The notes under the pieces: generated by a model | Database searches by the model: none | What the model saw: only the letters and a program-made list of their open reading frames with translations | Told to the model about the DNA's origin: nothing | Shown: piece after piece, positions 1 to 64,000 of the stretch | Layout of the letters: each line of letters begins with the position of its first letter | Position numbering within the stretch: the stretch's first letter is position 1 | NCBI GenBank assembly: GCA_050084985.1 | Contig: JBITNC010000001.1 | Location: forward strand, 159,898,001-159,962,000 | Reading direction: 5' to 3' | DNA from: Nageia nagi | Lineage: Eukaryota > Plantae > Pinophyta | Length of the DNA: 64,000 bases | Translations under genes and position numbers: made by a program

Positions 1-139
1 TATAAGCTGTCCATTCAGAAGAGTCATGAATAAGAATAATAAAGCGTGCTCGCTCTAAATAACTGCCTGCTGCTCAAGCGTTCAGATAGGTGCGAACAGA
101 GGAACTGACTTTGAGATGTGAAAATAAGGGTCAGCGGAA

Positions 140-262
140 ATTTATAGATTATTTGGACCGCCTAGGGCACGTGGCGACCCTCCATTAGCCGGCTGTGGCG
201 CAGTGTTGAAGAGGTTAATTCGCATGTTCAATACATTTTAGCCCATTCGCATGCTGGGCCTT
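140..262 (-). promoter_or_regulatory. Promoter-like CpG-rich segment: TATAAAT (146-140, minus), G-box CACGTGGC (168-175), GCCCA/TGGGCC site-II-like motifs (241-260)
   Basis: The motifs are visible, and CpG density is higher than in the surrounding TE DNA. No transcript evidence. Confidence 0.4.
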
Positions 263-799
263 TCGACTCGTTTAAGGATCTGATAAATCAACAATTTTAT
301 GAAGTGCGATTAGCTGGATTTTGCATGGTTTTGACATTTTAATTTTTTTAATGTTTTAATTTGATGCGAATTATATACTTATGTAAGATTTCAATTTAGT
401 GTGACTTCACTATGTAGGTTATATTAAGACTTGGGTTTAATGTGACTTAGCCTTTTAAGTTTATAAGATCTTTAAATGATGTGAAAGTAATTTTTAAGTA
501 GTCTTCTTTTAGGTGTGATTCGAGTATTTTTAAAGAGGATTTTGACTCAACATTGACCTTTTAGGCATTATTTGAAGCTTTCATCCTTTCTAGATCATTA
601 AGGTCCTTGTTCATTGCTCTCAAGGCAATTTCCTTCATTGCCTTGTCAAACTTGGGTCCTCCAAAATTATTAAAATTTGGGGTGTATTGTGTTGGCACAA
701 CACCTTCAATTCTCTTCTTATAATTCCAAAGTCAAGACACTTTTTTTCTTATTCTTCAGCTCAATTCTCAACATACTCTCCCTTAAGATTGAATGGGAT

Positions 800-1255
800 A
801 TTTGCAACTTATCTCTCATAATGAGAAACTGTTTCATCTCACTACATTGGTCAATATATCTACCACTTGATCTTCGCTCTTGTCAAAAGTCAACCTAACT
901 TGTTTCCCACAAAGAAACTCCTTAATGCAATGATGTCTCACATCAATGTGTTTGAACTTGTGAAACATTCAATTTTTTTCTCATTGTAATGCACTAATAT
1001 TGTAACAATGCAAGATTATTTCTCATTTTTTCTTTTCTTTCAAGTCTTCAAAATTCCTTGACTAAAGATTCATACCCCTTAGTCCATTTGGTAGTATTCT
1101 GAGGTTGCACTTCTTCCTTCATCCAAGCATGGTTGAGCTCCTTTAGTGGTGCATCATAGTCCGAAGGAGTGTGGCTTGTCTCTTCCATTTCAAATATGAG
1201 GGTTAGAGGTCCTATTGATGAGGCGTTGACCTTCATTGAGCATAGGGAGTTCATG
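800..1255 (-). pseudogene. Decayed Ty1/copia RNase H remnant
   Basis: The reverse complement gives ...HCYNISAL...FH.FKHIDVRHHCIKE...EDQVVDILT, resembling the copia HxRTKHIDVRHHFIRE...DQxADIxT motif. Confidence 0.65.
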
Positions 1256-2288
1256 GTAAATTAGACTGGTCTTCTGAGCCAGACGTCTAGCCCTTTGGGC
1301 CATTGTACTTGTATTTTGAGATCAATATAATTTAGATTTGTATCTCTCTTGGTCTCATACAATTTGTCATTAAAGTTTCTTCTTGTTTAAGGCTGGAATT
1401 GCCCTGTCTTATGTGTAGAATTTTTTTCTTAATTTCAGACATTACAATGGTATCAAAGCAAATATCTTGCCAGCCTTTGAAGATTGATGTAGTCTAATCG
1501 TTACTACCTAAGGAAGAACCAAACTCCAACATCCCAACTAAGGGCAAACATTGAGGAGATGGCCAACGTCCATGATTAGCAGGAGAGACTCGAAGACCAA
1601 AGGCATAATGTGAATGAAGTCATGCTTGATAATGGCGCCCTAAGATATTTGCTTGAGGGACAAGAAGGACATGAAGATAAACGAAGGACGCCACCTCTCA
1701 AAGATTAAGCGGAATAAAAATTTGATATATTGTGTGAATTGATAACTACACTGGTCAATAAGGTCAAGCAAAGTAATGGTCGTTCGACGACAAGAGAAGA
1801 TGAAGTTCATGGTATGGGGCATGGGTCTGAAGAAGAAAGCCATAGGACTCCACTACAAAGATCTAGCTCTGCAAGGGAACGAGATCCAGGAGGAGGGACA
1901 TTTCTACACAAATCAAGATCCGTCAAAGATCCAGGAAGAGATGGACGCAAAACACCCTTGCGAATGCAAGAAGGCAAGACACCCACGTTGAGCTTGGACA
2001 TGACCCGGATAACCACGTTGGGTAGTGTGACGTCTCATTTGGACCATTGACAAATTGTGTCATGGTCACTTTGTAATCTAGTGTTTGTTCATATTCATAT
2101 TGTACATGTGTAACTCAAGCAGAAGCTTATGGTCTGTGGACCCATTGTGAGCCCAAAAATGGGACATCTCCCCTTGAGTAGTATTCAGTGTTAGTTGTAT
2201 TGGGTTATCTTGGATTGTGGGAATCCCTAAATAGGTATGAGTCTTACATAGGCCAGAGTGCATGGAGGAGCATAGAAGTGTTGAGAGG

Positions 2289-2490
2289 GACCCACATATC
2301 CCATGTTGGCTTATGAGGCCACCTAGACCCCCACGTAAGCCTTGAGAGACCCATCAGACCCCACGTCAACCTTGAGGGCCTTTATGAGCCCCACGTTGAC
2401 ACACTAGGCCCATGGGACCCCCACGTTAGCATACTGGGCCAATATGACCCCATGTTGGCATGGTTGACTTCTTGACCCCAATGTTGGAAT
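2289..2490 (+). repeat. ~30-bp tandem array with CCCCACGT core in the E1/E2-family LTR (also ~6993-7192 and ~8918-9086)
   Basis: About 7 diverged units of gaccccacgtt...; the copy in the LTR starting at 8656 has one unit fewer. Confidence 0.85.
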
Positions 2491-3724
2491 AGACTTGGCT
2501 TGGGATGATATTGAGACATGTTGGATAGACATGGGAGGCTATATATTGAGGATGGAGCTCCATGATGAGGTTAGCTATTGATTATACTTCTATTACATTG
2601 AACCCGATCAAACTTGCAAGTCTTGGCGATGCCTAACGTTCTTCCTAGGTGGTATCTAGAGGGGTGACAAGGTTGGGAGCCCAACACTCTATGACTTAGG
2701 TGGGTCACCTAATCCATCTGATGGTATTCCGAGGGCGAGCTTCTACCTTCAATGGTTATCCAGGGTTCGAGGAGGCTCCTTCATAGGAGAGGAATCGAAG
2801 TCTGAGGGAGTTATTCCTATGGTGTTCGACTTGTTCAAGGGTTTGGAACCCTAGATCTGGATATTGAGATCCTCATTGTACTCCTTTGCATATCATAATA
2901 TAATCCATCTCATTGTGTCTCTCCATTGTGTTGTCCATTGTTGTGTAGGTGTATCTCTTATAGACTGATGTTGTAAGCTTCATTCCATTCATAGGTGTTC
3001 AGCCATTGTGTTTGTATTTGTGAGGCATTCGTTGGAGTGCTAAGCATTGGTGTGTGCCCTAGAGGGTTGACATTAGGGTGTAGGGTTTGCGTAGAAGCCT
3101 TAGGAGGTTCACGTCTGCATTGTGTGGTGTTAGGATGCCCTAGGGGCCCAACGTAGGTGTGCTAGCTTTATTTGTTGAGGGTTTGAATTGCATAGTTGGA
3201 GTCGTTTATACTAAAAGTGATTTTAGATCGACACAAGTGGTATCAAAGCCTGGATCTTGCCAACCTAAGGGCATGGAGGGTCGATCCACGGTTACCGTGA
3301 AGAAGTCAGAATATGGACCGAAGATATTTCAGCACTTGCTTCACAAATTTGAGGAGGAAAAGATCCCCATGGAGGATAGACGAAAGCTTATTTGGTATCT
3401 AGGTGAAAGGCATGCGAATAGGATGTGCAAGAAAAAGGGAAGGCCATGCCTACCAAGACCCGATCCAGCACATAAGATGCCACCAGGAATTGAGATCTTG
3501 CTCCAAATATATCGTGGGATGGTCGAGGGTTTCAAAATGATGTCACTTTTCATGTGTATCAAGACTTGCTCGGCTATGGAGTGAATGCTTGGGATGGTAA
3601 TTTCATTGGGGATGTTGAGGACAGCTCAACCTTAACGGCCAAACCTAAGGAGGGCGATGAGGATGAAGGAGTTCAGGATTTGAAGAAAAAGTAGGATTCG
3701 ATAGAGGGGATCCGGGAAGGCGCC

Positions 3725-6700
3725 TTGAGCCTGAAAAACAAGATTGAATGGAAGATATCCCTCCGATCCAGTGCCACACACAATTGCTTAGAGATGGTCC
3801 TGGAAGTGATCTCAGCAAGGAGTATGGATGCCACGATCCGAAAGAAGGATAATGAATGGGTTTGCATATTCACATTGTCCAAGGGAGGGCCAATGTTGGA
3901 TACTAAAGAGGTACCAAAGCAACCGCCAGAGATCCAAGCCATTCTGGATCAGCACCCAGACATTTTTTCGGAGATTCTAAGAGGCTTACCACCGTCCAGG
4001 GGTTTCGAGCACATGGTGGAGCTAGAGGAAGGTGCGAAGCTGGTCATGATCACACCATACAGACACTCCAAATCCTATAAAGATGAGATTAAGAAGGCCA
4101 TCAAGGAGTTACTAGATATGGGATTCATTAGACCAAGCACTAGCCCCTTTGCATCTTCGATGGTTTTGGTGAAGAAGGATGGAACCATGAGGATGTGTAT
4201 TGATTAGCAGTTGTTGAATAAGAAGAATATCAAGAACCAATACTTGATCCCACGGGTAGATGAGCTAATAGATGAGTTGCATGAAGCCAAGTACTTCTCC
4301 AAGGTTGATTTCAGGTCAAGTTATCATCAAATCTGGATGAAGAAGGAGGATGTACACAAGACAACATGTCATTGTCACATTGGCCATTTCGAGTTCATGG
4401 TGATGCCATTTGGACTCACCAACGTCCCAGCTACTTTCCAATCAGCAATGAATCAGGTGTTTTAGGAGCAATTAAGGAAGCATGTCTTAGTATTTTTTGA
4501 GGACATACTGATCTACAGCAACATGTGGGAGGAGCATCTCGGTCATCTGGATGCTGTATTGGGGATATTGCAGGAGCAACAGTTCTATGCCAAGTTGTCC
4601 AAATGCGAGTTTGGGATGATAGAGATCTTGTATCTAGGGCATGCGATTAGCCACAAAGGAGTGCAAGTGGGCGAACAAAAAATCTCTGCAATAAAGGAGT
4701 GGCTGAACCCCACAACCCTCACGCAGATGAGAGGATTCCTTGGGTTATGCAACTAATATCTGAGATTTATACAGGGGTTTTCTCACTTGGCAGCACCTCT
4801 CACGTAGCTCATTAATAAAGATGCCTTTGTTTGGAGTGATGAGGCACAGGAGGCCTTTAGGAAGCTTAAGGAGGTGATGTGCACATGTCCCTATTCGGCT
4901 ATACCTGACTTTTCATCCCCTTTCATAGTGGAGTATGATGCATCCAAGTTGGGTGTAAGGGTTGTGTTGATGCATAATGGATAGTTAGTGGCTTTTGAGA
5001 GCAGGAAATTGACCAATTTTGAGAAGAATTTGAGTGTGTATGACAAGGAGATGTTGGCTATCATGCATGCACTTGAGAAGTTCAAATAGTATATGGTATG
5101 TGGGCCATTTGTTATACGAAGTGATCATACCAATTTGAAGTATTTCCTTAGTCAGATTGATCTCCAGAAAAGCAACAAAGGTGGGTGAGCAAGTTGCAAT
5201 CGAACGATTTTGAGATCCAGTACATCAAGGGTAAGAACACAGCAACAAATGCTCTATCCCGACACCCATCATTTTGTTCACTCTTAGCCATCACAACAAA
5301 ATGGAAGGAGGTCATGGATGAGTATGCACAGGATGTATTCACTACAAGGATCCTTGATGGATCAATCAGGAACAAAAGGTATTTGATCAAGGAGGGGCTG
5401 ATCTACAAAGGAAGGAGGATCCTCTTGACACCCACATCTGAAGTAAAGAAGAAAGTGTTGCATGCACTTCACAACACACCTCTCGCAGCTCATCCTGGTG
5501 TTCGTAAGACCTACTAGGCCGTTAGGGAAAGATTCACATGGAAAGGACTCAAAAAGGATGTAGTGACCCACGTCCAGGATTGCACACGTTGCCAAGAGAA
5601 TAAGGATGAGTATGTGAAGCCGGGAGGATTGCTTTAACCTTTTCCTATCCCTCAACAGAAGTGGAAACACATCTCCATGGATTTCATCATGGTTTTGCCG
5701 AAAACCCAAGGGAAGGATAGCATCATGGTGGTGCTTGACAGGCTCACCAAGTTTGCCCATTTCTTCGCCATTTCCACCACACACATAGCCATACAGATTG
5801 CAGATTTATTCTTCTGAGAAGTTTTTAGACTGCATGGCATACCATTGAGAATAGTCAATAACATGGACATCAAGTTCATGAGCGTGTTTTGGCAGGAACT
5901 ATTCAAACTGAGTGGGACGGCTCTCACACCTAGCCCTTGTTATCACCCTCAGACGAATGGGTAGACGAAGATCATCAACAAATGGGTTGAAGGATACCTG
6001 CATCACTAGGTCATAGGCCAGCAGCAAACGGGGGTCAAGTGGCTCCACATTGGGGAGTATTGCTACAACACCACCCTCAATTCGTCCAATAAGATGTCTC
6101 CCTTCAGTGCACTATATGGCTATGATCCTCCTAACTTTACTTATTTGATTTTTTATGAGGGTAAAGCACCCATGGCTAACCAGTTCTTGCAAGAATATTA
6201 GGACATATTGAGGGTGCTGAGGGACAACCTGAAGATGGCTCATGATAGACAGAAGAAATTCTATGATCAGCATCAAACTGAGAGAAGTTTCAAGTGGGGG
6301 ACATGGTGTACTTGTGTCACAACCCTTTTGCCAATCGTCATTCAAGAAGCGAAAGGCAGAGAAATTACAGCCACGTTTCTTTGGGCCTTAAAAGATTCTG
6401 CTTAAGATTGGAGAGGTTGCCTATGAATTGGAGTTACCTCTGGGGAGCAAGATCCACAGCACTTTCCATGTATCCCTGTTGAAGAAGGAAATCGGACACT
6501 AGGATGTCTCTTCTTCGATCTTACCACCAATCGATGATGAGAAATGATTGGTCCTCATACCGGAGAAGGTGCTAGAAACTAGGGTAAGGAAACTCAGGTA
6601 CAGGCAGATCCAAGAGCACCTGATCAAATGGAAGAATCTTGAAGAAGACTCAAAGTGGGAGGGAGAGGACATTTTAGCACATCCATCACTTGGTTACTTA

Positions 6701-6754
6701 AGGGCAAACAATCGCGGGAGAGTAGGCTTTGTGACGTCCAATTTGGACAATTGA
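3725..6754 (+). pseudogene. E2 pol remnant: RT - RNase H - integrase - chromodomain, with many stops and frameshifts
   Basis: Motifs GFIRPSTSPFAS, KKDGTMRMCID, FMVMPFGLTN, VFFEDIL (DD-box variant), EYDAS, HPG...C..C, ISMDF, YHPQTNG, and chromodomain PEKVLETR...HLIKWKNL. Confidence 0.93.
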
Positions 6755-8655
6755 CAAATTGTGTCATGATCACTTTGTAATCTAGTGTTTGTTTATATTC
6801 ATGTTGTACATATGTAACTTAAGTAGGAGCTTATGGTCTATGGACCCATTGTGAGCCCAGAAATGGGACGTCTCCCCTTGAGTAGTATTGAGTGTTAGTT
6901 GTATTGGGTTATCCCAGATTGTGGGAATCCCTAGATAGGTATGAGTCTTGCATAGGCCAGAGTGCATGGAGGAGCATAAAAATGTTGAAAGGGCCCCACA
7001 TACCCCACATTGGCTTATGAGGCCACCTAGACCCCCACGCCAACCTTGAGAGGCCCATCAGACCCCACGTCAGCCTTAAAGGCCTTTACGACCCCCACGT
7101 TAACACACTAGGCCCATGGGACCCCCATGTTAGCATACTTGGCCAATATGACCCCCACGTTGGCATGGTTGACCTGTTGACCCCAAAGTTGGAATAGACT
7201 TGGCTTGGGATGATATCAACACATGTTGGATAGACATGAGAGGCTATATATTGAGGATGGAGCTCCATGATGAGGTTACTTATTGATTATACTTCTATTA
7301 CACTAAACCTGATCAAACTTGCAAGTCTTGGCGGTGCCTAGCATTCTTCCTAGGTGGTATCTAGAGGGGTGACAGGGTTGGGAGCCCCGCACTCTACGAC
7401 TTAAGTTGGTCACCTAGTCCATCCGATGGTATTCCGAGGGCAAGCTTCTACCTTCAATGGTTATCCAAGGTTTGAAGAGGCTCTTTCGTAGGAGAGGAAT
7501 CGAAGTCTGAGGGAGTTAGTCTTTCCAGTCTTTCCTATGGTGTTCGACTTGTTCAAGGGTTTGGAACCCTAGATCTGGATATTGAGATCCTCATTGTACT
7601 CCATTGCATATCATAATATAATCCATCTCATTGTGTCTCTCTTCATTGTGTTGTCCATTGTTGTGTATGTGTATCTCTTATATACTGGTGTTGTAAACTT
7701 CATTCCATTCGTAGGTGTTCAACCATTGTGTTTATATCTATGAGGCATTCGTTGGAGTGCCAAGTGTTGGTGTGTGCCCTAGAGGGCTGACATTAGGGTG
7801 TAGGGGTTGCATGGAAGCCTTAGGAGGCTCACGTCTGCATTGTGCGATGTTAGGATGCCCTAGGGGCCCAATGTACATGTGCTAACTTCATTTGTTGAGG
7901 GTTTGAGTTGCATAGTTGGAGTCGTTTATACTAAGTGATTTTAGATCATCATAGGTAGTCAGGTATTTTGGAGCCCCACGTTAGGGAGGAGGCCATCTGG
8001 AATGGCTACATTGGGTTTCCAAGGAGATTGGGACCCCATGTTGAGCATGGATGAAACTAGGACAACCACGATGGGTAGCCAAGGAGGTTGGAGCTCCACG
8101 TTGGGTAGGAGGTCATCCGGGACAGCCACGTTGGATGATTAGGCAATGTGGGAATCCATGAAGAATGTAGTGTCTTTAGAGTCAGCTCCGTTGGGGATCC
8201 AAGGAGTAGGGAATCCCACATTGAGCCTCTGGGAGGCAGGAGCGCCTACACAAAGTACTCGGGAATTCTGGAACCCTACTTTGCAGATTGGGGAATCAAT
8301 TGTTGATGAGGGTATCAAGTCCGGAAAGGGGCCTATGCCCAATACATTTTTTGCTGACAATCATCTTTTGCAGGACATTGCAGGTACAACTGAGTGTGGG
8401 AGTACACTCAAGTCCATGACTGAAGAGATTCATCCATGAACATAAACTTAGGAGAGGTGGTCCTGGACGCTTCATGAGTTCACAAATCACTGAGTTATCC
8501 AACGCTAAAGACCCACTACAGCCAAAGGTATTTTAGATAAGGATGGTATTCCAGAGAGGTGTGGTACGGCTAAAGACACCAAAGGATTCTTCGAAGACAG
8601 TGCATAGCTATCTCCTACCATTGCTTAAGGGCAAGCAATTCGAGAAGGGAGGCTT

Positions 8656-9824
8656 TGTGAGTTCCCATTTGGGCCATTGAGAAATTATGTCATGGTCACT
8701 TTGTAATTTAGTGTTTGTTCATATTCATGTTGCACATGTGTAACTCAAGCAAAAGCTTATGCTCTGTGGACCCCACTGTGAGCCCAATAATGGGACATCT
8801 CCCCTTGAGTAATGTTGTGTTAGTTTGTAATGGGTTATCCCGGATTGTGGGAATCCCTATATAGGCATGAGTCTTGCGTAAGCTAGAATGCATGGAAGAG
8901 CATATCAACGTTCGGAGGGCCCCACATACCCCACTCTAGTTGATGAGGCCACCTAGACCCCCACGTCAACCTTGAGGGTCTTTATGACCCCCACGTTGAC
9001 ACACTGGGCCCATGGGACCCCCACGTTAGCATAATGGGCCAATATGACCCCCACGTTGGCATGGTTGACCTGTTGACCCCAACGTTGCTATAGACTTGGC
9101 TTGGGATGATATCGAGGCATGATGGATAGACATGGGAGGCTATATATTGGGGATGGAGCACCATGATGAGGTTAGTTATTGATTATACTTCTATTACACT
9201 GAACCCGATCGAGCTTGCAAGTCTTGGTGGTGCCGAGCATTCTTCCTAAGCGGAGTCTAGAGGGTGAAAGGGTTGGAAGCCCGACACTCTATGACTTAGG
9301 TGGGTCACCTAGAACATCCGATGGTATTCGGAGGGTGAGCTTCTACCTTCGGTGGTTATCAAGGGTTCGAGGAGGCTCCTTCGCAAGAGAGGATTCAAAG
9401 TCCAAGGGAGTTGGTCTTTCCTATGGTGTTCGGCTTGTACAAGGGTTTGGAACCCTAGAACTAGATATTGAGATCCTCATTGTATACCATTACATATCAG
9501 AATATAATCCATCTCATTGTATCTCTCTCCATTGTGTTGTTCATTGATGTGTATGTGTTGGCTCTTGTATACTGGTGGTGTAAGCTCCATTGTGTTGTGT
9601 TCATATCTGTGAGGCATTTGTTGAGGTGCCAAGTGTTACTGTGTGCCCTAAAGGGGTGACGTCAGGGTGTAGGGGTTGCGTGGAGGCCTTGGGAGGTTCA
9701 CGTTTGCATTGTGGGGTGTTAGGGTGCCCTAGGGACCCAACATAGGTGTGCTAGCTTCATTTGTTGAGGGTTTGAGTTGCATAGTTGGAATCATTTGTAT
9801 TGAGAATGATTTTAAATCATCACA
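8656..9824 (+). repeat. 3' LTR of E1, same family as the E2 LTRs
   Basis: Colinear with 2026-3235; TGTGA...TCACA termini; PPT immediately upstream. Confidence 0.92.
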
Positions 9825-10084
9825 TCTAGGCCATCCATCCCTGCTAGATCTGGGATGTTAGGTCCCTTGTGAAAATAAGCACCTCAATTGGAGAGAGTTC
9901 ATACCAACATCAATTGCTTGCCAAGGACAAGATGCATGGATGCAACCACACGAATAGAGTTGACAAGGAAAAAATTGTATTATACATGCAAGAATCCATA
10001 GGAGCCCAATCATGATAAGATAAGATGCATGAATGCAACCACACCTGAAGAGGTTGGTAGTCGAACTATGCCAACATAATAAAG

Positions 10085-10310
10085 TAAGGTGCCATCTTCT
10101 TGCTTTGAATAGAGTGAGATAGTGTATTGACTAATATCCTCTCCATCAAGGTCCAATTTGTTGCTCTCAAACTCGGTCCCCAAATCTCTACTCCATACAA
10201 CGTTGCAGGAGTAACTAAAGTGTGGAAGAGTTGTAGTTTGGATGAAATGTCTTAGAGATGGTACCTAAGAATCTCAACATAGTAGCCTTTGCCACAATTG
10301 TTTATATTTG
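10085..10310 (-). pseudogene. RTE/RTEX-like LINE RT C-terminal fragment
   Basis: The reverse complement translates to DISSKLQLFHTLVTPATLYGVEIWGPSLRATNWTLMER, homologous to 25200-25370. Confidence 0.7.
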
Positions 10311-12633
10311 GAAACCACAAAACAAAGATATCAAAATTTACCCTTATATATCAGTGTTGATATTTTAGGAAAAAAGTTTAAAAGAGACTAACAAGTAGTT
10401 GGAGAACATGTATTAGAGTTGATAACATACTTTGGTGTCTTTCAGATAATTCAAAACTAACATGGGCTATGAAGAACATCTTTTGACACTTGCACACACT
10501 AGTTAAGGAAAGTTGCTACTTCATCTACAATTAATTAATCTATTTTCTCATGATCGTTACTTGAGATCTAGATAACATTAATAGTGACCATAATATATTC
10601 CGGAGGGCTATTTTAGAAAGGTAGTCTTAACTTTTAGTACAAATTAGGAGACGAAGTCATGCTATGCAAGCAATTATTTTCCATGCTTCGTCTTGTAGTT
10701 TTGCTTAAGTTACCATATGAATGTACTTGCAAACGTTAAGAGCGATTTTCTTTGGTTTTTGTTTTAGTCTTGTCTGTTATTTTTATATGTTATCTCGTTG
10801 TGTTGCTTTAATAATCAGAGATGCTAGAATCTTTGCCATGATTGAAACCAAGACATCCCCAAACAAAGACAATGTTACCATCCAAAAATTTGCAAACTTG
10901 CAAGAGAGCAAAATTTCAGTCAAACAGAGTTCTATATCCCCAATAATCAAGTCCAAAATTTAAAAAAAAAAATGAATTTTGAACTTTTCGAAGTGTTTTT
11001 GCTTTAGTCGGATCCCGGGAGCCTTTAACAATGTCATCAACTAATAGGATCCAACTAATTAGTTTTAGTCCCCTTGTTTCCCTTTGGTTCGACCGAACCT
11101 CAACTTAACATTATTGTAGTTAACTTCCTCGACCCAACTAACCATTTCTCGTTGGTCAGATCCAGACGCTTGTTGACCTCATACAACAGCTTGTTATTGA
11201 CATCCTCCATTCGATTAGTCATCTTTTCCTTGAGTTGCATCCTCCAAGCAATTAAGCATCATAGGCAAGCCTTTCATCATATACATCCCTAATCCGACTA
11301 ACAATTTCTTGATGGTCGAATCGAGATCCTCAACAACCCTCTGCAACTAACTTATCATCATTAGCCTCTTCCACCTGATTAACACTTAGGTCCGAGTTGA
11401 ATTCACGAAGTTAAGGATGAACGCGCCTAAGTTTGTCATTAATGATAAGCTCTACTCGACCAACATCCCCTCTTAGTCGGGTGAAGAAACTCGTTGATAA
11501 CAATTTTTTGGTAACTTACCATCATCAACCTTGTCAACCCAACCAATGCGCCCAATCCTTCATTCAATACGCGTACCCTGGCAAATCTCAATCATCCGTT
11601 CGCGGATGCATGGCCCATTCCATGAGCGACACATGTACTACCTATACCCTAGCATGCCTAGACCCCCTTTATAGCATTGTAGTAGGCCGAAGGGTCTTAA
11701 AGTAAATAAGCGAAGCACTACCAAAATCTTAACTCTCTCGTGCATCTGACCAATGTGAAGATAAAACCTTAAGTCAGACTCACAAGACCAACAACATGTG
11801 GAAAAATCTCCTATTATACCTTGTCCCAATCTAACTAACAAAATCTTGATCGCAAGTACCAAGGCTAGTGGGGAAGAGAACAAGCTTGATAATGACGAAC
11901 CAAACAGGTAATTTTTTCAAGTCTTTACAATCGAATCCAAGAGGCCTTTGACAAGGTTATGTTGGGGAAAGGTTGTTAAAGAGTCTTCAACCAAACCAAA
12001 AGAAAATGCTAAGTCTTAAGGTTAGATCAAAGAAAAGATTGACGAAGTTAGGTCGATAGGCCTTCAAACCCGACCAACAAAGGAACGTTCAAGTAGTGAT
12101 GGTTGAAAGAAAGAAGAAGATGATGACAACAAAAAAGCGAGGTTTGTTGATAACCCTCTCAACCTGACCAAGTAGAAAAATTGCCCAAGCCATAAGGTCC
12201 AATCATTAAGGGGGATGACTAAAAAAATGCAAACGTTGTTGATTGTGTCTGAAACCCAACCCAATACAAAAGCATTCAAGTATTAACAGTCGAAACAAAG
12301 ATAACAATGATAACAAATGACAAAAAGGTCGATCTTAGTCAAGGACCTTCTCGCCCCAGTCGAAAGTCAAGCAGGTGTTAAGGTTAGATCTTCGAGAGCG
12401 ACTAATACTTTTTGAAGGTCATCAAATTTTTCAACCCAACCAAAGGAAGAGTAAAAGTTGGCTAAGTATTCAGTCGAAAGTTTGAAGAAGTTGATGATGA
12501 CAAAAATTCCCTAAAAATTGGTCATCAAATCTTTTAGTCCGACCAAGAGGGAATGTTGGTTGGAGTGTTAAGGTTGATGATTAAAATACTACTTCAATAT
12601 CAAAATTTCTAACTAAGGTTCTTGTTTTGCATA

Positions 12634-14979
12634 ATGAGTACCTGGAAGGAGAAGATCACGAAGATAATTATAAAGCCTTCTCTAATCGAGCTGCACAAGC
12701 AAGGGAGCAAGCCTTAGGATGTTGTTTTTAACAATGGTCTTAAAGATATTAGGGAAACAAAGTGGAGTCACAGTGACCCCAAGAGGATGAATGCAAACAT
12801 TGATAAATTGACAAAGGAGAAAACGTGAAATGATGTCGTCTATTCTTCTAGGCTCTTCAAAGTTGCATTGTTCCCATTTGCAGTGCCTTTCCTGGAGCTT
12901 GTATTAGCAGTGGCAAAACATTTAGATATGGAACAAAGAAAGCTCAAACATTACAGAGGTAAAGTCATAGTCGATTTCTCCTCCAAAGGAATAAAATCGT
13001 CTTTCAATTGGTCTAATAAGGGGATTGTATATGGAGAAGAACAATCCAAGACCCAAATTAACAAGCTACACAAATCTACCAATTTGGTTAGAGATTTGTT
13101 AAAGCCAAAATATTGAGAGTTAGACCATCGAAGGGTCATGGTGGTAGACAAAGTGTGGTTTCAGGAAAGCACTCCTATCTTGCTTAGCTTGTTATGCCAT
13201 GTCATCGGTCAAGACATTGATGCTCATTTTAAGAAGGAGCTTTTAGGATTTCTTCTCAAGATTGAAGAGGGAAGGAGAATAAGATGGAGAGTGGTGATTA
13301 GCAATGCGTAGATCAAACAACTTTCCTCTATCAAAACAGCAGTCAAGTTCTATATAAATTCTTACTTGGTCTATTTATTATTGCTTGGGAAAAATAGACC
13401 TAAGTCTGTAGGCATTAGAGATTTAATTGGGAAATCAGATATTCCCATTTATGTCAAGTACCCCAATTGGGAAATCAAAAACAAGTGGGAAGATGTCTAA
13501 ATGAGGACCAATAAGTGGGAGTTTGCCATTTACAAATAATTGAGTGGGCCAGGTTGGATAGAGAGGATTTCAAAGGAATCAAGGAAAGCCCTCAAAGGGT
13601 TAGTTGATTTCTACCTAGAAAAGTGTGATGTCTCTTATTTCTACCAAGTTGATTTCCACCTCCTTTGATCTTATAAAAGGGAGGTGAGGTTATCGTAAAA
13701 GCTCTCTCTCTCACTGTTGTAAAGAATTGTTGTATTTTTCAAGACTGAAGATTAATAAAGAAGACTTGATTGCTCTTATGTTGTCATTATGTTGTTATTA
13801 CTTTTATGTGGATGCTTTGTTTACAAGTTGATCAGTAAACTAGTGTTGCATGTGATTGTGATAACCTTTGTAAGTTTTGCAAGCGTTGTAAAAAGACTTA
13901 TGATTGATAGTGACGACCAATACTAGAGAATCGGTATTGATTTTTTTGTTAGGTTGATAGGATAAAGGCTTTCACTTTGTTTATTGAATTAAGATCTAGG
14001 GATATTCTAAACTGTTTTAATTTCAAGAAAGCATTGCAGCTGAAATTATCATAAGCTATTTTCTCTTACATGGTTATCAGTAAGGAGAAAGAGTTTTCCA
14101 GTTAGGAACTATTGCAAGAATTAGTTGATTTCAAGCCAGTTGAAGAAGAAGATTGAAGTGTATTGAGGACCCCCTCATTAAAAAGGAGGATTGTATAATC
14201 CTTTGATGTCCTCTTTTTCTACTAGAAGAAAAAGCGGTTAATAGAACTTAAGAAGCTAAAATTGTTGAAGGAAGGGTTGGTGGCAGTCAAGGCAGAATTG
14301 ACCAAAGAAGTGATAGTAGCAATGACACAATTTATAGAGGCCCTCTAAAAAGTCTCCATTGAAGAAGAAAATTTGAAAGGAGTTGTGACAAACAAGGTAG
14401 AGTTCCTTATAAGGTTGGAAGCACGAAAACCAAAAATTGAGAACTCCTAGGCAACAATGACTAGAAGACCAAAAGATGCTAGTTTTTCTAAAGAGTATTG
14501 GTTCCACTTGGGGTAGTGCAATAGATGAGTACCCGTTTTCAGGAAGTAAGAATATGGTGATGATCAACGATGAGGTGAACTGGTGAATGGAACGAATGGA
14601 GTATGAAGTCAAGTTCCTCGAGAAGGATACTACGATCAGGGAATTAGGTGATGTAACTACCAAAGTCGGACACCTTCTCAGGAACTTACTATTGATAGAG
14701 GATATGAATGCCTACCATATGGGGAGCCATGCTAGACACATGATAAATGTGTATGTCTAGAAGTTGGAAATGGAGCAAGTCACTTGCGAAGTGGATGACT
14801 GCATTGTGAAGAACATTGGAGCAAGATGTGTGATGGTGCACGACTTGGAGATCACAACAAAGTTTTTGGATGAAGACTTCAAAGATAAGAGTTGCAACAC
14901 TGGCGCCACAATCATAATTTATTTTAATATTATCATTAACTTATTTTTCTGCAAAATACTTAATTTTAAAAACTTTTAA
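12634..14979 (+). pseudogene. Degenerate accessory ORF of unknown function, probably retrotransposon-borne; interrupted ~13645-14200 by LTR-like DNA
   Basis: ATG 12634 is in frame with ORF 12868. Homologous to 62447-59170, e.g. GLKDIRETKWSHSDP vs GLSQINDTDWAHIDP and RELGDVTTKVGHLLRNLLLIEDMN vs RDYGTVMNEVQLMIKNFLEIEDIN. Confidence 0.7.
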
Positions 14980-16955
14980 TAATTATTATTTTATACCAAT
15001 CTTATTACTTATGAGGATTTGCTCCCACAAGTATTGAAACAAATCTTGTAATGCCATGTGGTGCCTTTTATTGGACCATACATAAATTTGTCTCATAATG
15101 AGTGTTAGGGATAGGGCAACACTTAGGGTTGCCACAAAAACTATTTATAGCTCTTAAGGACTCATTTGTTAAGGGATTAGACAATTTGCAATTTGAAGAG
15201 CTTTACAGTACTTCCTAGCAAACAAGTTGTTCAATTTGTGAATGTGGTATTTCGACTAAGTAATCAAATGGTGAATGCTCTCATTTTGGAATTATGAATG
15301 TATGTGAATATCATTAATAACATCTAAAAGCTTAAGTGGTTGAATGTTACTATCTTGTGTTACCTTGAATGTCTAGTACATTATGTAAATCTTGTTGAAG
15401 GTGGACAAAAAAGTGGTTGAATATCTCTTGAAGTATTTCAAGTAATGCTTGTTGTTGTAACAATTCATAGTTTGCATTATAGACTTGTGCACTTTGAGAT
15501 GGCTCCTTTATGTCGCTTAGCATAGGAACTTCACTCCTTAGTTGAAAGTCTACCCACGGCTTACCTTTTCACCATTACTACCTTAGCTTCATGCTCCTTT
15601 TACTAGACCATTGATGTTGTTGGCGAACAAATTGGATCAGGAGTACGTGGAACTTATAACAGGCCTAAGTGAGTTGATTCTCAAAACCTACACTAGTCGA
15701 TGAGACCATTAACATTTGTGCAAAACTCACATAAGGACACTTCAAGTCCCTGATTAACAAATTTCATTTGAGTTGGTAGTAGCTTCTAACATCCTATCCA
15801 GTGTCCTAAGTCATGTTCTTGCACATCCATCCAAGAGACCTTTAAGGTAACCAATCTGGTATTGGTTTCTTTGCGAGCCTTGCTAAGTCATTTTCCTATT
15901 TGCAAGGTAGGAAAGAAAAACTACCCAACACATATTAACTACTTTCAATAACTTTAGATATATGATAATGAACATACCCAAAACAAAGGTAATGGTGTTT
16001 AATGCTGGAATGGATAATGCATTATTGTAAAGGTTGTATTAAATCCTCTATGTAAATTCACTAATACTTAAGGGTATTATTTGATACCTTAAGTATTGTA
16101 GTGAATATAATAATATAACTTGTCCTACACTCCAAGTCATTAGCATGCCCCTTGAGTCAAAGATGTGCATGTCATGCTTAGGTCATCCAAGAGGGGATTT
16201 TGGCCTATAAATAGAAGACTACCCTTTTGTAATGATACACCAATTGTGGAGTAAAGATATGTTATAGGATAGAAATGTAAGAGTTGAGATTAGGAGAATT
16301 GTTAAAGAGTTGTATTTGTGAGAAAAGTAAAGATCTAGTTAGTAGATGTACTCCTAGTTGGAGGAACCACTTTACATCTTGTGTTGTGAGATTGCTTTAT
16401 GTATTTGTTGGATGTAATTGTGAGCTTTCATATGATCTTGGTAGTTTAGGAATTATATTGTAAGTGTTAATTCCTTCAAATTGGTATCAGAGCCACTTGG
16501 AGGCTCATCTTCATATCTTTGGTGTGGAAGCTAGATATTGGTGATCCTCACTTCTCATCCTACACTTCGTTGTTGAGGTAAAAAACAAGAGAAGGTATAA
16601 ATTAAATTCCCCTCTCTTGGTTATTTTTGGCTTATTACATTTTATTACTATATATTATTTATTACGTGTTATCCTTTCTTTTGAGCATAATATGGCTAAC
16701 AAAATTGCAAAATTTTAGTTAATGCTAATCTCTTATGATTGCTTGCAATTTTTTTAATTGCTACAAGTTTTTAAGAGAAGGGGTCATTACACAAAATTTG
16801 TGTAATCTTACAAAAGTAATATTCCAAAATATACTAAACATTAAGAAATAGGATGTAATTTTGTGCCATTTGTTTTGATACTAACCTTTTTTAAAAAACT
16901 TGTAATTATTTTTTATACATTTTGGTTAAATATGTATAAATATTAAAGTTTTAAA

Positions 16956-16964
16956 ATATATATA

Positions 16965-17054
<90 letters not shown>
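16956..17054. repeat. (TA)n microsatellite in the copia leader
   Basis: Directly visible. Confidence 0.98.
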
Positions 17055-17058
<4 letters not shown>

Positions 17059-19460
17059 AGTAATTTTTTTTAATCTTGGCATTTATATCTTCATGGGGAG
17101 GCAAATGTGAGTCCGTTAGACATCATGTAGTTACATTTTTTTTGCATTTCTTTAATCTTACACTTTATATATGGGGAGGAAAACATGATGGTATAATGAA
17201 ATTTTACTTCTGTCTTCATGAAGTAACAGTCAAATGTTTACAAACTTTTGCACACAACATGTCAAAGCTATGGCTCTTTCACCTCCACCCCTCACGGCCT
17301 GTTGCCCAACCCTTGCACGTAGAACCGATGCCTTGCTCTGGTTTATCCCACACTAGCGCCGCCCCCCCTTTTTGTTGATTGTTACCCAATTCTTTGGCTG
17401 TCTTCGCCGGTCATTCATCCCACTAGAGGGCCCTCGCACTCCTTCACCTAGCCACTGGCCCCCAGCACAGTTCCTTCTCTGCATCGCACCATGGCCGCCT
17501 ATGCTCTACTACGATTTTCCTCCTCCACGCTTAAACATCATCTTCCAGACACATGTCTCTATGGTAGACTCTTCACCTTGCTATGGACCCTCTGCCGAGT
17601 TAGGTTGGACATCATGCGCATTGGATGACGTTTCTCATGCTATTAGATCATCTTTGCAATCATTGTATGCCATCATGCGGGCTTTAGGAGGTCAACGACC
17701 CAACAACACTAATTTTGGAAATGATCATGTACTCATTCTTCTTTCTCAAATGGTTTGGATGGATCATATTTTTTTGCATAATCTACCATCCCTACTCAAT
17801 CTTCTTTGAAACTACAAGCACAAAACATTCACGCTACCATCCTATTCATCCCGCCTTTTTTAGACCACCTTCAAAGGCGGCTGTGTGGCATGGCTTTTGC
17901 GATGAGTCTCCTTTGTCATTCGCCTCCATTGGTTTAAACCAACAGCCAGACCATCGCCACACTTGCATGCACTTCCCACCGTGACCATGTCAATTCAACT
18001 ATCCTCCCTCTGCTTGCCGCCACCAACTCCCCTTTCTTCTCAACAAACCCCACTGGCCACAATTTTTTTTATTTTTCAACGCCTACCAACCTTGTGAATT
18101 TTTTTTTCAATGCTGCCCTCATTTTCCATATTGTTTTAAAGGATCTTATGTGTTTCAGTCAAAGGGGTCAGCTATGCTACGTATTTGACTTCATTTTTTG
18201 GACTTCACTTTTTGCCCTTATTTATTTTTAAATAAACAATAGGGGGAGGAATTTTTTTGACATTTTTTACTTAAAAATATTAGAATGAATGCAAATTTTT
18301 TGACTTTTTTAGAATGAATGCATACCTAAGGTTCTATATATCTCTCTAAGCATTCATTTTTTATGCAAATTAAGGGACTATTGCATGTTTACTTTTCTTT
18401 AAGAATGATGCATTCTTACTTAATTCTTTAAGCTAATGGAATGATTCAAACTTATTACTTTAAATTTTTAAAATTAAGGCAATGTATGAACTATTGCATG
18501 CTTAATTTAAAAATGATGCATTTTTACTTAATTCTTTAAGCTAATGGAAGTTATGAGGCAATTTATGAACTGTTGCATGCTTAATTTAAAAATGATGCAT
18601 TTTTACTAATGGAATGATTCAAGCTTATTACTTAAATTTTTTTTTTAAATTATGATGCAATTGATGATGGGCTTGTGCAAAATAAGAGATGTTGTAACGA
18701 TATCCTTTAAGGGTTGTGAATAAAACCCATTGGACACTTAGGTTTCAAGTTATTGAATGGATGATTGTTTTTACTTATGCTCTTTTATTTCATGTTCCGC
18801 ATTTTGATTTATTTGCTTATGCAAATAAAAACGCAAACATTGATATGAGCAACCCCCTAAAATGAACACATCCGCACGTATTTTCTACAACATGACTTGT
18901 TTGGGGAGCCACGAGGTAAGGACAGGCGAATTGGAACCTTTAAGTCCGACGATCCAAATGGTGAAAAGTTTGTACTACTTAATTGCCCCTAAGTCCTCTG
19001 TTGGTCTGGATTTAATTCCAATAGGTGGATAGTTATGTGTGTAGTGATACCACATATCCGCACGTCCATTTAAGGATTATCTTGATAACCTAGGAGGACA
19101 ACTTGAAACCTAATCAAGATTAATAATTTGGTTGATCCAATAAAAGTCAGAACCTTGGAAAATAGCTCGTACTTCTCCTTGCGAGAGTATATTGCTGCCC
19201 AAGGAAAACTGATTGAGGATTGGTAGGACTTGGGCTTTTCTTGTGTGGGCATCCAGGTGAAGGCCTAATTTTAGATAAGAAAACAAGCCTCAACAATGTC
19301 ACTCTACTTCTACGATTCTTGAGATGAGAAATGTATTTGGATACATGGGTTATTATTATTTTAATATTTGCACTTGTAAATCACATCAAGCATGTCTTTA
19401 ATGTTCATTACATGGTTTATTGAAAACACATGCTTATTATTTCAATTTTGTTTTATACAA

Positions 19461-22400
19461 ATGAGAATCTTTTTTACCCAAACACATTCTTAACGATTCC
19501 AACCATGGAATTTGGGAACTTCAAATGAAAGTCGAGTTGCAGGCAAGGAAGCTGTGGCAAATAGTGACTGAGAACATTGTACGTCCTACAGATGAGAAGG
19601 CACTAGAGGCATACAACACAAAGAATGAATTAGCAACCTCCATGATTTATCGTGTAGTTTCAGATGATATGCTCTTGATGATTTCCTCTTCAACCTCGGC
19701 AAAGGAAGCTTGGGATAAATTAAAGCAAATCTATCTTGGCTCAAATTTTTCAAGAAGGTTTACCATTCTTCAAAAATTATTTCAATCTCGTCAAGAGAAG
19801 ATGAAAGTGTAGCTATCTACGTGAACAAAAGCATTGACCTAAGAACCCAACTTGTTGCTTGTGGATGCAATTGGATCAATGATGAGTTCATGGTCTTCAT
19901 CATCCTTCAAAACCTCTTGTCAAAGTTTGGAAACTTTGTAACAGTAATAGAAACAAGGCTTGATGATAAAAAAGAAATCATCTCCCTTGAGAACCTTTCA
20001 AGGCACCTATTGAAGCATGAGGAAACCCTTGACAATAAAAGGTTGATTTCTTCTACTAAGGAGAATAATGTTGCTCTTGGAACAACCAAAATTCCTTTCA
20101 AGAAGAAGTTCAATCATTACAAGAAATCTTACCTTTCTTCCAAAAGGTTTGAGAAAAGAGGCAATGGCTACAACAGCAACAAGAATAATAGAAATAACAA
20201 ACATAGCAGCAAAAACAACGGTAACAACAATCATTTCAAGCACAGAGATGGAAAAGGCAAAACAAACACTCCTTATCTTAAGGAAAAGTTTGATGGCTAT
20301 TGTAACTATTGTGGCATACAAGGTCACAAAGAAGTTGATTGTTACCAAAAGAAAAAGGAGAAAAAATACGACTATAGAAATGTAAAGAACTACAAAGGAA
20401 AGAAAAATATGTGTCGGTTGTGCTGCGGCACTTTACTCCATGTTTTGCACTTTATCATTTGATTGGATTGTTGACTCTGGTTGCACTAATCACCTATGCT
20501 TTGAAAAGGAAAAATTTTAGATCTTTCACAAATATAATAAAGATGCAGTTGTGATAGGTGATAACTCTACTCTTGAAGTCTAAGGAATTGGAAGTGTGCT
20601 CATTCACGGAAAGGTTCTTCACAATGTTCTTTATGTTCTTAAATTAAGGATGAACCTTCTCTCTGTAACCCAAGTTGCTTAAAAAAAGTACTCTTTTCAG
20701 TTTGATTCTCAAAGCTGGTGCATTAAGAAAGGACTTGCCACTTTGGTAAAAGGATCAGTGAAAAATAACCTCTACATTATGGATCAAGTTCCATCAAAGA
20801 TTTGTTTTGCTTCTAATGTGTGTTCTAAAGGCAATCTTTGGCACCATCGTTTAAGACATCTTAACCACAAGAGTATTCAAATCATAAAAACCCAAGAACT
20901 TCTGGAAGGTTTGCCGTTAATTTCTCCTTCAGTTGGTCTATGCGAGAAGTGCATTTTTTGCAAGATGCATAGACAAAAGTTTCAAAAAGATAAGGCAACA
21001 AAAGCATCTCAACTTCTTCAACTTGTGCATTCAGATTTGATGGGTCCATTTCAAACTAAGTCGCTTGAAGGAGTGTCTTACGTCTTGACCTTCATTGATG
21101 ACCTCAATAGGATGACCTTTGGGTTTCTATTTGAGCACAAAAATCAAACTTTTGAGACTTTTAAGGTTTTTAAGGCCTTTGTTGAGAATCAAACCAACCT
21201 TAAAATCAAAATGTTGAGATCAGATAATGGGGGAGAATATAACAACAATGAGTTCAATGACTATTGTGCTACGTATGGAATCAAGAGGCAATTTACAATT
21301 CCATACATTCCTCAACAAAATGATGTTGCCAAACGAAAAAATAGAACAATCATGGAAATGGCTAGATGCATGTTGGGTAATCTTCTTAAGTTCTTGTGGG
21401 GTAAAGTTGTGAGCACTGCTATTTATACCTTGAAAAGGTGTCCCACAAAAGCTGTTCAGAATAAAACTCCTTTTGAAGCATGGTTAGAAAGAAAACTTAA
21501 CATTTCTCACCTGAAGGTGTTTGGTTGTGAAACTTTCTCCTACATTGTTTCTGAAAAAAGGAAGAAGTTGGACCACAAAGCTGGCAAATGCATCTTCATG
21601 GGTTATGAAAATCAACATAGAGGATAGAGGATTTACTCTTCCACCTATAAAGCAATATTCGTTTTAGGGGATGTAAAGTTCAATGAACTTCCTGAAGAAT
21701 CTGCTTCTAACATGGATGTTGATGATCCAGAGAACTCTTCAGATCCTCCTAACTAGTTGGATATTGATGTAAATAAGTCACCACAGGAACAAAATTCTCC
21801 AACACAAAGGGTCACAAAGAGCATGACCTTGAACAAATCCTTACTTGCCAAGATTAACAACAACCATGAGCCCTCAACCTTCAAAGAAACTTCTAAGCAC
21901 GAGTGCTGGATAGAAGCCATGAAAGTGGAGTATGAGGCACTTATGAAAAAAAAAACTTGGGATTTGGTTCTTTATCCCAATGATAAGAATGTGATTGGCA
22001 ATAAGTGGATCTACAAGGTCAAATTCAATTTCGTTGAAAATATTGAGAAATACAAGGCAAGGTTAGTAGCTAAAGGTTTTGCTTAGAAATACGGTGTAAA
22101 TTATGAGAAAACCTTTTCTCTCGTGGCAAAGATGCCTACTGTGAGAGTTCTTCTTGCTCTTTCTGTAGCTCAAAGATGGAAAGTTTTTCAACTTGACATA
22201 AAAAGTGCATTTCTCAATGGTGATTTGGATGTAGAAATATTCATGCATCAACCAGAAGGGTACATTGTTCAAGGCAAAAAGTTCGTTGTGTGCAAGCTAA
22301 AAAAGTCTTTATATGGACTTAAGCAAGCACTTCGAGCATGGTACAGAAAGATTTCAGGGTACTTTGTAGACATTGGATTCTCCAAGTGTTTTTCTAACTC

Positions 22401-23415
22401 TGATCTATATGTGCTCCATCAAGGAAAAGACGTGGTCTTGATTCTCCTTTATGTGGATGATCTTTTGATAACCGAGAACAATGATGTAATCATTCAAGAG
22501 TGCATATCCAAACTTAAGACAACATTTGAAATGACTGATCTTGGTCTCTTGCACTACTATCTTAGCATGCAAGTGTATTAATACAAAGATTGTACTTACC
22601 TCAATCAATCTAAGTATATATCAGACATCTTGTAGAAGTTTGGCATGAAGGCATGTAGATATGCTGCAATCCCAATCGCTCCTAGAATTACTGTTTCTCT
22701 AAGCTCCACCCATCAGTTAGCTGATGCTACCATTTACAGGCAATTAATTGGTAGTCTTTTGTATTTGACTATTGCTCGACCAGATATTGCCTTTGTAGTG
22801 AATCTAATGGCACGATTCATGCAAAAACCTTATGTGGAGTACCTCAATGCTGTTAAGCATATTTTGCGATATGTTGCAGGCACTAAGGATCTTGCTCTCA
22901 AGTATTCTAAGTTGCTCTCAGTTGTTCTCTCTGGATTCCCAGATTCTGATTATGGGGGTGATAGAGATGACAGGAAGTCAACCTCTGCATATGTGTTTAG
23001 CATTGGTTCAAGTGCTATCTCTTGGACTTCCAAGAAGCAATCTACTATTTCTCTTTCCACCACAAAAGCCAAATATCGTGCCATGTCTGTAGCAACCCAA
23101 GAAGCCATTTGGCTTAGGCATCTTCTGAAAGAAATTGGGTATGAGCAAGGTGGCTCATCTTTGATCTCTTCCAACAATCAGTCGACTATTTCTTTGGCTA
23201 AGAATCCAATGTTTCATTAGAGAACAAAACATGTGGAAATCCATGCCCATTTTCTAAGGGAGAAGGTTCTTGATGGCCTCCTACACCTGGAGTATTGTCC
23301 ATCCACTTTGAACTCCGTTGATTTGTTCACCAAGCCCCTCCCGAAAACTCAGTTTTGTAAGCTCAGGGCTGCTATCGGGTTGGTGAAGTTGCCCTCAAAG
23401 GGGAGTGAAGTTTGA
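19461..23415 (+). pseudogene. Copia gag-pol remnant (gag with CCHC knuckle, protease, integrase, RT, RNase H)
   Basis: Motifs CNYCGIQGHKEVDC, WIVDSG, WHHRLRH, LVHSDLMGP, RSDNGGEY, KARLVAKG, QLDIKSAFLNG, LYVDDL, DSDYGGD; multiple stops. Confidence 0.95.
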
Positions 23416-23474
23416 ATTTGTGTTGAATTCATGTTTGTGATGACAACTTCACTCCTAGGAGGATTTTATATTGT

Positions 23475-24075
23475 ATAGTGTTGATTTTGTGGTACACCTT
23501 CGTGGTAAGTTCGCTCTATGTGAGGAATTTGTTGTACAAATAGAGTTGATTTTGTTGTATACCTTCATGGTAAGTTCGCTCTGTGTGAAGAACTTGTACA
23601 AATAGAGTTGATTTTGTTGTACACCTTCGTGCTAAGTTCACTTTGCATAAGGAACTTCTTATAAAAATTGGCCAATTTTGCATTGTTCAGTTATCCATAT
23701 GTGAGGAACTCTTATGTGTCCTTTGGCACTATTCATTTATTCATATGTGAGGAACTCTTATGTGCATACTCTATTTGTAAATAATTTTGCATTATTCAGT
23801 TATCCATATGTAAGGAACTCTTGTGTCTTTTGGCACTGTTCAATTATCCATATGTGAGGAACTCTTATGTGCATACTCTATTTGTGATCAATTTTGCACT
23901 GTTCACTTATCCATATGTGAGGAACTCTTATGTGTCGTGTGGCACTGTTCAATTATCCATGTGTGAGGAACTCTCATGTGCATGATCTAGCACTGTTCAG
24001 TTATTCATGTGAGAGGAACTCTTATGTGTCTTATGGCACTGTTCAGTTATCCATATGTGAGGAACTCTTATGTGC
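23475..24075 (+). repeat. Tandem array in the copia 3' region: 3 x ~62 bp, then ~9 x GCACTGTTCAGTTATCCATATGTGAGGAACTCTTATGTG
   Basis: Units are visible, with mostly alternating short and long linkers. Confidence 0.92.
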
Positions 24076-26587
24076 TCTATTTTGTAATGATAATCAACAC
24101 AATTTATATACAGCAGGTGACTATAAGTGTTTGGCATGGTATCTTTGTGATGACTTATAGTGCACCATTGATCAGTTCATGATGGCATTTGTGTTATTCA
24201 TTTGTTCCTGTTGATATAAATATGATGCATCTAATTGATCTTGTTATTTGAGCTGCTAATGACTTGCAAGTTCCTATGAGATTGCAGGTTGCTTACCTCA
24301 AGTATGCAAGCTCTTTGAGACTTTTATGACTTCAAGTTGGATGACTACTTCATGTACATGGAAACCAATTGTGGTTAATGATTGTATTTGGCAAAGTAGT
24401 GAGTCTTAAACTAGATCTTTCTTACTTCACAAATATGTAAAAGTTCTCATCTCCGTTGTATCTATTTGGAGGAGAACTCTCTTACTTTCTCTTCTTTTTC
24501 TCTCTTACATGCTCTATCCTAATATTGCAGTAAAGGGGAGTGTTGGAATGTATAATGCATTATTGTAAAGGTTGTATTAAATCTTCTATGTAAATTCACT
24601 AATACTTAAGGGTATTATTTGATACCTTAAGTATTTTAATGAATATAACAATGTAACTTGTCCTACACTCCAAGTCATGAGCATGTCCCTTGTGTCAAAG
24701 ATGTGCATGTCATGCTTAGGTCATCCAAAGGAGGATTTTGCCCTATAAATAGAAGGCTCTCCCTTTGTAATAATACATCAATTGTGAAGTAAGGATATGC
24801 TATAGGATAGAAGTGTAGGAGTTGAGATTAGGAGAATTGTAAGAGAATTGTATTTGTGAGAGAAGTAAAGATCTAGTTAGTAGATGTACTCCTAGTTGGA
24901 GGAACCACTTTACATCTTGTGTTGTGAGATTGCTTTGTGTATTTGTTGGATGTAATTGTGAGCTTTCATATGATCTTGGTAGTTTAGGAATTATATTGTT
25001 AGTGTTAATTCCTTCATTTAATACTACCAAAGAGGCTCTTTCCCATTTTCAAGGGTGGGAAGTAGAGATGGCCACCTCTTACTTTGCACCCGAAATTTAT
25101 TTCATTGAACCCACCTTTGGAATCAAACTTGCCACCTAATCACGATTTTGTAAGTGTTATTCAACCCTCTCTCTACTTCAGAAAAGTTATTTCAGACCTC
25201 ATTTTCAGGATATTTCAATCAAGATGAAAATCTTTCAAGCTTTGATTAAGCTGACTCTAACATATGGGTAAGAGATTTGGAGTCCTAGTCTTGGAACAAC
25301 TCTATGGTCTCATGTGGAGAGAGTATAGACACTTTTTCTCCGAAGATTCATTCAATGCAAGAACATGGCCCTCACTCCATTATTCTAGTAGAATTTTGGG
25401 CCTCCCTCTTCTAAATCGAGATCATTTTTAGCATCACCACCTATCTTCATAGGATCCTCATAATTGAAGATAGCCCTTAAGGATATAGATGGTACCTGTA
25501 CTTGGCTTTACACTCCTTGATGGATTCAACACCGAGTCCATAGGGGGGTTAGAGAAGCTAGTATTCATATGTATCAACACTCTTAACTAGCGTTCATATA
25601 TAGATCGATCAATAGACTCCCTCTTTTCTCTTTGGGATCCCCTTCTTACCCCCTACCTCAAAGTAAGATGGGGGAGATTCTCAAATAGATTTGAAAGGAC
25701 ATTAGTATCCAACAAACTAGTTGCACATGGATCTCCCCTACCACCTCTCTCTCCCCTAAGTTGTCCTTCTATCATAAGCACTTCTTAGGGATAAGAGAGG
25801 GAAGTGTAGGTCCCTCATGCTACCTTCAACCACTCATCATGTATAGTCTACAAGTATCAATAGGATATATCAAGGTATTCTCCCATCAACTTTGTGTCGA
25901 ATCATATCACCACTTATTATGGGAGGAGCATATCTACCTATTTTTCCCCTTGGGAAAAGTGGAAACTCATTACAACTTTATTTTTTGGTGCCTCATCTAG
26001 TATGAGATCCAAGGCAAATTCCGTTGCCTTTTTTGGGATAATAAATGATCTCTAGCCTCCTCCTTCAAATACCTGAATCAATAATGCCTTGCACTTTACC
26101 TCAAGGAGATGATTCTACTTCAACAACAAAGGAACTCTTCGTCTAATGGCTCTCAACCTCCACACTTCAGACCCATCACAAAATACTTCACTTTACAAAT
26201 GGTTAGAGAGAGAGCATTGTATGGAAATGCCATACACCAAACCACATAAAGAGAGGCAAGATCATTAGACAACGCACACACATTTTTTATATTTTATAGG
26301 TCTTTATCTCATCATCAACATACTCAACCACATTTTTTTTATATTTTAGAGGTCCATATTTCATTATAAAGAACACTCTCCACATCATAAGGTTAGTCAA
26401 TTCTAGCATTTATCCATTTTTTAGCTAACATTTTGCTTTGAGCTCCATGTTCAACACAAATTTTCACATGTAGCCCAAAGTAAAAGGGGTAATTAATACC
26501 ATTTGCTTCTCTCTAAAAGAGCATGTTAATACAACCTCTCAAATGTCCTTTGCATTTGGGATAATGACAATATCTCAAGCCAATCTG

Positions 26588-26753
26588 CCATAGGTTTGAT
26601 CATTTCATTTCATAGAAATTTCCTTTGTATTTTGCATAAAATGTGTTTGATGAAGTCTTGTGTTGTTGTCCTTGCAAAGATCTTGCATAGATATGATATG
26701 CACAATAGAAAGGAAATCTCTAACAACATGAAATGATCAAAAACCCTTTATGG
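26588..26753. repeat. Imperfect fold-back (MITE-like) with ~45-bp arms
   Basis: 26595-26638 tttgatcatttcat..agaaatttcctttgtattttgcata is the approximate reverse complement of 26697-26741. Confidence 0.65.
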
Positions 26754-29021
26754 ATTTTCAAGAAACTAGGTTGATGAGCTACCGACAAGACTATAGCTCC
26801 CCTCATTTGTCACTTTTGAAGTTCTTGCAACCCCTCCTAGTAGCATAGGGTAAGGGACTTCTATATCTTCATCATTACAAAACAGCTTCTTCCTACCATT
26901 TACAAATCAGGAAATTTGGACAAACATGTATTACTTAATTCCCATCTTCTTCTATGAGACCTTTACTTTGAATGATGGAAGAATCTCAAGGTGTCATAAT
27001 GTGCATCCTAGAATTGATCAACCAGATCCACTAAGCCCCAACATCTCTCTCACAAGCATACTTAAACATTGTATCTGATTTTTTGGGTTCTGAAATGATG
27101 ACAATGTGGCCTTTACTCTTCAATATGCAAGCATTGCTATAGATCCTACTGGACTTTTGTGACACTTTCAATTGAGTTATCATAAGTTACTTGTATATTA
27201 TTGTAATCCAATTTTGTTTCCAGTTTTCATTTTTTGGTGTAAGGCCCATTTTAAGCTTCTCATTTTTTTGCACACAACAATCTTCTTTTCGATTCCCATT
27301 GACATAATCTGATCACACATGGAAATTCATTAAAGTTCTTTCTTTCCTTCTTCCAAAAGATCATCTGGCAGCTAAGTTCAACTATAATGTAAGGATTCTG
27401 CAGTTCCGTTTCCAGACCTTATCCCTACTTCTCATATGAGATTGTAACTTTCCTAGTTATGGATGTTATTTAAATTTTTAATGTTTCTAGTGCTAATTGC
27501 TGTAGCAATTCGAGGGGAAGCAATAATTACAATTTTTTTTACTTTAAGATCTATTGAAACTCTCCAATCTGGCTGTTAATCTCAAGGGAAAGTTGTACTA
27601 CAGATTCTGGTTGTAATTCAATTTAAAAGACATTATATAATTGTTACTGCTTCACTGCATAAGCAGCCCACTAAGAATCTATGATAATACTTTGCAGTCC
27701 TCTTCTTCATCATCTATGTGAGAAAGAATTCAAATAATAATTTATTTTCAGTAGCGATTGATCCGCCAGCGCCATAAGTAGAGTTACGTTGGGATGGGGT
27801 TGGAGATCCCTCTAGACTGCCTACTCGCACCGCCTATATCAACTAGGGGTAAAAGCCTATCAGTAGACAATTCAAGGCAGAAGGGGGTGGTCCCATAACT
27901 TGTATCTCGGGCCCTATCCCTTCTGATCTTTTCTATTCTTTGGCCTCATTTCTAATTTATAAAGATGAATGATTTCATTGCATAGTTACACAAACACCAA
28001 ACCTAGGCTAGCATGTGTTTTAGAAAGGGAGAATAAAAATAATATGGAGCATGATGTCATGGAAGGAAATTCTTAGAATTAGTCCTACAAGGAATTAACC
28101 CCTAGCTAGTCTACACTAGTGCTTATTTATCTTGTGGATTTAGAATAAGTATGGTGCATTTTTGGACTAACTGCAAGTAGCTTTGCATGCATCCATAGAA
28201 TGTCATGGAAATTTGTGCTAGAATTGAATCAGCACCATGCATAGGAGTTGCGTAGTTGCACAGTTTTTGTATGTGCAAAGAGTCGTAAGGGAAACAAATT
28301 TGGTAATGGAAAATTTCAACTACTTGTGGTTGCGAGGAAGACTATGCCGTTTCGGCATGGAAACTTTCTTTTGTGCCACTGAGCCACCACTTGTTATATT
28401 GGGCTCGAAGGTGCTACTAAGGACAATTTTCTTGCACTCTTAGGATTATGGCATAGGTGTATAGCCATACTGGTGTATATGAGGTGGCTGTGTTGACATT
28501 GGATTGAGCTCCTTGGAAGGTCTACACTAACTATAATTCTTCCCCATATAGGACAGTTTGTTATGCATGCCACTTGAAAGATTGCATTTCCCTTAATTTA
28601 GGTGTTGTTATGTTGTTTGTTTTCAGGTTTGACTGGAATACTAAAAAGCCAATGGGGTAAGAACAAACAGAATCACATATCTTAGTCATATTTGATATAT
28701 ACAACCTAGATTATATTTGATATGAATAGTTTATGCATATGATGAATATCAGTATCTGTATATACAACAATATGTTGCTAAGCAATACACAAACTAAAAA
28801 AATGCAGGTCAAGACAATAATAGAGAAACAAGTTGAACTTTTTACAAGAATGTAATTAGTAGGATATGCTACTAGAAAATAAAGACTGCAAAGTAATAAC
28901 TGTCAATTCTGGAAATGCTCACTAAGCACTGAATGCAGTAGATAATTTCTAGACTTGGTCATTATAAATTATCATTATATCAGTAGATTAAGTGCAACAC
29001 ATTTCAGCTGCATATGCTTAC

Positions 29022-29127
29022 CGGATGAGAACCACTATGGTGTAAAAACTCAAGAGCCGCATTGCAAAAAAATCCAAAGCGCTCAACATCATCCTTCCGG
29101 CCATAGATACAACCAACCCAAAACATT
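29022..29127 (-). CDS. SS3: Starch synthase III internal exon, 106 bp (next exon after 51189-51298)
   Basis: Minus strand reads tatgcAG|A ATG TTT...CAT CCG|GTaagc and translates to (G)MFWVGCIYGRKDDVERFGFFCNAALEFLHHSGSHP. This matches the SSIII motif GxFWVGCIYGxxNDGERFGFFCHAALEFL...HP that precedes DIIHCHDW. GG+A completes the Gly codon. Confidence 0.93.
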
Positions 29128-30500
29128 CTGCATACATAAGAAATCAGATGCAGGTATCAGGTTAACAGTGAACTGGAAGCTACCTTCAAGCTCCTGTTGA
29201 CTGACTATCCTATCATCAACTAAAACGAAGTCCAGTACAACATGCAACTCTTTAACATAGAACACTAATATATCTATTTAAAAACAGCCTAATTAGAAAT
29301 ACAGTTTAAGATGCATTAAATGCAAGGGTGATCCTCTAGCAGCCACATATGTTTGAGTGAGTTTTAAAATAGCATCATGAAAAGATTGAACATAAAAAGA
29401 TCTTGTGCTCCAAAGAATACCTCACTTTTGTTGACTTCTCTCCAGATGCAACCATTTTATGTTATGATATCAATTTTGATAATGTCTTCGACTTTATGCT
29501 AATGCATCCTTTTGTTGAATTATCATCTTCCAGTGCAAGCATTTGAAGTTATGGTTTCAATATTGTTCATGTCTTATAGATTATAGTCTCAAAACATATG
29601 GAGATTTGATTTCCTAACTATATTTACATATCAGGAATTTCCCTAAAAGGTCTCTACTAACATCTACCACTGCACCTCAGAGGCTGAGTGCTTTCTGTAA
29701 TCTAATATGTAACTCTTCTGTGCTAAACTGCCATCAGCCATATTAGTATAGTCCAAGTTTAATGCGTGAAGAACTCCAAAAAACATTGCAAAACAGTTTA
29801 ATGCATGAAGAAACAATTATAAATACAAGGCAAGGGGCCTCCTTTTTAGCCACCCTAGTCCAAGTTTGAAGAGTTCCAGGTAGATGAGGGTGTGCATAGC
29901 AGGCTTGAGAGTCTTCATTGCAGTTGTAAGTGTTCTATGGAACCACTGAAATGTGTCGAACTGAAAAAATGAACACTACCCAAAACAAAAATACTGCAAA
30001 CAAACATAGATCTGAAATTTTTGGATTTTTATTCATTTTTTTCTTCACAAAAACCCTTATGCAAGTACAACTGGAGAAATAACAGTAGAAAAAACAATCT
30101 ACACATAGATCTAATAGAAAATCTGTTGCAGATGTCAAAACACTCCTCCAAGAAGCTGAATGTATGACTTATGGATCTGATTTGCATTTCAATCACACTA
30201 TACTGGCCTCCAAATGCTAGATCACTGCACAACCCCTCTAATTTTCCATTCAATAGGTTGATCTACAATTATGCTTCAATTTGCTTCACAAAATATATGC
30301 CCAAATCACAAACTCTAACATGGATTTGTTGGATCTGATTGGATAGATAGCTAATTGGTCTAGCCTCCGTTGGTTTGATCCAATAGGAACCCCAAAAATC
30401 TTTGAGAGACACTTCCAACAGTCTCCAAGAGCCCAAGAATTATGAGAATTCTCCAATTCAAGATCCAAACATCAACCACCACAAATGAAGCTCTAAACCT

Positions 30501-30648
30501 ATATATTTAAGTGTCTTTAAGTTATGTTTTAATCTCAGCCATCAGATCTGATCATTAATCTAAGGTTGTGATATAATTGATCTTTAAGGTTCTCTTAATG
30601 AGGATTGATCTTTTAATGTCAACCATCAAAAATCATCAATGGTTGTGA

Positions 30649-30718
<70 letters not shown>

Positions 30719-31030
30719 TTATGTTTTAATCTCAGCCATCAGATCTGATCATTAATCTATATATATATATATATATAGGTTGTGATATAATTGATCTTTA
30801 AGGTTCTCTTAATGAGGATTGATTTTTTAATGTCAACCATCAAAAGACATCAATGGTTGTGACTTATATATATATAGATTAATGATCAGATCTGATGTCT
30901 TTTGATGGTTGACATTAAAAGATCAATCCTTATTAAGAGAACCTTAAAGATCAATTATATCACAACCTTAGATTAATGATCAGATCTGATGGCTGAGATT
31001 AAAACATAACTTAGAGACACTTAAATATAT
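30501..31030. repeat. Inverted triplication with (TA)n inside the 3' LTR of element A
   Basis: Arms 30501-30638 and 30893-31030 are reverse complements. A second inverted copy lies at ~30716-30866, and (TA)n at 30651-30714. Confidence 0.92.
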
Positions 31031-31272
31031 TTCAAAAACGTCTTCCAAACTAAATGCATTAAATAATGTATTTTTCTAACCCAATGCTCTACCCAAATAC
31101 TTAAATAACTCCCGTAACCCATATACTAACATTTAAACTTGTCAAACCACATTTACTATCCCATATAACTCTCATTTTAACCACAAATTACGACAAAATA
31201 CCCTCAATGATGCCCAAACACATACAAAACACAAAAAGACAATATTTACAATGCTGGACAAATTTTGGAGAA

Positions 31273-32572
31273 TTACAAGTCTGCCCCTCCAAAATTGCTT
31301 GTCCCCAAGCAAATATAAATTGAATCTCGCAATCCTTTCCACTGAACTAGGTACTGAAAGATGGTCTTGTTTACCAACTGCTTCCTTCTGGTTTCAACAA
31401 TAGGCTGAACAGGAGCATCAAATTTTTCTACTGTATTCAAGAATGTCTTCGAAGCCAAATCTTTATACCTGAACTTGTGTCCTTCAAACCTGTCTAAGTC
31501 AGAAACATCTAGATCCATTAAAATTAAATAAAATTCAGTTGCAAAAGAATCGAGATCAGAATCCAATCCAATCCATTTGGGCAAAAAGACAGCTGATTTT
31601 AAACCATTTTCCATCAAGTATGCTTCCATCCACACTTCAATTGTAGTTGCAACTATTTTGATATGCTCCCAATGATGATGTGTAGTGCTCACATCATTTA
31701 TTTCTGACTTTCTACAGTCTCCTTTGTCAGAAAAACAACCTCTTACAGTTCTGCCCAGATTTGTAATGATAACTACAGGTAAAACTCCAATTTCTGAATT
31801 TCTAGGAACCAAAAACTGAAAAATGCCTCTGGCATATACTCCTGCTGGTTGAAAATCTGATCTGTCTAAAGATTAATAGGACAACATCATGTTCACCTCT
31901 CAATTCAACAACCATGTCCTTCCCCTGATATACATTTTCATTAAACAAATGTGGGTCATAATTTGGATCCAACTCAACCTTATTGATATCAAGTTGCACA
32001 TGTGCAGTCTTTTCCACATTTTTTGTAGCATCAAATGCAACTGCAAGAGATATGTATTTTGTTTCCTGAAAAGAAACAGAAGACTTGTTTGTATCTTCAC
32101 AAGGAACATCTTGGGGCATTACTATGCATACCTCACGTGGCAAGGGATTTTCTTCATCAACAATTTCTGATTTGTCTCCAAGATCCAAATCAACCATCTC
32201 CAAGACATTTTCTTTGCACAGTTCTTCATTTTTTACCTCCTCTTGCTGCTGCTCTAATGCTCTATGTGCAAATCTTGGTTCACCAACTGTAAATCTATGC
32301 TCTTCATGTGCAGATCTAGGCTTTCCAAGCGTAAATCTAGTTGATTCATATTTTGATCTATTTGTAGGTGGCCTCCAATCTTCACCCGCCTTCTTTCTTG
32401 TATACAACAAATATTGTTGAAATGCCATATTCATCCAATATTTTGCAGGCATCAACATGAAATTTTGATACCATGCATCCATCTCCTCCCAGGTAACATA
32501 TGTGGGATCCCTCGCCTTTATCCTCTTATCCACCCTTTTAATCATGGCTTCCAACCCCTTTTCAATATTCAA
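31273..32572 (-). pseudogene. Element A cargo ORF (two frames), ending in an integrase chromodomain fragment
   Basis: 256-aa and 179-aa ORFs overlap at ~31802-31812. The C-terminus is PIVETRRKQLVNKTIFQYLVQWKGL, then LLGDKQFWRGRLV in the shifted frame. No RT or integrase core. Confidence 0.7.
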
Positions 32573-33436
32573 TTGATTTTTTTTTTTTTTGAAATGCTCT
32601 CAAATCTTCAAATCACCGTAGATATGGTCTTAAATTTTCAAATTTGATCATAAACATTCAAGTCTCTTGACAAAACCTACAGATCTAATAGATCCAATCA
32701 CAAAAATTTTAGATCCAATGGATCTATTCATAATACTTTTAGATCTACCAAATCTCCTCAGAATAATTGCCAAATCTACTCACAAGCTGGCAAGATCTTG
32801 GCTCTAATACCACCGAAATTGTGTCAAATTAAAAAAATGCAAAATACCCAAAACAAAAATACTGCAAACAAACATAGATCTGAAATTTTTGGATTTTTTA
32901 TTTTTATTTTTTCTTCACACAAACCCTTCTGCAAGTACAACTGGAGAAATAACAGTAGAAAAGAACAATCCACACATAGATCTAATAGAAAATCCATTGC
33001 AAATGTCAAAACACTCCTCCAAGAAGCTGAATGTCTGACTTCTAGATCTGATCTGCACTTGGATCACACTATGCTAGCCTCCAAAGGCTGGATCACTGCA
33101 CAAACCCTTTGATTTGCTCTTCAATAGGCTGATCTGCAATTATGCTCCTGTTTATTTCACAAAATATGCCCAAATCACAAACCCTGATGTGGATTTGTCG
33201 GATCTGATTGGGTAGTTAGCTACTTGGCCTAGCTACCACTAGTTCGATCCAATGGAAAGACCAAAAATCTCTGAGAGACACTTCCAACAATCTCCAAGAG
33301 CCCAAGAATTATGAGAACTCTCCAATTCAATATCCAAACATCAACCACCACAAATGAATCTCTAACCCTATATATATATATATGCCATCTCAATGGAAGA
33401 TTAAGTCACAGCCATTGATGTCTTTGGATGGTTGAC

Positions 33437-35142
33437 CCTTAGAGTAATCCAGAAAAACATGACCCTCTTCAAGAAAAGAGGAAATCAGAAAAATTTTGGC
33501 TAAAGAGGTCAAACTTAGAGTGTTTGGGAGTGGGGAGTGTTTAGAGCTAGGTATAGAGGCTGTGAAGGCAGTCTAGGTATTGCAAAGGGAAGCAACAATT
33601 AAGAACAAATTACCCAAGCCAAGAAGAAGACTGATCCTCCAAGATCAGAAGTCTAGTGAAGATGAGGACCCAGAAATTGAAAAAGGAGTGATGACACATC
33701 AAATTGGGTCTAACATGAAAAGGAAGTTAAATTCACTGATAATGCAAGTGGCGTAGCAGGAATGACAAGGAGTAAAGTAGCAATACAATCAAAGGCTCCT
33801 TCCCCTAGTTCAAATGCAATGTCTTGGAGCCCTCTTCAAAAAGAGTAGCTTCAAAAGAACAGGGTGGTTCAAAGATTTCGGAATCTCTTTCTGATATAGT
33901 CACAATAGCCAAAAGAGTCTCAAAGGGATTGGGGACTCTTCTGAGAAGAGTCAAGAAGCAAATTATCAAGTAAAACAAAATAAGAAGAGAAAAAAAGTTG
34001 TCTTTAGTAAAATGTTTAATAGAACTGAAACCTCTCTAAGTTTGGAAAAGGAGAATGCAACAAAGTTAGGTCAAGGGCATAAAGAAAGAGTTAAACTCTT
34101 GGACTCTACAGCAAGCACTTTGAATATAAGAAAGACTAGGAGTTCAATCAAAAACAAGAATGCCATAACCGTTCCCTAGTAGAAAGAGGGTTGTATAGAC
34201 ACCAAGCTCATTTGGCAGGATAAGCGAGGATGTCCGATGAGGATGTGTCAAGGGGAAAGGGAATTTGGTGAAGGAACGTGAGCTCAACCCTTTGTACAAA
34301 AAAAGTGACATCCAAGTGATTAATTTGAAGGAGCATACCCCCCTCGGAAGAATTCAGAATAAGAGAGATTGGTAATCTCCTAAACAAAACAAAAATTCTC
34401 ATTAAGGAGGTAGATCAGGAGCAACATCAAACAAAGACAATTTTAGAGATTGTTGTAACTTGTTTGACGGAAACCGTGGAGGCAACTGAGAAGACTAAAA
34501 TAGGCATTCCCAAAATAGAGAAGACTATGGAAAGACAATCGTGGAAAATATTAAGCAACAAAATTAACAATGAAATGCTTGTTGAAGCAATTAGCAGAAA
34601 AACGGGAACACAATATTAAATATGATGAACTTGGACCGAACCCGAGATTCAAAGAAATTATGCTTAAGAAAACCTATAACAGGTTTTACAAAAATAATTA
34701 TGACGAGCAAAGCTTCTTGCCTAAAAACTAGAGCAGCAACGATGCAGAGCAAAATGCAGCAGATAACATGGACCATTGTTTTGAAGAAGATAAGTTATAA
34801 GATAGAATGTTGTGTTTAACCAGATGGGCTATATGTGTTTTGTGGCTTTGTTTCCTAGATACTTTGTGGCAATATGCTATAGTAGCAAGTAGTAGTTAAA
34901 CTTTTCAGCATTCATATTGTAATCTCTAACCTCTATAGAGGTTCTTGTTATTATACTTTGTATGCTTAACAGAGTCTTTTTGTTACTGATTTAGTAGTTT
35001 AATCGATCTAATATGCAAACTTAGGGACACATATAGGTGACAGACAAGTTTATCTAGACATTTTGTAAAAGGTTCAGAAAGATCCCTATAAACTTCCCCC
35101 TTTATGATTAATACAAAATTAACCCATTAATCAAAAAAAAAA
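33437..35142 (+). mobile_element. Poly(A)-tailed retroposed insertion (LINE 3' part or LINE-mobilised RNA) in the 5' LTR of element A
   Basis: Absent from the 3' LTR at GTTGAC|ATTAAAAGATC. Ends with ...TTAATACAAAA...CATTAATC-A10 and contains a decayed K/E-rich ORF. Confidence 0.7.
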
Positions 35143-35494
35143 GATCAATCCTCATTAAGAGAACCTTAAAGATAAATTATATTACAGCCTTAGATTAATG
35201 ATCAAATCTGATTACTGAGATCAAAACATAACTTAGAGACACTTAAACATATTTCAAAAACATCTTCCAAACTAAACGCATTAAATAATGTCTTTCTAAC
35301 CCAATACTCTACCCAAATACTTAAATAACTCCCCTAACCCATATACTAATATTTAAACTTGTCAAATCACATTTACTCATATGACTCTCATTTTAACCAC
35401 AAAATATGACAAATTAACCTCAATGATGTCCAAACACACAAAACTTAAAAAGGCAATATTTACAATACTGAACAAATTATGAGACATTACAACT

Positions 35495-37890
35495 TGAAAC
35501 AAACCAAATACAAATGTACACAAAACAATAATAATTCCACATGGCAAAATCTAATTTCTTTTATATTTTGTCTCTTCAATAAAGAAATCTTGCAACTATA
35601 GCAGATTCTAGGTAACAAAGACAATGCATTACAATTTTAGGTAAGCAAGACAATTATAGATCACTAAACACACCTTGAAGAGCTGATCAAACAGTTGTAA
35701 CACCTTCAAAACTCAAAATAGTTGTACTATTATCTCCAAGATAGACGACTGTTGGACAAATTTCTCAAAGTTGTCTTCAGTCAATTATCTCAACAAATAA
35801 CACTCTCAAGCCTCTATGCTATTGAACAAAGGTTGATATGCCCAAAATTGTGCCAGTATTGGATTGTCTTCACTAAAGCTCTTCCAAAATTGCATAGAAA
35901 TACCCTTCAAACCTGGATGTTGCACCGTGAAGGGAAAATATCAAGTGATCTAGGCACAAAATGTCCTCACAAGCATGACCATGGCACCCTTGATGAAATT
36001 CTGATCTGAAACAATATCTCCCAATGGAACGTACCTCCTCAAATAGTAAAATATGCCAGAATATTGTCTAAACACTTAATTCTCTAACATGCAAGCATGC
36101 ACACACAAATCTGAAATAGATATATCTTCAGATGGGTAGGAAGCCCTAGATCTGCACCTTTTACCCTTGCAAAAAATTTCCTTTCTACCTCTAGTTGGGA
36201 TGTTTGGCTTCCTGATACAATTTAAGCCATCAAACCTGCAAATGGCCCTTCCTAGGGCTGATGTTTGGCTCCCTATGACAGTTTTGGCCCTTATAACCTA
36301 CAAAACAGTCATCTCAAGGCTCACAACTTACTCCAATAGCCTCCAAAGGCAGGATCTCTGCTCAAAAACTTCTAACTTGCCCTCCAATAGGCAGATCTGC
36401 ACTTTAACTTCAATGATGCTCCCCAAATCAAGCCCAAATCACCAACCCTGATGTGGATTGGTCATATCCAATTGGGTAGATAGCTCTAGGATTTAATCCT
36501 TCAAGACTCCATTTAATTGATCTCCAATGGAAATCCCAGAAAACTCCAAAAAATGCAAGAGTCCAAAAGAGCAAAGCTCTTCCAAACTCCAAATTCACAA
36601 TCCCCACCAATGAAACCCTAAAGTCCCTTTTATTTTCAAAACCTAAAGTAAGATTAAGTCTCAACCTTAGATTTAACCATGGAGGGTTGAGATTAGATCT
36701 CAATCTCATAAGATATAATCTCATGTTGAGATCACTTAAGTTATATTGGACCTCACACAACAAAGAAATAATAATAATAATGATTTGAAAAATGTTACTT
36801 TATCAAATGCCTATAATATAGCTTTATTTTTAACACCAAAATCCTCCTAATGCCATAATTAACACTACTAACCTATGTACCAACATTCAAACTCGTCAAA
36901 ACACACTTATAAACCCCTATAACTCCTATTTTAACCATAAAATATGCTATAAAACTCTCAATGATACCCAAAAACACTTAAAACACACCAAAAAAAAAAT
37001 ATTTACAATACAAGAATTATTTTGGAACATTACAAATCTGCCCCTCCATAATTGTTTGACCCCAAGCAATGCAAAACACAATCCCCAATACTATCCGACT
37101 GAACCAACTATGATCCCAGGATTCCAAATTAATCTTGGAAGAGACTATCATGTTGATGTTGTAACACTTTGATGATAACTGAAACTCTATCAATAAGCGT
37201 TCCATCTATTGCCCACAGGAGAAGATCTGATGCTTTTGCCAAATCCATCAAATCTTATGAAACCTTGTGATATCTAAAAAATGTAACAAGAAGACTAACA
37301 ATCTATTGATTTATTCTCCACATTTGTTGACCTTGTTTAGCTGGTGTACTCTCAACATTCCCTTGTATTTCAAGAACTATAATCAACCTCTGCCAGAGCA
37401 ACAGTACAACAACCATACATAGTTTTTTTTTCTTTTCAAGCACCGCTTTGACAAGGTTTCCCACCTTGTAATTAATCCCTTTATCAACATTCAACCCAAT
37501 AGAAGCATCTAAACATCTATACATTTCAGAACAATTGTTTCCTACTTCCTTAATGAATTCAAGATTATTCTCATTTCCACGGTTCAAAGAGTGTTGTTTT
37601 TCTTTTGCTTCCAAGTGTTCAACTTTTTCTCTATCTAGCTTGAAGATTTTGCTGCCATGATGGAGGATGATTCGTGATTACTGCATTATTTTTCGGTATT
37701 ACCTTGTTTTTCTTGTCTTCCTTGGTTATCTTCTATCTAAAATAACCACTGAAAGTACTTTACATAAGTTTAATGAATTTGCTTTTGAGTCCACCTAGGT
37801 GGGACCCATCTAAGCTAGCCTACAACTATCATAACTTAGCCCAAATTTTCCCTTTTGCATAAATCAAGTAAATAAAGTCATTTTAGATTA
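35495..37890 (-). mobile_element. Element B: 3' LTR (37034-35495) plus internal 3' part of a related non-autonomous element
   Basis: PPT/LTR junction GGAGGGGCAGATT|TGTAATG is nearly identical to that of element A. The tail translates RLIWNPGI...LLGVKQLWRGRFV. No 5' LTR found. Confidence 0.75.
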
Positions 37891-38173
37891 GTTAAAATCA
37901 AGGGTTCACATAAACGAGCTACCCCTTTTTGGAGGGGCATTTCGGACATTTCCGACGTTCTGGAGTGGGGGAGTGGACATGGGCGTGTCTACCAGCCGTT
38001 CCCGATTTGGGGAGCATCTGGGAGACGTTCCTAAATGTTCCCTCCAAGAGGGGGGCCGTTCCCAAGTGCAAAATGGAAGGGGGAACATATAGGGAGCTCC
38101 CATATGCTCCCGATAGAATCCACAGAGCCACTAGTCACTCCTCAACTGCTACTGGGAGCATCTAGGCACTACC

Positions 38174-41100
38174 TGTGAATTTGGCAACTTTAACTTTTAA
38201 AAAAAGACAAGAGATGGGTCCTGTTGTGCCTACACAACACCCCCCAAACTTTTTGCATTTTGATGACCCTCAAAATAAAAGCACAATGCATGGAAGTAAA
38301 TATTTGTCTAAGGGAACGTATGCATTTTGGCCTAGCTTCAGGAGACATGTTAAACCTGCACTTTCATTATCAGATCAAGTTAGAAACCTACATTTTTCCT
38401 CAGTCGCATGTTTTCAAGTGGGTGCTTTTGCACCCAACCCAAACGGTGCGACCAATCTCATGCTACATTTTCATACTCACCACTTGTATTTTCCGTCTCA
38501 AAACTACATTTTCAAGGTCCCTCATGCTGCAAAGATTCATTTCTCCCTCATTGCATTTCATGTTTGAAGTCATTCTAGTCGGAATTCAAGGCAAAAAAAA
38601 TGTGCTTTCAACCTATCGCATGCTTTTGAATGAGTACTTTTGCACCCACCCAAAACAGTGCGACCAAGACTGGAGCCTCTCATACTTAGCATTTTTCTGG
38701 AAAAGCATGTTTTCAAGTGAGTGCTTTTGCACCCATCCAAATCCATGCGACCAAGGAGGAAGAAACTTATACTTAGTTGTTTCGGAACCTACAAAGTCTG
38801 TCGCATATTTTCAAACGAGTGCTTTTGCACCCATCCAAATCCATGCAGGAGAAAAGGGGACTTAGCCATTTTTGAGGCAATCAAGGCTTATCGCATGCTT
38901 CAAAGTGAGTGCTTTTGCACCCAACTCAAACCATGTGAACAAATTCATGAGGTGAAAATTGGCTAAGTGTTGGGTCCAGATTGTTGCCAAGTGGAAACAC
39001 ATGCATTTGACCTCCTCTTGCACCTATCATATGATGACACCTATCTAGAGCATTGCGTGGAGCCAATAGAGAAAAAGCACTCCTCCAAAACAATGCGAAT
39101 GGGCATGCTTTTCATTGAGTGCAAAAGCACTCACTCAAAATGGTGCGACTGGGTAAAAATCTGCATTTTCATAGGAAAGTCATGCATTTTCAGGTTTGAA
39201 ATTATGCATTTCTACATCAACTGGTTGCTACCATGCATTCTGAGATCATTCTGGCTCATTCTGGAAAAACTAGCTAAGTGTTTAACTTGAGCGCACCATT
39301 TTTGTGTAGTGAAAAAGCACTCACTCAAATGGTGCGACCAACCTTGAGGGTGCTAAAATTGGCTAAGTCATTGAGAAATTGAGCATATACTATGGGAAAG
39401 ACAAGTGCCTCACATGCATTGGATCATTTTTTGAACTAATCGGCATGTGACACTTGTCCATTGGAGACTGCATAGTATAAAAGGCAACATGCTAGTTCAT
39501 TTTGTATTTTGGATCACTTCATTCTCATGGCATCTAGCTTTGCTCAAGTGAAAAAGCACTCCTCCAAAAAAGTGTGACTGGGCATGCTTTCCATTGAGTG
39601 AAAAAGCACTCCTCCAAAACAGTGCAACTAGGCATGCTTTTCATTGAGTGGAAAAGCACTCCTTCAAAACGGTGCGAAAGCACTCCTCTAATACAATGCG
39701 ACTAGGCATGCTTTTCATTAAGTGAAAAAGCACTCCTTCAAAACGGTGCAAAAGCACTCCTCCAAAACAATGCAACTGGGCATGCTTTTCAAGCAGTGCA
39801 AAAGCACTCCTCCAAAATGGTGCGAAAGCACATACCAAAAATAGTGCGACCAAGCTCAAAGGGGTTAATTTCGAAAGAAAATTTGGCTAAGTCATTTGTT
39901 ACATCAAATTGGTAGGCGCATGCAATTTGGGACATGAAAAAGCACTCCTCCAAAATGGTGCGAAAGCACTCGCTCAAAACGGTGTGAAAGCACTCACTCA
40001 AAACGATGCGACCAAATCTGGAGGCATAATTTTTCTGAGGCATGGAAAAGCACTACTCTGTTTTGGTGCGACTAGGCATGGTTTTCATAGAGTACCAAGA
40101 GCATGTACTAAAAACGATGCGCCCGGACATAGAAGACATACATTGAACCCATTCTATAGCAAATTGAAGCTTGCCACATGTCCCAAGCATTGACATTTGT
40201 TACAAGCAATGCCACCTTTCCAAGAAGCACTACCTATCAAATGCATGCCATACATATGACACCTACCTTAGAACAAAAGATTTATGAATATTATGCAAGA
40301 CTCCAACCAAAGGCACCTTTTCAAGAGGCTTGGTGACTGAATATCTTTGGAATCCGCAACTATAGAAGACATAGTGCAAAACTCATCTCTGAAGGGAAAA
40401 GTTCGTGAGAAGGAAGTTAAGTTGCCAAAGGGGAAGTGATACAAGATGTTCAAAATTTTCAGACTAATTATAGTTACATGCTAAGACACTTGATGGATAT
40501 GCCAGAATATCGTATGCAGAGGAAGAAAGGGATTTACTCAGATATAAATGACAAGCACTTCATTCTCTCCAAGGTGCATCACTCGGTTCTCATGATGTAG
40601 GTCACATAATTTTGAGCTCGTGAACTTGCAAGACCCATTTTGGCGCAACTTCCCCAAAAGCACATTGGGACATTCAAGATTGGGCCCATCATCTGACATC
40701 ACCAAAGAGGAGCGGAACTCTGCCAGTATCGGATCAGATCTATCCTAGGTTTGATACACCCGCAAATATTGTCTACGGTATCTTTTCTGTTGTTAAATGC
40801 ATATTTGATGATGGTTGTTATGTCAGACTCTATTTCATTTGATTTGAATGGTGTAGGGATGAGGTTTTGCTTCTGCCAGTTCAGATGTTAAACTTCTTTA
40901 TTACATATCTGATTTACTTTCAAGTAGCTTAGAAGTAGATTAAATGCATGGTAGTTGTGGTAGTTATATTTTGTCAGGCTTTTAAGTGCCACTTGCATCG
41001 ATTCATGCAGACAATCTAATTTTGCATCGATATGTGTGTTGCATGTGTGCACACCATATCAAATTTGATGCCTTTAGGGCAACACCGCATTTATTGTGGC

Positions 41101-41670
41101 TACCTTTTTGAAACTATAAGTACTCGGCTTGGGTCATTTTTGTGAAAAAGGCTTTTTTTGAGAGAAGAGGGGGTGTGACAATTAGATAGAAGAGTTTGAT
41201 GAGCTATAGAAGAGTTAGCTTTATGAAAAACTACTTTCTATTTTGAAGTATTGCTTTGAAGACTAATGCAATTGGAGCCTCCATTTCGTGGGATTATGCA
41301 TATTATCTTGTAAGATTTTCTTATCAATTTGGATAATTTTTAGTACTTATGTGCATTCTCTTTGAAAACTAAGAGTTTTAAGAGGAGATAGTGTAATATT
41401 TTGTGAAGTGGTATAAATTATTCATTGCATGATTTGCATATAAGTGTATGTATTCTGGGGTGTATAGCTTGTCTCTATGTCATTCGGTTAGACTTGTGTA
41501 TTCACACCATCATTTTCTTTTACCCCACTCTATTGAGTCTTCCACCAAGACCCTACAACATCCTGCTCTCTTCTAGTAGTGACTTAAGCGCATGTTGCTA
41601 TTTGCTGCCTACCTTGATAGTGAATATAATTTTCTTAATAAATCCGGAGATGACCCTTCGAGACACTACA
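38174..41670 (+). mobile_element. Probable solo LTR or LTR-derived insertion nested in the hAT
   Basis: TGT...GACACTACA termini, TATA-like CTATAAG at ~41115, internal repeat arrays. The flanks CTACC/TCACC match only partly. Confidence 0.45.
38400..40080 (+). repeat. Dispersed/tandem ~45-50-bp repeats built on a GAGTGC-N4-GCAC palindrome
   Basis: About 5 copies with a TTTT loop (38403-38940) and more than 12 full or partial copies with an AAAA loop (39075-40075). Confidence 0.9.
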
Positions 41671-43399
41671 TCACCAGTGGATGTTTCTTTGCTAGCTTGA
41701 CTTAAACTTCCTGTGGCCCCCCTCACCTTTTTTATTTTTCTTTTATTTATTTTTCTCTTTCTTTTATTTTCCCTTTTGCTGCTTCTAAATCCTGAAATGA
41801 CCTCAAGATTCAGTGAATCTCAATAAAAGAAGAAGACATTCCCCAACCAAAAAACAAACTCCAGAGCCCTTATATAATAGGGTGATAGCTTGCATCTCTC
41901 CTCACTCGAGCTACTCCAGGATTCACAAACCATCAGACAAGCTATAAAGAGAAAAGTGACAAGTTATAAGTCCTGGTAACACGAAAAGAAACTTTGGGGT
42001 AGAGAGTCCTTTCAAGTGGGAGTAGGTAATGCTACTTCACCTAAGTTGTTGAGTCCATTCCCAGTATTGCTTGTAACCTTGCTCAGGAGGGAAGGAAAAC
42101 ACACCAACAGGTCCCACTCATGTCCCCACCCTAACATAAAGTATCCTAATTACAAAACATATTCATTTTACTTGCGTGCAACCTTGAGAAGCAAAAAACA
42201 ACAGTGAGGAAGTAAAAAACAACACTAAGGAGGAGAAAACAACAACCCTTAGAGCTTGATAGTTGTGATTTTGGCATTTTGCAGCCTCCTACTATGATTT
42301 CAATACTACTATATTTCTCATTTGACTTTTGAATATTTTTTATTTGAGATTTCATATCTATTCTAATGTGCTAGACTGATTCAAATTTAATGATATTATG
42401 GTGTTATGATCATTGATTATGGCTCATTTTGATATTATGATTCATACTTGATTTCTAATTTAAGTTCCAAGTGTTGTATATATGATTGAATTGATAATAA
42501 TAATGAATTAGAAACAATAAGATTTAAAAAATCTAAAAATTTTGGGATTTTTTACTAGTATTATACTACCCACTCCCCCTACCGTTTCCAAGGCGCTCCC
42601 TAAAAATGACCTCAGTCGTTCCCTTTCTTGGGAATGTGCTCCCGCCACTCCCACACTTTGTTGCTCCTGACACACCGTGGAACCTTGGTTAAAATGCAAT
42701 TTTAAGCATCTTGAATTTGCCCCTTTTGGAATATGATCAAAGGAGAGAATTCAAGGCCATATTCCAAAATAAAAAAGAATAAAGAATTTTCTTAAGTTCT
42801 ATGTTGTTGCCCTACAAAGTTCCTACAAGACAGTTGTTGTGCGAAATGAAAGAAAATTTATGAGAACATGCAGTGATCTAACATGTCATGATTTAGCTTA
42901 AGACTCATCCTTGCCCTATAGTTTGAGAAGGACAAATGAGAGCTTGGATGACCACATTCTTTTTGAGCAAAGAAAATGGCATTGATTGCCACTTTTCTTT
43001 TGGTCCACGTCTAAAGACTAGTGCTGAGGAGCTCAAAGAGAAATTTGTATGAGACCAGCAAAACAAAGATAATTGGAGGAAAATGTTTGCTTGTCTTAGA
43101 TGGGTTTTATTGAGCATGGTGAATCTTGATAGTGATCAAGCAACCACCCTTTTATAAGTAGCGATAAAGCATGTAGTAAATGATAAAACAAGATGCAACA
43201 ATTTATGAGATAAGACTCAGTAAAATAAGACACGGATAATTGACAATTTATGCAAATAGGGAATACATTAAACTTAGATATTTCTGAAAAAATGATTTAG
43301 CAAGATATATCAGATAATAATTCATAATTTGATACCTCAGATAAGGATAATTCAAGATTTTGGTAACCAGAAGATGATTCAAAAGTGATAGACATTGAC

Positions 43400-43604
43400 A
43401 TCTCAGCCTTTGAGAAGACCTGTTTTGACAAGTTGGAGATGTTTTGAGGTGCTTTCGTGGTTAAGATACCTTCTTTTCATGTTAGCTGTTGTAGTTTGTG
43501 ATAAGGTTCTTTAATGAAGAAAATAAATAAAAAATCAGAGTTTTCAGATCTGTGTTTGTTTGTTATTTTTCTGTGTTTGGCATTTTTGTATTTGGTTTGT
43601 TTCA
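43400..43604 (+). repeat. U5 end of an A/B-family LTR in the opposite orientation
   Basis: tttcagatctgtgtttgtttg...tgtatttggtttgtttca matches the reverse complement of the A and B LTR ends. Confidence 0.6.
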
Positions 43605-44391
43605 TCTCGATGTTGATGAATAAAAGGCTGAATCTTTTTTAAACATAAAAATGCAATTAGACTGAAGAAAACATAGATAAATTATGAAACTGCTGATATG
43701 TCTAGGATAATGAAGTGCAAATGCAGAAATTTCCAACAGAAAAGAATATATCCGACAGACAATCTTTGGAAAGAATTAGCAAGTAAAATAGCAAGAAATT
43801 TTACAGGTTCGATGCAAAAATACAAATCTAGATAGTAACTGCAAAAAGATGCAGAATGCTGATGCAAGTAGGGAAAATAGAACGCCAAAATGGTTTTTGT
43901 GTGACATGTCCCAAAACTGAATTTCAGATGGCTGGGGCAGAACATGGTTGTTTTGGTGAGTAAGGGACTAGAACGTGAATGTTTTGGGGGTCTAAGGTAC
44001 TAGAAAGCCTACGAGTGTTCTAACAAGAATGCCTAAGGCCTCAAAATTCAAAGACAACAACTTAAATTTACAAATGCAGGCTAACTTTTGTACTAAATGC
44101 AGATTATGCATGATAAACTAGGATGAGAATATAGCCAGAAATTTCTTGTTCAGCCTTGAAGATAGCCACTTTGATTATGTGACGAAGTTGGTTTCATTAA
44201 AAAAAATAAGAAGGTAAATAACAAAGATGAAAATTAGGCAATTAGCAAGAAAAATTGGCTGGCCAAAAGTTTTGACAAATAACATCCTTATTATTTTGGT
44301 ATTGCCTTTTTGGTTATCGTGTTCTCACTTTGTTTTTGTGCAGGCATGCAAGTTCAAGTAAAGAACAACAAGATAGAAGGGCGAATATGTT

Positions 44392-47300
44392 TGTAATGAC
44401 CCTATTTTTAAGAATATCTCGCATTTGGGATTTTCCACAAATTTTTTCTCCTACAAGTCAGATATGGTTGTTGCACCTTCAGAATTGGATAGAGCATCTC
44501 ATGGCATTTGTTTTAAGTGGTCACATGACCCCTTTTGGACAAGAAATGAAGGAGTTATGGCTACTTGAAGTTCGTCAGTCGGACCATTCTTCCATATCAC
44601 GCCTACACACAAAAATCCACTTAACTTAGTGGATTTTTACTTAAAAGTGCAATGTTGAATTATAATAAACTTTTATGTTATTCTAATATTATTTTAAGTA
44701 CTTTTATTTGTAATAAGGCCAATCAATGGCTTAGATTAGCTTAGAGGGGTCAATGCAAGATTAGGGTTGGAGTCTATATAAGGAGATGCAACACTCCATT
44801 TTGGGTATGTTATGTGATATGAGAATTGAATATTGAAACCCTAGAGTTTCCATGAGTTGAGATTGCAGGTCTTGCTCATTCCCATAGTGCATTGGAGGTG
44901 CATGGTTGGGGACTTGGCAATATCATTGAAGGTGTTATTGCCCTAAAATATCAAAAATACAAAAAGAGACATTTGTGAATGGTTCGTGGCATTTCTTTTG
45001 TGGAGGGATTCACTCAATTTGGAAAGTTTGTATCTGCATTTTTAGTTCCGTGAGGATTCCATTTGTCCATTCCAGCTTTGTATTGGTTTGGAAATATTTA
45101 ATATATGATACTGGCTGATTTCTCCTCATACTAGTGTTATTTTATGAGCAATTTCTAAGTTGTTTTATAGCTGCAATTTATTTCTGCATTTTTATGTTGA
45201 GGGTTTGCTAGACATAAAGAAATAAAAATAAAAGGAACATCACAAGTGGTATTAGAGCTTGGATCTTGCCAACCTGTGGTTAGATCTAACATTTTTCAAA
45301 GATTTGGAGTTAATGTTTCTACAAAAAATTCAGATCTTCAGTTTCTAGCATCTGGGTGTTGAATATTTTTGGGGGATCTAATAGATCAAGAAGGTTTGCA
45401 TTTTAAAAGCAATTTTTCAAGGTTAAAAGGCATTTTTTAAAGAAAATCTGCATTCCTAGACTAAGTCGTCTAAGGTTGAGAGATAAAAATTGCATGATTG
45501 AAAGCTATTTTCAAACATAGGAAGTCTTGATCTATTATTCTAGCTAGTCAGAAAAATTTTGCTCAAGGATTCTAGGCAGAATTGGAGTTTTGAGTAAAAA
45601 AAATTTATGATGAATTTTCAGATCTAGCATTTTTCAGTATTTTTCAATTGTGGGTATCTCAGTTTCAGAGTTTTTCAGAATTAGGGTTGCCAATTTTATA
45701 GTGAAAATCATTTTGGGTATTGCAGATTCTTGGTAATTTGTTTGGTTGCAGAAAGAAACCCTAATTTCGTGGGTATCAAAAAACCCTATTTTGAGGGGCC
45801 ATTTGAGGCCAATTTTGGAGTTCTAGCATCAAATCCAGCATACTAAGCTGAACATCTAACCCTAAGGGGTATTTTTGAACACTTTGTATGCAGTTTTAAG
45901 CTTTTAGAAGGGTTTTTTAGAGGAAAAACAAGAAGGTGACGTTTTTGAAGATTCAGTTAGTTGGAGGTATTTGTCGGGTAGATTTGAGCACCCATTAAGC
46001 TCTACTTCTCATTGCCACCTTTAGAAAAAATGTTGAAATTTCTTTTATATGAGATCTAGCATTTCCTATGATTTTTTACCTATTTTTCAGGAATTGTACA
46101 AATAGGGGTTTGAAGATTGATGTTTGCTAAGAGTGGATCATGGAACTATTCAGGAGAAAAGAGAATGAGTAGAAGTTGGATGCAATGATTGTTTTGATGC
46201 AAAAGATGATGACATTAGAGGAAGCAAATAGACAAGCAATAGTGACATTAAAAAGGGTAAACATGCAACAAAATGGAACCAACGAACCTAAGAGAGAGAA
46301 AAGACAAGTGCAACAAAAAATGACCATTCCCACCTTTAATGGTCAAGATAGTTTATCAACTTTGGGAAAAACAGAGAAAGCTGAAATTTTCCATAATAAA
46401 GAAGAGATTGAAGAGAATTGTGCAAAAAAGTGTGAAGTTGTTCCTACCATTGAAAAAGAGGAAAGGGGCCAAACAGAAAATTTTGAAGAAAATGCAAGTA
46501 GTGAAGACATTTCAGCAATGGAGCATGGTTCGTCTAGCATGATTGATTTCACTCAAGAGATTGGTGATAGAGATGCTACTCTCCCACTTGAGGTATGTTT
46601 GAAAGAGAACCAAAATACTTCCTTTTGTACATTTATACCTACACATGTTGAAAATGAATTCAATGAAAAACATGATGCTCATGATTTGGGAAAAGAGTTA
46701 GAAAATGTTTCAAATTTGTTTTTTGCATACTCTATGGGAAAGCTACAAAAGGGTGTTGAAGAATTTTCAGTTTGTGAAAGTTTGGAGAGAAATGGGCTAG
46801 AAATCCAAATTAAGCCCTTAGATAATTGTGATCATAATGGCCTTAGTTTTCCTTGTGTGAAGAGTTTTGTGAGGGAAAGATCAATCACATTTGAGAATTA
46901 TGATCAATCTTTAAATGCATGGGATCCAGGAATTCTTTTCATATATGGTAAGAGTTCTTTTGGTGGAAAGAATCACAAACATATTCAGCCATGGTACATG
47001 TCTCATACTCATCTCATGGGAGGAGGACAATCCTTTGACATTTCACAAATTCTGTTATGTAAAGGTAAATTTACTACAGCCATAGTTCCTTCAAACAAAA
47101 TGTTTATTTTTCTCATGTGGATGCATCAGCATGGTAGGAGGTGTAGAACACTTCTCAAGTGGGACATTGCAGAAGGAGATACTGTTTCATGGACATATGT
47201 GGTATCTTTTCACTTATTTTTGTGGCTTTCGTGGATTTACAAATTGCTGATTCAATTTTGGTATTTGGAGTGGACTTTTGAAGTCTTATATGTGGGTAGA

Positions 47301-50280
47301 ATGGTGCAAAATTCTCACTTTTTTGCAATCAATAAATTTGATTTAAAAATCAGAAAAATTGTAGAAGAAAATGAAAACAATTGGCATATTTTTCATCATA
47401 CATGTTCACATGATACTTTCAGTCTTTTAAACAGTTGGAACAGCCAACAAAGAAGCACCATGATTGGAAAAATTGAAAGAATTACAGTTGCAAATTTGAT
47501 GAATTTTTGGAGCAGCAAAAGGACTGATTCCACACTTGATTGGTTGACTTGTGTACATTTCAAGTATGGTTTAAAATGCAAATGGGATAAATGGGTTGTA
47601 CTTTTTGTTGAACCTTGGCATGCATTGGTTCATAATTTCATCTTGATGATTTTTGATTTCATTTTGAGAGTGTGTAATAGTTCCAGATGGAAAGTTAATC
47701 ATTTCATTTTCAGATTGTTGGAGTTGAAAGACATTTTGAGCAATTCATGGGTCTTAGAGAAGCACTTGGGTAGTCTTGATTGCATTTTTTCTACTTTTAT
47801 ACCGTTCATAGCCCTTGTGAAGACTCTTGAGTACACTTTGAAACCCTTTTACATCTTCAATTCAGGTTTGATTTGGAGCACACTACATTGAAGGATTTTA
47901 AGTTGGTATTTGATCATTGACATACATAAGATGGCATACAGTTTTCAGATTGCAGAACTTACACATGAAACTAATTTGATTTGTGAGTTTATTTGGGCAT
48001 ACACAAAGGAAGGTTTTATATATACTTGTCAAAATATTAGTACATCTTCCTTCATGTTTTGCACTCCACTTTGCAAGATGTTTTGGACTGTTCTGATGAC
48101 AATTAGTGTGGCTACAATTTATACAAATATGATTGTACATTGCATGATTTTTTATGCAATAAGAGTTGAGACTGATATGCATGAATTGCAAAATTGCATA
48201 TGTGTTCTTTTGCTCAACTTGGGTAAGGTAAAAACAAAAAATTTCATGTGTAAAGGTGCAATGATCAATTATAGGGAGAAAAGGAAGATAAATTCATACT
48301 TGGGCAGACATGAAAACATTCCACAAAGGTAAAAGTTGAATTCTGATTTTTATGACAGCATTGTACTATTTCATTTGGGGCATAATGAGGATGAACTTGT
48401 TGATAGAAAACATAATGAGTTTCAGAAATTGGTGTCTTGTGGTGATGCCAACATATTTGGGAAGGTAACTTATTTTCATTTTGCCATGAATTTAAGTTAT
48501 ATACTTTTTGCATTGGTTGGTTTTGAAAGTGTATTTTCAGTTATGGGAGCACATAGTCATGATTGTTGTGGTTTTGAACATAAAAGTGTGAGTAAGTCTT
48601 CATCCATGATGTGCACATTCAGTTCAAAGTTACTACAACAGTATGAAGAAGTATTGGAAAAGGTGTGGCAACATGTTTTTGACCAAGGAAAGCATTTTTG
48701 ATGAAGTCACTAATATTTGGCATGGTTTGAAAGTCATATGGGAGGTAATAAATTATGTAATTGGTTGTGATATTACTACTGTACATTTCATTTTCAGTCA
48801 CTATTTTCTTGAGATATTTGCTAGTTATCTTTCATTCATGCATGGCACAATGATGGGAAATAATGAAAGCAAAAGGTTAGATAAGTGTAATGCATTTATG
48901 GCTGTTGGAAAGAGAAAACCAAACCTCTTACACTTTTATTCCAGCCTATTTTCCAAGAGCTCAATCATCATTATTGATGATTTATTGATGCTTCTACATA
49001 ATGCAACTATGAGGGATGGAGAAAATCACACAGTTTGCCTACATTTTGGGAGTACAAAAACTATGTTTTTACTGTTGTTATGTATTCATGATGGACTTGG
49101 TGATGAAGAAGCAATATGGACTTTTGCCACATTTAGAAGTATGACTTGCTTTCATGAACACCATTGCTTTGATTTGGATTTGAAAGTTACTATTTCAGTT
49201 TTGGCTAGTTTGAGAGATGCAATTTCAGCCTTTGGAAGCTTGGGTTATATTTGTTTTGGGCATAAACATAATATGAATAATAAGTTTCAGATTTTGATAT
49301 GCACACTCAGTTCAGTTTTGAAACAGCAGTATGAAAGGACATGTAAGCACGTATGTGGGTTGTTTTTGGTAAAGAAAATTGTTCTTGATGAAGTCTTCAA
49401 TATCCTCCATTGCTTGATACATGAGTTATTGGACTTCATATGTGATTTTGAAGATGGTAACATGACTGCTATAATTCCATTATCTAGTTCTTATTTCATT
49501 GATACTTTTATTACTACTGCTGATTTTATCATTTTTATGCATAGTACAACTATTGGAAACAATGAAGGAATGATTTTAGATAATTTTGGGAGGTTTCAAC
49601 AGTCTTCATTCATTGTTGTATTGAAGAAATCAGACCTGTTTCATACTCAGTTTTGGCTAGCCTGCGTTAAATCAGACTTAACTTCACTCAATTTTGAGGC
49701 ATATGGAGGCTTGAGAGAGATTTGGGAAAGTTTTGGTAAAGTTCTCTTTGGTAGAATTGTTTGGGATCCTGGTATCAGAGATGATTTAAATTTGTTTCAG
49801 TTGAGCAAGGTAGAGTTGGTGTTGGGATTGCTTGAGGACAAGCAATTTGAGAAGGGCGGACTTGTAATGACCCTATTTTTAAGAATATCTTGCATTTGAG
49901 ATTTTCCACAAATCTTTTCTCCTACAAGTCAGATATGGTCGTTGCACCTTCAGAATTGGATAGAGCATCTCGTGGCATTTGTTTTAAGTGGTCACATGAC
50001 CCCTTTTGGACAAGAAATGAAGGAGTTATGGCTACTTGAAGTTCGTCAGTCGGACCAGTCTTCCATATCGCGCCTACACACAAAAATCCACTTAACTTAG
50101 TGGATTTTTACTTAAAAGTGCAATGTTGAATTATAATAAACTTTTATGTTATTCTAATATTATTTTAAGTATTTTTATTTGTAATAAGGCCAATCAATGG
50201 CTTAGATTAGCTTAGAGGGGTCAATGCAAGATTAGGGTTGGAGTCTATATAAGCAGATGCAACACTCCATTGAAGGTGTT
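44392..50280 (+). mobile_element. Element C: relatively young non-autonomous chromovirus-derived LTR element with a truncated 3' LTR
   Basis: 5' LTR at 44392-45244, PBS at 45247-45258, PPT GAGAAGGGCGGA, 3' LTR at 49863-~50280. The LTRs differ at about ten positions over ~410 bp (counted by eye). Confidence 0.92.
46140..49899 (+). pseudogene. Element C cargo ORF, ~1250 codons with 3 in-frame stops and 1 frameshift; no RT/IN/PR
   Basis: ATG 46140 and ORFs 46176, 47910 and 48336 share one frame; ORF 48643 continues after a shift. Gag-like KMTIPTFNGQD near the start, WDPGI twice, and a LLEDKQFEKGGLV tail reading into the LTR. Confidence 0.8.
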
Positions 50281-51188
50281 CACTTGAATCTGATTATTGT
50301 TGATAAGAGTGTAATTTGGCATGTCTTATTGAGGATTGATTTCCTTGACACATTCCTTTCTATGCATTGTGCCCACTGTCACTGTCTTTGTACAAAAGCA
50401 TGTACATAATTTCAATGGTAGTAGAAAGTACACATTCTTTTACAAATCATAGGAAAACATCCAACTAAAGGAAGAAAGATACTCCATTCTTACTTAAAAC
50501 ACAAGTATTAGGATCCTCAAAGAGGTGAAATATGGATCTGTGGAGAAGATACTAAATTTCCTGACTCCTTTTCGTAAAATTACTTTTCGACAAAAATGTT
50601 AAAACAAGTGTATTAACAAGCATGAAAATCTTGATAAATATATGTTATTGTGAGCTTTGAAATAGTCATATTTTTTTAATATGTTTTATTTTCCATATCC
50701 CATAAAATGTCCTACAACCATAAAATGGTAAGCTTGATGATAATCCAATCATTGTATTTTAAGTTTTCTTCTCATAACAGCCATATGTGCACAAATTCAT
50801 AAAGTTTCTTCCCTCCTATAAAACTAGTCTTAATCTTGATTTTGGCTGCTGGGTCATTGGTTATTTAGCATATTTCCCAAAAAAAAATTCATTAACTGCA
50901 CCTACTTGTCAGCGATTATCGTGTGCTTTAAGCAAGATAAAAAATTAAATGTCTACAAAAAAACTTTTAAGATATCTAAAATGTCAAATAAAACTTTTAT
51001 TTTAGAAATTAACTACTATAATACATTACAGGCAAATTAATTTCTCTTCATTCATTACTTCAGATTCCAATTACATATCAATAGCCCAAAGAGGTTTATC
51101 GTAGTTAAATGGCATCTATGTGCTAAATTACACTAAGCAAATAAGAAATACATATCCAATTATTTGCAAGGAGAAAAATGAGAATTAC

Positions 51189-51298
51189 CCATTATTTGGT
51201 TCTACAAAGTATACAGATAAACCTTCCACCTTTCCATGCCAAACTTTGATTTGGGCACCTCCAAAAGAAAATTCTTGCCTAAATTGAAGGTCATACAC
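51189..51298 (-). CDS. SS3: Starch synthase III (GT5 catalytic domain) internal exon, 110 bp
   Basis: Minus strand reads tgtgtAG|GTG TAT GAC...AAT AAT GG|GTaatt and translates without stops to VYDLQFRQEFSFGGAQIKVWHGKVEGLSVYFVEPNN-G. This matches the conserved plant SSIII segment GGTEIKVWFGKVEGLSVYFLEPQNG. The split Gly codon joins in phase with the next exon. Confidence 0.93.
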
Positions 51299-52591
51299 CT
51301 ACACATTGATTGTAAATAATTATTCAGAGATTAACAAAGCCATGCTCAATAAACGAATTGAAGCACATATTTACATAGTAACAATTCCATGCATACTTAC
51401 CATGTTCAGTAAAATGCTTACTGGAGAAAACGAAAACATAATTTCATGGCATTTTTTATCATTAAGTATGCATGCTTCTAGTATTATACATTATACATCA
51501 AAGATGCTTGCATATTTAACATGTCTAATATAAACTTATATAATCACTAAGCAAAATGAACCATGTCACAAATATTTGTCATATAGCAAACCACATTGTT
51601 AAAGTGCTTGATCAATTTCTATTGAATGTGGATGTTCTTACTTTCAATGTTTTTTCATGTATGGTGATCATCTACAGAATGGTTAAACAGTAATTATGAT
51701 AATAAAATAAACTATTTCACATATTTTGCTCTCAATCCATGGTTTTTTTGCATTGATATGGGTGGCATTTTTAGGTATTGTGTACACTGTATATACCTTG
51801 CACTGCTTTATGTTTAGAATAGCTAACTATTGATGTTATATTAAGCTTTTGGCATATCTGTGCTCCATGACGTCAGGTCCATAAATATTCAAATTCATGC
51901 AATCAGAGGACAATAATGTGTGTGTGTGTGTCTATAAAGAGAGAAAGTGAAAGGAATAGAAATTTATGAGAAACAAGATGTTTGATTCTACTTCATCATG
52001 CAACAATCGAGACTCCTTGGTAATAAATATTGGCCAAGAAGATCCAAGAAAATAGGTTGCTCAATGTAAAGAAAAAGTATATGTCCACCACTTTCATGAT
52101 TTTCTTTAAAGGTTGAAGCAAAAAGATTTGGTGGTACAAACTCAAGTCTACAAATCAAAATGAATTAAAACAAAGATATAATCAAAGAAGTTTTTATTGG
52201 CAAAAAACAAGTATTAAAATCATCGCCATGATGTATAATCATAATAAATGTGATTGACCAAACATCACGTAAAGATCCAATCACTTGGAAAAGAAATCAA
52301 GAAGTTGTAAAAAATCAGTAAAATGAACTACAATAATCTAAAGCTTATTGAAAAACGTGAAGAACGTAATCATGTTTTAAATCACAATCAAATATTGTCA
52401 AAAGAAATAAAACACTTCAACTCAATATATAAGTTCATAGGAAAAAATTAAATTTGCCCAAATATAACAACAGAACGTGAAACTCATACACAGTAGTGAC
52501 TAAATTTCTTAAGATTCTTTCATTGTTGATGATAAGGATATTCAAACTATACTAAACATATTCACCAAATATATGCCAAATAACTAGCAAT

Positions 52592-52665
52592 AGGGCCTTG
52601 GTCAACTTGTTGACTCATTGTGGTATTCAACACCCACCAAGGTTCAAAACCTAGCAGCACTTTAA
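52592..52665 (+). mobile_element. Possible tRNA-derived SINE head remnant
   Basis: A-box-like TGGTCAACTTG and B-box-like GGTTCAAAACC at plausible spacing; very degenerate. Confidence 0.25.
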
Positions 52666-52698
52666 GCCTACAATGATGATGTTGGCATTTTCTGACGA

Positions 52699-53930
52699 CT
52701 TTTTTTTTGGGTTGGAAAAAAGATTAGATTAAAACTAGTGATAAATTACAAAAGAGTTTCCGATAAGAAGGACTACAACAGAACTAGTAAAATCTAAAAG
52801 GAAATAACGAGTAAAATCTGAATGAAGATATCTATTGAGGTTGACAGCAGCAAAGTGATACCGCCCTTAGGTTGTCAGGTGTCCATTGAGCACAAAAAGC
52901 ATCCCATGTTGACAAAAACTAATTCAAGAAATCAATATGCACTGGCCTTGTACTATAATTCTCTCTACCTTTGCATGGTTGGGAGACTTGGATGATCTGA
53001 AGAGGCGATAGGGTCTGTTGCCGAAGATATAGTTGGGTGTTGTTGCATACGATCCCACACCTTGGCAAAGAATTATAGTGCCACTTTCCATGAGACAACT
53101 ATTTTGATTCCAAATGGTTTGTTGAGGAGGATTGGGTGGACTCGACTATTGACTTGTCCATTTGGAACTGGAAGTCAAAGGAATTTATGAGCTCATTTTG
53201 TCTATCTTGAACAAATTAGAGATGCATACGGGGAGGATAGTTGATGCGACCCAAGGCTAGAGGATCATGTGCTCTACAATCGTAGGCTTTTAAGATGGGT
53301 AATCACAAGAAGATATTATCAATTTCCACTCCAGAATCAGAATTAATGGGGCGTAGGCTTCCCGTACGTTAGCCATTTGAATACCAATCATGTCCCACAC
53401 CATGTCCTCTATGCACGCCTTGCTTCTAAACATTTTTTATTCCTTTCCAATGAAATGTTCCAAGAGATCATTGTTGGAGCTGCGTTCGAGAGGATTTGCA
53501 AAACTTTCATTATTAATGGAAAATGTTAGGAGTTTAGGAGATTGCCTATTGATCTTGTGATGACCCAAGGAGCTGAAAAATGAGCTAGAACCCTCCCCTA
53601 CAACCTGAAGGTGAAGGGCCAGTATATGAGAAGGTGAGGACTTGTTTCTTCTTTTGTACCACACACTTGAAGATCTCAAACCATCCTCGTTTGTGTAATT
53701 GATCACTTGATAGGAGTTTATCATGGACTTTTACCCATTGAAAACAATTGGCTTTGGGCCAAGCTTTAGACTTCCAAGCATGCTTCCACACTACAAGAGG
53801 AAAGCTTTATGAAATAGGGTAGGAAAAGGAGTTGTAAGCCAACCGGACTAAGTTCGTTCTAGACGGATTAGGAGATCAAATGAGTTTGTCAAGTGACTAA
53901 AATAGGTCAATGGGATTCTAGAAATAAAGA
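52699..53930 (-). mobile_element. 5'-truncated L1-clade LINE (zf-RVT region, 3' UTR, poly-A)
   Basis: WKHAWKSKAWPKANCFQWVKVHDKLLSSDQLHKRGW...C is the zf-RVT signature. T-run at ~52700-52707. Confidence 0.8.
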
Positions 53931-55132
53931 CAAGTGAATACGAATCACTATTTAAGCCCAAAGGGTGTCTCTAAATACATAAGAACACAACTTAAGTAGG
54001 CTAAAGGATGATATAAATTAAGTTTTGAATAGCATGTGAGAATTATCAACTGAAATAGCACAATGTTGTGTTGGTATATTTTTCTTTCCTCCCAAAACAA
54101 CAAAACCACTTACGTGAAGCAGCGTTACCTACTTCTGCTTGAAAGGACTCTCTACCTCAAGGTTTCACATGGAATAGGGTATTGCTCAAGCAACAAGAGA
54201 TATGAACTGTTAACCTTTATACAATGTGGGCTCCGCAAAGACTTAAATCATAAATCGAATGCTCAAGCAAGGAAAGATCATAGATGTGAACGAAAGCGAA
54301 GAAAGATCACAAATGAGAGGCTAATGCATAGGAACGTAAAAATGAAGCAAATGAAACATTTTGAACCAGCAATGCATTGTCTAGACAATTCACTCCTCGG
54401 ATTCTTTAAGAAGTAATATTCACTTATCAAACTTCCCAACAAATAGCAAAGCCCAAGTTGCTACTAAGTAAGAGTATGGGGCTACTCGCTCCAGTATGGG
54501 TGGTTCAATGATAGGTGAAAATGAAGGTAAATGACCAACATGTGAATATAAACCTCAAACTGAATGACATAAAGAGGAACTTTTGTCCAGAGTACATTCA
54601 CTTGATATGCAAATTATGCACTAAACAATTCAACCACTCCAAAATATATTCAACTAGCCTCTATTAAAATGCATAGTTTTCAAAGAGAATGATCATAAGC
54701 AACATAATTATTTAACCAATAAGAAAATCTTACAAGATAGATGCATAATCCGATGAAATGAAAGCTTTATTGTATTCTTCAAACCACTATTCCAAAAAGA
54801 AAATAACTTTGCAAAAGATACTCTGCAACACACCATAGCATTCCTTTCTTTGATAGCAAAAATACCCTTCCAAATGAGTGAAGTGGGATATATATAGTAT
54901 CCACAAAGTGTCTGCATTAAATGCAGCGTTGCCCTAAAGACATAAAATCTGATATGAAATGCTCATCACATCAACACAAATAACTATGCAAATCCGGCTA
55001 CCATGGCATCTAGAAATTGACAAAAATAAATGCCATAGCCATAAAACGTAACATGTCTAATCTATGCAAAATGAAATCAGATATAGCCGCAAGTCTGACA
55101 TTTGAATCGATGGTAGCAAAAATGTAATGTCC

Positions 55133-58100
55133 CCATTTTTTAGGTGTTTTCCCCATTTCACCTTTGATAAATTGGAACATTAATTTAGGAGTGTGTTTGT
55201 TATTATTTATGTATTTTGGGCAAAATGGGCAAAATGAAGTAAATTCCACTTAGAGACTCAATAATGCTCTAATTATAGAATAAATGGCTTTTTTATTTAT
55301 TTATTTGCCAAAATGCCAATTAATGATGTATTTGTGATACCAACACAACTATAAGTGTAAATGCAATATTAGTCTCAATGAATGAGGCGTTGCATATTCG
55401 AGCCTTGATGATTGTAATATTGGCATTAAATGTATCTCAAGTCATTAGTGCTCCCCTCTGAGGTAGAGCATCCCCCTAGGTAATTGCACCGACTATGTAG
55501 CTCCAAGGGTGAACCTGGCACTTCGAACTAACCGTTGGCGATCTCAATGGAAGTGAACGGCCCTTGCACATGGATGTTGGGCTTTGGAGGATCCCAAGAC
55601 CCCACGTTGGCTACCTAGGCACATGGACCGATGGAGTTGATCACAAGGCACTCCGGAATCACCCTCTCTTAGATGTTGGCTTTTATGGGCCCTCGGATGT
55701 GATTACACTTATCCCAAGGCTTCCCATCTTGGTCATTCCATACAAGAGCACAAGGATCACATCTCTCCATCGTTGGATCATCCCAAAGCAAGATTAGAAG
55801 ATGATCATCCTCACTTATAAAAGGAGAACTCATATTCATTGAGAGATATGCTGAATTTGATTTTAAACCATTTTATTCTAGATTGAGTAGAGGCTCTATC
55901 TTTGCCACTTGTGGGGCGACCTGCATTTGAGGTATTGAAGGGAGAGGAGGCTACCTTCGAACTTACTCTCGCCATCTTGAGAGGATCGTTGTTGGTTTCA
56001 TCACAATTGTTGTACAGGAGACCTGGTCTTGCCTCACTACTTCTCGGATTGGTGAGACCCTAGAGCCATCCGAAATAAACCAATAGGAGATAGTCCTAGT
56101 ACAAACTCCATTGGTAGACAAAAACATTGTAATTGCTCCTCTTGCTATATTCAAATACAATTACATTTTATTGTCGCAATACTGTTGTTTATCTATTTGT
56201 GATTGAATATTGGATTGTGGAGTCATTTTTGCACTGTTTGAATATCAATTATGCTCCCAAACTGGGACGTTGCATCTTGGAAGAAGTTTGCATTGTTTAC
56301 TTGCTATTTTTGCTCCCCGATTGGAACATTGGAATATTGGGAGAATTATTTGCTTGTTCGGTGTGTTCTTGCTCCCTAACTAGGACGATGCAACTAGAGA
56401 TATATTTTGCATTCTTGAAGTTGTTAATTGCTCCATAACTGGGACGTTGGGTCTGGAAGTGGATTTTCATAGTTTAAGACCTATTTATGCTTCTTTGCCT
56501 GGTCATTGGGATTACGAGTGTATTTTCGAAATATCATTGCAAAATATATCAATCCTTGCTAGATATCAGACTACTTGTGCAATTTTGAGTTTGCTTGGGT
56601 AGTTTGAAGCTTGGAATCCAAACATCCCTCTCCTAGGGCATGTTTGAGGATTGAGCCCAGAAACAGCTCATCACAGTGGTATCAAAGCCCTGATTTTGCC
56701 ATCTTGTGGGGAATCAAGGGCATCATTCGCGGAGGATTTTGTGAAAAGTTGAGAGAGACTAAAAGACTGGATACCTACATCACAGTGGTATCACATTGTT
56801 GAAGAGTAGTTGGAGATCTTACACTTGTTGTTGGGTAAGAAATAAGTAGTTATTGCTAAAGGAGATTGTTGGAGCAATTGGAGGAGCTGAAAAGGATTCA
56901 TAGTGATATTTTGCTAGATCACATTGCTATTTGTGGAGAGTTCTTGTTGTGGAGTTGACCTAGCATCACAATGGACATTCTGAAGGAGTTCTGGAAGATC
57001 ATGCAGCCCTATCTCATCCTTCTAGCAAGTTGTTTGGCATCTCTTGGCCCTAATTCTGAATTTTGAAGTTTCAAGGAGGTTCATACAGCTTCGAAAGGTT
57101 CATTCCTGGAAATTTTTTGCATTTTTTACTTCAAGTTAAGTTATCTGATCCCATCTAGGGCTAGACATTGGTATTCTAGAGCTATTTTGGTAACTCATTC
57201 GGCATTTTGTAGGTCCTTGAAGGAGGACGTTGGTATTCTGGGGGCATTTTTGTGCCAAAGTTGCATTTTGGGAACACTAAGAGGCAAATGTTGGTATTCT
57301 GAGGGCATTTTTGTACCCAAAGCTACATTTTCGGACCATCAAGAGGAAAACATTGATATTCTAGGGAGATTTTTGTGATTGAAGCTGCATTTCGAGACAA
57401 TCTAAGGCTGGATGTTGCATTTCTGGGTCACTGGAGGCTGTACGTTGCACTACTGAGGGCAATTTTGAGCATAGCTTTGTATTTGAGCTCTCTAGAAGGA
57501 ATACGTTGGTGAATTGAGCACTTTTCAGAGGTCAATTCTGCATTTTGAGGCCACCTAAAGCAGGACATTGAGTTTCTAAGAGGTATTTCGCGATTTTTGC
57601 TACATTTTGGAGGTGCCTAAAGTGGGATGTTGGCTTGTTGAGGCCAATTGGGTGTTTTTGTTGCATTTCAAGTGTCACTACTTGTAAGTATCATTTTAAT
57701 TTCATCACGGAAGACAAATATTGACAATTTGTAGGATTTTTCTAGACATATTGGCCACTATTTTTTGGTGAATTCGATGCTACACATCACTGGAAGGAGG
57801 ACGTGGGAAAATAGGGTAGTCAATTTGTTGTTATTAACTCAAATTCGCAATGGTGTCTACACCATGGAGGCTTGAGAAGGAGACAATGAGATTATTTTGT
57901 TGTTGTAATCAGAATTGGAGGTTAGAAGTGAGACTTTGGGAGTACAGGAAGCTCTTTCAACTATGAGCTTGCAAAAGCCTCATCCCTTGAGGTATCTTGA
58001 TCAATTTTCAAAATTTGAGACCTGTTGGCATGGAAACTTTTCCTAGTGCTCGATGATCTCCTGCACGATCTAGATGGGAAAGCAACCCAGCATTTAGGTG

Positions 58101-58250
58101 AGATAGCGTAACTTACCTCTTCTTGAAAGGACTGAAACACCAAGGTTTGTTCGTGTTCCCATTGAAGTAGCACAATTTCATATGGTTTTGGGGAATGAAC
58201 TCAATTGGTTTGATAGAGGTACTAGCTGTTAACTCACGTTTTTTATAGGG
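55133..58250 (+). mobile_element. Element D: 5' LTR (55133-56675), PBS (56677-56688) and decayed internal region of a related gypsy element
   Basis: TGTAATG...CATCACA termini; PBS followed by GATTTTGCCATCTTGTGGG. The 3' boundary is uncertain. Confidence 0.7.
57110..57670 (+). repeat. Diverged ~55-60-bp tandem repeats in the element D leader
   Basis: Recurrent gacattggtattctgagggcatttttg...tgcatttt units. Confidence 0.75.
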
Positions 58251-58956
58251 ACAAGGTGTTTATGCCATAATTGAAAGTTGTGGTTTTGTAAAAAAAGAAT
58301 GCAAGAAAGATAAAAAAAGTAAATAAATGAGAATGATCCAATACTGGCTAGATCACAACACGATTGTCACAACAAAGCATTGTCTAAAATAAGACATTTT
58401 CTAATCAATCAAGAAGTTCCCATTCATTCAACCTAGTTCAAAGTAAATGACCTTTGTCCAATTATCTTTGAATCTAGAGCACAAGGCAATACCGATTATC
58501 AGTACTTCGCGAACGGGATTGATGCATTCAGATAAACTTAGCGTGGAATGCACTTTTCGAATCAGGTTTGAATGAGAGCTTCAAATTAGATGTAGAAAAG
58601 AAATAGTTTCATAATACATTTCTTTCAATATGCGAAAGGAAAACGAGTAGCAAACTAGAAGATTTGAAAGACAATTTTCTCCTAAAACTCGAAAGTTTTC
58701 AAGGAAAGAAATGAAAACACTCGAAATATAAAAGAGAGCCACAAAAGAGATCCAATTCACCACTCCAAAAATGTCAAAATCGCTTGAGAAAATAAGTCAC
58801 CACTTTGTATTAGCATGTAAAAGAGTTACAGAAAATTTTCCAAAATTTTCCTCCTTTACCAAAAAAATTGAACTTTTCTCCAAATTTTCATTCTACATAA
58901 AAATGACCCTATAGGGTCTATTTATAGAATTTCTAGGGTTCCCAAGTGTTGCCTTA

Positions 58957-58960
<4 letters not shown>

Positions 58961-59031
<71 letters not shown>
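58961..59031. repeat. (TA)n microsatellite
   Basis: Directly visible. Confidence 0.98.
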
Positions 59032-59034
<3 letters not shown>

Positions 59035-59169
59035 CCTGCTACAACTAAGTCAACTGACTTTTGGTGCTCTATTTGCCAGGCTAATTGATCATGAGAGCAG
59101 GCTTAGTAGAGTTTTGGTGCTCAACTTTCCCGGATGATTGATTTACAAAATTTTGAAAAATGACTAAAA

Positions 59170-62100
59170 TCAAAGTGGCTGATTTGCATATTGGATGTGT
59201 GATGCTATAATTGCCTCGAAGTTGGATCCCATGAAGGTTTCTATGTTTTTGATTCCTATGTTGAGAACTTCCATTATGCCTTCATTCGCCAACAAGTATG
59301 CAATAATGGTCTTTGAAGTCTTCTTCATCTCACTGCACCATACCGCCATATGGATGCCATACTTGATCTGTTTTCTAGATTTCACGATATTGATGTCCTC
59401 AATCTCAAGGAAGTTCTTAATCATCAGCTGGACTTCATTCATCACTGTACCGTAGTCCCTGTTGCACCCATCTTCCTCGATCAACTTAAGATCAAACTAC
59501 TATTCTGCTAGCTGTCTTTTGAAATTTGCCCGGATTTGAATGAAATACTGACAATTTGTTATATCATAAAACAGCCAATCATACTGATAGAAGAATTGAT
59601 GGCAATATTCCAGTAGTATTGACATGCCAACAATCTTTCTTCTTAGGTCATGCATCACTAGATAACTATTGCCCCACCTAGTGGTCAGTTCATGGATCTT
59701 GCCCTGTATGGTGAATGATTTGTTCTCTTCAATGAAAAAAATAGTTATTCCTAGGAATAACTCTTGGATGGCTTCTTTCGTATCCCTTATCCATTCTTCT
59801 TTGACCACTTGAATCCCTATATTCAAGGAAATTCGCTTTCTAATGTCTTCAACTGTCAAATTAGTAGCTTGGATATCTGCTATCAACTTCTTTTATCCAT
59901 CCAATTCGCTCTCTAGCTCCCTTAGCTCTACCTTTTGTGTAGTAATCTCGTCTGTTAATGCCATAGCATTCGTGACTATCGCATGTTGTCTACCCATAGA
60001 CTCGATCTTTTTGCATGGCTCTTTCTTTGTATCCACCACTAAAGCAAGGTCCCCATTGGCATTCCATTTTCTCCCTACAGCAACTGTATCTGTGACGATG
60101 GAATGATCCTTCATTGAAACGTATGTGGCTATATGCTCAAATTCAACACATGAATCATGATTGTTATCAATGTTGGCATGGGTTTCAAATGGGTGATATG
60201 CTCTTAAATTGTTTAAGAGAGCCTTCATGTCGAAATTATAACCAAGCTTAGGATTACCAATTGTGGCCACCTGTCTCTTAGGATTCCCTTGGTGTCCCAC
60301 CTCTTTCCTCTTCTTTCTCTGATCTTCATCTTCACCTTCATCCTCTTTGTTTCCTCCATCTCTTCCTGATGAGGAAGCTATTTCCTTGGACATTGGAGTC
60401 CTTCATGGAGCACTTGGTGGAGGTGTTCTCTGAGTGGGAGGTGTCTTCTTTCGTTGTTGAGGTGTGGAAGCTCTTGTGGAAGTAGGTCTTGCTACTTGTA
60501 TAGGCACTTCCACCATGAGAGGATTTATGACCAATCTCTCTTTGACTGAATCTAATCCGTCGTCTGACCTATAAGGTATTTCTAATAACTAGTCATTCTC
60601 ACCTAAGGGGTCTTCATCATCATGAGCAACTTCATACTCATCTTCACTGTCACTGGAAGGAGGAGAGGCAGGAGAACTAGGGCCAGAATGATGTAATTGC
60701 CCATCTTGGTATGGACCATTGGCGGCAACTTCCACCAGCTTCTTTAAGCGTTTGTATGGGTGTGAAGTGCCATCGGATTCTTTTGTGCTTTTGATCTCCT
60801 GTGATAATCCTTGTACTGTCTGGTCAATACTTTGTCCTGGTTGAACAATGAGAGTACCATATTTGACCAAATTGCCCCTGTGTCAACCTTACGAAAGGTG
60901 AGATGGGTGGAGCTATTTACAGAATCGGAGGATTCTTCTTAATGATTATTGAAGGTACCCTAGCTTTAGCATTCTCTTCTTGTAGACCTCTCTTGTTCTT
61001 CTTTATCTTAGTTTGCAAAAGCTTCTCATCTACTGCCAAGTCCCTGTTTATTTCTTTGATATGTTCTATATCACAGACATTTCTATACCTTTCTAGCTTG
61101 TCTAGGGATTTGTGGGAATAGTCAATCTACCAAGTCTTTTTAAAGAATAAATTGATTATACCCCCAGGGTCATAGTATTCCACTACCTGCTCTACTGTGA
61201 AGTAGTAGTATGCCAACTCCATTTTCATCGTTTTGACTTGATGCCAAGAACTGCATTGGTACTCCCCTATCCTGATAGGGGTAGTTTACAAGTGGTAGCA
61301 CCCTTCTTGCACCATACTTTCTCGTGGAGATACAACAAGTGTCTACAAAATTCCATCAAGATGAATCGATCACTTGCGTAGCGAGGAAGTCTGTAAGGTG
61401 CTTCAATTGACCCATAGACCTTACTATATGTGGCATTCGTCTCCTCAAGTTAAAAATATGCATGTCCTCGAAAAGTTTGGATTGCTGCCTTCGAAATTCT
61501 AGTCATGTTGGTGGTTCCTTTTATTTCCATGTATATCCTGCATTCGAATCCATCATTCATCACTTTGAATTCGTCTCATTTGTTTTCTACCTAGAATCTG
61601 GGGTGACTCCACCATACTGGCGTCTCTAGATCATGTAAATATTTGGTATTTGCTATGGATGATTTTCTGTTTTTGCCATGTAGGAGCATAAATACCAAAT
61701 AAAAAGCTCATGTAAAATCTCTTGGTCTCCACAAGCTTGGATAACTGATTAGCCATGCAATTGTTGATCACCTTGCTCCATCTAATTCCTTTGCCTTTGC
61801 TAAACTTGTGTATGAAGCCTACAAACTCCTTCTAGAATCTTTGATCATTCTCTTGTCCAGTTATTCGGTATAGCATGCCAATAATGGTAGAGACTGTGGA
61901 ATAGAAGTTTGTTCTCTATAGTTGGCTTAAGGCCTTTGCCTTAAAATCTTTGCATTCGTAGACCAACCAATCTCTAATCAGATTTCTAGGCTTAGTCAGG
62001 CTATTGAAGAATTTGACGGAGTCAATCATGATGAAGATAATGCCTTCGTTGCTCCATGCAAATGCTTTCTCTATTCCCTCCACTGTAAAGTCTAGTATCT

Positions 62101-62447
62101 GGGTGCCTTCGGTGTCAAAGAGGGTTCTCTCCTTAGTGTTGCAATATCTAGCTACCTCAAGGCATAATTCAGGGTATGGAGTAGTGTATGGGATAATGGA
62201 GGCCTCAACAATCCTGGATTGAGTGAGTGTCGTTGAGCAGTTTTCCAAGTGGGATTTTAGTTATCTTCTCCAATTTCTTGACTGGGTCAATGTGTGCCCA
62301 ATCTGTATCATTGATCTGACTGAGGCCATCGACAAGCACGGACATAGGGAAAGGAGTCTTGTTTAGAAAATGGAGACTACAACCGGTTAGAAAACAGAGA
62401 GCAGTTTCTTTCTGTTTAACACCAAATTTCAGTTGCCAAGAAGCCAT
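59170..62447 (-). pseudogene. Degenerate ~1,090-codon accessory ORF of unknown function (conserved N-terminal domain, low-complexity linker, coiled-coil-like C-terminus)
   Basis: Chain of minus-strand ORFs with upper ends at 62447, 62248, 60870, 60393, 59886 and 59484. Homologous to 12634-14979. Followed by LTR-like DNA with CTATAAATAG (58927-58918). Confidence 0.75.
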
Positions 62448-62453
62448 GACACC

Positions 62454-64000
62454 TGGTTATCAGTTATAGAAGGGTTGGGGGTTACCTAACAACCTTCCTG
62501 ATCCAACTTGGGTTTAAGTTGGGTTAGTTTGTACCTATAAATAAGAGGCTTGAGTTGAGGCATGTATTATTGTAGTTTTGACAGCAATTGTGAAGTAGAT
62601 TGTGATTGTTGAGAGAGAGAGATTGTAGTGAGGTTTTGTTGTAACTCCAAAGTGAAGATTGTAGCAAGGTTATGCTGCTGGTTTGTTGCTTGGAGGACTT
62701 TGAAGAATGATATGCAAAAGGGTTGAAAGCTTCTCCGTGGATGTAGCCTACATTGGGTGAACCACGTTATCTCTTGTGTCTCTCTTTGTGTGATTGATGT
62801 TCATGGTTATTTGATTTCAGTAGTATGTTTTGAATGTTGTTTCTTTTGCTAAGGAGTAAGAGAATTACTGATGTTCTTGCTTATATAAACTTATTAAATC
62901 CTAACAAGTGGTATCAGAGCTTGTTGTTGTGTTGGGATTTTGTTGGTGAATCTTGTGTGTAGATTAGAAACCAGGAAGAGCACTATGGCAGAAGAAGGGA
63001 GGCTGAAGGTGGAAAGATTTAATGGCAAGGTTTTCAGTTTTGGAAAATGCAAATGGAAGACTACCTCTACCAAAAGGATCTCTATCAACCTCTAGAAGAT
63101 AAGAGTAAGAAACCCACTTCTATGAGTGATGAAGAATGGAACTTGTTGGATAGAAAGGCTTTGGGAGCTGTAAGACTTTGTTTAAGTTCTAGTGTAGCTT
63201 TCAATATTTCCAATGAAAAAACTACTAAAGGTGTAATGGATAAGCTTGCTAAAATGTATGAAAAACCATCTGCCTCAAACAAAGTATACTTAATGAAGAA
63301 ATTGTTTAACATGAAGATGAATGAAGGTAGTTCAGTTCAAGACCATGTTAATGAATTTAACACAGTCACAAATCAATTAACTTCAGTAAAAATAGAATTT
63401 GAAGATGAAGTAAGAGCTTTGTTAATTCTATGTTCACTTCCAGATAGTTGGAATAGCTTTGTTATGGCTGTTAGTAATTCTTCTTCTAATGCAAAATTGG
63501 TCTTTGATGAAGTTGTTGGAACAATTCTTAGTGAGGACATGAGGAGAAAGTCCACGGGAGAATGCTCCAATGCTGCTCTCACAGTAGAGGCAAGAGGAAG
63601 ATCAAAGGAAAGAAGGAGAAGCAAGTCAAGAAGCAAATCGCAAGGAAGGTCAAAATCAAAAGGTAAAACTAAATGGGAATGTTGGCATTGTGGTAAAAAG
63701 GGTCACATTAAAAGGGATTGTTGGAATAGAAAAGGAAAAGAGAGTGAAAGTAGTAATTATAATAATGAAAGCACAAGTAACCAAGAGGCAAATATTGTTG
63801 GTGAATTAATTCAAGATGCTTTAATCATGTCTAATGAAAAGAATGATGATTATTGGGTTCTTGATTCGGGTGCTTCATATCATGCTACTCCACATAAGAA
63901 CTATTTTTCAAATTACACACATGGTGACTTTGGCCAAGTATTATTAGGTAATGAACACCCATGCAAGATTGTTGGTATTGGCAATATAACAATGAAATTA
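62454..64000 (+). mobile_element. Tnt1/Tork-like Ty1/copia element: 5' LTR (start uncertain) to 62906, PBS 62909-62920; runs out of the window
   Basis: ...TCCTAACA ag TGGTATCAGAGC, followed by gag. Confidence 0.92.
62985..64000 (+). pseudogene. Copia gag-protease, one frameshift near 63030, otherwise open to the window end
   Basis: MAEEGRLKVERFNGK / FQFWKMQMEDYLYQKDL...MYEKPSASNKV...LPDSW...CWHCGKKGHIKRDC...WVLDSGASYH. Confidence 0.92.

Follow-up and report, generated by a model that had tools for sequence, protein, structure and literature searches.

Long open frames with little sign of protein-level constraint in enzyme-less chromovirus derivatives of Nageia nagi

Why should a retrotransposon that encodes none of its own enzymes keep a long reading frame open? 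The question is raised by a 64,000-nucleotide stretch of the conifer Nageia nagi (contig JBITNC010000001.1, positions 159,898,001 to 159,962,000; hereafter the window), in which four elements, E1, A, B and C, end in a common tail. An earlier note had proposed that they share a fixed chassis, exchange their cargo and are selected to keep one frame translatable. Family statistics, like everything said here of copies outside the window, are based on 28 metagenome loci and on metagenome contigs; two chance matches (L008 and L024) were set aside, as were L013 and L022, which duplicate L002 and L007. Cover was taken from the contigs of four low-coverage runs, whose RNA labels are guesses and one of which shares its sample with a DNA run.

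Ends shared with an autonomous partner

Neither tblastn with an autonomous gag-pol nor an integrase-chromodomain HMM found an RT or integrase core in E1, A, B or C, in agreement with the earlier note; the only matches were a nested element, N, and a chromodomain piece in A. On sequence evidence, the four are real non-autonomous Ty3/gypsy elements. The extended PBS is located at 1448 (E1), 32812 (A) and 45247 (C), and the tail motif matches at 8621 (E1, forward strand), 31312 (A, reverse), 37069 (B, reverse) and 49828 (C, forward), that is, four matches against 0.16 expected, a number reached in 0 of 100 shuffles. The proposed layout of PBS, long ORF and tail across the PPT is supported by these four tails and three PBSs, but in A the tail is passed in the +1 frame. 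C and A each have a pair of similar LTRs (97.8% and 88-92% identity) together with PBS and PPT; for E1 there is no 5' LTR to match the 3' one, and B is a truncated copy. A TSD is seen for N only, with none at A, and the 3' LTR of C is truncated.

The chassis had been described for non-autonomous shells. It is not specific to them: the same extended PBS occurs in N, in the intact autonomous locus L017 and, at 56677, in another element of the window, the fifth (D), and 6 of the 28 loci are long pol frames with an identical terminal tail. In these six the tail is the C-terminus of autonomous pol, and one of them is a complete 1680-codon gag-pol. Judged by these matches, what was called the chassis, an extended PBS plus the LLEDKQF tail across the PPT, consists of the two ends of a single-ORF autonomous chromovirus. 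L017 and its relatives carry a chromodomain upstream of the PPT and an ORF running into the LTR, L003 and L028, which bear this tail too, are straightforward gag-protease deletion intermediates, and a homologue search with the pol end led to relatives in conifers, among entries of Pinus taeda and Taxus chinensis. A comparable layout is described for Reina-clade chromoviruses: the Bingo families of sugar beet have a tRNA-Met PBS and a chromodomain upstream of the PPT, and in Bingo1-4 and 7 the gag-pol ORF reaches into the 3' LTR (PMC3605345). The autonomous partner (L017, N) is Reina-like by layout alone; RT, RNase H and integrase are all missing from E1, A, B and C.

A (W/R)(D/N)PG box had been noted in E1, B and C. 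WDPG in C and WNPG in B stand, but the R/K-DPG of E1 arose twice over from a single short duplicated segment and is not counted as a homologue. WDPG is probably a leftover of the Gag zinc knuckle: the distance from IPTFNG to the first WDPG is 198 codons in C, and that to the knuckle W in gag homologues is 204-214. A specially conserved peptide was considered and rejected; conservation was no better than in the flanks among nine second-family copies, and WDPS occurred in 4 of 8 at one site. A second site of pairing with tRNA-iMet, at WDPG or at the extended PBS, was also considered, but no tRNA for the comparison was found by ARAGORN in 26 loci or in viral-contig scans, and literature searches on WDPG returned unrelated papers only.

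Middles of the four elements

E1 lies on the forward strand. Its extended PBS and 5' internal part (1448-2025) are followed by N (2026-7953), a decayed autonomous-type gypsy element coding for RT-RH-INT-chromodomain (LTR K2P 0.086), which is flanked by a 5-bp TSD (2021-2025 and 7954-7958) and whose LTRs are 88% identical to the E1 LTR. The 3' internal part (7959-8655) contains 30-bp (10-aa) repeats, the tail and the PPT, and precedes the 3' LTR (8656-9826); DNA upstream of the PBS has no match to that LTR (best local score 29). The best frames of E1 continue in register over the nested insertion. Gag homology of the N-terminus was not significant for E1 (hhalign E 0.37) or for A (E 0.62). On the reverse strand, B retains a 5'-truncated internal part with the WNPG box and tail (37034-37700), and its LTR follows towards 35493.

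A is also on the reverse strand. Its 5' LTR (32813-35492) is split by an insert (about 33379-35138) and its 3' LTR (29942-31277) by a palindromic MITE-like insert (about 30501-31030), the LTR K2P being 0.085-0.126. After the extended PBS (32785-32812), a first frame of 265 codons (31805-32599), whose acidic part is common to other families, is followed by a second of 199 codons (31273-31872). The latter includes a fragment (31534-31686) that the earlier note had called an unknown domain, and which matches residues 1216-1266 of Arabidopsis-type Dicer-like 4 (PDB 9kby_A, E 3.6e-5), presumably the end of RNase IIIa; DCL3 (7vg2) matches in the same register (E 0.067). This DCL4-like piece is likely a captured host fragment, to judge from the match. 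In frame with it is the first half of the pol chromodomain (31330-31410). A single-sequence fold of the second frame was uninformative (pLDDT 37.8), and the middle of A had no cover in the four low-coverage runs, which says nothing firm. Pfam searches (14 + 110 frames and segments) and PDB sequence searches found no further host fragment, and none in C, B or E1.

C spans at least 44392-50271 on the forward strand, at least 5.9 kb. Its 5' LTR (44392-45244) has a TATA-like box at 44775, and the truncated 3' LTR (49863-50271) differs from it by a K2P of 0.0225. The extended PBS and a 0.9-kb leader (45247-46172) are without an open frame (16 breaks against 13.7 in shuffles). The leader carries 12 ATGs (14.9 expected), which is awkward for simple scanning and a possible trigger of nonsense-mediated decay (NMD) in itself, a point against the reading favored below. 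The long frame of about 1240 codons (46173-49899) ends inside the 3' LTR. It begins with a Gag N-terminal remnant ending IPTFNG (46173-46349; hhalign E 0.029); a gag HMM gave 21 bits for the homologous part of L025 (shuffles at most 6.7) and 1.7 bits for C itself. No Gag Pfam match was obtained in these elements, and the gag HMM recovers the N-terminal remnant only. The first WDPG box (46920-46931) is followed by an in-frame internal duplication (48480-49583; 48480-48884 against 49168-49583, 60% identity) and by the second WDPG box, LLEDKQF tail and PPT (49762-49862). C has no Pfam or PDB match; its last 429 codons have no homologue at E 0.001 among near-length proteins, and a search of its protein against 1.84 billion representatives gave 7 matches, all from its own family.

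C and L025 have unrelated middles of 2.1 kb and 0.37 kb in one frame. The idea of interchangeable cargo fits this pair and the DCL4-like piece of A, but the middle of C is partly a self-duplication and the E1 repeats weakly resemble 30-bp repeats in its own LTR. From the comparisons made, most middles other than the DCL4-like piece are self-duplications or unplaced drifted sequence. C is covered end to end in all four runs, and also by L015 and L025, having been amplified as a family after the loss of pol.

Open frames and drifting amino acids

Openness was scored in break units (stop 1, frameshift 2), each frame against 30 dinucleotide shuffles. C has 4 units against 57.5 (z -12.8), A 7 against 25.1 (z -7.1) and B 6 against 10.6 (z -3.1). 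The description of the frames as mostly open is borne out for these three, but not for E1, which has 7 against 7.9 and 6 against 8.0; a fixed-frame count in E1 gave 13 stops against 21 expected (p 0.04). Breaks in C lie at 47889, 48330 and near 48667. The frameshift is absent from all four runs and L015, the first stop from P0001 and the second stop from L015; the three breaks are private to this copy. The LTR age of C predicts about 2 stops by decay alone, and 2 are observed.

Among copies, stops are depleted in the sense frame (observed/expected 0.56 in the C family, 0.54 in the second family), compared with 0.86 and 1.10 in antisense and 35/36.3 in LTR pairs. Frame agreement is 0.81 in sense and 0.41-0.45 in antisense. 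Indels are divisible by three in 14 of 27 cases in four disjoint ORF pairs and in 10 of 66 in LTR pairs (p 5e-4), or, at 3 nt and longer, in 14/17 and 10/21 (p 0.04), where pairs inside one family, and likewise LTR pairs, are not independent; the gaps of C-L025 (18/48) and L015-L025 (17/40) were left out, these alignments being fragmented.

Substitutions are flat across codon positions. Differences were 80/90/76 in C-L015 and 135/120/118 in C-L025 (p>0.49), and 64/62/72, 127/129/134 and 33/36/35 in three disjoint second-family pairs (all p>0.49), in contrast to 142/83/381 in autonomous pol. The synonymous z was -1.4 to 1.6 in the C and second families and 14 to 25 in autonomous pol, and none of 30 non-autonomous comparisons had a synonymous excess. 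The selection for one translatable frame suggested earlier thus finds support at sequence level in two families, in depleted stops, flat substitutions and indels biased to multiples of three. An NG86 dN/dS of 0.70 was not taken as evidence of constraint, as values of 0.50-0.76 were obtained in shifted frames. Identical residues exceeded permutation in 6 of the 23 second-family pairs used (z 2.3-3.4; 5 of 28 pairs were below 60 codons and left out) and in C-L025 (z 2.4-2.7), which may reflect weak constraint or clustered differences; the alignment has no invariant column.

Local changes of frame are also found. In C, two offsetting indels 52 nt apart alter about 17 residues and the frame is still open. 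The tail is read in the +1 frame by A, L023 and L010 (187, 306 and 154 open codons); the long frame of A crosses the PPT in this way, not as LLGDKQF, and ends at the border of the LTR, whose first TAA is its stop codon, so the peptide itself does not matter. A 194-nt out-of-frame deletion variant of C (49347 to 49542), present at appreciable depth in 3 of 4 runs, would terminate the frame about 320 nt upstream of the LTR; its spread indicates that the frame need not be read all the way into the LTR.

Readings of the open frame and related systems

The account we hold to be rather probable from these sequence patterns is that the elements derive from a single-ORF chromodomain gypsy element and have lost its enzymes; their frame stays stop-free while the amino acids drift neutrally, and a helper likely copies the RNA only if ribosomes reach the 3' LTR. 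The frame is likely kept because the RNA needs end-to-end translation to survive and be copied. An internal deletion would have fused the N-terminal piece of Gag to the final codons of pol. In-frame duplication, deletion and recombination would then have altered the middle, with occasional capture of host mRNA by template switching, as is likely for the DCL4-like piece in A. Early-stop variants would acquire a multi-kilobase 3' UTR and would likely be lost before packaging, through NMD or silencing of poorly translated RNA, and the protein would be a by-product.

Translation and packaging are coupled in cis in Ty1 and L1, and the nascent Gag remnant, or the ribosome, might likewise bring the RNA to helper Gag, the remaining frame being a passenger kept open for stability. 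The N-terminal piece to IP.F.G is indeed the sole recognisable Gag part in C, L025 and L010. However, this block drifts as the rest does (15/12/16 differences by position; 8 synonymous against 25 non-synonymous codons), and packaging in cis alone leaves 3 kb of downstream open frame unexplained, so that we consider this unlikely. Less probable still is a real, fast-evolving protein useful to the element, such as a membrane or anti-silencing factor. A very long frame retained in copies 70-90% identical, some pairs with slightly more identical residues than expected and the Dicer-like piece in A would suit it; the missing synonymous excess and invariant columns, the lack of protein matches outside the family, the tolerated frame swaps and a tail readable in either frame argue against it.

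It is equally improbable that nothing maintains the frames, which would then be recent gag-pol deletion products or an effect of base composition. The ends are plain gag-pol remnants, as WDPG probably is, and L003 and L028 are simple deletion derivatives; the lack of significant openness in E1 and the spread of one out-of-frame variant point the same way and weigh against the favored account too. However, the middle of C and those of the second family do not resemble gag-pol, copies differing by 10-40% keep the frame, and the stop deficit is missing in shuffles, shifted frames, antisense and LTR controls. For C, A and the second family, the neutral explanation is already mostly refuted; it stands for E1 and perhaps B.

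Compared with known systems, the favored account makes these elements translation-dependent defective retrotransposons, which we think somewhat the best reading, akin to defective-interfering (DI) viral RNAs. In coronaviruses, DI RNAs are helper-propagated deletion derivatives that tend to keep an ORF. For Flock House virus, ORF retention is reported as a trend with exceptions, the product being irrelevant (PMC5435362). The likeness lies in helper-dependent deletion derivatives; but the DI RNAs belong to RNA viruses over passages, and the present LTR elements are integrated and have evolved for long periods. A LARD has a long internal region without coding capacity, whereas the long frame here is under selection against stops. 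TR-GAG elements are likewise non-autonomous, with LTR-PBS-one ORF-PPT-LTR and no pol enzymes, and have a recognisable Gag ORF and a length below 4 kb (Chaparro et al. 2015, PMC4350172; PMC8704663). Here, the capsid core is gone, C is larger and the frame appears to drift neutrally; a recognisable Gag capsid ORF is found in L003 and L028 only. Modular non-autonomous LTR elements of sugar beet, in the LARD/TRIM continuum, similarly have reshuffled internal modules, chimeras, template switching and decayed gag or chromodomain remnants; the main text does not contain "reading frame", nor does the part seen report selection for an open non-Gag frame (PMC13570524). In a literature collection that leaves out most subscription journals, no title or abstract opening concerned open-frame retention in non-autonomous retrotransposons. 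Non-autonomy, modularity, gene capture and a frame running into the LTR are each already known singly.

Our results separate open-frame selection from protein selection in natural high-copy plant elements, and open to testing the idea that the choice of retrotransposon RNAs to be copied is filtered by NMD or by translation-linked silencing. They also advise caution, as long ORFs in gymnosperm repeats are not necessarily genes. More speculatively, and doubtful at present, conifer genomes might contain a large and ancient class of "translation-licensed" defective chromoviruses, whose junk frames, kilobases long, are kept open by nothing but RNA surveillance and accept any in-frame piece, at least one lineage having acquired a Dicer-like mRNA fragment. 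If so, the class would amount to a lasting source of long ORFs that are translated and unconstrained, explaining many gymnosperm "hypothetical proteins", and silencing RNAs against the element could also strike the host silencing machinery.

Maize Bs1 and animal LTR retrocopies have internal ORFs replaced by a piece of host mRNA, often in frame, and the chimera moves non-autonomously (Tan et al. 2016, PMC5131818). Older retrocopies there mostly gain loss-of-function changes or show protein-level constraint, whereas the frames here are open without such constraint. Such capture fits the DCL4-like piece of A, which is a lead on elements that capture parts of the silencing machinery.

Nested elements and the origin of their chassis

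AT-rich repeat DNA fills the window, and self-comparison together with reading of the sequence revealed a nest of gypsy elements. Element N (2026-7953), of autonomous type and decayed, retains RT, RNase H, integrase, and a chromodomain. Its LTR divergence is 0.086, a target duplication of 5 bp flanks it, and it is inserted within the non-autonomous element E1, whose 30-bp repeats are present on either side of it. The 3' LTR of E1 is 88% identical to the LTR of N, and the DNA upstream of the E1 PBS did not match the E1 3' LTR. The 5' part of N (3238-3800, plus strand) matched neither a gag-protease HMM nor the gag and protease of the metagenome locus L017, and N itself may be a gag-less, pol-only element.

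Three further non-autonomous elements were found. Element A (35492 to 29942, minus strand) has LTRs 88-92% alike, each interrupted, and no target duplication was found for it; its 3' LTR contains a palindromic MITE-like insert with TA runs (30501-31030 and 35139-35252). The neighboring element B is 5'-truncated, and inverted arrays of 24/50/74-bp subterminal-type repeats at 38400-40100 are probably a DNA transposon that truncated it. Element C (44392-50271) is young (LTR divergence 0.0225); its leader of 0.9 kb is closed, a frame of ~1240 codons follows, and the 3' LTR is truncated. In one contig, possibly from an RNA run, 124 nt of this leader (45964-46089) were skipped with GT..AG ends, a possible intron. 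A fifth element, D (55124-58100, plus strand), is truncated; it carries the extended PBS at 56677 as in the other elements, an LTR related to that of locus L003, and a leader with tandem repeats of 62 bp, and no tail was seen in it. Two copia elements lie at 16003-25016 and 62500-64000, both on the plus strand; the LTRs of the former are 93.5% alike, and 46/107-bp tandem repeats precede its 3' LTR.

The earlier note had proposed a layout shared by the non-autonomous shells. Its extended PBS and LLEDKQF tail over the PPT are real, but they are common to autonomous pol loci. The family evidence consists of one metagenome scan by tail motif (28 loci) and public-run contigs aligned to C and A. Long pol frames ending in the same tail over the PPT were found at 6 of the 28 loci, including L017, a complete gag-pol of 1680 codons with the same extended PBS, and the tail is also borne by L003 and L028, simple deletion products of the gag-protease type. 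Judged from these sequences, the chassis is inherited from an autonomous element and is nothing special to non-autonomous ones. C was found in many air-metagenome runs, and Pinus taeda and Taxus chinensis entries are among the relatives of the partner element's pol, so that a wind-pollinated conifer is the likely host. At 49827 and 31312, numerous contigs that match the tail diverge into unlike sequence, as expected if the end is fixed and the parts upstream of it vary.

The WDPG box most likely derives from the Gag zinc knuckle, as suggested by motif and spacing. In 35 gag homologues the zinc-knuckle site reads W-[NDVE..]-P-[SG..]-H-x-C. The first WDPG box follows the Gag motif IP.F.G by 198 (C), 190 (locus L025), and 230 (locus L010) codons, and the corresponding spacing in 19 gag homologues is 204-214 codons; the stretch between is no longer alignable to Gag.

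Open frames and drifting amino acids

The earlier observation that the frames are mostly open in AT-rich DNA held for C and A, weakly for B, and not for E1. With a stop counted as 1 and a frameshift as 2 break units, and 30 dinucleotide shuffles each, C had 4 versus 57.5, A 7 versus 25.1, B 6 versus 10.6, and E1 7 versus 7.9 and 6 versus 8.0; the C leader had 16 versus 13.7. The C frame contains two stops and one frameshift, decay since insertion predicts ~2 stops, and each of the three breaks is missing from other copies; thus, C was very likely fully open when inserted.

The following results agree with selection for a translatable frame lacking protein-level constraint. Sense-strand stops were about half of expectation (observed/expected 0.54 and 0.56), with no comparable antisense deficit (1.10 and 0.86) and 35 stops versus 36.3 expected in LTR pairs; the remaining sense-strand stops are the load expected of decayed copies. 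Under a permutation preserving base and neighbor context, the number of synonymous-only codon changes matched expectation in 7/7 C-family comparisons and 23/23 analyzed comparisons of a second non-autonomous family (z -1.4 to 1.6), versus z 14 to 25 for seven diverged autonomous pairs (one near-identical pair was uninformative). Differences were evenly spread across codon positions, Gag remnant included, indicating at the sequence level that the amino acids of the non-autonomous frames are unconstrained. Copies agreed in frame at 81% of codons in sense versus 41-45% in antisense. Indels were divisible by three in 14/27 cases (four disjoint ORF pairs, fragmented C-L025 gaps [18/48] left out) versus 10/66 in LTR pairs. 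In C, two offsetting indels alter ~17 residues and the frame stays open. Compared with six autonomous loci, A is shortened by 40 nt, which places the tail in the +1 frame, ending at the first LTR TAA, and the tail is likewise in +1 in L023 and L010. However, some pairs show a slight excess of identical residues, counter to free drift, the compared pairs are not mutually independent, and in 3/4 runs the C family carries a 194-nt out-of-frame deletion that ends the frame ~320 nt early.

A proposed need for translation toward the LTR

Most likely, element RNA would have to be translated to near the 3' LTR in order to last until its packaging and copying by a helper. The parent's 3' UTR is short because its single frame ends within the LTR, and an early stop would leave a derivative with kilobases of 3' UTR. 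Such RNA might be lost before copying through NMD, or through poor translation and siRNA bodies. NMD can be set off by long 3' UTRs, although the genome-wide support for this is mixed (PMC6173133), and siRNA bodies receive poorly translated transposon RNAs (bioRxiv 10.1101/2020.04.08.032953). Tolerance of the late 194-nt deletion is in keeping with a length threshold, not with a requirement for the tail peptide; the proposal does not account for the ATG-containing leader of C.

A similar ORF-keeping trend, with exceptions, is described for defective-interfering RNAs of Flock House virus (PMC5435362). The present elements differ from TR-GAG in being too long and without a capsid core, and from LARD in that the frame is under selection; likeness to Bs1 is restricted to A. 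Modular non-autonomous elements (PMC13570524) and LTR gene capture (PMC5131818) are already documented. The pattern of open but unconstrained frames is real, and no published account of it in plant LTR elements was found in the part of the literature that was searched.

Contents of the middles

Interchangeable in-frame cargo, as envisaged in the earlier note, was partly borne out: modules do change in frame, but host cargo was seen once, in A. L025 and C share both ends and have unrelated middles (0.37 kb and 2.1 kb, respectively) in one frame. The C middle is partly a 400-nt in-frame self-duplication; C had no match in Pfam or PDB, and only own-family matches among 1.84 billion representatives. 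The repeats of E1 are similar to 30-bp repeats within the E1 LTR (score 42.5; maximum of 200 shuffles 37.5).

The A domain, previously called unknown, matches Dicer-like 4 at residues 63-113 of the second frame (PDB 9kby, E 3.6e-5; 1 match in 10 PDB searches, three covering the same stretch) and Dicer-like 3 in the same register (E 0.067). This piece shares one frame with the chromodomain piece, and we read it as a putative captured, degenerate host fragment. The acidic part of A is common to other families, and contigs of public runs aligned to A did not cover its middle. Just downstream of the Dicer-like 4 match (31428-31541), two contigs of a possibly-RNA run, X1, may stem from Dicer-like transcripts of the host or from further copies of A.

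The non-autonomous locus L023 (68-1695, plus strand) has a pair of long frames (321 and 317 codons) that overlap, and the second of them runs through the tail in +1; they gave no PDB match and a weak coiled-coil Pfam match. The wheat small RNA tae-N11 is presumably the 5' end of initiator tRNA-Met. In locus L012, 15 nt at ~2077-2091 (plus strand) are identical to tae-N11 (PMC5411081), a match that may reflect a tRNA-derived piece or be due to chance.
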